From: Rotaria socialis | Lineage: Eukaryota | NCBI GenBank assembly: GCA_905331295.1 | Contig: CAJNYD010000322.1 | Coordinates: forward strand, 310,001-358,653 | Length of the DNA: 48,653 nucleotides | Direction: 5' to 3' | In this document: positions 1-48,653 of the stretch, one piece after another | How positions within the stretch are numbered: position 1 is the stretch's first letter | Layout of the letters: each line of letters starts with the position of its first letter | Made by a program: the position numbers and the translations under genes | The notes under the pieces: generated by a model | The model's input: the letters and a program-made list of their open reading frames with translations, nothing else | What the model was told of the DNA's origin: nothing | Databases searched by the model: none

Positions 1-19
1 ATTTTTTATCTTATTTTAG

Positions 20-134
20 TTGTCCAGAGTGTGACAAAACGTTTAATTGTCCTGCCAATTTAGCATCGCATCGTCGATGGCACAAACCGCAAACATCACT
101 ATCTTCCAAGGAACCAGCACCAGTGCCATCATCA

Positions 135-166
<32 letters not shown>

Positions 167-665
167 ACCAAATCAAAAACTAATAACAAATAAACATCCA
201 AGATATTCATCGCGTTCTGATTCGCGTTCAACAAACACTTCTTCATCTATAGTTTCAGATGCTATTCATGCATATCCATCTGTGCCAACATCAACATCAT
301 CATCAAATACAGACACGAGAAAAAAAGATTGTTTTGACGCGAATGAAACACAAAAGAAATCTTCTGATCATGTATTACGAGCTATGTATAATGAAAGTTC
401 TCACTGGATGGTACCTCCATCGTATCAACCATTTACAGCGTTACACATGAAACCACCATTGACTTTTCGACATAATCGATCTGTACCATTGTCAATTCCA
501 TCATCACCATTTGATTTTCGTCGATTACAATCATCGTGTATTTTTTGTCACGAACAATTTTCTGAACTTAATCAATTACTTCAACATATTCGAAAAAATC
601 ATGCAGTATCATCTAGTACAAATACTAAAAATACTACTGTAAAACTAGACAAAATAGTCTTTTAA
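20..665 (+). CDS. INSM1: Last exon of an INSM1/nerfin/egl-46-type C2H2 zinc-finger transcription factor (5' part outside window)
   Basis: The 3' splice acceptor ttttag ends at 19. The frame from 21 reads [23 protein letters not shown], the signature INSM/nerfin zinc finger. It is in frame with ORF 123..665, which has a poly-Ser tract and a second C2H2 finger [22 protein letters not shown]. Stop TAA at 663-665. Confidence 0.9.
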
Positions 666-3600
666 AATAAAGAAACAATCGAGTAGTGCATTAAAACAAA
701 ATAAAGATCATCTTTTTTCTTCAAAATACTTACAATTTAGTTTTCAGATCTATCCAAGTTTCATGGCAATGTAAAACTGTATAATCTACTGATATCCAAT
801 ATGTACAAATGATACATGATAAGTTATTTCGATTCAGTGCATCATGATGATAGACTTTAACTGAAAAAATCAGACAACATTGCATAAATACAAAAAAATA
901 GGTTGCTACTGAATTGAAAAGAAAAGCTTCCTAAATCAATGACTTACATTGACGATTGGACTGATGACAAAGACTACTTTTTCAAACGGAAGGATGATGA
1001 TAAGGGCAAAAGAATGTTCACATGTGCATTATGCACAAGGGAGAACTACCATATATCATCATCAATTTTAAACATCTATGAACTATTATTTGGGCAAATG
1101 CAAAAATCTGCAGTGATAATGGTGTACAATTATAGATTTTTGATTGAATATGAAAGAAAAGCAAACCTTATCATTTTTAATTTCAACAGATTATTATTAG
1201 CGAGAAAAAAATATCATTTTCTATAGGGAAAACGATTTAGAATAATGTACTACAACTGGTATACTCTCTCTGAGTTAAAAATAAACTGAAACGTTTAGCA
1301 CGAATGGAGGAGCTACTTAAGAGATATTTTAATATTACAAGTATAGCTACTATAATAAATTGAAAGCATATCGAAGTTCAATATTTTTCATTACATATCA
1401 TATTATAGAGAACAGTAAGTGTGACATTTTACCATAGATATACTATCGGTCAGTCTCTCTTTTCATGCTAATGAAAATTCATTATAATATTTTATTACTG
1501 AGCTAGTATCAACTATATAGTAGATTCAGCAATTGTATCTGTGAGCTTAAGTTAATGAGTCTAATTTCGTAGGACACTTCGAAATGTGTCGAGTGATGTT
1601 TTAAGAAGTTTGGCGTTTTCAAGCACGGCAGACAAAAATTTCTAGATAAGATTAATCCCGTTGAATATTCCATCCTATACAAAAACAAAAAGCTGAATTT
1701 AGCAGTGGTGCTGCTACACTAGATTCTTGTCTTTCAGATGAAAGTGCATAACAAGAAATCTCTGAATTGAAATGCCATTTTCTTGACAAGAACGAATTTA
1801 AATAGTAAAAGATTCATTTTTTTATACATTATAGTAGAATATTATATCTATATTATCTTTTCCAATATTTTTGAGAAATTTTTCTTTTATAGCTAATATC
1901 GTATTGATAATAATAGTGTGAGAAATGTAGCCCGTAATTTACTGTAAAATATGATAAAAGCTTTCTGAACTTTAGTCTCTTTTCAGCAAAATATTGCCTT
2001 GTTGCAAATTCTTTCCTGTATACTGCTCTGATTCCTTTCAATAGATCAATTGAAAAAATAAAACTAATTTTGATTTTTGAGATGAACCATTGTTCCTATC
2101 AAGATCATGATGAGAAAAGTTTATGTTAAATATCTCACGTCAGATCGTAAGGTAGCTTCTTTCCAAAAATGTGAACACATGAAAAATCAGACGAATTGAA
2201 TAGGCTCACAAAAACAAATTATGAAAAACATAAGTCTAAACTAGTTGAAATTTTTTGAATTCAGAAATTTCCTGTCCTATAGCTTCATTTGAAATACAAT
2301 AGTGTAGGATTAGAATGAACTTGAACAAGCTAAATTTCTTAAAAACATCACTCAATGAATTTTGATGTGTCCTTTCAAATCAGACTACTTTCAAACGAAT
2401 TATTTCATCACATTGATGCAAATAAATTATTTAATCTCAACAGTTACAATTGCTGTATTTGTGGTACAGATGCTACTAGACAAAGAATCCAGCAAAGAGC
2501 TCATCAGATCTAATGTTTAAACATTTTTTCTTGATTATCAATGTCATGATAGAAAGAGTATCTACCCTGTACTTATTTCATAATAGGGAAAATGTGCAGA
2601 GACTTTTTCTAACCATATTCCATGCAAATCAAACCAATAGTAGTTATATGAAGTAGTAGGAAATCATCATTGGACAATCGACATAAATGCATTCGAAAAG
2701 ACCTCCATGTAACTTAAGAAATTTAATACAAAACCGTGTGGTATTTTTAGGGAAACTTTGATGTTGAGCTCTACTAAACGGATCCCGAGGATTTACTGAT
2801 CAATGAATCACCACCTTCGTGCTTCACATAATAGTTTCTTCACAAAAGAATTTAACTTTAATAAATTTTTATTTGAACGGATATAGAACATTAATCGTTC
2901 TTAGTCGTAAGCCATTTTCTAGTCTTTTAAATTGTTATTCATTGTCAAACCGTTTCTTATTTAATCTTAATTTATAAATAGGCAAATTCATCTATCAGGA
3001 ATATTAAAAATCGACTTTTTTTTCATGTCCTTACTCAACTCTATTTTGCATGGTAAAGTAATTGCATAGTACATCTCTATTCAACATTCAATAGTCAAAA
3101 ACACAGCATGAGTAAAAATATGACAACTGTATACATTCTATGTTAATCATTATAATGTTTTTGTGCATTTATGCTCGTCAAAATCGTAAGGTTGATGTGT
3201 TTTTTCAAAGATGAAATAAATATAGATTTTAAATTTATACATATTATCACAATATTGATGTAAATTTGAAGCTCAATGATCAAAATATTAGACCAAAAAA
3301 TTTAGAAAGTCATTTCTAATTTAATTAGAAAACATTAATCGTTTTAAACTACAATCGACAAGCAAAAGATTGCTTAGGAAGAAATGTCATTACAATGAAA
3401 TGACTAGCTGCAAGTGAAATAGGAGTTTGATGTTTAAATAGTAAATATTATTTAATTTTTTTTCTAAATATTTTGAAAAGAAATTTTTGCGGACAGCAAG
3501 CAAGTAGAAACATAGGGTAGAATATTTTTGCAAGTAAAAAAACATAGAGCAGTAAATTAGTCATACTATTAAGTAATCTTTATACCAATAATGTAGCTAT

Positions 3601-4106
3601 ATAAATTTCATAGACATATGAATTTAAAAAGTTTATTTTCGCAAACAAAACTTGAACTTGTTTAGTAAATACAATAGAATCGACTCAGCTGATGGTTTTA
3701 AAGAAACGCCATGTTAAAAGCAAATAATACATATATGCGACTTTGATTGGTCTTATAAAGCATTATCCTCGTAGAAGTAATAATATTCTCTATGACGATT
3801 GTGCTGCCTATAAATATGCATTTATCCAGTCGTAGTTTTTCTTTGATCTAACAATTAGTTAATATGCAAGACAAAATGTCATAAAGCTTTTATTCTGTTT
3901 TTTCGTCTTTTCTTTATGTGCATTGACAGAGACTGAGTAAGAAAGAGAGCAATAGAAAAAAAATCAGGGTAGTCATTATTTACATCTGATTCAGCATTGA
4001 ATTGTCGTTGCTATCGTCGCCGCGTTTTCGAACAAAATAACTTTTAAAATAAAAAGGAACTGTTTCTTTATTAGTCAAACTTCTATTTATGTGATCGATA
4101 AATCTC

Positions 4107-5210
4107 ATGGGAGAAAGCTCGAATATAACTGAAACCATAAGCGAATTCTATTATGCTTGCCGTAATAATGACATTGCAACGGTACGTCGTTTATTAGATG
4201 AATATTCATTAGAAGATTTAGATAAAATGGAACCTAATGGAAGTACAGCTTTACATGCTGCTTGTTATTATAAGAATATTGATATTGTCAAATTATTACT
4301 TGATGCAGGTTTTACTCGACGTGTTATTAATAAATACAAATATATGCCATTTCAAGAAAGTGACAGTGAAGAAGTTCATCGGCTATTTGTACGTCCTAAA
4401 ACATCGAATCGATTTGGTGGAGATATTTCATACGAACAAGAGAAACGCTTGTGGTTTATTATTGATGGAAATGAACAAAATGTTATTTATAATCGTTTGC
4501 CAGATATATATAAAGGCAATCGTTTAGAATATGGTACGTTTCATGGTGATAAAATTCTTCAACAATTAGATAATTATAATATGTCTAAGGTTGGTGTTAT
4601 TCGACGTCTTTTTCATCGAGCAATCAATGAAAAGGATTGTACGCGTTTAGTTCAAGCTTATACTACTGATACAGATTTTTTTAATATTGTAAATGATTAT
4701 TTAGTAACAAAAATAGAACAAAATGAAAACAATAGTAATAATCCACGATATGTTTTATCAGAATTTATTGATACAATTTATTGTAATCATCAATTACATC
4801 AAAGATATTCGTTTACAGGAAAATGTTATCGTAGTATGAAAATAAAATCTGCCAATGATCTTAATCTTTATAAGATTGGTGCTAAACTAATAAATCGATC
4901 ATTTATATCGACAACAAAGGATCGAACATTTGCTGAAAAATATGTCAGCGATCGAAATGCAGAAAAAAAATACGCAGCTATTGTTTCATTCGAAATTCGT
5001 TACTTCAATACGGCATTAGATATTGAGAATATATCCGAATTTCCGCACGAAAAAGAAGTATTAATGATGAATGATAAAATATTTAAAGTAATAAATATTA
5101 CAATGAAAAATAACTTTGATGTGGAAATTGAGCTACGTGAATCAAAATCAGCAAAAGTCGATCCAAAAGCAAAGCAAAGTACATTTTTAGGGTTTCTTCA
5201 TTGGAACTAG
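4107..5210 (+). CDS. Ankyrin-repeat + NAD:arginine mono-ADP-ribosyltransferase (R-S-E clade) domain protein, single exon, 367 aa
   Basis: N-terminal ankyrin repeats (FYYACRNNDIATVRRLL; GSTALHAACYYKNIDIVKLLLDAG). C-terminal ART motifs: CYRSM (Arg), FISTTKDRTFA (S-T-T) and FPHEKEVL (E-x-E). AATAAA lies just downstream of the stop (~5236). Confidence 0.85.
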   Translation: MGESSNITETISEFYYACRNNDIATVRRLLDEYSLEDLDKMEPNGSTALHAACYYKNIDIVKLLLDAGFTRRVINKYKYMPFQESDSEEVHRLFVRPKTSNRFGGDISYEQEKRLWFIIDGNEQNVIYNRLPDIYKGNRLEYGTFHGDKILQQLDNYNMSKVGVIRRLFHRAINEKDCTRLVQAYTTDTDFFNIVNDYLVTKIEQNENNSNNPRYVLSEFIDTIYCNHQLHQRYSFTGKCYRSMKIKSANDLNLYKIGAKLINRSFISTTKDRTFAEKYVSDRNAEKKYAAIVSFEIRYFNTALDIENISEFPHEKEVLMMNDKIFKVINITMKNNFDVEIELRESKSAKVDPKAKQSTFLGFLHWN

Positions 5211-6410
5211 TTTTATTTTTGTATACATACCTGCAATAAACGCACATGGACAGGAAAGAAAACAATTTCTTGTAAAATGATGAAATTATTGGTATTTCAA
5301 ATATTTCAATAAATGTATGTTAAGTCATTGACTATTAGCTGTCTAATATTCGATTTGGCAATGGACGATTAGAAAAATGATAAATCTCTATTTTTTAATT
5401 GTACTTAAACAAAAATAATCAAATAATTAAATTTAACATCATAACAATTCAAGATCGAGTACGCTTATTCAACAGTCAAACGAATTCATAATGAAAATAA
5501 GATTTATTTCAACTAGCTTAAATTCAATTTAATGCACGAAACTTTCGCGGAGTTAACTCATTTTTTTATTCGTAATGTTTTTGAAATATTGTTATAAAAC
5601 GAAATCAATAATTTTAATGTCAGGATTAATGAATTTTCGAAAGGCTTCAGATGTAAAGAAATCATTTTCAGTCAGTGGATTCGAACAGTACAATTCAATG
5701 ATACATAAAATACTTGAATACATGTAGTTCTAGTTGGATTCAACCGCAACCAGACAGAGCTAGTCATAGGGCTCTTACTTCAACAACTTGATGAAATTTA
5801 TTCGAAATCGGGCTTTCTTTCATGGCCAAGACAAGCCTATAGTAATTGATGTGCACACCGTTTGTTATAAAAATAAAACAGTAAAACTATCTTGTATATG
5901 ATAGACATAGATAAAAATATGTTGTAAAAGTTTCTTGACATAATTAAAAATATGATTATTGGATTGCTAAATTCAAGCGATCAAGTCACCTTTTAGTGAT
6001 AAGCATCATATTACAGTCTATATCAACATATTCATATATTACTTCTCATTTTTATATTTGCACAGTAAATTAGAAGGTTTGCAATGCAAAAGGTTTTTTT
6101 TCTCTTATTTTGTATTCAAGAGAAAAGAGAAAATAAGATACATGTGCATAGCCATGATTGGTATAGAACAAAAAAAAATGTTATAGCACATACTATTTTA
6201 TATTTCACTTATATACCTATATTTCTATTGTATAGAATAGATAAAAAATGTCTATTGATATGCTAACTAGTAATGAAATATATTTTTTTAATTCTATTAA
6301 ATATTATTAACAAGCAAATAAAAAAATAACTGAATCATAAAAAAAAATTACAAAAAGAAATCGTTTCACACAGTAAGAATCATTTGAAAAAAAGACAAAT
6401 TTTAACACCA

Positions 6411-8521
6411 TCATACAACCGGATCAACTATGATAGCTTCATCACATAATATAAAATAACCACGGTAATGTATTTCTTTAGGTGTTACATCAAAATGATA
6501 ATGTCCAGACTGTCCATGATCACTAAAAAAATGTGAATGTTCTAAACGAAAACCAGCATTATTGATATCATCAGTTAATAAAACAGATAAACAATTTAAC
6601 GGTGCAGACATATCATAAAATTTTAACCATTGATCAACTTGTTGTTTTCCCAGTAAATCTTCATTGACAAAATCTGGCATAACATGTGCTTTGACTGCAC
6701 CTTTTTCAATACGGAAGATTCCTCCAAGAGCCATTGGTTCCTTAGAATATTGTTTTAAACTACGTCTTATAGTTGAAATGAAATTATTTTCTTCTTCATT
6801 ATCATCAAATAAACGTTCTTGAACATCGATTTCAACTAAAATTGTTGATTTAGTACGATCAATTGATGATATCATCACATGTTGAAATGGGCCACATGTT
6901 TTTATTTGATATAAACTTTGGCATGGCTGTTCTCCTTGCGTTACTATTGAACTGTATGAACGTTGTGTAATGACTTTATTGTATTGATCAAGAGTCATAT
7001 TGAATACAAGTTCGCCATTAGTATTAAGATATGTTCCATCAGCAGCACCTGGTCCAATGACAAGTGTTTCTTTATTATTAATATGTAATTGATCAAGCAC
7101 ACTTGACATATCAAAACGTATTGAATGACCATGTTGAAATTCAACATTTTTTGCTCCACCTATTCATACAATCGAAATTAAATCGATCAATTTTTGCAAA
7201 ATAATTGAACAATTTACCTAATTGACAAAACATTCCATTTGTTCCGAGACTTGATCCTGCTAAATTCCAAGGTTCAGCAGATAAATCCATCTTGTTTACT
7301 TCATTATTTTGTACTAATCTTACTTTAACATGTTTATAAACTTGTTTTAATTCTTTTTCAATGGCTTGAATCATTGATTCTCCTTGATCATTTGGTATAA
7401 ATAATGGATAACGAACAATACGATAATCTCGATCAGTATATGTTTGCTTATGTTTCGCCAAATCTAATAGACGTTGATCACGCCATAGTTTTTTATCAGT
7501 TAAGCCACTACCATTTTCACCTACTGGATATTTTGAACGAAAATATTTATCAACTTTTTCGATAGTTTCTTGTGTCCAATCAGATGGGAAATTCATATCA
7601 GCTAAAACACGTTGCATTGATGAACCATATCGATCAAAATCTATTTGTATAAAAAAAAGAGAAAATTCATCAATACATTTTTCTTTTTTGAATTTATCGA
7701 AAAAAAACAGTAAATACTCTACAGTCAATAATTCCTTTTGGTGCATTGAGATCAATTGTTTGAAATGGTCCCATAAATGACCATCGGCATGCTAATCCAT
7801 GTGTTATTGCTCGATCAACATCTTCAGGTTCAGCTATTCCATCTTGGACTAATTGCAAAGCTGATGAAAGAATAGCGTATTGAAGACGATTTACAACAAA
7901 ACCATCAACTTCTTTTTTAAGTCGAATAGGTTCCATACCAATCGAACGATATCTTTCCATAGCTAAATCAACAAAAGCTTCATCTGTCCATGGCGCACCA
8001 ATTATTTCAACAAGTGGAATTGTTGTTGGTGGATTTATCGGATGTCTAAATAAAATATCAATGAATAGCATGTTCACATATTGTCAATATTGAACTTACG
8101 CAACAATACAACGATTTCTTGTTGTCATCTGTTCAGTAAATTTCGATGGCATAATACACGATGATGAACTTGCAAATAAACTATTCAATGGAATGATTTT
8201 ATCGAGCTGTAAAAATAGATTTTTTTTCATTTCAACATCTTCAGGTATACATTCTTGAACATGATCAATACCTTGCCGAAATAATTCGTTTAATTTTTCT
8301 TCATCTTCAATTGTGTAAACATGTTTGAAAATATCATCTACTGTTTGATTAAATAATAAATTAAAGCGATCAAGTTGTTCAAGTTGTTGACGAATATCAG
8401 CTAGAGCTAAAGTGAGCATCGATGGAATGGCATCAAATAGATAAACATCATGTTTAGTTCGAGCAAATATTACACTCCAACAACGACCAATCAGTCCCGA
8501 GCCAATTATTACTACACGCAT
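6411..8521 (-). CDS. CRYL1: Fusion of L-gulonate 3-dehydrogenase (lambda-crystallin/CRYL1, 3-hydroxyacyl-CoA dehydrogenase family) and C11orf54/DUF1907 zinc enzyme; 4 exons, 638 aa
   Basis: Exons 8521-8100, 8045-7723, 7640-7218 and 7159-6411 are joined by GT-AG introns with compatible phases (1917 nt = 639 codons). The N-half has GSGLIG (Rossmann), QECIPE, AHPINPP, GFVVNRLQYA and WRDQRLLDLAKHK. The same exon continues without a stop into DUF1907 (DLSAEPWNL, LGGAK, IGPGA, KAHVMPDF, RLEHSHFFSDHGQSGHYH). Confidence 0.9.
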
Positions 8522-8616
8522 ATCTACAATAAAAAAACAAACGAACAATAAAGAATTCATACAGAAACTACTCTATCAATATTTATTCGTAAAAATACAC
8601 AAATACATTATTAATA
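8522..8616 (-). promoter_or_regulatory. 95-bp intergenic spacer containing the unc-79 polyA signal, a U/GU-rich tract and a 3' splice acceptor 2 nt before the CRYL1 ATG (putative trans-splice site)
   Basis: On the minus strand, AATAAA at 8587-8582 is followed by tttattgttcgtttgtttttttattgtAG (AG at 8525-8524) and then AT-ATG. Confidence 0.6.
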
Positions 8617-11600
8617 TTATAAACTATAAAATTGTGCAGCATGACTTGACTGTGTTTCGATTTGTCCAATTTTAAATTGTAAACGATTAAGCCATTTGAG
8701 TAAAATAGCTAAAACACACACACATATATATATATATATAAACTATTTGCCATTCTAAAAACAAATTAGAAGATTTTTTCAACATACCATACATAAATCG
8801 TAAATCTCCTTGTGTTTCCGATGATGGTTGATGATTTAAACATGTTTGAAGACGAACTTGAACATGAGCCGGTAATTGACTCTGATGTGTATATAAAACA
8901 GGTACCCACATAGCAAATAACTATTGAAATGTAAATAAATTAAAAAAACATTGGATTGACTGTATAAAAAATAAAAGATAACATACATTAGCTAATACTA
9001 TTGAATTTATTTCTTGTAATGCCTCAATTAAACTTAAGAAATGTAAATTAACCATCTCTGCAAGCTGAAAATGAATAACAAAAAGTAAATATTATTTATC
9101 AAAATAAACAACAAAAAAAAACAAATAACGATCAATATAATTAAAGCTTGATATAGACGCACATATTTAAATGTATGACATCAAAAATACCTCACGATGT
9201 TTGTTAGGACTTTCTTTATCCTGAAATTTATTATTGGTGTTTCATTTTTATTTCTTCTCATCGAATTCTTGTTTCTTTTTCTTTTTAATTTTAAATACGA
9301 AAAATAAAAAGAATGACTATGTACTTACCACTTTTGAATGTGACAGTAAATGAAGTATACCCGGTGTAATACGAGCCCAAAAATCCATAATAGCTACTAA
9401 TGCTTCAGGATCATGTCCTCGGTTAACTTGCTCACAATACATTGTCCATAACTGAAATATATAACAGAAAACAAAAATTAATTTTAAATCAAATAATAAA
9501 ATTAACTTAATATATCTTACTTGACAAAGTATAAATGAATGAAAAAGAGATGACATATGAATAACAGATGTTTTCGATTGATCAGCAAAACCAGTTAAAA
9601 TATATAAAATATAATCAGCTATTGATTGACTTGCATCAACAGGTATTGGATGACATATTATTGTTCCTTCATTTCGTGTTATAGCTGCATGTGTTAATGA
9701 ACCGATCATTAACCATGAAAGAAATCTTATACGATCAATGCAATCAACAAAATCTTTGGCTCTAAAAAGCAACAATAAAAATACAGATACTTTTTTTACA
9801 TACATAATAATAAAAATACAAACCCTTGTTGTACAGAAGTAGGAGGATTGTAAAGCCATGGAAGAAAACGAACAATTGCTTTTGAATCTCTTTGTCCACC
9901 TTTAGTAAATTCTAAAGCAAGATATTGTGCAAGACCAGCTTTTAATTGGCCGCCTAATGTATCTTCTGTTAAATTTGATAATTGTTGTTTTTCGCTTTTT
10001 TCTTTCATTGTACTCTATTGAAAGAAAACAAAAACCAGATAAATTTCTGTATTATTAAAGTATTTGTTTAGCTTACTTTAATTTTTGTTATTGTGTGAAT
10101 ATCAGCAATAAATGCAACTGTTTCATTAAGATAATGTTTCATACATTCAGCTCCATTTGTTGTTACCTAATTTGTAAAGAAAAATTTTAAAAATTCGTTC
10201 AGAAAAATTCTATTTCACAAAAGTAAGTAAGAAAGAAAGAAAAAAAGAAAAATATCACAGCACTAGTATCACAAACGCACAACATTATGAGGATCATATG
10301 CACGAACGTCATCGCTGACAATGGCCGATGCATGAATTGTACCACCCGAATCAAGTAAAATTAACTAAATTAATATTGAAAAACATTTATTTCGATAAAA
10401 GAAAAGAAAAACTATAAGAAAGCAATTTTTACTTGAATCATTAGAAGTAAATTTCTATCTGGACATGGATATCGATGAAGCATAGCTTCAACAAGAACAT
10501 TTACAATACATCGTGGTAGTAGAAATTTTTCTCTATCCTGTCATAGGAAAAGAAATTAAAGATTATTATAAAAAAAAGTTTTCTATTGTCTTGTATGAAA
10601 TGTTTACTCGTGTAAATGTTCGATTACTTAACGAACATAATTCAATAATATGTTCCAATTGAAATGTTCCATTTCGTAAGATAAATGTTAATAGTTTTGA
10701 AAATGGATCAAGAACAAGTCGCACATTTGCTATATATGGTACTTTGAGTATATTCATCATAATTCGAAGTATGGGTGTTAAATCATAAGTAACCTGTGTA
10801 CTTGATTTAATCGTCGTATAAACTCGTGTTAATTTATCAAATAAAAAATCAAATTCAAGAAATACACTTGTCCATAATTGGATCGGAGAATCGATTGGAA
10901 TATATTCCATGAATTGTGCAATATTGCTGAGTAATGTTGTACAAATGTCAAGAGACAGGCTTTTTTGTTTATTCATGTCCTATTCATTGGTAAAGATACA
11001 GAAAAAATAATAATTATATATATATATATATGAATTTCATCTTGAAACAATATTTCGATATTCAAAAGTTGCAGATGTCAAGAAAATGTTTCTAAATTTC
11101 TTTGCCCGTAAGTTCTACATATGTGATAGGAGAAATATGCAGCAATGCTAATGATTGTCATCGTAGACAGATACACGATTCATTCTTAAAAAATAGTACG
11201 TAGACCAGTCTTGTAGAGCACTGCATTGGTATAGAGGTTTGTGTAAACTAAAATCTAAGGGCTTAGTTTCTCTCTGATAGAACATAAAATTCAGCTACTT
11301 TCTTAAAATAATCTTCGCCGTCGATATAATCGAAATTAGTATAAGATTTTCAGTTTTTTTCCTATGATTTCATTGTTTTAAATATTGATCTACGTCTATA
11401 TTTATGATCTGTTGGCTGGTTGACCATCACGGTAACATTTCTAAATACGAGATTTATAAAAGAGAAAAAAAACCTACATTGAGAAGCCATTTAAGTGCAA
11501 TAATTGAATTGAACTCGGGAAAATCATTCAGTGATAAAGCAATTGTATGTAATAGTCTTTCATCTGAAAACAAAACACACCATAGTCTCAATTGAACTTA

Positions 11601-14600
11601 TAGAAATATATTCTATCGAATACAAACCTCGAAAATTTTGTTGAAAAAATTGATAAGAAATATTATTCGCAGCTAATTGTTGAAATGTACAACGAATAAA
11701 TTGTTGCGCAATACTTCTTGAATTAGCTGGTGCGACAACAGTCGAATTTTCTTGCCATGTATATATATGAGATGCAGCAACTCTTCCAATGGTTTCAATC
11801 ATATCCATGAGTAATGGTGCTGCAATAGCTGGTTCACGATGAACAAGTGTTCCACATACAATTATACAATAACCAATACATTCTTCATTGTAATATTCAA
11901 TCGGTTGTCCACATTTATCACATTTAGGTGCAGCTATCATTTGATTATGTAAATCTGTATCAGCATATGGATTGTCTGATTCCTCGTTCGTTGCTGTTGC
12001 TGATCGTTTAACACCTGATGATGTTGTAATACCAGCTTTCAATGGACCTTGTGATGATGATGTACGTGTTGGACGACTGAAGATATTTCCAAAAACAAAG
12101 TGTTAACAATATAAACATAAGAAAGAATTCTATTAACCTGAGCGTTGGTGATCGAACATTTGAATCGTCTTTATGTTTAGTTTTTTTACTATAATAACTT
12201 GGTTTTAATTTTCCACCAGGTGCCGCACCGCCCATACTAACTAATGTTGATGAAGATAATGATGTTACTTTAGGAGTTTTCGGAGGACTTTCTTCTGTAA
12301 AGAGAAAAATTAAATCACATGTATGAACTAACATTTCGGATTAAAAAACTAACCTTTGAATCCACCGACACTAGGTTTAAGTAAAACAGTTTCAAGTTTA
12401 CCACGTTCAGCTGAATAAATAACACGTGACAGTTCTTTGACTCCTATGAAATATTTACTTTTATCAAATTTATGTGATGACATAAAAATAATTTATTACC
12501 TTTGATACCCTTCGCGTCAAGTTCAGTTAATTTTTCTGTTGGTAAAATTTGTGTTGTTGATGATGCTGTTCCAGCTGATGTGCCGGAATTTAAACCAGTT
12601 GCACTAGCTGTTCCACTACTAGCAAAAAAACTTTTCAAAAATTCTGTGTAAGATCGGCCAGTTGAAGGCATTTGATCTTCTGTTTGTCGAATTGTTAATG
12701 GTTCATCAAAGCATTCTATTTCGGGTTTATAAAATCTATTTTAAATCAAAATCTATAGAAAAAAAAAGAATAGAAGCTTTTTACGAATTACTTTGCTTTA
12801 ACTTTTTTCGGGGGTGATAATAATCTAAAACGTTTATGTTCAGCAATACTCGCTGATTCTGATTGTGTGTCACCTTCTAAATCATAACGTGTACCTAATT
12901 CATTTAGTTCTACTTCGCGTATATCATCAAATGGTCGTGAAGATCCTTGAAGAAATTTGTATAATTTTATTTAAATTAACTTGTCAAACAAACCAAAAAT
13001 TCCTTACCTCTTCTTGAGCCCGCTACTTTTGGTGTAATTCTACCGCTAAGACCGCAACCAGTTGCACCGAATGGTGGTGTTTCACATTGATGATAATGAC
13101 TTACAATTGTGTTCATAGCAACACGTGTTAAATGTTGAATTGTCACCGCATTTGATGTATATTGATACTAAACATAAGTTTTAAATAAATATTCACTTAT
13201 TTTTAAATAACAAAAAACAATATCAAGAATATTTACTTTATACAAAATAATAATAAGAGTCATCAACCATGAATCTCGTAGACTAGGGTCAATTCGTCCA
13301 AGCGTATTTGATGCACAGATATGATCATAAAATTGCATGGTTGCATTTGAACATGTAGAGAATTGTAGAAATGAGAGAAAAAATTGTAAAAGTATACTTC
13401 CAAGATTAAAATTATAATCAAGAACTTTAGGTAAATTAGATAAAAAAGCATGAAAAACTGGACTTCGTCTAGAAAAATAAAACATGATAATAGTAGAATA
13501 TATTTAAATAGATAACAACAAACCGAATTTTGCTTGGTAGCGTAACAAACGTTCGATTTGTTTGATTATAACCAAGTAACGAACATATATGTCGAACAAC
13601 AACATTCTAGGAAAATTAAAACGAAGCAGAAATTTTAAGAAATAATTAATAGATTTGGTTTTACTTGTTGCTTAAGCATGATTCGATCTTCGTTAACTTG
13701 ACTTTGATCATCTTTCATCATAAACTACAACAACAACGACAACAGCAACAAAGAAATGATTTTCTCTTATTTTAAATAGTGAACAAATTTTACTTTCGTC
13801 AGTAAATTAACCAACAATTGTAGTGTTGATTTGTCACTATTATCAACAGTAGGTGAAATAAAACTTCCTATAGAATCTGTTTCAATTTTGTCAGTGTTAT
13901 TGTTAGATGGTTGTGAATTAACTATTGTTGTACGTCGATGATGTGTGAGAAATCTTGCTGATGTTGATATCGGTTTAATTGAATCTGTTCTTGCCATAGC
14001 AAAACGTATTTGATTTAATTTACGAATAAAATGTTCACTTTCAGTATTAAAACCACCAATACTTTGTGGACTTATTAATTCGCCTGATTCTTCCATATTA
14101 ATTTGAGATTCAATTGATAATGTATCAAAACGATTAAGAAAATATTCCCAACTTAAAATTTTTATTGTTGAATTATTTCTTAATAATATCGTATAAAGTT
14201 TCGATAGACGATGTAATATTATTGAACGATCATTTATTACAGTATCGAATTGAAATTCAAGTGAACACATGACACTTTTAAATGATGCATCGCCTAATGT
14301 CTCTAATGAACACATGGCTTTTTGACTGACAGTAGGCTCAACGTCTTCGATTGAAGTTATTAAATTGAGAAAAGCATAAGCAAGTACAGATAGAACATTA
14401 TAATTATTTTTGATTAATTTTGGTTTAAGTAGTGAATAAAGCGCAATAACTCGTGTGCCTAAAACAAAGAGAAAAGAAAAAAGTTTATTGAAACGTCTTT
14501 ATTCGTTAAAAAAATAGAATTTTCTAAAGCAAGAGAAAGCATATTAATTTACCAGCTGATGAACGAACTTTCCAATGTGTACTTGAAAAATCTCGTTCAA

Positions 14601-17600
14601 GTATATCCCATAAAGCAGTTTTTCCAGGTTCATAATTAAGTGCATGAAGAAGTAATGGTACACAACATTCATTAAGATGACCATGTCCCAATGCAAGAAT
14701 TTTCCAAATACTAAATTAGAAAAAAAAACGATCAATGATATAGTTTTTATAAAAATAATAATTAATTTACTGTGGAACAAGTAGCTTTTCAAGACAATAC
14801 GAAAGAAAACCTCGATTATCTTTCGCTGCTGTTTCTAAACATTCATCATTTAAAATCAATAATTTTAAGCAACATAATAAATAATAGAGTGCATCAATAT
14901 CAATGATTCGGTCGAGTTCCTAAAAAGTAGAAAATTTTATCATTCAGAAAACTTCTTTTCTGTATCTACCTTGAGAACCGAATAAAAAAATTGTAAATGA
15001 ATATGAAGTGTATTGAGTTTAAAATAGAAGACACCCTGCGATGTGATCCATATTCCACCATCAGGATTATTTTCAACTTTAAGTTCTGATGGTGCTGTTG
15101 TAATTGCTGTTGTTGTAGCATTAGCATTACTAGTGGTTTCTTCATTATTTAATGATGTCGATGATGATGATAAACTTTGATTATCACCCGCTGTTGGTAT
15201 TTCAATACCTAGTCAGAGAATTTTTATTTTTATGCACATAAAAACAATGGAGAAAGAAAAAACGAAAGTAAATTGGTCACGGTAATTATGAAGGAACTAC
15301 GTTTAGGAGTTCGCCATTGATAAGTTCGTACTCTATATACACGATAGACTCAAGTGACATGCGAATAGTTTTAACATCAACAATACCATTAAGAATTTCT
15401 TGGGCAAAGCTATCATGATCTTACGGAAATTTCAATCTATTGTCATAGGATATTCTAATCAATTAATCGAAGCTAATTCAAACTGAACTTTTGTCAACTG
15501 ATAGATCTACTTTTCCGTAGAATGTATACTTTGAATAATTTTTCTTGCACACAATACTGCATTTTGAAAACTCAGCAAGATTTCAAGAAAGAGACGAGGA
15601 TCATATGCATTTTCAAAATTAATAACCGTATCACAACAGTACTTTTCTCAAAATGAACTTTTCAGAAATAGTTTAATTGCAAGTAGATTTATCGTTCAGT
15701 AAAATTTCCGATCCAATCATGATGAAGTGATTTTATTTCACTTACTGAACTTTGGTTTGCCTGTTGATTTAGCTGATTGCAATAATGTTTGTTGTTGTAA
15801 TAATTGCTGTTGCTTAAGTTGTTGTTGTTTAAGTTCGCTTAAATTTGGTAATTCAAGTTCAGGTAATTTTATTTCATCTCGTGGTGAAATATATTTGAGT
15901 ATATCTTGTGCTATTGAAAACCACAAAATATATTCTTCACAAAATGAACATTGACTTGATGATGTTCGACAACGATGACGACGAGCCCATGGTAATATTA
16001 ATTGTTTATTCATTAATGACAAAATTTCTTTTGATAGAGGATTATACATTCCTTGATGTTGTGGTGTTTGTTGAAGTTCCATCTAATAAAAAGAAAGAAA
16101 ACAAAGAATTTATTAACAGATATTAAATTCTAATAATAAATTAGCAAAAAAAAAGAATATTCTACTTGTTTTAATGTCATATCCACCATCATAATACAAC
16201 ATGTTGAATTAATTTCACTTTCATTAATAATAAATTCTTCTTCTTCTTCTTTTATAATTGAAACCATTTCTTGTCCAGTCATTTGTTGTAACATCAATTG
16301 ATGACGATGTGCACGATATGTTTCATATGTATCAAAAACGAGAAATTTATTTGTTGATGAGGATCCTGACATTGTTGTTAAACCGGCGATACCACCTGTT
16401 GGATTCGCTACATTTCCTTCATCTTGAGACAACATCATTAAATTTAAACCATTGTCCATGGATTGCTCATTTGATGATGAAGCTGCCATTGTATAGTGTT
16501 CACGGCGTTGTGCACGCGATTCAAGTTTTTGTAAAGAATTTGTACCAGTAGTAAATATTTGAACAAGCAATGGAACTGGTATATATATATCGATTAAACA
16601 TAAAATTTGTAACCATTGTAAAGCTTGTTCTTGAACACTAGCTGGTGCAGGAGATTGAAAACGATCGGTAATAAAATGATATAATTGATCACGTGTTAAC
16701 GATGATGGAGACATATCAGGATCTGGATCGAACATTTTTCTATTTTGTTAAAAAATATTACAAGGAATTTACAAATAAAATGAAAAAAGTTAATTACCGA
16801 AAAAGTAAATTTAAGTTAGTTAAATCATTTTCTGGTACTTCTAATCGAATTGATTCCATCCAATAAGGCATTATATAGTCCCAGATCTATAGAGAAAAGA
16901 AATTTCATTATTAAAATTCAATGTGAGAATGAGTCCAGCATCAAATCAAAACATTTGTGGTCTACTTGTAGTCCTTTGTTGATGACAAAAACTTTTACAA
17001 ATTATCATCAAAAAACTAATTTTAAATAGGCCTGATTTTTTACCACAAAATAGAATATAGCGAACTATATTTAGCAAAATGACTATTGTAATAAGATATA
17101 TTACTAGTATGTAAATGAAAACTAGAAGTCATCTCAATGAACAATGTATTTTGAAGAAATACTAGAGTCTTCTGAGAAAATAATGATAATACTACTTTTC
17201 GAAGTTCAAATTGAACGCCCGTATAAAGACAGTCCTTCAAGAAGTATATTCTTTCATAAAAGTTTCACGTCTTTTGATTAATTCTACTCTGAAATAAGAA
17301 TCTCAAATCTACCATCACACATGAACGATGTAAACGGAACACTTTTATCATCGCTATAGTCTAGAATATTCACAAATAACAATACTCACTAGGTACTGTT
17401 GTTCGATAATGTTTAAAAAGCAAAAGAGAAAAGGAACCTGCTTGATGTTAACAAGACAACTGTACAACTGTATTTTTTCGGGTTATTCATAAGAAACATA
17501 ATCTGGATTTAAAAAGTGATTTATCACTTACGAGACTGCTATCATAGGATATTTTTTTTTTAATATCGAAGACCGAAATGATAAACTTACTTCATATGTA

Positions 17601-20600
17601 ATAATGCCATCTGGCATTAAATCATATAATTTATTAAGACATTCAATAACTTGTGTTGTTCGATTCGCCATGGTTTCCCTAGAAATTCATAGATTTTTCA
17701 ATAGTTAAAAGATTTATTAGATGCTTTCTTTAGTTTTATTTACCAAATACCACCAACTTTTGCATATTCCACTGGATGTGGAAGAAGTAAAGCAATAACT
17801 AATTCATGATGCTCTTTCACAACTGATTTAAGCCACGGTATAACATACTAACGAAATAAATAAGTAAATTGAACATTAATGCAAATCCTTTATTTTCGTC
17901 TTACTTCAGATTTTAATTTGCCTAAAACACTTCCAATTTCATTTCCTGGTAAACGAACCGTTGAATGAAACCAAAGAAATAACATGCTTAAAATACGTCC
18001 AAACATTTCCTAAGAAAAAATACGAAGAAAAAACAAATTTTTATAATTGAAAAGATAAAAGAAAATGCTCGTACAGGTGGTCCATATGATGTTGGTTCAA
18101 TAAGACCCAAAATTAAATAGATTCCATATCGACTTAGTAATTTTCTTCCGACATCAATATCCAGACTTAAAAACATGGTTGCTGTATTATCAATATTTTC
18201 TGCTAAAATAGATTTTTTTTCATCGCTCATTGAATCAACAATACGTTTTTCTTCGTTGTTATCTGTTTCACGTAACAAACTAATTATAGCTTCGACACAA
18301 TGATTTTGTACGTCAGGTGATAAACGCCACATATCGATTAATGTTTCTTGATAGACATGATTTGAATCAATATGTCGTCTTTCATGACATTGGCGACATA
18401 AACTTATAGGATGATTACCATTTGATAAACAACAGTCAATTGAATAGCAAACAGCATGAGTGATCTTTTTATCTGAGATACATAGCTAGAGAAATTAAAA
18501 AGAGAGAAAAAATGTTTCATCTTTTTTGTTCTTTTATTACAAATCTTACTTTATTTTGACAGTGTAGAGAAATTTCTGATACAGGACAAAGAATATTACG
18601 ACAAAATTGTTGCACATCTTTCGAAGAGCTTTTATAACAATCAGTACACATGTAAAGTGGTGGTGGCATATTTTCACCATACTTTGATAAAAGAATATTA
18701 ACGCAAACTTTTGATGCAATATTTTGCCTGTGGGTACATCTGCCTGTTTGACATATTATTGGTTTTCGAGCTAAATCAATTCAAGTATTTTGATTATGAT
18801 ACGAGGAGTCAAGAAAACCAAAAAATGATAAATCCTTACGACTAAATTTAAAATGTACTGAACGTCGATCGATTCCAGTCGGATTAAGCATAGGCCAATA
18901 GAAAAAAAGTAAATTCGATGCGACAGCTCTTGCTGATGCAGCTCCATGTGCAATAACAAATAGAATATCCTACGAATTGAATTGGAATGTCTTGACAAAG
19001 AATTTTATTTTAAAAAATATGAATATTTGCATATAATTATATTTAACATGCATGAACAAGACAATATTTATGTGGTTCTAACGTTAAATATTTATTGAAG
19101 TCGAAAATCTCTATTTTAGACAAGCATCATGATAGTCAATGAGAAATATTTTGCCAAGATCCTATAAGACATATTCTTGACGAGACACTCAGCTTGTTGA
19201 TATACATGTGAATTACTCATGAAGGTAGTAATAAACTATTGTCAAAATAGATAACTACTGATGATAATATTATTAATAAATTCATTATTCAATAAGCTAT
19301 GATTTTCTTGTGTAAATGCTTCAATAGAAGCAAAAGAAAATAAGTAGGTCTTGATCGCAGTATTAGAAGTCTATAAGTACTCATGCTCATATACTATTGT
19401 TCTTAAACTAGTAGAATTTGACAGAACTCTTTAACTGGCGGAATAATTTTTATAAAATAGAAAATAGAAAAATTGAATTGTTACTTATCGGTTGTACTCA
19501 AAGACAAGCTATAAAGATATGCCCTTCTTATAATATCGAATATTAAAAACACCAAACTGTTATACTTTTTCTCATAACAAAATATCTTCTGTGTTACTGA
19601 ATATTCAAAACACAACGAATAAAACATATATTTAAGCTGAAATTTTCGTGCAATCCAATGAGTGCAAAACTTGCTCATGAAAGAAATTCAAAATTGAAAC
19701 TTCTCGATTTCATCTTTACATAAATATGATAACCATAGTGAAAATATTATGAAATTCTAATCACTTGTGAAGAATATTACAGGTGGACGAGCTCCTGTAG
19801 GATTTTACTAACCTTGTCAGGGTCGTCTTATTCGTGAAACAGTTATGTGAGTAGCGATTTCTTCTAGAGAATGTCCTTTTCTCAATCAATAATTATCAAT
19901 GTTACTGTGGGCTTTTATTCCATATGAACTACGCAATGGAAACGCATAGTATCCATCTAGAAATTGAATTCTAAGAACGATCATAATATGTGTGTTCTTA
20001 ATAACATAAGATACTAGTAGTCAATGTTATTTGTTTTCTTGTTCTAATTAAACAGAATTGAAGCATGTCTCTATAGTTTTAAGTCTACTTCATTTCCTTC
20101 AATTTCTTGCATTCTATCAAAAGCTCATAAATACATAAAAACATACAATCAAACCGTGCGATACGAGTACAACAAAAAGCAATGGAAACATTTACTATTA
20201 AAAACTCACATAAATCAAATCCGCTTTTAAACTCAATAAACATTCCATAATTTGCGCATGATAACCTGGAAGTGAATAATCATTTTTTGACTTTATCTCT
20301 TTAGATTATTTCTTTTCGTTCAATCGTATTGTCTTCATAAAATGATTTCTACTTACTCTCATTGTCACTGTTTTCAAAAATAATAAAAAGAATCGATGCT
20401 ATTGAATTTAATGTCATTGAATGTTCTGGATATTCCGTATAAGCTAAAATATTTATTAAAATGTAAATATAAAATTCATTTTAAATACTATGCCTCACCC
20501 ATATTGATTGGTAAAAGTGTATTACATAGTGTATCAAGTGTTTTTTTCTGAACAGATGTTGGAAATGTAGTTAGCGTTGTCGCGAATGTATATGGTAATG

Positions 20601-21080
20601 CATCAAGTAATTCATAAGGTAAAAATGGTGCTAGACACGCAAGTGTATTTATAATTGATTCTGCTGGTTCTGTTTCAATTGGTTGCAATAATGGTACAAC
20701 GTCGATGAGATTGATTAAAGAATGATACAGTGATGAATAATTTAATGATGGATATTTACTGATACGATAGGAATGTTTACCAGATGTTTGTTCTTGATTG
20801 TGATCAATAGTCATCTCTTTTAGTACACTAGAAGAAACAGAATTTTATTAGGTTCAACTATTGTGCTTTTGATATTTCTACCCTAGAAGAGTTAGAGTGA
20901 ATTGCTTGAGAACCAATGCAATATCATATGTAGATGGTAATGGTGTAACACCGCTAACTATATTGTTATAATAATCGTTAAGAGTTCGAATCTTAGATGA
21001 GACTAAATAAAAATAAAAATAAGAAATCCAGTCATTGTAGTTTTATATGTATATTTACAGGCAGCTGCACGAGTCGCCAT
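8617..21080 (-). CDS. unc-79: Protein unc-79 homolog (NALCN channelosome subunit), multi-exon
   Basis: The spliced N-terminus MATRAAAFSSKIRTLNDYYN (exon 21080-21059, next exon from 21002) and YRISKYPSLNYSSLY match UNC79. Internal blocks include PASVQEQALQWLQIL, GTLVHREPAIAAPLL, EDTLGGQLKAGLAQYLALEF, IRFLSWLMIGSLTH and DFWARITPGILHLL. The last exon 8708-8617 encodes AILLKWLNRLQFKIGQIETQSSHAAQFYSL*, the conserved UNC79 C-terminus. Confidence 0.95.
9191..9220 (-). other. Candidate 30-nt symmetric micro-exon of unc-79 (DKESPNKHRE)
   Basis: tttcAG|GATAAAGAAAGTCCTAACAAACATCGTGAG|GTattt lies inside an otherwise unusually long 264-bp intron (9065-9328). Both flanking junctions are phase 0. Confidence 0.6.
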
Positions 21081-21510
21081 TCTATCTAAAGAAGATAAGA
21101 ATTAATTGTTTGCCAAAAGAAAAATGATTCAAAATGAAAGATTATCTATTGATAACCTTTTCCCGAAAAAAGTCAACAATAGAAGAAAAAATAAACTAAA
21201 TAATAAAAAAAAGAACCATTTAATGCGATCGATCGATTCTCCTAGGACCTCGTGCTATTATTCTAAATAGTGTCGCTAATAGTTATAGAAATGTGTTCAT
21301 TTTCAAGTAGCGCTAATTTCGGAAATTGCAAATGAACTCATTCAGATTGGTTTATATTATTAGCCAACTCCATTGAAGGTCATAAAATCTATCTAATAGA
21401 TTCGTATCAGGCAACTGTGTTGTAAAACGCTTTTCGAAAGTTGAACCAAGAAGAATCTACATAAAGACTTACTTTATATTGAGTAGAGAACGATATTTCT
21501 AGTCGACAAT
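21081..21510. promoter_or_regulatory. Putative bidirectional promoter between head-to-head unc-79 and CUEDC1
   Basis: Only 430 bp separate the divergent ATGs at 21080 (-) and 21511 (+). The call rests on position only. Confidence 0.6.
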
Positions 21511-23771
21511 ATGGCCGCCTCATCGAGATCAGCAACCGTAGGCGAATTGCGTCGAATGTTTTCCAACTTAGATTCAGCTGTAATCGAAACTGTGTTAGCA
21601 GCTAATAATGGCCAAGTTGACGTTACAATTGATCATTTACTTACAATGTCAATTGATACTGAAAATGAAAATAATGTTCAACAAGTGAAAAAATTTCAGC
21701 TTAACTGTATATATTTAATGATACTTTTAAATGTTATAGGTGACACCAACAACACTACTTCAACAGTTACCAGCTGTTCTTAATGTATACGATGATGATC
21801 CACCACCTTGTAAACTATTTTTTCTTACTCCCACATTAGTAAATATTTTATGTATATTCATTCTAGATCCTGGTCATGATACAAAAGGTAGTAATTGTGC
21901 ATCATCAACAACAACCACCATACCTTTTCTTCCACAACGTTTCTCATCAAATTATCCGTCATCAATAAATCAAAGTCAATTAAAGAATATACATTTTGAA
22001 GAAGAGTAAATAACAGATTTAGTTTATAAATAATCATTTTTTTATGTTTTGCATTACTTTTGAAGTGCATATTGTCTACAAGATCTTCAAGTACGAAGAT
22101 GGAAAACAGCTTATGATCAATATCGTATTTGTTATATTGGGGATTTACCAGACGATTTTCTTCGAGTAAAATTAACATCCAAATTTGAACCAACAAACCA
22201 ATCGAAGGTATATAATTGTTTTCAATGATTGATCTTATTATTTTAACAATTACAAATAAATAGAAAAATATGCATGGACAACATGATAACGCAGCACGAT
22301 ATATTGAAGATGAACATTTAGAAGAATTTCTTCGAAATGAAGAATTTTTAAATGAACTTCGACGTAATCAAGATTTTATAACAACTCTAAATTCAGGTTT
22401 GCTTTTATTTATCTCTTCTTCTATAAAAGAAAAGATGACATGAACATTTAGATCAATCTACTCGATCAACAGCATCGAATCAACAAAATCGATCATTTAA
22501 TTATTTAAGTACAAAACCATTACCAATGCCAACACCACCAACCGTTGAAACCCCTAAAACGCCAAAAGTTCGCGCAAGAATGCTCCAAAATGCTCTTACA
22601 CAAATTGAACAAGGACAAACAATAAAAAGTATGAAGAAAATTATTTATTTAATATATTTTTAAAATTGCTTTTCTAATATTAAGCCTCGATGGTTCCACA
22701 AGAATCTATCACTCAAAACGAAAGTTATTCTTACGGAAAAGGTATTTGAATAGCATTAAAAAATTCGATTGCTTTCATTTTTGTTATCTTCTCTGAAGAT
22801 AATCATGACCGAATTCCACTTCCACCTGCACCATCTGCCAGCGAATTCGATCCGTTACGGCCGGAAAGTAATGAAGAATTTATTGCTCGCTTAAAAAATA
22901 TGGGAAAAAGTAATAAATTTCGATACGAAATAATGTTTAAGAAAAATATTATTATTTTTCAAAAGATTCAATGGACAAATTCAATCAGTTAGCGCGTCGA
23001 TTTTCTACACGTAAAAATACAACAATAAATCCTGGCAAATACTCGAAACAACCATTGTAAGTTCTTCTTGATGTCAACTAGATCATTATCAAAAATACGT
23101 ATATCAAAGTCAATTGTTTGATATTAATTCATTGAAAAGAAAGATACAATTCTTTGACATCAAATTTAGCTGTTTAAATTTTGATGCAAATTAGAAATAG
23201 TTAGCTGTTCCTTTTATTTTATTTTACGTTCTTAATTTCATCATTGCTAATGTGTAAAAACAATAGATACAGAACGTCAAAATATGATATCAACATGTAG
23301 AAGAAAGTGGCAAGACTGCATAGACATAAATGCAACTCGAAAACTAGATGATCAACAATAGTGATCGGAAAACTGCAAAGATAAAGAGGCTGTGTTGTTG
23401 TGCATCTCATTGATTTCATACTGTTAAAGCAAAACATTTTTAGAACAAAATTTTTGAGAATAACTTCAGATTAGGAACATGTATTTATTATTCGCTTAAC
23501 CTAGCTAGTATTGAATTTAATCATGAATGAAATTCTAAATCATTAATAAAATTTTAGTCTTATCAAACTCATGTGTTTGAATAGATCCTTATTTATTTTT
23601 GATTTATTTAGAATGGCAAACACATCAGAACGACAAATATTAACAAATGAATTCGATAGTGATGATGATCCTATTACATTGAACAACAACAACCCCGTTC
23701 GTTTTTTTTCTCCCTAAATATTATTTTCGTTTTTATTTTCATTTTAGAATCGATATCTCACTTCCGTCTAA
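21511..23771 (+). CDS. CUEDC1: CUE domain-containing protein 1, multi-exon
   Basis: N-terminal CUE domain (LRRMFSNLDSAVIETVLAANNGQVDVTIDHLLTM). CUEDC1 motifs IGDLPDDFLRV, YIEDEHLEEFLRNEEFLNELRRNQDF and FIARLKNMGK..KFNQLARRFS lie in downstream exons. Last exons are 23612-23696 and 23748-23771 (TAA). Confidence 0.88.
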
Positions 23772-24262
23772 TATCTCATCTCAATTAATTTTTTGCTCTT
23801 GTTTTTTGTTGTACTCTACTAACCATACCGTACTATTGTTGTTTTGTTCTGTAGATATTCTCATCTATTTTTATTCATATCTCAGGTTGTAGTAACCTCT
23901 TTTTAATTTTTTGTTTAACATTCGAATATCATTCAAATATTTCTGCTTAATTAAACGAGATAAATGACTTCAGAAAGAGAAAAACTAAATGTTTGTTTTC
24001 TGTTGAATAGATCGTGTATGCATGCAAGTCAGATTGTAATATGAACAGTTAAATTGAGACGAAAATCAAAAATTTCTTTAGCACTTTTTCTTTGTCTTGC
24101 GTTAGAAACTCATTATTTTACTTTTTTTTGTTTTTACGTACTGCGAAGCTTACAATTTTTATTTTTATTTATGAATAAAATAATAATCCTTTCATATGAA
24201 ATAAAACAAAAAGCTCAAACAATACATAATTGTTTTAGATATTTAACCGAAAAGACAAGAAA

Positions 24263-27200
24263 ATGAATGGTTGCTATTTGACATCTGATGATGAAAAATT
24301 CCTTGATTTAATTACTGATGAACTAGACAAATACAATTCATTAAATGATTCGTCCTTGTGTGTGTTCTTAGTTTATTTTTGATATTAGCTAATTCATTTG
24401 TTTTAATTTATTTATTGTTTATTTTTTTTTGCAGTATTCTTCTTTTCCCATCTTTATCATCTCGACATCGACTATTATTACATCGTCTTCGTGAGAAAAC
24501 CTATCCAAAGTTATTTAGTTTTTCTGTCGGTGAAGAAAGAACAACTCGTCGTACAATCATTTGTTTCAAATTACACGTTATGGATGAAACGGATACGTAA
24601 GAATGCTTTTATATATTTAGTGTGCACGAATCATTTTTTGTTTATTTAATTCCTTGGAAAAGCGTAGGAATCAACTTTTGACATAGTGAACCAATTTTAA
24701 ATGTAAGAATTCAGATCAAACCATAAAATAACCTTTTCATCTAAGTAGCTCAACACGTACATCTGGAATTTTCGATTAAACTTATTAATCTTTTGTTAGA
24801 GCATACGTAATTGATCGTTAGAATTTGGATGAGGTGAAAATCGCATGCGGAGATTTCTTACAATGAACACAGCTTGATAAAAACATGATAGTTCTTATAA
24901 ATGTGTAGAATGAGGCAGTATGCAATAACGTAGTATATGTCCGAAATATTGTAATACTTTGGCTTGTATAATATTTATAGAATTGAAAAATGAACTCATT
25001 GTGGGTAAGTTAATGCATGCATGATAGATTAAAATGGGACTTGTGGGAAAATTAATAAAACGATCTTGTTAAGGAGCATAGCTAAATAGATGACCCATCT
25101 CGTGATTGATTGGCCTTTCAAAACTCATCTGGTTGTGTTACAATGACACAAGCATTGAAGCATACGAAGTATTGCTGAGTCATCAATAAAAAGGTGACAG
25201 TCCCAGGTTGATGATGAATATCATTATTAAAAACCATGAAAATGACTATTTTGAGATAGATTTACTATAGCAGTACTATTTCAATATTAATCACTTGAAA
25301 TAAATGGTCGTCTTTAACAATTATATAATGATACTATAACAACTAATCGATCATTCAATGCATGTAAAATGATAGGCGTTCGAGTTGAAAAAGTTTGAAT
25401 ACTAAGATTTCATGTCATAGTTTTCCATAGCATTGAAAAAATAATTGTATACAATGGCCGAGTATTGGGAGTAGACCGTTAAGGTGGAATAAGTTTTACG
25501 AGAAAAGCAAAGCTCTTGTGATTTTATTCATGAATCTGAAGCATGAAACTATAGAATATTGGCTTAATCGAGACATCAAATGAATATAAATATGAACCGT
25601 TGTTAATACATTTTGTAAATCAAAATTGATAGTTAATTTGTACGTCTGATAACTGTGATTTCTCTGGCAGTGAACTATTCAGCCTATTAAAATATAGCAA
25701 TCGTGAATATTTCGACTGAGATTTTTCATTCGCTGATTTTCAATAGTTGATCATATTGAACAATTTAAATTGGTAATATTTAAGAGAAAGCAGTTTGACT
25801 ATCTCATATACTGTTCGAACAAGATTCGATAGGTTTTTGTTTGTAAATAGTTTCATCATAGTAATATGATTTAAAATATTAGAGGTTGAAGCAAATATCC
25901 CATATATTCCTCACATGATGTATTGTAATTGGTATCAATTTATTCTAATCATAAAATAGTTGCACCACTATGGACTGCATCTAATTGATTTGAGATAGCA
26001 CTATGCAAATAGTTTTTCAAAATATTATTTCAGGTATGATATGATAGAGTTGACTTGCAAGTTTTATGAACACGAATATCATTATCATGAACAATAAGTA
26101 ACGAACCTTGCCTCGATTTCTAGTTTAACTATTTAAAAGTACATTGACATTCGCTAAGCTAGTTGGCACTAATCTAAATGAAAATAACTTTCCATGGTTT
26201 CACTCTTCCGTATACTGTTTTTTTTTGTCTCGAAGATGTCATCCATAAACATAGATCAATATGATCATTTTCTCATTGTGTTTGAAGATAATAGTGTGAT
26301 GAGAAATGTTTTTATTTTGCATGTATGCTAATAGCAAATAGTATAATGTAGAACTAAATTGTTTTTTTTTGATAGTTTACATCATGAATCTTGATTTTAA
26401 TGCTTGTAAGTAGTTTTAAAGTTCAAGGACAATAATAGATCTCTCTCGAATATTAATACAATCAATGATCTATCATATGCTTGTGTAGGGTATTCAGAAT
26501 TTTTCTACATAGATTACCATATATTTGAGGAGCTAAATGTTTATCCTTGGATGTGCATCGAATTTTTTTATAATTCAATAACGATCAGAAAGTTCTCACT
26601 ACAATTACAAGATAGCAATGTAAAATCAACGAATTCTTATTGTTGATTCACAATGTTATAGTCAACAGTAGCGAATAACTGAAGAGAAATTTTCATATTT
26701 GTTGTGTAAATATTTTGACTGTTAGAGTTGGTCGACTTTAATAATTGATCATCTTTTGATCTTATTCATTTCAAATTTTTGTTGAATAAGTATTTCGGTT
26801 TGATTTATATTTTCTTGTTATCTTGGTTTTAAATGTTATTGTTGAATTTGAGATGATGAGAGATATAAAAAAATCTTCACTAATTATTTACATTAAGGGT
26901 CTGTCCATCAATATGCCCCCTTAAGTCAATAAGTAACTAATATGATGCACTGCTTAATTCATCTTTAAGATTCACATACTTCTTTTCAAATAATAATGAT
27001 TTTGATACGTAAAAGTACACTAAACTATGTGATGAAATCTATTTTTTTTTCAATTTCCAGTCTTTTCCTGAAAAATTTATTCACGTCAATACGTTGATTA
27101 GATGAAGTATACTTCGCAAAAAAAGAAAGAACTTTTTAATCTTTAAATCTATTGTAAAAATCGAATCAGTTTTGATAAGAAACATTGCATTTCGAAAATA

Positions 27201-28650
27201 AAAAGTATTTGAAAATATTTCGATTTCTACTTAAGGATAAGAGTTGAACCTTCGAATGCATTTATCCGTTTATTTAGTCTCTCTTTAATAGTATTGTTTT
27301 TTTTCCATTGTTTCAGAACGACATCACCAACGGACGCAATCCATTTGAATGGTGAATCGTCGACCAAGTACTGCTAGTCTTGTTTTTGAATAATAAAAAC
27401 CTATTTATAGTTGTAGACGTCGTCCGGACAAAGCTTTATATAAACCGCCAACTCGAACTAAAAGTTCTGAAGTTTTCGCTTCTATTTNGGAGATCTTCAA
27501 CAAAACAATAGTAGAAGCAAAGGAGCAAAAAGTAAAACAGCTCGTCCATCAGCTGAGCCTTATGTACCGCCATCCAGACGCAGCCAACCGGTGACCACAG
27601 AAACACTTTCATCTACACCTAGATCATCTGTTATTCAAAGCAAAAAACAAGATGATGGAGCGGAAGAAAAAGAAGATGAAGAAGAAGAAGAAGAAGAAGA
27701 GGAGGCGGAGGAGGAGGAGGACTGGGAAAAGTTATTAGAAAACAGTCAAAATCCTCTATATAATGATCTTGTTGAAGAAGTAATATATGCAACAATCTTT
27801 TATTCTATTTCAAAGAAAAAAATTTGTTTTTTTTGTATTCCAAAGATTCAATCTAAATTCAAAGACAGTGTTCAGATAGAAAAACCGACTAATGACTATT
27901 CTCAATGATCAGTTGATGATATACAAATAAAAGAAGCAGAGCTAGCTCATGTAGTTGAAGTTTCAAATTTCCCGTCAACTTTCCGTACTGAAGATCTTTC
28001 AAATTCATTCAAAATACTTACGTATAATTTGTTATATACTACATTTCGAAAATATTTCTGATTTTATTTATAATTGAATACTAGTCGAAATGAATTCGAT
28101 ATAAAATGGGTCGATGAAACGCATGCCCTTATCGTTTTCCCAGATGCTAACACGGGTAAAGATTAATGTTATTATTTTTTGTTTTCTAAACAAATATTAT
28201 TAATAATTTAGCATTGGATGCACTACAAATGGTACATCCTCTATTAAAAATATGTGCTATGTCTCAAGCCTCATCTGCGTCGAAGAAAAAAGCAAAGAAT
28301 TCACTTGGTATAAAAATATTAGTTTTCATCTGTTCAATTGATGCATTTTGGTTTTTCTAATACTATAGAATTTCTTCAACCTTATAAAACTCGACCACAA
28401 ACATCGTCGTTAACAGCTAATCGACGTATATGTGCTGCATTGGGTTTGAAAAATCCAATGAGTAATGATAAAACTAAAACTGAAAGACAAAAAATTGAAA
28501 CAGCTAGAAGTAAATAAATCGTAATTCTTGTTTTAACTTGAAAAGAAAGCATATTAATATTTTGTTTTTCTAGAACAAAAAATTCGTGACAAAGAAGAAC
28601 AAAAAACAGTTTGGGATGGTGGCGTTTTACCTGCACCTTCAACAACATAA
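24263..28650 (+). CDS. R3HCC1: R3H and coiled-coil domain protein (R3HCC1/R3HCC1L-like), multi-exon; carries an in-frame TGA at 27906-27908 (possible nonsense allele)
   Basis: MNGCYLTSDDEKFLDLITDELD...ILLFPSLSSRHRLLLHRL...FSFSVGEERTTRRTIIC is an R3H domain (exons 24263-24357, 24435-24596). After a 2.7-kb intron come RRPDKALYKPP, an acidic tract, the RRM-like HVVEVSNFPSTFRTEDL / FDIKWVDETHALIVF, and LQPYKTRPQTSSLTANRRICAALGL. Stop TAA at 28648-28650. Confidence 0.85.
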
Positions 28651-28841
28651 ATTCTTTTTATATTTATTTAATATTTTTTTTGTATCTAATCAAAAAATTT
28701 GGTCACAATATGTTCGATTATCTTGTCTTCTTTTTTTTTCTTGTCTTGCTTCCATTCAGACTTTTGCCTATGATGTTTACATATTCGTATTGGTGAGCAA
28801 ATAAAAAAGAATGGGATTACTTCGAATTTCTAGATTTTTCA

Positions 28842-29237
28842 ATGTCATTTCAACGATCAACTGAATCAATTATAAAACAATTATGTTCAGGAATATTATC
28901 GGGTGGTATTATTGGAAAATTGATAAGTAAAGGTCACTATGTTCTAGCATATGTAGCATTTACTTCAATTGGTTTAATTGATATTGCATATCATTTGAAT
29001 TATTTGAAAGCACATATAACACATTTAACATATGATCAATTAGCAAGTCGCAGAGACATCAGATCTAGATTTAACAACTTCCAACGAAGCGTACAAAGAG
29101 AGGTGCTTGATCCAAATGATGGTTTGAATCGCGAAGTGACCTGGCTATGGAATGATGTGAAAAGACACATTGATGGACATATCTATTTTGGAATGGGTTT
29201 TACCATGGCATGTTTAGCAAGTGCTGTTCTTTTCTAG
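28842..29237 (+). CDS. FUN14-domain-like mitochondrial outer-membrane protein (divergent), single exon, 131 aa
   Basis: The Gly-rich hydrophobic helix QLCSGILSGGIIGKLISK, a second helix ending IAYHLNYLK, a charged amphipathic middle and the C-terminal hydrophobic IYFGMGFTMACLAS follow the FUN14/FUNDC layout. The similarity was judged by eye only. Confidence 0.6.
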   Translation: MSFQRSTESIIKQLCSGILSGGIIGKLISKGHYVLAYVAFTSIGLIDIAYHLNYLKAHITHLTYDQLASRRDIRSRFNNFQRSVQREVLDPNDGLNREVTWLWNDVKRHIDGHIYFGMGFTMACLASAVLF

Positions 29238-29479
29238 AGCATTTGCCGGTGAAAAGTCATCTTATTTTGCGCTAAAGATCAATCGGTGCAATTTGCTATT
29301 AGAACTATTGACATATATTATTGTACTATGAAACGTTACTCCAGAAAAATAAAAGAATTTTCTCGACGCATATTATTTATTTTCGTCGAATATTCGATGC
29401 ACTTCAATTAATCAATAAATAGGTTTCAGTTCCACTGTGGATGATTTTCATTTTATTTCGAATATAATTGATTCCTATA

Positions 29480-29788
29480 CAGGCTTACCAACTAGGGATG
29501 GGAGGGGAGGGGAGGGGAGGGGGTAGCTAATCCCTCTCAAAAGTTGAAACGTTCCAGGCTGTCTGCGTGGTTCTCTAATAAATTCTACCAAATGCAGAAA
29601 CGCAGTGTTCAAGCACTGATTATGACCTTTCATGTAGAAAATCGCAAAGGAACATATTTTGTTAGCAAAATTTCTCAGGGAAATCATTAATTTAACGTTT
29701 GTTATTGAGTTTCTATCGAAAAATAAGACAAGGCACTTTCTGCCAAATATTTAATCTCTCCCTCTCTTCAATACAATCGACAACCCTG
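29480..29788. mobile_element. Non-autonomous hAT-like MITE (309 bp) with 8-bp target-site duplication
   Basis: Identical TTCCTATA at 29472-29479 and 29789-29796. Imperfect TIRs CAGGCTTACCAA / (revcomp) CAGGGTTGTCGA. An 8-bp TSD with CAGG termini is typical of hAT elements. Confidence 0.75.
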
Positions 29789-29942
29789 TTCCTATATTGA
29801 AGAATTTTTATGATCTAGGTATGTCAGAGTTATTTGCCTTTCTAAAAATTAAAAATTGAGCATGACTATACAAAGCATAAGTACTTCTTTTTGTAGACTA
29901 ACATTTGATTGATCTATGCTGTTTTCGTTTTTGTAGATAGAT

Positions 29943-32448
29943 ATGGAATGCAATCATTTAGAACATGGTGACCTACTAATGAGTGGAGCTTTATTGGATA
30001 GTTTCGTTGATTTACATCGATCACAACTTGAATTATCCGGTGTACCACGAGTATTTTATCCTATTCTATTTGACAAACTTCAAAAACAGGTTAGGAAATA
30101 ACCAGAACAATGTCTTCAATTCGTTAATGTTTTTTTTTTCTTTTAAAATAGATTTTTGATGCTGGTGAATATTTTGGTATAATCGAAGTAGAAAATGATG
30201 AAGGTGAAACTGTTCAACGTAAAGTTCGTGTTACTAGTGAATGCAATATTCTCAAAGACGATCCTTCGATGTCAGTTAAAATGAGATTTTGTTTTGCAAT
30301 GCCTATTTACTTATCATGTGATTTCGTTTTGATTACAGGATCTTTCTTATTGATCATGCTTATACTTATCGAATAAATACAATTCGAAATGAACTAGAGC
30401 AATTACCTGAATTAGTCGAACGACTTTCTCGACTAATGTTTATATCGTCCGATGCAGAAAACAAAATTAATGCTATTATTGAACATATGTGGAAGTTTAA
30501 TCATACATATACATTAGCTGTTGATGGAGGTGATGCTGAAGATCGCGAACCATATTGGTATATTCGAGATGAATTTGGTTCAGCTGTAGAGCATTGTGAT
30601 CAAGCGAATGTTCGAATGGCACCTTTTCTTTCAATGATCGATGGGCAAATGTATACATTATTATGGCTAATTAAAGATATTGAATGCAATGGTATGTAAT
30701 GTGTAAGAATATTTTCGAGTTCATAGTTAGAGAAATTATTGATTTGATTTGATTTTTATATAAAATAAAATAATGTATAAATCAAATTTCCATAAAAAAT
30801 GTTTAGAATCGGTTTCTGTCGATTATGTTTGTGGAACACAGGATGAACTAATCCGACGCGCTAAACTTGTTCCTTGGACTGCCGCTGATCTATCTGATGA
30901 TATTGATTATCAACAAACAGAGCCAAATGAACAGTATTTTAATGTATATTTGAATTTAGTTTTTATTCGTTCAATCATATTATTATTTAATACTTTTAAT
31001 ACTATATAGACAGGACGAGAAAGTGAAAAGCTTCCGTCATCAGAAACTTATTCTATGGTTGATTTAACTAAACTCAATAGAACAATTAATGTTTTAACTG
31101 ATGTTGAACTGGTTCGTGATAATCTAGCAGATAAACGTTTTCAATTAGTTGAAGATTTATCTCATGCCGACATTATTTTTACAAGAAAACACTTTAAAGA
31201 TTTCAAGTAAGTGATAAAACAATATTTTATTTTGTTAATCAGTTCTTTTCTTAGGAATCTATGTGAAAATACTCAACAATTCATTAATCAATATCCATTT
31301 GAAAATATAATTAATATAAAAGATCTTTTAGCTATTATTTGTCGTCGAACATCGTCGTCAATTGATAAAGAAACACTGCAATCATATCCATTATGGTTAC
31401 CAACAACATTCAATTTAACGTATGAATTACCAAAATTGATTTCCTATTTTCAACATCGAGAAAAAAAGTAAGATTTTTTCTTGTTTAAAATAAGTTTTGA
31501 AAGAAATCTTCTTTGAAATTGAATCATAGAAATTTAGATAATCATTGGATTGTAAAACCGTTTAATTTAGCACGATCGATTGATACACATGTAACAAAAA
31601 ATCTTAATTCAATTATTCGATTAGCAGAATCAGGCCCAAAAGTAAAATATTATAGTATTTATCTTTACTCGAAATGTTTCATTTTTATTTGTTTTTATCT
31701 TCTAAAATTAGATTGTTTGCAAATATATTGATAAACCTTTATTATTTCATCGAGAAGAGAGCGGTTTAGTTAAATTTGATATTCGCTATATTGTTTTATT
31801 ACGTTCATTAGAACCGTTGAAAGTTTATGTTTATGAAAAATTTTGGCTGCGTTTTGCAAACAAGTAAATAATTAGTGAGATGTTCTTTTCAGTCTTGATT
31901 GGATTTATTATAGACCTTATTCATTAGACAATAATTATGATGATTATCAAGTGCATTTCAGTAAGTCAATAAAAACAATTTTTTCATTGATAAATTTGTT
32001 CGTTTCTATAGCTGTAATGAATTATCGGTATGCGCAAAATTTGAAAAAGATTACATGTGAAGAATTTGTGCCTTTATTCGATGAACAACAACAAAATCTT
32101 AAGTGGGCTGATGTTCAAGTACAAAAATAAGAACAATAAGATGAAATTAGTCTAATTGTTTTGTTTAATATATTCTAGGAGAATATATTTTCAATGATTC
32201 ATCAAGTTTTTGAACGTGCAACAATGAGAAAACCACCATGTGGTATGCTACCATGTCATCGATCACGTGCAGTCTATGCTGTGGATTTAATGCTTGATCA
32301 AACTGGTCAACCATATTTACTAGAAATGAATTTTATGCCTGATATTGAACGGGCTTGTTCATATTATCCAACATTTATGGATGATATATTTCGTACGCTT
32401 TTTCTTGATGAATCAAATAGTAATGTGATCGACATTTCATCGAAATAA
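29943..32448 (+). CDS. TTLL12: Tubulin-tyrosine ligase-like protein 12 (SET-like + TTL domains), multi-exon
   Basis: Motifs [88 protein letters not shown] and [25 protein letters not shown]. Stop TAA at 32446-32448. An in-frame upstream mini-exon 29862-29880 (MTIQSI) with a 60-bp intron may extend the start. Confidence 0.93.
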
Positions 32449-33166
32449 AAGAAGATAAAATCATCAAGTCAAACGCGATAATAAAAAGAATTTGTTTTTT
32501 TCTATACGTTTTTATGAAACAAAGATAACAAATAATCTGAAAGTCGTTTTTTAATAATCATCGTAGGATAGCAAGTATTATTGTTGAGATAGCAAACAAT
32601 TGAATTATCCAAGACGAAAACTGCGCTCCCATTTTTCAAATGTAAGACATTTTATAGATGAAATAATCACATAATAAGTATAACTGAGAAGAATTTGTCA
32701 CAATATCGAACACTTCTTATGTTTCAATTGTTACTTCGTACATTTAAGTAGCTTCTGTATTGGAATTGGTAAGAATAAATTGTTTAATACGGCTGTAACC
32801 AAGGAGAAAATATTTGTCTCGATGAAGTTTTTACGACAGTTTTTCATTGAAAACGAATAAATCTTTTAGAAATTTAATAAACAAAGATACATTATACGAT
32901 GAAAATATAAAACTTTTCAAAAACTACATGCTAGATATGCTATCTAATGAAAAGATTTCGTACCTTGAAAGTTTTCTATTTTCAGAGAGTCTTGATAAAA
33001 AGAGATTCAGTAATTTTCTTTTAATTACAAGTTAGTTTAATAGAGACTGCTGTATCGATCAACTTTCAAGTGAGAACTCACATAAGTGTTCATGCTAAAC
33101 ATGCCCATTCTTACAATCAAAACTCACTAAGTATTAGATGATCAGAAACATGCCATAAACAAACTA

Positions 33167-33188
33167 TCTCTCTCTCTCTCTCTCTCTC
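33167..33188. repeat. (TC)11 microsatellite
   Basis: Read directly from the sequence. Confidence 0.9.
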
Positions 33189-34247
33189 TTTTATCTCAGA
33201 TAAAGTTCACCAACGTCTAGAAAATCTGTAAAGTCTCGATCTGTAAAGCGACCCAATATCTAGAAATGTTCTTTTTTTTTAAACTCCAATCACTTAATCT
33301 TGTTCATTATTCTTATTCTTAAATATTAGATAGAAATCACGATTACATTTATCATTTGATTCTTTTACTCAATGGCTACCTCTATTCATTACATTCAACT
33401 TATTAAGCCAATGAAAATTTTGTTATATTCATTTTTTTATCACTCTCTACAGATAAATTATAGATAGAATATTGAGCTTTTCAGTTTTTAATTCTTATAA
33501 ATTATTTGAGAAATTTCAAAATTAATCTTTCTTAATAAGAGAAGAAGCATTCAGCACTAATTATTTCTTAATTAAGAAGACAACACTTATTAATAACATA
33601 CGCTAAAGAAAATTACAATAAGATTGTGTCAGGGGAAATAAAGTTGATTGCTATCAAGCCAATTCTTTGCAATGGGAAATAATCAAGAATAGAACTTTTT
33701 TCCTCTCTTGGATTTTGTAACATATTTTCTATTGCATAAATCTCGTAGCTAAACTAATTAGAAACATTGGCAATCAAAAGGAGTTAAATTTCACCTAGTC
33801 TCTTTAGAGAAACTAATAGAATCGTCGTCTTAACAATTCTCACACTATATTCACCCGTATTAACAGATTGCATGTTGTAGTAGAATGATACTTTTGTTAT
33901 TTGAACATGAGAAGAAAAACTAGGAAAGATTAATTTTTTCTTTTTTTATGCAAATAATCTAATTCAAATACTTTTAATTTATTTATAATTAAAACGAAAT
34001 AGATAAAAATCAATGAAACAGACTTTTGAATAGTTTCAAGATAAATTGAGAAATAGATTCTGAATCTCGTCATATCTATTTCTTAGGTAGTATTATACTT
34101 TTTTCCATAAAAAATGTTTTTTTTAAGTCAGATTTGTTCTTTTATGAAGCTGGAGTCAATGAATTGAGATGCTAAGCCATGAAAATACAAACTTGTTTAA
34201 ATAAATAACTTATATCAACGAATCAGATATTTAGTTATTTTGTTGTT

Positions 34248-34800
34248 ATCCAAATATAAGTCGTCCATCAGTAAGTAATATATTTCGATTGTATACTTCA
34301 AATTCTAAGGCATAAGCGCCAAATCCTGTCTGCACATTAACTTCGAGTATGATCAAGACAAATTTGTCTCATCGTATGAATAAAATTGATTCAAAGTGCG
34401 ATTTAGATGAGGTATCAATATGAACAGTTGCTTGTAAATTTCGTTTCATATTAGTCTACCCAATGGCCAATTGTTTTCTTCACAAGCAATATCTTGCCGT
34501 TCAACAACCATTGGTACTTTCAAGAGATTGAAACTTTCAATCGTCTTAATCATGATATGAGAATGATCTTGATTGAGTAATTTTGAAATCTCTATTGCGC
34601 ATATTCTTTGAACAAGATATGCTTTTTGGAAAAAAAAATAGATTTTTTATTAATTTTCTTTGTACTCGTATTACATACGTCTATATCTTTTAATATTGTT
34701 CAATAATGTTTTCATAGCAACAATCAATAATAGTATCCTCACAAGTTGATCGAGTGAAATAACATGCAAAAGATATTTAGGGTTCAATATCTTGTAGTGT
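34248..34800 (-). pseudogene. Possible degraded coding remnant of unknown family
   Basis: Minus-strand frames read like protein (YLVQRICAIEISKLLNQDHSHIMIKTIESFNLLKVPMVVERQDIACEENNWPLGRL; VNVQTGFGAYALEFEVYNRNILLTDGRLIFG) but are broken by stops and frameshifts. There is an intron-like GTATGT...AAAG segment at ~34678-34622. Confidence 0.3.
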
Positions 34801-37800
34801 TGGAGCGCGTAGAATTGAGTTTCATCATCAAATCATCTTAATCTTTTTTTTTACATTCTGTAGCGCTGTTCAATGCAAATCACCGCAAATCTCAAATGAC
34901 AAGTATTTTCTAAATATGAAATGAGAGTTGCACTCAGAACTCATCTGATAGATGAAAAAGAAATTGGTGAGATTCTTTGTCTGATTAGTTTGATTTCCGA
35001 TAAGGAGAATATAAAATGTTGGGTTTTAATTATTATGTGTCGGATGAACAATCTTGATCGCTTTTGATTTTCTCTAAAATTATTCATCTTTCCAGTGTAG
35101 ATGACATTACACATATATCAATGTAGCCGATTTCCAGCATTTATTCCGAATATACAATTAAAGCTTGAACGCAACGATCAAATCATTGAGAAAATAGGAA
35201 ACATTGTCAGATCAGCTTTCTTCCAATATATGAACTTTGTAATCAAATTTATCATCGAAAACTCATATAAAGTTAGTTATCTTCTTAATTTCACATAAGC
35301 ATAACAATAGTACTCTGATGAAATATCGATAAGATCAGAACTGATACAGATTATTGTAACTCATTATTTTTTTTTTGATATTAGCAGGAACCATTTAAGC
35401 TGTTTAGTAAAATTGAGTAGAGTCCATATAATTTCAGTACTTATATCTTCTTAAAGGTTTAGCTTGGCCGAGTGATTTTTTCTTTTTTTAATGAGTAAAC
35501 TACATAATGTGTAGTTTAATCTCTATGTATCTTTCTTTGATACACTTCAACTTCAAATGAAATTAAGATGTCTGTATCGTATTCGTGATAATCGAAATTA
35601 CTTGTAATAAGATACTCAGAACTGTTTCTGCATTTCGATAAAATAACAATCAATTCGTTTTCTGTTCAGATTTCCATCTTAAATTTATCTGTTTAAGAAG
35701 CTTCATTTTATATAGAAAAATCTTACTATATGAATTCTTATCATTTCTCTAAATGTCGAGTGATATTTTAGAGAAAACTTTCCTTTTATTTTGAAAAATA
35801 AAATGGCTAGACAACTGCTCTCTGATGAGTAATACGAATAGGTCCACCTTCACAACGTATACTGATCTGTCTATGAGCGTAATTGTTCGGTATCTTCATG
35901 AGATTCTTTTTTAATTCATAATTGTTACTAAAAGATTAATTTTAGTCTTCATTCTGTGATCAATTGAAAAAATTGATTTCCTGAATAAGAATGAAAGCAA
36001 TTTTTAAAATCTCATAAAAGATGGGGACGAAACAGAATTCATTTAATCTTCTTTTTATTTTCAAAGTGTAATCTAAATCTGAAATCATTCATTAGCGATC
36101 TAATTGTAATTAGAAAGTTTTGGCTCTGCAAATGCTTGGGTTCAAACAGGACCCGAATGGTTGTCGAATCAGAATCTGGATTGAATTCGATTTCATAAAA
36201 ACATGGTTGGATTTTCACCTGCAATTATGATTGTGGATACGATCGATCTTCACTAAATACTTGATGACTGGTGAGTTATTGATATTGGCTAATCATGTGA
36301 GAATTCATTGTACAGAAAGGCGTAATCATTTCAATCTATTGCATCGAATAAAATATATTCCATTATCTGTATTTTAAGTCTGAAACGAACGTAGGCGTTC
36401 GACTTTGTCCTTCAATTATTGAATGCAATTATGAAGGAAACATGCTTCGCATTTGATTCATTCCATAATCGATGTAGCTTGTTAAACGATACAGATTGAA
36501 GTATTTGGTGTGGAGTAAAAGGGATGGGTCTCATAAGAATGATTTTAGTACACTGTTTCATATTCATTGTCATAACAAAAACAATTAGTCGAGTTTTGAA
36601 CATCTCAAACTTTTCCCATGACATATTGTTCTACTAACAAGTTTATCTTTCAATCAGCTCAGAGATAAGTAAGTAAAAATTTGAGTTTCATTAAGAAGTC
36701 ATTGCCATACTGGGAAGTTATCTAGATGACTCAGAAAATAATATCTCCTTTTCATGTAGGAGGTAGCACTTTGCGTAGAAAATATCGATTAAAAGTCAAC
36801 AAAAAAGTATATATGAATACAAATTCTCACAAGTATTTAAATAAGATGAATGTTATGTGGTCGAACTCTTGTAGAACAGCAATTAAGTCATTCTCTATTA
36901 TTTGAGAAGTTCAATCCATTAAGAAATGAATCCAATATGAATGGAGTCAGACAGATCTTGTTCATGATTACGATTGAGTGAAAGTGTGTCGATTAAGGTA
37001 TCAAAGTATTTGAGAATTCATGGTTTGAACTGCACATAAGATTAATCCACATTATATTTTGAAAATAAAAAGAAGCTAAAATGCATTATTGTGCACACAC
37101 CGTTTTCTAATTGATATCTAAAGTGATAAGCGAATATCATCGAATCCAAATTTTTATGCAAATTTATTTATCTGAATGTTTACACGTCGATTTATAATGG
37201 TGAGTATACACCATATTATTTATTTGCCTTTTATATAATTGAACATTGTCATCGCAACTTTTCCATAAAATATTCAAATCTTCGGTGAACTGATATTAAT
37301 CAAATATGACAAGTCTAATAAGTAGATGATACCATATTTTGAAATATTGTTTTTCAAAAGCTTCATCAATATTGGTGCTTCATTTTTGTCAGTAAAAAGT
37401 CAAGGATACGAAAAGCATTTGTCGTTAAGTTGACTTGCATATATTCCAAAATAGTCATTATCCTTTAATAAAAGTAATAGTTTCCAGATATTTGCAATTC
37501 TTTTCATTCAAAAGATTTTCTAGTTGTGTTTGTGTTACACATTAATGTGTTTCTTTAATGTATTCAACAACAACAAAAAAAAGATTTAATTAATCAATAA
37601 TTTCATTAAACTTAATTAAAATCGAAGTTAATTGTTGACTATTAAATATGATGTAGATAATGACAATTGAAAGTAGCCTGTATTTCTGTGCTTTTTTTTC
37701 TGAGAAACGAGGCACATGCCATTTTTAGCATATCATTCAAAGTTCAAGCCAAACTTGATGCACAGCTGTTATTGTAGTTATAAATAGTTTTAGAATGAAA

Positions 37801-39564
37801 AAAGAGAAAAAGAAAAATGAACACTTTTTCTTTTAATAGAAAAATTGTAAGAGATTTCAGGTATTTTAGTGATTATAGTTATGTAAATGCGAAGAATTTT
37901 GCAGAAATATAGTATTAAACGCGTCGTTGAAACGAGCTTCAATTTAGTATGCGGTTTGTTTTTACACTAATAGTTAATATAAATAAATATGACGAACTAG
38001 ATATATGTTTTGATAAAATTTTCGATCATAAAGTATAGTATTAGAAAAATATTGACAACAGAATAACACGGATTTGTTTTCATTTATAAATAACTAATTA
38101 TAGCAGATGTTTGTTTCTTCGCCATTAATTAAGATATAACTGGCACTGTTAATGATGCAGAAAAGTGAGCTCCTAGCTTAATCATTACGGCTTGAAGCAA
38201 CAACATATTCGGTACAAGTCAATTTTGTGCTTTTTATTCAGTTCTTACACTTTACTGTGAAGTATGTCCATCATTTGATATATTCCTATTATTTTTGCTC
38301 GATAAGGTCAAGAATGACTTTTATTTATATTTCGTTTGTTTTGTATCTTGTTATTTTCAGATGGTTAGATCTGATAAGAAATAAATTGTATAGAAAATCG
38401 GAAGATTTTATACAAAAAAAACACAAACTACGGTAATTGGAATATTATATCTGTATTGAACCGATGAAGCCTATGCTTAGAGCCAATTTCTCTTAATTAT
38501 GAATACAATATCAGTTATATCTTAATTATCACTGGAGAAAAAGCATGCTGTGTATATATATTTATAGATATTTGGAAGCAAAAATAAACAGTATTATTTA
38601 GAGATCCATAGTGCATCTAACAGTAAACTTTCAGATTATAAATTATAACAAATTATTTATCTATCTAGTATTTAACTTCAATCATTAAGCAGTAATATTT
38701 ATTTAACATGAATGATGATTTCAAAACAGTAGCCTGTGACCGAATATATCCCATTCGATTCTTGATCTAATGATATACTTTTGGGTAGTACCACTATTTT
38801 CCCGTAAGGATATAATTACTACAATACTTAATGTTTCTTAAATTTTTGCCAATCAAAGAAAAGTTAAAAGGCTTTCTTCTTCATCTTAAAACCAGTTAGA
38901 TGTAAAATAGATGCTATTTGTAAGCTACAAATAGAAATTTATATATTATGTTAAATAGCTCTGTTATGTTCGTTGTTTCTTGTCAAAGTCAACATAGCAG
39001 TAAAGTTTCTCCAGTCATCAATGCTTACATTTTCCTTGATATGTTCACTTTTAAAAAGTTGTCCAGTCACTATTGTACAGAGTTAATAACCTAGTCAAGA
39101 TTAGATTATAATTATATTTTGTCATTTGTTCTTGAAATCATTAATTTTTAGAAATAGAATCGAATCTCTTCCATTATTCTAATGTGGTATAATCTAGTTA
39201 CTTAATGGCATGCTTTAAACTTTTATCTATGTATTTGTGCACAGACGAATTCAATTAGATTCCGTCAAATTATTTTTCTTTTATTAACAACTATTCGATC
39301 ACCGGGCGTGTCACCGATCTATGGGCTCTAATGGAATTAGAGAAAAGAGTTCATAGATATATTTAATTCTGATCTATTTGAATATAATCATCACTAGTCC
39401 TTATTTCAATCTACACACAAAATAGAAATCAGTCTCTTTCTTCCTTTCTGCTAATAAAATTTAATAAAAAAAAAATGAAATTCATTCTACTATGTTTCAC
39501 CACTTTTGCATTATATATTTTTTCATAATCATATTTCACCAGTTGCCGTTGATCATATGCTTAA

Positions 39565-41381
39565 GAGAGAGTCCACGAGGCGATCGAGGATTGGAAGCAC
39601 TCGATAAAAATTACATTTTTGATTTCATTAGCGCATTCGAAAGTTCCATGTGCGAAACCAGTAACCTGAAAATTTTAGCGTCTAATACCGTTTCTATGAA
39701 AATTTACGTAAGGACGACTTTGAGTACGGTTGTATTTTTTCGAGAAAAAAAACAGTGAAAATTGCTCGTTTCATTTATGTCTGTTTGTGTTTCAACAGAT
39801 CATCCAAATCTTTAAAGGAATGCGTTAAAAGATAGGTCATTCTGAGCTGGAAAAGGATAGATTTAAAGTTTTGTATATCAGTTACTTTTTCGGACTATTC
39901 AGTGCAACAAGTATGGGCACTGACAAAATTTTTCAATTTTTCACGACTGTTTTTTTACAATATATTTGATCCTATCTCTTCAATTTAAGCGAGTCTAAGC
40001 ATTTTTTGCATAGGTTTGCAGAACTTTTGATTCTGCACAAATTCATGGAAACATATTCAAAAAATGAGAGTATACTGGTATCTAAAAATAAAATTGCCTA
40101 GCATTGCTTCTCACCTAGTCAATACGGCATTGAAAAACAACATCTAACGAGAGAAGGCCACCAACTGTTCAATCGCTTTTTACGTTGAAGCTATTCTCAT
40201 TATGCAGCTCCCAAGGAGTTATGGATACGCTGAAAATATTTTGGGCGAATAGGTTGTTGTTACGAAAATAGTCCATTTGTGAGTTATGGTTTTTAGTGAG
40301 TGCCGGAACTCCCCTCCCCTCAGGAACCTTGAAAAAAATTGATTTTCGAATTTCAACTTGAAAATTTACATAGAAATACACCGGAACGAGAAGAGTGTTT
40401 CGTGACTGTTTCAGACCATTCTACTACTATTCCTATCATTACACACAGCTATTATGAAATTTTTATTTTACATCTTTTAAATATGGTAGCAGATTTGATG
40501 AAACAAACAAATTCAAGGACCAAAAACATTCACGAAACACTATTCTCGTTCCGGAGTATTTCTATGTAAATTTTCAAGTTGAAATTCGAAAATCAATTTT
40601 TTTCAAGGTTCCTGAGGGGAGGGGAGTTCCGGCACTCACTAAAAACCATAACTCACAAATGGACTATTTTCGTAACAACAACCTATTCGCCCAAAATATT
40701 TTCAGCGTATCCATAACTCCTTGGGAGCTGCATAATGAGAATAGCTTCAACGTAAAAAGCGATTGAACAGTTGGTGGCCTTCTCTCGTTAGATGTTGTTT
40801 TTCAATGGCGTATTGACTAGGTGAGAAGCAATGCTAGGCAATTTTATTTTTAGATACCAGTATACTCTCATTTTTTGAATATGTTTCCATGAATTTGTGC
40901 AGAATCAAAAGTTCTGCAAACCTATGCAAAAAATGCTTAGACTCGCTTAAATTGAAGAGATAGGATCAAATATATTGTAAAAAAACAGTCGTGAAAAATT
41001 GAAAAATTTTGTCAGTGCCCATACTTGTTGCACTGAATAGTCCGAAAAAGTAACTGATATACAAAACTTTAAATCTATCCTTTTCCAGCTCAGAATGACC
41101 TATCTTTTAACGCATTCCTTTAAAGATTTGGATGATCTGTTGAAACACAAACAGACATAAATGAAACGAGCAATTTTCACTGTTTTTTTTCTCGAAAAAA
41201 TACAACCGTACTCAAAGTCGTCCTTACGTAAATTTTCATAGGAACGGTATTAGACGCTAAAATTTTCAGGTTACTGGTTTCGCACATGGAACTTTCGAAT
41301 GCGCTAATGAAATCAAAAATGTAATTTTTATCGAGTGCTTCGTATGCGGAGGACATCCTCTATGCTCTGATGTGCTCTCTC
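39565..41381. mobile_element. Non-autonomous foldback DNA transposon (Kolobok-like: TTAA TSD, 5'-RR...YY-3' ends), 1817 bp
   Basis: TTAA at 39561-39564 and 41382-41385, with terminal GAGAGAG / CTCTCTC. Internal inverted arms are ~818 bp. No transposase ORF. Confidence 0.75.
39594..41341. repeat. Long inverted repeat: arms 39594-40411 and 40524-41341, ~112-bp spacer
   Basis: The arms are reverse complements in constant register (paired coordinates sum to 80935), with only about 5 substitutions seen by eye. Confidence 0.97.
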
Positions 41382-42220
41382 TTAATTGACAAAACCAATT
41401 CTATCTTCACGTATCTCTTTGCGACAATAAAATACTTATCGAGTACATTACTATTTTTGTGCATTTCCTACCGAAATGAACAACATCTACCTTCATATCA
41501 TTACAAAACGAGTAATAGATATATATCGATGTTGTTTTTCTAATGTTCGTAGACGATAATTGGAAGAGTTCATAGAAAAATATTCAATAGAAAAATAGAT
41601 TAGATTTTTTCCTTTTGTTAACATAAATTGATCGATTTGCTAAGAAAAGTCTAAAAGCACACGATTTGCAAATAGAACAATCCTAACCAATCTTTCGGAA
41701 TCTCCCTGAAAAACAACTCTCGTTTGTTATACTCAGATCATTTTGTCGAAGATATAATTAGAAGAGGAAATATGTACGAGTGCATTTCCTTTAACTAATT
41801 CCATTTTCTTTCAGTAAATATAAGTTACAATTACTTTTAACATCGTCTCAAAAGAATATCTATCCAATTAGAAGGAAAAAAAGATGCTTTTAGTTTCGTT
41901 CGGTCCCACATCAATATGTATTGAAGCAAAAACAACATGCAAGTGTTTTTATATCGTTGACGTTGAAAGTATGTACTCCTCATTCTATTTTTTCTGGTTT
42001 GTCGCGTCTTGATCGTGCGCATCAATCTTCGAGAAAAAAAGCGAGAGAAAAAAATCGAAATAATACGATCTTGCGGTACAATAGAAATGAAGAGAAACTC
42101 TCCTATTTCCTGTTTTACTCTCTCCTCCTTCTCGTTTTGTCAATCTCGAATGTTGATCGGAAAACGAGAACGAGAGAGAGAGAAAGAAGAGAGAACATTT
42201 TCAGAGACGAAGGTTCACAA

Positions 42221-42230
42221 TATATAAATA
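42221..42230 (+). promoter_or_regulatory. TATA box of the neuropeptide precursor gene
   Basis: TATATAAATA lies ~70 bp upstream of ATG 42298, preceded by GA-rich (GAGAG) elements. Confidence 0.65.
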
Positions 42231-42297
42231 GAGGGACGAGACCGACTAACGATTGCATCACATACAACAAGTTTCTTTTTATCCCAAAAATACTAGA

Positions 42298-43714
42298 ATG
42301 ACTACTACCAATATGTCAATGATGATTGTCGCTCTGGTTATCACTACAATGTGTCTATTAATTGCCAACGGCGAAGAGGGAAAAGTGAGTACTCATTGTC
42401 GTAGGAGCTAACAGTTCTTTTTATCAACATGAAACATCATTTTTGAGGCTGACTGCTGACAAACAATAGGTACTTTCGTTCTTTTATTAAACGTTAAAAA
42501 ATACAGACAGGAAATGATCGCCCAAGGCGTTACTTTCTCATTTTGATACAGTCTGATTGGATTTGGCAATATTAGAAAAGAATACATCCTAAATAATACT
42601 ATGAGTCATTGTTTTGCGGATATTTTGTTTACTTAGAAAAAGAATCAACGAATTAAATTGCATGCTTAAATTTTATTTTAATATTAAGTAATATTTATTA
42701 CGAGAATCATTATCGTACATTCAGGAGTTGAATAAGAAAAACAATGAATAGATATTATCATTCAATGATGGATCAATCGCAACATTAAAGCACTTGCATT
42801 TTTATTTAAAAATAATTTTGTTAGCCATATTCAAAGATTTTCCATTTTAATATTTTTAATTTCTTCTCCGATGATCTATTTATTAATGATAGACATACTC
42901 TGTTTAGAACTATCTTGAATTATTGATAAATGGTATATCTATATTCTTTTTTTTAGAAACGCACTCTTGATTCTTTATCTGGTTCGGATTTTTTCAAAAA
43001 GGTAATTTTATTTTAATGAACTCAGTTTTTGATAGATCTTATTTTTAATTTTCTAGAGTCTTGATAGTCTATCAGGCAATGATTTTTTCAAACGCGAGGA
43101 TGAAGTAAATAGTCTCATTAGTTTTTTATTCTTCTTAATTTTTATTATATTTTGATTGTGTAGAAACGAACACTTGATTCTTTATCTGGTTCTGATTTCT
43201 TCAAAAAGGTAAAAGAAAATATTCTAAAACAAAACTGATTCTGCAAATTTACTTTTTCTTATTTGTAGAGTCTTGATTCACTTTCCGGCAATGATTTTTT
43301 TAAACGAGATGACGAAGTAAATATTTCCCTTTGAAATTAATTATTTAAGTCTCATTTTATTGTTATGATAGAAACGTACATTAGATTCACTGTCAGGCTC
43401 TGATTTCTTTAAAAAGGTTTGGTTTTGTTTTTGATCTTTTTTTACGTTTTCTGTTGGTCGATTTACTTTTAGAGCTTAGATTCATTGTCTGGTAATGATT
43501 TCTTCAAGAAGGTATTCATTTCAACAAATTAGCTTAATATATTTTCTTTACAATGTTTATTTTCTAGAGTTTGGATTCATTGAGTGGAAATGACTTTTTT
43601 AAACGTAGTACCAAGGCACGAGAATATGCTATTGCAGAACTACTTCGACATTCTCTTTATCCTCATATGACGCGTGAACACTTTCGTACTCGTTTTAATA
43701 AACAAAAAAATTGA
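42298..43714 (+). CDS. Secreted neuropeptide precursor (pedal peptide/orcokinin-like), 8 exons, 167 aa, releasing 3x TLDSLSGSDFF and 4x SLDSLSGNDFF
   Basis: Exon 42298-42384 encodes the signal peptide MTTTNMSMMIVALVITTMCLLIANG-EEGK. Further exons are 42957-43001, 43057-43104, 43164-43208, 43269-43316, 43372-43416, 43473-43511 and 43568-43714. All introns are GT-AG and phase 0. Peptides are flanked by KR/KK dibasic sites. AATAAA at ~43754. Confidence 0.9.
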
Positions 43715-46700
43715 CTACGATAAAGATAAATTGAAGAACTCTTTTATTTGAAAAATAAAATATAGCAAAAAATAACATGTTCCTTGAATGAAGAATATTC
43801 TGTGAAATTTATCGTTTATCTCAATGTAATCTCGTACTATCGATCAATATTTTTTGACAAATAATTTAATAAAAATGAAAGATAACTAATCATTTTTTTA
43901 AATTGCATAGAAAATCAGAACAAACTGATATACTCTGTTAGTTATTGTTCACATTTGTTTGTCATATCGAAATTTGTAGATTATACCAATTATTCATCTC
44001 AATTGTCATTGTTCGCAAGAAGAATCTGTTTAGAATGAAAAACAATTGCTTGTTTTAACTTTTCTTTGAGTAAAGCAACAGTTTTGCTTTATATCAGTTG
44101 TTATTTGGAAAATATTATATAAAACAAAGTAAATCTTCAAAATGATTAGATTCATCAATATTTTATAAATCATTGCAGAAGAATAGAATTACTTTGTTTT
44201 ATTTTGACAATTTTTCGATTATAGATTTTTGAAACCGAGTACAAATTCGATTGAATATGACACTTGTATTGCATAGGTAATTTTGTATTTTCAACAAATT
44301 CTATATGTAGTGAAATTTCTATAAGACTTTAGAGTCTTCGTCTAATTCGAAAAGAAGCTAAAACAAAATCATATTTACTACTAGTGGCGCGTTGCTTTTA
44401 TTTAATAAAGAACATGCTGTTATTGAAATATAACAAATAGATGAGATAATCAGATATATTTTTATTTCACATAAGGCAAAACCTTTTTATCGTGTTTATT
44501 GACCTAGAAAACTTATGTAATTATTTGTAATAGAATTCAAACATGAAATTATTCGAAAAATGTAGTCATGAGCCAAACAGAACAATAGGTGATTTCCCAA
44601 GGGAAAATCTCATCATTGTTTTTATTCCAATTGAGAAAAAATAAACATGTCTTTTTTATTGAGTGATTTTCACTATGACAAAAGATTGCTTTTAATATCA
44701 ATAATCTAAATGAAGTTTGATATTGATATATTCATTTTAATTTCAATCAGTGAATGCTAACCAAGAATCAGTAAAAGGCTAGTGAGCAATGTTCCTTTCA
44801 TTGGTTTTTGAATGGAAAGCCGATATAACTATCAAAAATAAAATGACCACTAAACCTGTGTAAGACTAAATGTAGTTGTAAGTATATTATCTACTGGCTT
44901 TGTAAAAAATAAGAGCTAGAGAACATAACTTGTAATAGTGTTTACCAATGAAAAATCGACCGGAAATATTTATGTATTTCGAATATAGTCAATATTTCTA
45001 TGCTAATCAATCAATCAATTCATACAACTGGCTTTTGAAGCACATATGTAGCAAGAGGAATTCTTTCTACTGACTATAAACTGATTCCACTCGCCAGTGT
45101 AGATTTTTAAAATGGCTTGCGTTATGAACCGAGATATCAATTATGTTAATTACAACATATTTCCAAAGTTCTAGTTAGCCGATTTATCAAAGTTAGAATA
45201 TAAATCAGTATAATTTACTTAATTTGTTTAACATAATAGATAAAGAATATACGTGTAGTACACATATTTTAATAAAAAAAAGACTCAACATTTATGAAGT
45301 TTTTCTCCGTAAATTGTTTTATGTATTCGTTTGACAGCTATGATTCTTTTTACTTAACCATCGGATTTGTATTAGACTTACGATTATTCGCTGTGAACCA
45401 TCGAGTATTTCTGTAATTTAAACGGCTAGAACGAATGCATGCAAGTTGAAACTACTGATTATTGAAAATATAGATAACAAATAACTATAACTTTTATTTA
45501 CGGTCGTTTCATAGAAAGTTCAAAAGAAACAGAGTTGATCAATCTGAAGGTTCAATATACCAAACTTCATTAAGATAAACCGCAGTTTCAACTGGTTACC
45601 ACAACTATACTTGTGAGCAGTGTTCAAAGCCAAATCCGATATAAATGCTAATGAGCATAACTCTCAATGTGGCGACAGACTTAAAACGAACTAAAACTAT
45701 CATATGTATCTATGCACATCAATAAGATATGATTACACTAAGTATAAACTTATCATCATCTACTTATTCCTCTTAAAGAATCTAAAAGGCATGTTTCTGA
45801 GTCTCTATTCTGTAAAAAATGAGAGGCGTATTTTAAAATCGGTTTAAACAATCTATTGTTCTATGATATATTTTCTATCTTGAACTTCTTCGAAAGCCAT
45901 TTTTATGATCATGTCATCTTGACTGGTGTATGGCGAATCCTTATAATCAATTACAAGTGCATCATAATCAGTAATTTTTTTCTCAGCTAGAATATCAGAG
46001 TATATGGCTTTTGCTCAATTAATAACCATTTGATGAGGAGTTATTTAAGGAATCTATCGTCACCTCTCTCATCTACTTTTGACTTGGTGAATTATGACTG
46101 ACATGAAAAAGTATCGACTTGAGAAAATAGTGAAACGAGAATCTATCAAATGGCAATGAAACAAGATTAAATTGAATCAGAAGACGCTTCTTGTAAATAT
46201 TTAAGAGCAAAGACAGAACAACATAATGTCCCAAATTAGTGCTGAAATAATACATATAATTGTAAAAATGTTTTCATTTAAAAAAATCAATAAAAACCAA
46301 AAATGAAAAAAATTAGAATGCCCTTTATTCAAGATCGGAAACACCTCGAAGAACGATTATTATTCTTTTAAAATATTTGTTTTGCTCTTCTATTACTTCA
46401 ATATACTGATTATTATTTCTGCTTACTTATTCACGCACGATCAAAAATATTTTTCCGAATTAAAAACTTAGTCAGCAATACAAATCTAACATCAAGTCAC
46501 TATTAACACAGTAAAAACCTAATTTAACTTTGAATATATTTTCTTACAAAAGTTGTCGGCTAACTTTATGATTTGATTCATCGTCCAATATTTTTTTCTT
46601 TTCATAGTGCCGAATGAGTCCTTTTCGAACCAGCATTCTTCAAAATTTGTTACTGAAAATTTACTTTTCAAAATATACGTATAATATTCATTGTTGAGAT

Positions 46701-48490
46701 ATATCTGGCAGTAGCATGCCATCACTGTCGGAATATTTCGATACAATGTTGCCACTATTCATTGCTTCGAAAAACAAGTGTCACATGAGTTTCATTAACT
46801 AAAATGGACATTTTAATGTACCGGTTCGCATAAAAATAACTTTCAATCCCAATTATGCCATCAAGTTGATGAAAAAAATCAGTTTTATTCAATGATATTA
46901 AAATGTATTCATTTTGTTGCCTGCTTCATTATTCGAAAGCAAATTATTTTTCAAGCTCTATATAGCCTTAGATCTACTGCGATACTTGAACTATGTATAC
47001 AAAAAGACTGAGGCTGCAAATGAATAATAATAGTGAAGAACACTCATGAAGAAATTTTTAAAATGCAGATTTTTCTGAAATAAAAAACAAACTTCACAAT
47101 GGATGCAGTTTTATCTATTTCGCCAAACACATTGACGAAATTGTAACAATCATTATATTTATCCTAATGAATCTGCCGAAAAGGTGTAGTACAATAATCA
47201 TGTTGAATTGATTGATTGATATCCATAAGTCAAGTTGTGATTAATGGACTTCCTAACCTACGGCTACATCAGTCAGTAAAATGATTACTGAGCTCGAAAA
47301 TAATGTCATATTTGAAATTAAATACAGGATTGCACGAAGGATCAAAGATTAGGGTTTGTTTTCAAAAACATCTTGCAGACAAAGCGTAAAATGTAGACAA
47401 AATCTAATGTTTTGGTGCAGAAAGCGGAAACTTTGTTTTTTATTTGGGTGTTTACAACTCCGTCCTCGTCATCTGTGTCTCCCCTGAATGAATGTCAAAC
47501 ATTAATATTAACAGCGTTGAAAAACCTGAAAAATAAACATGATTCCAGTAATAGATTTGCATTAATAAGTAACAATGGAATTCTAATTTATTATTAACAT
47601 TATATCTGATACATTGATGCAGTACAATAAATGTCGTGCATAAAATGTGTTTCAAATAAGAGAACTTCGTTTATTGCGGAGTTAATCCCAGAAAAAAACG
47701 ATTTTATTCGATGTTGATTTTAAAAACAAAGGTAATGATTTTATCTCTGATTTTTGATAGTAGGCTCTGTTAACAGTTCTCAGCAGGCTACATGCTGATC
47801 AACCTTTTGATGATCGTCAATTTTATTTTAATGATTCTTATTGTAATCAGTTTTATTTTGTATAATATTGTAATTCATTAGCAATTGTGCTCATTATCTT
47901 TATTGGACTCGTTGATTGTAAAGAAATAGATTATTATAATTTTGGGAAATCATATTTTAACTCCAAATCACGATTCTAGAACCAATTTTTTTGATTCTAA
48001 TTTCTTCAATACTTTCCATTACAGCTTTATTCTGATAATAAGAAACTCCAACATGTTTTTTCGATTTCTACAGATCCTTATTGATTTTTATGTTTGATAT
48101 TAATGAGAAAAGCTCTCCAATTTTTTTTGTTACAAATCATTGGTAAATCTATAAATTCTGCTCCAATGCCGAACATATGAAGAATAAGTTTTTTTAAACT
48201 TTAAAAGAAAGAATATTATTATATGATTTACTGGCGTAGTTTCCCGACATTCATCCGGGAAAAAAGAATTTTCACAATCACGATGACTTCGACCTTGTCG
48301 TAATTGGAGTCCGATGCAAAGTTCTATCACTGATGCACGATACCAGTTGTACTTGATTAAGAGATGTCACGCATCAAGTTAATTATACAATATTTCTATA
48401 TGGACTTTTCGATTTTAATACATTGCTTGAATCACATATAGTCTTCTATTTTCTTTTTTAAGCTGTAAATTCGGCTGATTGAATTTTCGT

Positions 48491-48653
48491 TTTTGTGTAC
48501 TCAAAAAGTGAGTACACTACTAAAATCGGTCAGTGTGTCCGTCCGTCCGTTTATTCGATAACTCTTAACAATTACATTCGATTGAGCTGAAATTTTGTGC
48601 ACAGAATTGTCTCATCAATATCTCGGTCGAGTTCGAAGATGAGAAGGATCCGT
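48491..48653 (+). mobile_element. 5' end of a DINE-1/HINE-like (Helentron-associated) non-autonomous element, truncated by window end
   Basis: Begins in a T-run. A short inverted repeat GTGTACTC-aaaaagt-GAGTACAC (48495-48517) is followed by a (GTCC)3 microsatellite (48537-48550), the diagnostic DINE-1/HINE layout. Confidence 0.7.

Follow-up and report, generated by a model that had tools for sequence, protein, structure and literature searches.

CRYL1 (L-gulonate 3-dehydrogenase, EC 1.1.1.45; human and rabbit, PDB 3F3S and 3ADO) is a homodimer in which a Ser/His/Asn/Glu/Arg set has roles in catalysis, as do the residues that bind NAD. Human CRYL1 and C11orf54, now BKGD (beta-keto-L-gulonate decarboxylase, EC 4.1.1.34; PDB 1XCR), are reported to yield L-xylulose in vitro, with a CRYL1 equilibrium that favours L-gulonate and a beta-keto intermediate that has a half-life of 5.3 h, decays by decarboxylation and equilibrates between open and cyclic forms (PMC12337341). 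For human BKGD, the same source reports that H217N and R263Q abolish activity, that extending the C terminus takes kcat/Km from 211,590 to 79,719, and that Asp315, described as conserved in metazoan orthologues, is modulating and not essential (PMC12337341). The fusion of the two enzymes has also been described. The commonest multidomain form of DUF1907, the family of C11orf54, is given as one in which it is joined to CRYL1's 3HCDH domains, in 28 rotifer (InterPro) proteins (Malatesta et al. 2025, PMC12337341 Fig. 2E), which that paper cites as support for the C11orf54 assignment, and a commentary names the genera as Adineta, Didymodactylos and Rotaria (PMC12435205). A sequence-only reading of the locus studied here knew of no description of the fusion and offered it as Rosetta-stone support for the C11orf54 assignment. 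Both are already known, because Malatesta et al. report both, and the fusion adds nothing to the assignment, for which the basis is direct biochemistry and in which the fusion is already cited. The same reading overlooked that the gene is probably of non-animal origin, begins with a spliced leader, lacks a C-terminal tail and has a counterpart fusion in a second lineage. In the accessible text of PMC12337341 and PMC12435205 we found no transcript evidence, residue check, trees of the rotifer halves or fusion outside rotifers, and no rotifer terms in the text of the PMC12337341 supplements; the portions of the literature searched made no mention of a foreign origin, a second fusion or the unc-79 spacing.

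The fusion gene lies on the minus strand of the window, a 48,653-nucleotide stretch of Rotaria socialis DNA. The features of the gene and its immediate upstream neighbor are as follows.

8570..8708, minus strand: final exon, with the 3' end, of the upstream gene, putatively unc-79, with its stop at 8619-8617 and AATAAA at 8587; covered by an X3 contig at 8570-8706
8524..8525, minus strand: AG acceptor for the rotifer spliced leader, 2 nt 5' of the ATG; loose ends of the X1 and X3 contigs match the published leader
8100..8523, minus strand: exon 1, with the ATG at 8521; Rossmann NAD-binding domain with GxGxxG (8503-8486) and D30
8046..8099, minus strand: intron 1, 54 nt, GT-AG; removed in X1, X2 and X3 contigs
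7723..8045, minus strand: exon 2, with H142 and N145 of HPINPP (8044-8027), E154, N193 and R228; 3HCDH C-terminal domain
7641..7722, minus strand: intron 2, 82 nt, GT-AG; removed in X1 and X3
7218..7640, minus strand: exon 3, in which the CRYL1 half ends (amino acids 300-314, 7488-7444) and DUF1907 begins after a linker of about 8 residues
7160..7217, minus strand: intron 3, 58 nt, GT-AG; removed in X1 and X3
6411..7159, minus strand: coding part of exon 4, DUF1907/BKGD core with H548 (human H217), R594 (R263) and H597, H599 and H609 (H266, H268 and H278); stop at 6413-6411, lacking the Asp315 tail
6255..6410, minus strand: 3' UTR; contigs reach 6322 (X1) and 6255 (X3), ATTAAA at 6292

The coding sequence (8521-8100, 8045-7723, 7640-7218 and 7159-6411) comprises 638 codons with no internal stop, and the reading frame, the Pfam matches and the spliced X1 and X3 contigs agree on the CRYL1-DUF1907 fusion that the sequence-only reading had proposed at these positions. 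All three of the Pfam domains it had predicted were matched when the protein was searched exon by exon: 3HCDH_N (E 3e-24 and 1e-8) and 3HCDH (1e-13) in exons 1 and 2, and DUF1907 (PF08925, 7e-51) in exon 4. Exon 3 by itself gave no Pfam match with E under 0.09. Its first 65 residues align weakly to the C terminus of rabbit CRYL1 (E 0.01), and in the full-length orthologue P0040 DUF1907 begins at residue 343, within the part that corresponds to exon 3. The best PDB sequence matches of the orthologue P0002 were rabbit CRYL1 (E 2e-68), human CRYL1 (1e-64) and 1XCR (1e-33), compared with 2e-26 or weaker for other 3HCDH enzymes. The first half carries the two 3HCDH domains and the C-terminal helix of CRYL1, with CRYL1 as its top solved-structure match. 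An AlphaFold model of P0040, which is 86% identical to the window protein, had a pLDDT of 92.5, a pTM of 0.72 and a linker some 8 residues long, and its Foldseek target-normalised TM scores were 0.94 to 3ADO and 0.86 to 1XCR. In the CRYL1 half, G7, G9, G12, D30, E94, S121, H142, N145, E154, N193 and R228 align with rabbit residues, and counterparts of rabbit D36, E97, S124, H145, N148, E157, N196 and R231 are all present. We put at roughly 85% the reading that this gene is real and expressed and that it likely encodes a bifunctional CRYL1-DUF1907 enzyme.

The fusion is found in several bdelloids. A search of 685 long candidates gave five matches, all of them fusions and including Rotaria sp. 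Silwood2, R. sordida and Adineta steineri, and cluster look-ups added fusions in Rotaria sp. Silwood1 and Didymodactylos carnosus. Full-length orthologues from Rotaria (three named taxa), A. steineri and D. carnosus are 632-639 amino acids long. Over its full length, the window protein shares 70-86% identity with six orthologues, a range that narrows to 79-86% for Rotaria and Adineta records with names. Identity to two partial Rotaria magnacalcarata records was 96-98%, which by itself points to a Rotaria, likely of that species or one close to it. The junction was open in all seven bdelloid-type loci with a CRYL1 match. Three further bdelloid-type copies of the fusion (P0027, P0037 and P0183, two of them from Rotaria sp. 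Silwood1) are partial or look degraded.

The origin of the gene was examined in trees of each half, in which most rows carry no taxon name and were labelled (animal-like, fungal-like and so on) from motifs and earlier trees, which include no named monogonont rotifer and, for DUF1907, do not include human C11orf54. For CRYL1, a FastTree tree of 263 rows was made, and 57 rows picked from these were used for an IQ-TREE mixture tree. In both, the five bdelloid rows (100/100) fell outside a holozoan clade (99/98) composed of Amoebidium, choanoflagellates and 16 metazoan-type rows; they lay in a group whose branching was not resolved, alongside Arcella, Copromyxa, Norrisiella, Bolivina, Nonionella and Papus. 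In the DUF1907 tree (61 rows from proteins and 78 loci, 45 retained), bdelloids grouped with the stand-alone proteins P0288 and P0309 (99/97) and outside a 29-row clade that contains named molluscs (100/98). These placements, together with the tests below, suggest that the gene is probably of foreign, protist and non-animal, origin; it would have reached the bdelloids ahead of the divergence of Didymodactylos from Adineta and Rotaria. The competing account, to which we give clearly less credence, is vertical descent from animal CRYL1 and C11orf54 that fused in the bdelloid stem, with fast evolution distorting the trees. The AU tests of the CRYL1 half are compatible with such descent when all rows are used, since placing bdelloids with 10 bilaterian-type rows (p=0.103) or with all 16 metazoan-type rows (p=0.106) was not rejected; without three long rows and with L039, a fusion described below, added, the result was a borderline rejection of animal origin (p=0.049). 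For the DUF1907 half, conversely, joining bdelloids to molluscs (p=0.00018) or to all animal-like rows (p=0.00019) was rejected, and the control without bdelloids, in which the animal-like rows alone were held together, was not (p=0.21). The bdelloid stems are long (0.85-1.14 and 0.91), as vertical descent with fast evolution would have it, but under the mixture model both halves move in the same direction. Single residues also point both ways. C122 occurs in six of six choanoflagellate-side, 9 of 13 metazoan and none of 20 protist-type rows and is present in bdelloids, a feature shared with holozoans. Bdelloids nevertheless retain the DLNAP motif, which almost every protist-type, choanoflagellate-side and bacterial row shares; of the 13 metazoan rows, 10 show a gap of one residue at this site and none has the Asp. 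No divergent stand-alone copy of either half was found in bdelloids, in searches of low sensitivity (one of them covering the best 120 of 1925 matches), and a Rotaria foreign-gene list has no entry under the names searched; both would fit vertical descent. Overall, the fusion was not found by name in the gene-transfer supplements PMC4632278 and PMC3499245 and part of PMC5916493, whose id-only lists could contain it. If the foreign origin is correct, a core animal pathway is run in bdelloids by a fused foreign replacement.

A second lineage carries the same fusion. A profile search (best 150 of 12308 matches) returned P0185, a partial protein of 490 amino acids on a 2098-nt contig with 3HCDH and DUF1907 and only 35% identity to the bdelloid proteins, and a metagenome scan returned L039 (36-2036), a single reading frame of 666 amino acids with 3HCDH_N, 3HCDH and DUF1907, which was the sole non-bdelloid locus with a CRYL1 match among 78. 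An assembly chimera is unlikely, because L039 and P0185 are 76-77% identical and both are open over the junction. The CRYL1 half of this second fusion lies near the rhizarian Norrisiella and one further row (92/97, and 83/86 in the 57-row tree). L039 has an R-V-x5-H-L stretch at its N terminus (PTS2-like), and both L039 and P0185 end in KRL; we take these to resemble peroxisomal signals. The 5' end of L039 was also considered as a known spliced leader, for which there was no support. Maximum likelihood trees split the second fusion from the bdelloids, and AU tests did not reject joining them (p=0.056 and p=0.103). If the bdelloid gene is foreign, this lineage would mean that the two enzymes were fused on two occasions or that their fusion is older than its arrival in animals. 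The lineage could also serve as Rosetta-stone support of an independent kind and widen the known range of the pathway among protists.

Among 16 long CRYL1-like proteins scanned, DUF1907 was present only in P0185 and in the bdelloid-type P0181 and P0183, and the remaining proteins with Pfam matches had a single domain, tandem repeats or a fusion partner (SnoaL, GntR or BKACE). One protein, P0250, joins a CRYL1-like 3HCDH to a beta-keto acid cleavage enzyme (BKACE), another fusion of a dehydrogenase to an enzyme that processes beta-keto acids. In prokaryote genomes, 17 pattern matches to DUF1907 gave no confirmed relative. Relatives were present in gene-dense, bacterial-looking metagenome loci, with no CRYL1-like gene in the locus DNA examined. 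In several of these loci (L061 and L078, as well as L055, L064 and similar AT-rich loci of marine origin), DUF1907 has an insertion near the catalytic Arg; its neighbors are Gfo/Idh/MocA and short-chain dehydrogenases in L055 and L064 and an enolase-superfamily gene in L078. This suggests a sugar-acid role for bacterial DUF1907 without a CRYL1 neighbor.

By analogy with the human enzymes, the CRYL1 half of the bdelloid protein would oxidise L-gulonate at C3 with NAD+, and the 3-keto product would be decarboxylated at the zinc site to give L-xylulose and CO2, so that a bifunctional enzyme that turns L-gulonate into L-xylulose, as first proposed from the sequence, is still the best reading. The intermediate would leave the first site and be caught again at the second, close by, instead of passing along a tunnel. 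True channelling, in which the open-chain 3-keto acid is passed from the dehydrogenase to the zinc site before ring closure, is in our estimate unlikely. The linker of about 8 residues is short, the pTM of the model hints at a defined packing between the halves, the intermediate equilibrates between open and cyclic forms, and the same fusion is known from a second lineage, all of which would suit channelling. Set against these, the half-life of 5.3 h means that the intermediate needs little protection, its decay is itself the decarboxylation, and the human enzymes, which are separate, are reported to suffice in a coupled assay with a Km of 20 uM (PMC12337341). The proposal that channelling protects an unstable beta-keto acid is therefore weak. 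Product removal from the dehydrogenase step and a fixed 1:1 stoichiometry would be the likely gain from fusion, since the equilibrium of that step favours L-gulonate and the intermediate decays slowly. The fusion is a natural single-chain enzyme for testing whether being fused aids an unfavourable dehydrogenase step.

Both halves keep their key residues, as had been proposed, in alignments to rabbit CRYL1 and to 1XCR. In the latter, human H217, R263, H266, H268 and H278 correspond to H548, R594, H597, H599 and H609 of the window protein, in a mapping done by hand because the chain numbering of 1XCR is offset by one. The positions that the sequence-only reading gave for its named motifs stood, with one refinement: the zinc ligands are H597, H599 and H609, and the three listed for the human enzyme do not include the second His of GHYH. 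In a set of 45 bdelloid-type proteins that have the zinc motif, many of which are near-copies or fragments, the H217 equivalent was present in all and the R263 equivalent in 44. The exception, Didymodactylos carnosus P0329, has His at the R263 position, which may reflect a changed decarboxylase half or an error in the record. The DUF1907 half of the window protein ends about 8 residues early, without the Asp315 tail. The terminal Asp is also absent from the stand-alone mollusc rows and many fungal-like rows, so Asp315 does not define the DUF1907 family. We consider it improbable, more so than channelling, that only the dehydrogenase half is fully active in the pathway and that the DUF1907 half is weak or altered. 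The absent tail, an altered loop that follows the GG motif, an identity of about 30-33% to mollusc orthologues and the His for Arg in Didymodactylos would be in keeping with a weak half, but the five core residues are all present in the window protein, this half shows 67-83% identity among the full-length orthologues from Rotaria, Adineta and Logan, and the mollusc and many fungal-like proteins lack the terminal Asp as well.

Transcripts of the fusion gene were looked for in public runs, and 4 of the 10 that contain part of the stretch (X1, X2, X3 and X8) were used. X1 provided one contig of 2021 nt with a single mismatch and X3 one of 2093 nt that is about 97% alike; each spans the four exons with precisely the three predicted introns removed. 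Both are presumed to be RNA runs, as their contigs are spliced and carry at the 5' end a leader that is absent from the window. X8, recorded as RNA, has a 151-nt contig over the junction (7382-7532), and X2 gave short pieces only, part of them unspliced. The junction between CRYL1 and DUF1907 lies inside exon 3, in which one frame is open without a stop, as had been claimed, and none of 20000 base shuffles of the exon stayed open. The possibility that assembly or gene modelling merged two adjacent genes, raised by three donor-like sites in exon 3 and by the single-domain pieces seen in prokaryote-style gene calls, is refuted by the two runs that each give a single spliced contig, and the junction also sits in one open exon and is the same in several species. 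The 5' loose ends of the X1 and X3 contigs, 11 and 18 nt, match the published rotifer spliced leader of 23 nt (PMC3795323 Table 1), and the leader was not found in the window with up to 3 mismatches allowed. These results demonstrate that the fusion gene is expressed as one mRNA that is trans-spliced to the spliced leader.

The stop codon of the unc-79-like gene is 95 nt from the fusion ATG on the same strand, a spacing that leaves little room for a promoter of the fusion gene's own. X3 coverage of its final exon stops at 8570, which leaves 45 nt to the spliced leader acceptor, and since Pfam UNC-79 matches lie farther upstream (17991-18485 and 20491-20844), we infer that the last exon, 8570..8708, belongs to the unc-79 gene. 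The same arrangement was seen in all four bdelloid-type loci with sequence upstream of the ATG (L003, L005, L006 and L007, two of which are near-identical). It suggests operon-like processing of the pair, resolved by the spliced leader, and the 95-nt spacing with its acceptor is a case in which operon-like expression could be tested in bdelloids. No other pathway genes were seen among the longer reading frames of the window that were scanned. On the plus strand, a 368-codon reading frame at 4104-5210, convergent with the fusion gene, encodes ankyrin repeats and an ART-family ADP-ribosyltransferase (E 2e-5, with a score just over the Pfam cut-off), and an exon at 30322-30696 encodes a tubulin-tyrosine-ligase-like SET domain (Pfam SET_TTL, E 9e-35). 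The fullest account of the gene, which we hold tentatively and at somewhat less than even odds, is that bdelloids acquired a protist module that turns L-gulonate into L-xylulose, maybe already fused, that replaced the animal copies and is now trans-spliced with the spliced leader from unc-79 read-through, and that a second eukaryote lineage has the fusion with peroxisomal-type signals.

Compared with human and rabbit CRYL1, the first half of the rotifer protein is alike in fold and active-site residues (the orthologue model superposes on 3ADO with an rmsd of 1.5 A over 312 columns and 39% identity) and differs in being fused and in its place in the tree, with protist-type and not holozoan sequences. 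The second half shares with human BKGD its fold and five core residues (rmsd of 2.4 A to 1XCR, 24% identity in the structural alignment), whereas it is fused at its N terminus, lacks the Asp315 tail and lies outside the animal-like clade. More distantly, 6-phosphogluconate dehydrogenase is NADP-dependent and has one site. It resembles the rotifer protein, in a comparison also made in PMC12337341, in combining beta-carbon oxidation and decarboxylation on one polypeptide to take a hexonate to a pentulose; its substrate, however, is phosphorylated, and the rotifer fusion consists of two unrelated folds with two separate sites. The closest described system is the rotifer fusion of Malatesta et al. 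2025, which has the same domains in the same clade and from which the gene in the window does not differ in any essential respect.

What the first reader, a model, noticed from the sequence alone, without database searches (positions are those of the whole stretch)
6411..32448. Two candidate polycistronic units read outward from one 430-bp bidirectional promoter
Seen: leftward are unc-79 and the CRYL1-DUF1907 fusion. Rightward are CUEDC1, R3HCC1, FUN14-like and TTLL12, with stop-to-ATG gaps of 491, 191 and 705 bp (about 390 bp without the MITE). The junction pattern repeats. AATAAA 24174-24179 precedes acceptor ttttAG 24237-24238 by 57 nt (56 nt at the unc-79 junction), and AATAAA 28800-28805 precedes ttctAG 28832-28833. 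The flanking regions are gene-sparse. Inference: six unrelated genes may be transcribed as two divergent operons.
Basis: inference. Interest (0 to 1): 0.7.

Follow-up and report, generated by a model that had tools for sequence, protein, structure and literature searches.

The report
Likely gene operons in bdelloid rotifers
Six unrelated genes of a bdelloid rotifer lie in two back-to-back rows whose order is largely kept in other bdelloids, and RNA contigs show the rotifer spliced leader on one downstream gene, leader-sized front ends on others and upstream messages reaching within 23-44 bases of the next gene, so the rows are likely operons, although the shared long transcript and the single promoter remain untested.

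Summary
The window is from a bdelloid rotifer (Rotaria). All six genes and the quoted gaps (430, 491, 191, 705 bp) are real. RNA contigs from 3 studies support trans-splicing. The FUN14-like mRNA starts at acceptor 28833 with 17-19 letters of the published rotifer spliced leader (SL). CRYL1-DUF1907 (3 of 3 runs) and TTLL12 (1 run) start at their acceptors with leader-sized tails, letters not displayed. unc-79 RNA reaches 44 nt, and R3HCC1 RNA 23 nt, from the next acceptor. R3HCC1-FUN14-TTLL12 order holds in related loci, and the wider cluster appears kept in Adineta. Corrections: the 56/57-nt repeat is selective; acceptor 24238 got no RNA support (R3HCC1 contigs begin at 24434); a CUEDC1 contig reads through 21502 without leader. 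Against: over half of bdelloid mRNAs carry SL anyway, no two-gene contig was shown, and no start-site data exist. Verdict: SL-resolved operons are likely at the two tight junctions (0.6); six genes from one promoter is less sure (about 0.35). This is a known mechanism, but my searches found no paper describing rotifer operons. The scan flagged another bdelloid candidate earlier, without RNA data.

The parts
6411..8521 (-). CRYL1-like 3-hydroxyacyl-CoA dehydrogenase fused to DUF1907 (4 exons); downstream gene of the left row
   Evidence: Pfam 3HCDH_N, 3HCDH, DUF1907; the same fusion of about 638 aa in Rotaria, Adineta steineri and a Logan contig
8524..8525 (-). Acceptor AG of CRYL1-DUF1907, likely SL trans-splice site
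   Evidence: Contigs of X1, X4, X2 all begin at 8525 with 11, 18 and 5 unlaid 5' letters; letters not displayed
8570..8587 (-). unc-79 poly(A) signal (8587-8582) and lowest RNA position seen (8570), 44 nt before the CRYL1 acceptor
   Evidence: X4 spliced contig covers 8918-8784 and 8704-8570 with 3 letters left; distances
8618..21080 (-). unc-79 (NALCN channel complex subunit); first gene of the left row
   Evidence: Pfam UNC-79; exons collinear with human UNC79; spliced contigs
21081..21510 (.). 430-bp divergent spacer, presumed bidirectional promoter; acceptor-like AGs at 21087-86 (-) and 21501-02 (+)
   Evidence: Sequence; X2 contig starts at 21439 and reads through 21502 without leader; no start-site data
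21511..23771 (+). CUE-domain gene (CUEDC1-like); first gene of the right row
   Evidence: Pfam CUE; spliced contigs, RNA seen to 24027
24174..24238 (+). Two AATAAA (24174, 24200) and the acceptor AG 24237-38 before R3HCC1 exon 1; predicted SL site, no RNA support found
   Evidence: Sequence; no contig on exon 1 among the rows shown; exon 1 peptide conserved in Adineta ricciae and metagenome ORFs
24263..28650 (+). R3H + RRM-like gene (R3HCC1-like); window copy has an assembly gap (N 27488) and TGA 27906-08 that RNA contigs read as TGG
   Evidence: Pfam; joints and A>G at 27908 in X1, X3, X4
24433..24582 (+). Exon-2 acceptor AG 24433-34 where R3HCC1 contigs begin, and conserved internal Met (ATG 24580); candidate alternative SL site giving an isoform without the R3H domain
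   Evidence: X1 21, X4 11, X2 1 unlaid 5' letters (21 = SL minus its final AG), but the tool skipped the T-rich stretch 24392-24432; Met in 15 of 15 homologues
28756..28841 (+). Conserved intercistronic block: (Y)nCAG, 33 indel-free nt, GTGAG, AATAAA 28800, acceptor AG 28832-33
   Evidence: Present in window and 7 of 7 loci; 78-88% identity for 28756-28804 against 51-61% in introns; R3HCC1 RNA runs unspliced to 28808
28832..28833 (+). SL trans-splice acceptor of the FUN14-like gene (shown)
   Evidence: Loose 5' ends of 17 nt (X1) and 19 nt (X4) identical to the Rotifera SL of PMC3795323 Table 1; no match in the window with up to 3 mismatches
28842..29237 (+). Single-exon 131-aa gene, weakly FUN14-like
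   Evidence: 30 homologues, named ones all bdelloid; weak Pfam FUN14 only in orthologues
29414..29450 (+). FUN14-like poly(A) signal and RNA ends (29431, 29433, poly(A) at 29450)
   Evidence: tables 7 and 8
29472..29796 (.). MITE 29480-29788 with imperfect CAGG termini and 8-bp target duplication
   Evidence: Duplication at 29472 and 29789; absent from 7 of 7 related loci
29935..29936 (+). Acceptor AG of TTLL12, likely SL site
   Evidence: X1 contig begins at 29935 with 19 unlaid letters, not displayed; YAG|AT kept in 7 of 7 loci
29943..32448 (+). SET-like + tubulin-tyrosine-ligase gene (TTLL12-like); last gene of the right row
   Evidence: Pfam SET_TTL, TTL; spliced contigs to 32475-32481

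Best explanation
The downstream genes are likely cut out of shared precursor RNAs that probably start in the 430-bp divergent spacer: the upstream message would be cleaved behind its AATAAA, and the rotifer spliced leader, seen on the FUN14-like mRNA and inferred for CRYL1-DUF1907 and TTLL12, would give the next gene its capped 5' end. Shown: the gene layout, the leader on FUN14-like, contig starts at acceptors, upstream RNA reaching within 44 and 23 nt of the next acceptor, conserved order. Inferred: leader identity at three sites, read-through transcription, absence of internal promoters, and the promoter itself. The case is strongest for unc-79/CRYL1-DUF1907 and R3HCC1/FUN14-like; that all six genes depend on the one spacer I put at about 0.35.
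For: (1) SL letters at 28833 in X1 and X4, plus 13 and 4 unlaid letters in X2 and X3, matching PMC3795323 Table 1, absent from the window. (2) Contigs start on an AG with at most 21 extra letters at CRYL1 (3 of 3 runs), TTLL12 (X1) and R3HCC1 exon 2 (ambiguous). (3) The one contig shown over the 5' end of a first gene (CUEDC1, X2) has no leader; Ciona operons show this pattern of upstream genes free and downstream genes trans-spliced (PMC1488885 section 13). (4) 44 and 23 nt between upstream RNA and next acceptor, in the range given for Oikopleura (23-30 nt) and C. elegans (about 100 nt). (5) TTLL12 follows FUN14-like in 7 of 7 loci; R3HCC1 exons precede it in 6 of 7, the seventh being cut short; AATAAA 25-31 nt before the FUN14 acceptor in 8 of 8 sequences. 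(6) Public gene models fuse CUE with R3H in R. socialis, R. magnacalcarata and A. steineri, and R3HCC1 with FUN14-like in A. steineri and A. ricciae, proving adjacency; such chimeric models mark operons in flatworms (PMC12582326 passages). (7) CRYL1-DUF1907 and FUN14-like orthologues have accession numbers 30-94 apart in 6 R. sordida and 4 Rotaria sp. pairs, and fall in the order CRYL1, CUE-R3H, FUN14 in 5 A. steineri sets (linkage inferred from numbering, pairs picked by eye from truncated lists).
Against: Over 50% of bdelloid transcripts carry SL (PMC1925144 passages), so 3 or 4 leader-bearing downstream genes have a chance of about 0.06-0.2 without any operon. No contig shown bridges two genes (tables were cut: 143 and 89 pieces hidden). 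Predicted site 24238 has no RNA support, and CUEDC1 RNA was seen only to 24027, 209 nt short of it. The FUN14-like to TTLL12 gap from RNA end to acceptor is 484-503 nt (167-186 without the MITE), poorly conserved (14-35% identity), and leaves room for a promoter. The conserved block before FUN14-like, with its acceptor-like and donor-like ends, could be an own first exon or core promoter. Leader letters were displayed at one site only. A neuronal channel subunit upstream of a metabolic enzyme is an odd pair for obligatory co-transcription (own knowledge). The runs are only guessed to be RNA, and X1 and X4 (same year and size) may be one campaign.
Confidence: 0.6

Rival explanations
1. Tightly packed genes with their own promoters: each downstream gene starts inside the last exon or 3' UTR of its neighbour, and SL trans-splicing only trims an ordinary outron, as for most bdelloid mRNAs. 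A hybrid form (weak read-through plus dominant internal promoters) belongs here.
For: SL is on more than half of bdelloid transcripts; no bridging contig shown; the conserved, fixed-length block 28756-28804 could be a core promoter or first exon; FUN14-like/TTLL12 and CUEDC1/R3HCC1 spacers are long enough for a promoter.
Against: Two promoters would have to lie inside transcribed 3' ends of neighbours, since only 44 and 23 nt separate upstream RNA from the acceptor. It does not explain why unrelated genes keep their order and spacing from Rotaria to Adineta.
Confidence: 0.32
2. The neighbours are partly joined by cis-splicing into real fusion mRNAs (CUE-R3H, R3HCC1-FUN14), as many public gene models propose.
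For: Fused models in four species; a conserved donor-like GTGAG lies 40-52 nt (GT to AG) before the FUN14-like acceptor.
Against: The fused models use different junctions between assemblies. RNA contigs splice CUEDC1 to its own last exon and 3' UTR (joints 23056-23612, 23696-23748), R3HCC1 RNA runs unspliced across the GTGAG, and FUN14-like and R3HCC1 contigs start at their acceptors. The acceptor-to-ATG distance before FUN14-like varies (8 against 7 nt), so no frame is kept.
Confidence: 0.05

Closest known systems
SL-resolved operons of tunicates (Oikopleura dioica, spacers 23-30 nt; Ciona intestinalis, mostly none; PMC1488885 abstract and section 13; PMC7986045 passages)
   Same: One SL type used on both operonic and ordinary genes; unrelated genes head to tail; downstream genes trans-spliced, first gene need not be; very short gaps at two junctions.
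   Different: Dicistronic cDNAs were found in Ciona, none here. Two junctions here are much longer. Two candidate operons face away from one short spacer.
Chaetognath operons (PMC2481426, PMC12460157; passages)
   Same: Closest relatives with described operons (Gnathifera); no operon-specific leader; operons called from gaps under 250 bp plus SL evidence.
   Different: Different leader sequences. By stop-to-ATG distance only two of the four junctions here (96, 191 bp) would pass a 250-bp rule.
Flatworm operons and internal SL acceptors (PMC12582326, passages)
   Same: Chimeric gene models at candidate operons; acceptors shared between cis- and trans-splicing, as suspected for R3HCC1 exon 2.
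   Different: Other phylum and leader; there backed by raw-read counts.
C. elegans SL2-type operons (PMC7986045 and PMC12582326 passages; Ur element recalled)
   Same: Poly(A) signal followed closely by a trans-splice acceptor; conserved intercistronic sequence.
   Different: Needs a dedicated SL2; here the leader at a downstream gene is the single general rotifer SL. No shared U-rich element was identified across the four junctions.
Bdelloid SL trans-splicing (Pouchkina-Stantcheva and Tunnacliffe 2005; not held, seen only as cited in PMC1925144 and PMC3795323)
   Same: Same 23-nt leader.
   Different: Described for single mRNAs; operons listed as not determined for Rotifera in PMC2481426 Table 4.

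Membership tests
SL-resolved eukaryotic operon | Organism has SL trans-splicing | tested here: met
   Bdelloid by best named hits; rotifer SL on a contig from this locus
SL-resolved eukaryotic operon | Same-strand genes with very short gap from upstream 3' end to downstream acceptor | tested here: met
   Met for 2 of 4 junctions (44 and 23 nt); 484-503 nt for FUN14-like/TTLL12; at most 209 nt for CUEDC1/R3HCC1
SL-resolved eukaryotic operon | All downstream genes receive the SL | tested here: inconclusive
   Letters shown for 1 of 4; leader-sized tails at an AG for 2 more; R3HCC1 only at an internal acceptor next to a stretch the tool skipped
SL-resolved eukaryotic operon | Each gene yields its own polyadenylated mRNA | tested here: met
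   Separate spliced contigs per gene; poly(A) shown for FUN14-like at 29450; other ends inferred from contig limits
SL-resolved eukaryotic operon | Unresolved polycistronic precursor detectable | tested here: inconclusive
   None among rows shown; only low-depth assembled contigs, tables cut
SL-resolved eukaryotic operon | One promoter, no independent start sites before downstream genes | not testable with these tools
   Needs CAGE, PRO-cap or ATAC data; contigs cannot show starts
SL-resolved eukaryotic operon | Gene order conserved in relatives (supporting) | tested here: met
   7 loci; fused models and accession order in Rotaria and Adineta; unc-79 position in relatives not looked up directly
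C. elegans SL2-type operon | Operon-specific second leader on downstream genes | tested here: not met
   The leader on FUN14-like equals the one general Rotifera SL
Ciona/SL1-type operon without spacer | Poly(A) site abuts the trans-splice acceptor | tested here: inconclusive
   R3HCC1 contig stops in the A-run at 28808 (poly(A) or internal priming; 24 letters not displayed); AATAAA 25-31 nt before the AG would put cleavage near the acceptor; unc-79 end is 44 nt away
Bidirectional promoter | Two divergent start sites within about 1 kb | not testable with these tools
   Head-to-head layout of 430 bp shown; RNA reaches 21439 on the + side; no start-site data
FUN14 family | Pfam PF04930 above curated cut-off | tested here: not met
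   No hit for the window protein; 15-20 bits against cut-off 22.5 in three orthologues

The most novel reading that the evidence does not exclude
Bdelloid rotifers have true, old, SL-resolved operons, here two divergent ones driven from one 430-bp promoter. A conserved intercistronic element (acceptor-like CAG, 33 fixed bases, U1-type GTGAG directly before the AATAAA) couples 3'-end formation of R3HCC1 to leader addition on the next gene, and alternative trans-splicing at R3HCC1 exon 2 makes an isoform without the R3H domain from a conserved internal Met.
Probability: 0.2. Interest if true: 0.78.

Novelty: new member of a known kind. Interest (0 to 1): 0.58.

Why it matters
Operons resolved by leader splicing are known from nematodes, tunicates, flatworms and chaetognaths. 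Rotifers were listed as 'not determined' in 2008, and nine library searches showed no paper describing them. This locus gives named junctions with RNA support that can be tested by RT-PCR and long reads. If true it adds a lineage to the question of how often operons arose, allows a test of the idea that operons speed recovery from growth arrest in animals that revive from desiccation, and shows that bdelloid annotations contain false fusion genes that SL sites can correct. Specialists would expect such operons, so the value lies in testability more than surprise.

Tried and rejected
No whole genome was held, so the genome-wide test of spacing against SL use could not be run. The look-up of sequencing runs listed no holder on record as RNA; the 5 listed runs are guesses, 4 were laid and 3, X5 never. 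Their contigs are spliced at GT..AG, so they behave as RNA. Contig depth: FUN14-like is far deeper than its neighbours in X1 and X4 (384 and 625 against 10-19) but not in X2 and X3; the tool states that contig depth cannot rank genes, so I do not use it; if real it would favour an internal promoter or unequal stability. Lack of cover on R3HCC1 exon 1 and on the unc-79 5' end is no evidence. The conserved block shows no covariation (0 of 15 predicted pairs) and the window has no Rfam match, so a structured RNA is not supported. Reading the 33-nt block as a coding exon: frame 0 is open in 8 of 8 and ends in a conserved stop, but most changes are non-synonymous and a reading from the upstream ATG keeps frame in only 2 of 7; left open. 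AG|AT context: 3 of 3 leader-bearing 5' acceptors against 7 of 28 cis acceptors (P 0.027), a post-hoc hint that also fits the untested sites 24238 and 21086. The CUE search among representatives gave only unnamed bdelloid-like hits and no further gene-order data. One of four unc-79 exon searches found nothing. Terminon retroelements were checked as a possible earlier case of bdelloid polycistrons: no mention of leader or polycistron in PMC6431247 or PMC8557442 passages; the primary paper was not read. Flot 2013 and Pouchkina-Stantcheva 2005 are not held; they and their supplements may bear on the novelty claim. No supplements were read.
Full report
Organism and genes. The single-exon protein at 28842-29237 has 30 homologues; the best is 97% identical and named Rotaria magnacalcarata, and all 4 with a species name are bdelloids. 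An R3H exon peptide is identical to Rotaria socialis proteins. No whole genome was held. Pfam confirms UNC-79, 3HCDH + DUF1907, CUE, a sub-threshold R3H, and SET_TTL + TTL. Three of four unc-79 exon searches hit human UNC79 in collinear order. The FUN14 label is weak (no hit in the window protein, sub-threshold hits in 3 orthologues).

Observation. All quoted coordinates and gaps are correct. AATAAA lies 20-60 nt before the acceptor at 3 of 4 junctions, more than shuffles give (P about 2e-4; 29 of 410 background sites). That null is weak, since any tightly packed gene end carries a poly(A) signal. The 56/57-nt 'repeat' is selective: a second AATAAA at 24200 gives 31 nt, the FUN14 junction 26 nt, and the TTLL12 junction has none within 350 nt. 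The MITE is real (8-bp duplication at 29472 and 29789; absent from 7 of 7 relatives).

RNA evidence. Five runs were listed, none on record as RNA. Four were laid on 20500-33200 and three on 8050-24700; they come from 3 studies, are assembled contigs, and are spliced at GT..AG. FUN14-like contigs start at 28832 in 4 of 4 runs. The loose 5' ends shown for X1 (17 nt) and X4 (19 nt) equal the Rotifera SL of PMC3795323 Table 1, whose last AG aligns on the genomic acceptor; the leader has no match in the window. CRYL1-DUF1907 contigs start at AG 8525 in 3 of 3 runs with 11, 18 and 5 unlaid letters. The X1 TTLL12 contig starts at AG 29935 with 19. These letters were not displayed, so SL is inferred from position and length (at most 21 = SL minus AG). 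R3HCC1 contigs start at the exon-2 acceptor 24433-34 with 21, 11 and 1 unlaid letters, not at 24238; the tool skipped the T-rich stretch just upstream, so intron letters are not excluded. Exon 1 is nonetheless a conserved coding exon. A Met just after the R3H domain is kept in 15 of 15 homologues, and two A. ricciae models start there. An X2 contig of CUEDC1 starts at 21439 and reads through 21502 without leader. The unc-79 5' end gave no data. Upstream RNA reaches 8570 for unc-79 (44 nt before the CRYL1 AG) and 28808 for R3HCC1 (23 nt before the FUN14-like AG; the contig stops in an A-run). FUN14-like ends at 29431-29450, 484-503 nt before the TTLL12 AG; CUEDC1 RNA was seen to 24027. No contig among the rows shown bridges two genes; 143 and 89 pieces were hidden.

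Conservation. A metagenome scan gave 7 loci from 144 pattern matches; L006 and L007 are nearly identical, and the loci may come from one campaign. TTLL12 follows in 7 of 7 (stop-to-ATG 246-373 nt); R3HCC1 exons precede in 6 of 7 (160-191 nt; L002 is cut short). AATAAA sits 25-31 nt before the FUN14-like acceptor in 8 of 8 sequences. The distal spacer is as conserved as coding DNA: 78-88% for 28756-28804 and 81-89% for 28805-28841 in 6 of 7 loci (57% in L005, where the pairwise alignment slipped), against 51-61% in introns and 81-86% in exons (L002's exon and intron values were dropped because the alignment ran past the contig end). It holds a pyrimidine tract and CAG, exactly 33 nt, then GTGAG. 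No covariation and no Rfam family. Public models fuse CUE with R3H in R. socialis, R. magnacalcarata and A. steineri, and R3HCC1 with FUN14-like in A. steineri and A. ricciae, which proves adjacency; the RNA joints argue these fusions are annotation errors. Accession numbers of CRYL1-DUF1907 and FUN14-like orthologues lie 30-94 apart in 10 Rotaria pairs and in the order CRYL1, CUE-R3H, FUN14 in 5 A. steineri sets, one sharing a 32,617-base contig length. This suggests that both arms stay linked across two bdelloid genera; it is an inference from numbering, the lists show at most 4 accessions per protein, and unc-79 itself was not looked up.

Mechanism. Most likely (0.6) polymerase starts in the 430-bp spacer in both directions and reads on past the first poly(A) signal; cleavage frees the upstream mRNA and the SL caps the next one. 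The two tight junctions leave no room for a promoter plus outron outside the neighbour's transcript. The main rival (0.32) is separate promoters hidden in the neighbours' 3' ends with ordinary SL trimming: more than half of bdelloid mRNAs carry SL (PMC1925144), the conserved block could be a promoter or first exon, and the other two junctions are longer. Real fusion mRNAs are unlikely (0.05). That all six genes depend only on the one spacer is about 0.35.

Known systems and novelty. It works like the single-leader operons of tunicates and chaetognaths (PMC1488885: abstract and section 13 read; PMC7986045, PMC2481426, PMC12460157, PMC12582326, PMC3795323, PMC1925144: passages only). Membership is not complete: the precursor and the single promoter are unshown. 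It fails the SL2-type test. Nine searches listed no paper on rotifer operons, judged from listings and the passages named; PMC2481426 Table 4 gives 'ND' for Rotifera. [quoted passage not shown] Flot 2013 and the 2005 SL paper were not held. The scan noted one other bdelloid candidate, without RNA data (e1-2593265); I did not test it and do not count it as support. Verdict: new member of a known kind, interest 0.58.

Noticed in passing
window 28756-28841; L001-L007: Non-coding block as conserved as exons: pyrimidine tract, CAG, exactly 33 nt, GTGAG, AATAAA, acceptor. Could be a cassette or 5' UTR exon, a short alternative last exon (frame 0 ends in a conserved stop), a core promoter, or a U1 site that tunes poly(A) cleavage.
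   Followed up: partly
window 24433-24582: R3HCC1 contigs begin at the exon-2 acceptor behind a weak donor; first ATG is a Met conserved in 15 of 15 homologues, suggesting an isoform without the R3H domain made by alternative trans-splicing.
   Followed up: partly
window 6411-8521 (-): CRYL1-like dehydrogenase fused in frame to DUF1907; the same 637-639-aa fusion occurs in Rotaria and Adineta steineri and in a 2021-2093-nt RNA contig length.
   Followed up: partly
window 27488 and 27906-27908: The N hides a collapsed stretch (related proteins have about 22 more residues) and shifts the frame; an in-frame TGA is read as TGG in contigs of 3 runs. Likely assembly error or a rare allele, not a dead gene.
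   Followed up: partly
window 4107-5210 (+): Intact single-exon gene with ankyrin repeats and an ADP-ribosyltransferase domain, convergent on CRYL1-DUF1907.
   Followed up: no
window 39594-41341: A 1.75-kb near-perfect inverted repeat (96% identity to its own reverse complement), probably a foldback element or an assembly artefact; a 270-bp imperfect direct repeat at 42940-43418.
   Followed up: no
window 24597-27317: R3HCC1 intron of 2.7 kb; the matching region in L005 and L007 is far shorter, so it probably holds an insertion. A 555-bp intron in CUEDC1 (23057-23611) and a large early unc-79 intron were also not examined.
   Followed up: no
acceptors 8524, 28833, 29936, 24238, 21086: All five read AG|AT, against 7 of 28 cis acceptors; possibly a preference of bdelloid trans-splice sites.
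   Followed up: partly
public gene models P0063-P0066, P0072, P0073, P0081, P0091, P0100, P0108, P0111: Bdelloid annotations often fuse these neighbours into chimeric proteins.
   Followed up: yes

Follow-up and report, generated by a model that had tools for sequence, protein, structure and literature searches.

How does a gene obtain an mRNA of its own when its start codon lies less than 100 nt behind the stop codon of the preceding gene? We met this question in a 48,653-nt stretch of the Rotaria socialis genome (contig CAJNYD010000322.1, positions 310,001 to 358,653; hereafter the window, meaning the whole stretch of DNA that was analysed). On its minus strand, a spacer of 95 nt (8616-8522) separates the stop codon of unc-79 (TAA) from the ATG of a metabolic fusion enzyme at 8521. 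An earlier note on this DNA had described the succession of unc-79 stop, AATAAA, T-rich tract, AG and ATG, and had interpreted it as the junction of an operon resolved by spliced leader (SL) trans-splicing. Our own reading of the sequence reproduced this layout. The hexamer and the acceptor AG are 56 nt apart, the AG is followed by AT and then directly by the ATG, and T makes up 65% of the 40 nt preceding the AG. The coordinates of all features are collected in Table 1.

Table 1. Features of the unc-79/enzyme locus in window coordinates. X1 to X3 are RNA runs and L001-L005 metagenome loci, both introduced in the text.
Feature	Position	Strand	Evidence
CRYL1 (3HCDH_N + 3HCDH)-DUF1907 fusion gene, 4 coding exons, 638 aa	6411..8521	-	Pfam; 3 introns removed in one contig each of X1 and X3
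Trans-splice acceptor AG, SL joined to 8523	8524..8525	-	X1 and X3 contigs leave the window sequence at 8525
U/GU-rich pyrimidine tract for the SL acceptor	8526..8553	-	T fraction 0.50-0.65 over the final 40 nt in 6/6 spacers
Purine-rich block near the predicted cleavage region, putative role	8565..8575	-	Conserved in alignment
unc-79 3' UTR, extent seen in RNA	8570..8616	-	Spliced X3 contig (close relative)
Predicted unc-79 poly(A) signal, AATAAA	8582..8587	-	1 copy per spacer; invariant in window and 5/5 loci
unc-79 last coding exon, stop TAA 8619-8617	8617..8708	-	29/29 residues identical in L001-L005
unc-79 penultimate exon	8788..8920	-	X3 RNA record; 44/44 residues identical in L001-L005
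unc-79 coding region, multi-exon	8617..21080	-	Pfam UNC-79; 3' exons joined in contigs of X2 and X3; 5' end from sequence only, putative ATG 21080

The downstream gene encodes a two-part enzyme. Its RNA-confirmed exons translate into 638 aa without an internal stop, with the 3HCDH_N, 3HCDH and DUF1907 domains all in one spliced frame. The best 5 of 15 longer homologues share 66-82% identity with it and include proteins of the bdelloids Rotaria and Adineta; four of these, three of them named Rotaria or Adineta, are full-length (637-639 aa) with all three domains, the fifth is a 280-aa partial, and the start methionine is common to the fusion protein and all five. By this homology, the window is bdelloid DNA. 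A CRYL1-C11orf54 (BKGD) fusion is already known from 28 rotifer proteins (PMC12337341), and the predicted domain content of the fusion in the window, 3HCDH_N + 3HCDH + DUF1907, does not differ from it. In humans, CRYL1 and C11orf54 catalyze consecutive steps from L-gulonate to L-xylulose. The L-gulonate dehydrogenase and keto-gulonate decarboxylase activities were demonstrated for the separate human enzymes, and the rotifer fusion is cited there in favour of C11orf54 as the decarboxylase acting after CRYL1 in this route (PMC12337341). The passages on the fusion in that paper deal neither with the neighbouring gene nor with trans-splicing. An intronless gene with ankyrin repeats and an ADP-ribosyltransferase (ART) domain (4107-5210, plus strand) lies convergent with the fusion gene.

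The upstream gene was identified by a Pfam UNC-79 match at 20491-20844 (E 9e-23); in other animals, unc-79 is mainly neuronal. Going upstream from the SL acceptor, the first 5' splice site is the donor of the unc-79 penultimate exon. The C-terminal exons of unc-79 (8617-10167, minus strand) are 97-100% identical at the protein level in relatives in which identity drops to 67-79% for the CRYL1 exon. They include a 30-nt in-frame microexon (9220-9191, minus strand) with canonical splice sites, which is 94-100% conserved in three metagenome loci (L002-L004) and is skipped in an RNA contig of run X2. At its other end, unc-79 stands head-to-head with a CUE-domain gene (21080-21511); the 430 nt between the two ATGs are modestly CG-rich and likely represent a bidirectional promoter.

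We compared 17 assembled contigs from the best 4 of 13 RNA runs (X1 to X4) with positions 6200-10600. The X1 RNA shows one difference from the window, and the X3 RNA stems from a close relative. One contig each in X1 and X3 spans the enzyme gene, and since all three introns are removed, both represent RNA. At 8525 these contigs leave the window sequence. The 11 (X1) and 18 (X3) letters that follow, read on the strand of the gene and taken together with the shared AG, are the last 13 and 20 nt of the 23-nt rotifer SL (PMC3795323, Table 1). Over the 20 nt that are visible, the leader at 8523 is thus identical to the single published bdelloid SL, the first 3 nt lying outside the contig. SL letters were present at the junction in two of the four runs, which come from two studies. 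The X2 enzyme contig likewise starts at 8525, with 5 unaligned letters, and the listed X4 pieces end at 8391, short of the enzyme 5' end. Even with up to 3 mismatches allowed, an 18-mer of the SL did not match anywhere in the window. The enzyme mRNA is thus trans-spliced to the bdelloid SL at 8523, exactly where the earlier note had predicted that SL-bearing RNA would be clipped.

The end of the upstream mRNA was approached in the same way. A separate X3 contig joins the last two exons of unc-79 and aligns to 8570, 12 nt beyond the AATAAA, followed by 3 further letters. Observed unc-79 RNA and the SL junction are thus separated by at most 46 nt, where the 8570 end stems from a single contig of low depth, from a related organism, with no poly(A) tail visible. 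Among the pieces listed from the 17 contigs, none runs across 8570-8525, an absence that assembled contigs cannot establish. For unc-79, no piece was found in X1, and contig depth was 4.2 in X2 and 3.8 in X3. The depths of the enzyme contigs (14.6 in X1, 6 in X2 and 31.7 in X3) were considered as a hint of extra transcription and set aside, as contig depth cannot rank genes. Pieces of 31 nt at 9091-9125 were disregarded as T-rich low-complexity matches.

The individual elements of the junction are common in this AT-rich window. AATAAA is present in 19% of all its 95-mers, so that the hexamer alone is weak evidence, and for about 11% of window positions an acceptor-like site is present at a distance of 35 nt or less. 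Such sites occur at most 35 nt from the ATG in 4 of the 7 window genes, 3 of which are not downstream in a tight pair. The combination of AATAAA, T-rich tract, YAG and ATG was found once, at the unc-79/enzyme junction, with a filter that had been fitted to that site. The junction nevertheless stands above chance because the SL is joined in RNA at exactly the acceptor AG and because AATAAA and TAGAT-ATG are invariant in the window and in all five related loci described below. The remaining head-to-tail gaps in the window measure 191, 705 and 3441 nt.

Conservation was examined by a metagenome scan that yielded 17 loci, five of them bdelloid-like (L001-L005; 67-79% protein identity in the first exon of the enzyme). 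L005 was left out of the alignments, being 99% identical to L004, so that four distinct relatives with 73-85% nucleotide identity in the same exon were compared. In all five loci, the last exons of unc-79 lie directly upstream of the enzyme, and the final 73 residues are 100% identical. No unc-79 exon match was obtained in the other 12 loci (27-53% identity, not bdelloid-like), several of which are too short upstream to tell. The spacers of the relatives measure 101, 104, 104, 135 and 135 nt, and each holds one AATAAA, 59-72 nt ahead of an invariant TAG/AT-ATG. None of the six spacers contains a donor motif by any of three patterns. Spacer conservation in related species, which had been put forward as a check of the operon proposal, was thus borne out, with gene order, AATAAA and TAG/AT-ATG kept in five of five loci. 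Compared with shuffled sequences, the spacer reached z values of 11.9, 8.7, 7.6 and 4.0 in the four relatives, and the last unc-79 intron 1.2, 1.8, 1.2 and -0.2. This shows that the spacer is under selection. The same conservation is, however, expected from a 3' UTR plus an acceptor whether or not the two genes are co-transcribed. At its contig start (6-116), L001 carries an inverted, slightly diverged copy of the unc-79 penultimate exon, likely an assembly fold-back of an allele.

The leader itself has been known for some time. The 23-nt bdelloid SL was described by Pouchkina-Stantcheva and Tunnacliffe in 2005 (via PMC3795323 and PMC1925144), and its share of bdelloid transcripts is given as over 50% (PMC1925144) or 60% (PMC4824033); monogonont rotifers appear to be without it (PMC1925144). 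The passages devoted to the leader in PMC3795323 and PMC1925144 treat the leader and its frequency and contain no host-gene operon. Because the SL is common on bdelloid mRNAs and acceptor-like sites precede other ATGs in the window, the SL alone is no mark of an operon. SL-processed RNAs with several open reading frames do occur in bdelloids in the form of Athena/Terminon retroelements.

In some other animals, operon membership has been judged by combining the SL with distance. The tunicates Oikopleura dioica and Ciona intestinalis and the chaetognath Paraspadella gotoi, all from phyla other than the rotifers, use one general SL on monocistronic and downstream operon genes, as the organism studied here would. 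Operons were called there from an SL plus a gap below 84 bp in Ciona and 60 bp in Oikopleura (PMC7986045) or below 250 bp in the chaetognath (PMC12460157), and the unc-79/enzyme pair falls within all three rules. Its gap of up to 46 nt compares with mostly none in Ciona and a median of 31-33 bp in Oikopleura (PMC7986045). The SL2-type operons of C. elegans likewise accommodate a poly(A) signal, a U-rich stretch and a trans-splice site in a short intercistronic region; however, their gap is ~100 bp, about twice that seen here, and they receive a dedicated SL2 (PMC7986045). A Ur element, made up of a stem-loop and a U-rich motif, is a further mark of that type; among the aligned spacers of this locus, U-rich columns are conserved. 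As the leader at 8523 is the general bdelloid SL, the unc-79/enzyme pair does not belong with the SL2-type operons.

From the SL junction, the two separate spliced RNAs, the gap of at most 46 nt and the conserved layout, the step to an operon is a geometric one: the acceptor is present on every unc-79 transcript, less than 50 nt beyond the likely transcript end. We therefore consider it probable that unc-79 and the fusion enzyme form a two-gene operon which, through co-transcription, would be the main source of enzyme mRNA. RNA polymerase II would start at the unc-79 promoter at ~21.1-21.5 kb, common to the head-to-head CUE-domain gene, and continue past the unc-79 stop codon, this single putative promoter serving both genes. 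The precursor would be cleaved and polyadenylated at a predicted position shortly 3' of the AATAAA, and the U/GU-rich tract likely doubles as the downstream element of this poly(A) signal and the pyrimidine tract of the acceptor. The uncapped downstream RNA, equipped with the U-rich tract and the AG but no donor, would then obtain both donor and cap from the SL RNA, giving the enzyme mRNA a 5' UTR of 23 + 2 nt. Formation of the 3' end and trans-splicing may be coupled in this process.

The earlier note had argued that the spacer leaves almost no room for a promoter. This holds for the spacer itself but does not extend to the last exons and introns of unc-79. An independent enzyme transcript must include the pyrimidine tract, and its start would therefore lie in or before the unc-79 3' UTR. 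The most serious alternative is an enzyme promoter inside the last exons, the introns or the 3' UTR of unc-79, with the SL removing a short outron and read-through from unc-79 being minor or partial, that is, a monocistronic overlap or a hybrid operon. We regard this as possible but unlikely. It would fit the frequency of the SL on bdelloid mRNAs and the acceptor-like sites that precede the ATGs of unc-79 and of two further genes. That the two proteins have unrelated roles also speaks for it, a neuronal gene being an odd driver for a metabolic enzyme. Hybrid operons are moreover known in C. elegans, where numerous genes in downstream operon positions possess internal promoters (PMC7725455). 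Within unc-79, the last two exons show less synonymous change relative to L004 than the earlier ones (19/69 vs 97/226, p 0.024), which could reflect an embedded regulatory element; the same comparison gave p 0.26 for L002 and 0.69 for L003, so that one of three comparisons was lower. The intron 9190-9065 is conserved like the spacer in three of three loci, but it flanks the skipped microexon, and its conservation is explained by splicing control of the microexon that is skipped in X2. In contrast, the last unc-79 intron is not conserved. A TA repeat in the window copy of that intron is absent from all four relatives, and the idea that it acts as a TATA box was dropped for this reason. The junction together with the last three introns is poorer in CG (4/363) than stretches presumed to be promoters (41/1268, p 0.028), but the comparison is weak, given that the stretches were picked by eye and differ in G+C. 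Finally, a start upstream of 8709 would expose unc-79 acceptors to the SL, and no SL loose end is listed there at the low depth available.

Two further explanations were considered. The acceptor might also serve in cis-splicing from the unc-79 penultimate exon, with the last exon skipped, to yield an in-frame UNC-79-enzyme chimera. The phase 1 donor at 8788 and the acceptor 2 nt before the ATG would indeed be in frame, and phase and spacing are the same in all four distinct relatives; yet such a match occurs one time in three by chance. No joint of this kind is among the 8 listed: the X1 and X3 contigs end in the SL, and X3 joins the penultimate to the last exon. The annotated orthologues are stand-alone proteins of 637-639 aa, although that search stopped at 2000 aa and could not have revealed a chimera. 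Overall, a chimera seems highly improbable. Least credible of all is an ordinary pair of compact genes, in which genome compaction left a short spacer and an upstream 5' UTR exon is cis-spliced into the 8524 acceptor. Introns are indeed short here (54-126 nt in the stretch examined), which speaks for a compact genome, but the other head-to-tail gaps in the window are wider. This arrangement had been named in advance as the one that would speak against the operon; the contigs show none of it, as the RNA letters upstream of 8523 are those of the SL and absent from the window, and it is largely refuted.

Elsewhere in the window, a second tight head-to-tail pair lies on the plus strand (28648-28842), where a multi-exon gene that we take to be R3HCC1-like, with no Pfam support, stops at 28650 and a FUN14-like gene (Atlas 0.90) begins with an ATG at 28842. 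A strong pyrimidine-tract CAG is located at 28759, 109 nt past the stop. No AATAAA was found between the stop codon and this CAG, and one is present near 28800. Judged by its sequence, this pair is a candidate second operon. In a stretch without long genes, two near-identical open frames ~350 nt apart (40169-40766, minus strand) appear to point to a tandem duplication or a repeat.

Operons seem to be undocumented in the rotifer phylum. The entry for rotifers in a 2008 table reads 'not determined' (PMC2481426), and a single citing sentence from 2025 names rotifers among the lineages with trans-splicing and operonic transcription (PMC12460157). Passages of PMC2776167 and PMC8557442 contained no information on operons of rotifers. 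No study of rotifer operons appeared among the titles and abstracts of the matches listed in our search, outside of which most subscription papers lie. The junction described here is real, conserved and trans-spliced; it is a good operon candidate, with a mechanism of a known kind.

More speculatively, and with somewhat less than even confidence, we propose that bdelloids possess a genome-wide class of SL-resolved operons, characterized by an AATAAA, ~45 nt common to the signals for 3'-end formation and trans-splicing, and an AG beside the ATG. In this class, unc-79 and the pentose-pathway enzyme would be an old, strictly single-promoter member, and the level of the enzyme would be set post-transcriptionally.

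To the SL trans-splicing recognized in bdelloids in 2005, this locus adds a concrete, conserved and RNA-backed operon candidate. Following the same two genes across the rotifer classes could show how operons originate after trans-splicing appears. If the operon reading is true, perturbation of the unc-79 promoter would also affect a metabolic enzyme, and gene annotation in bdelloids would have to be operon-aware.
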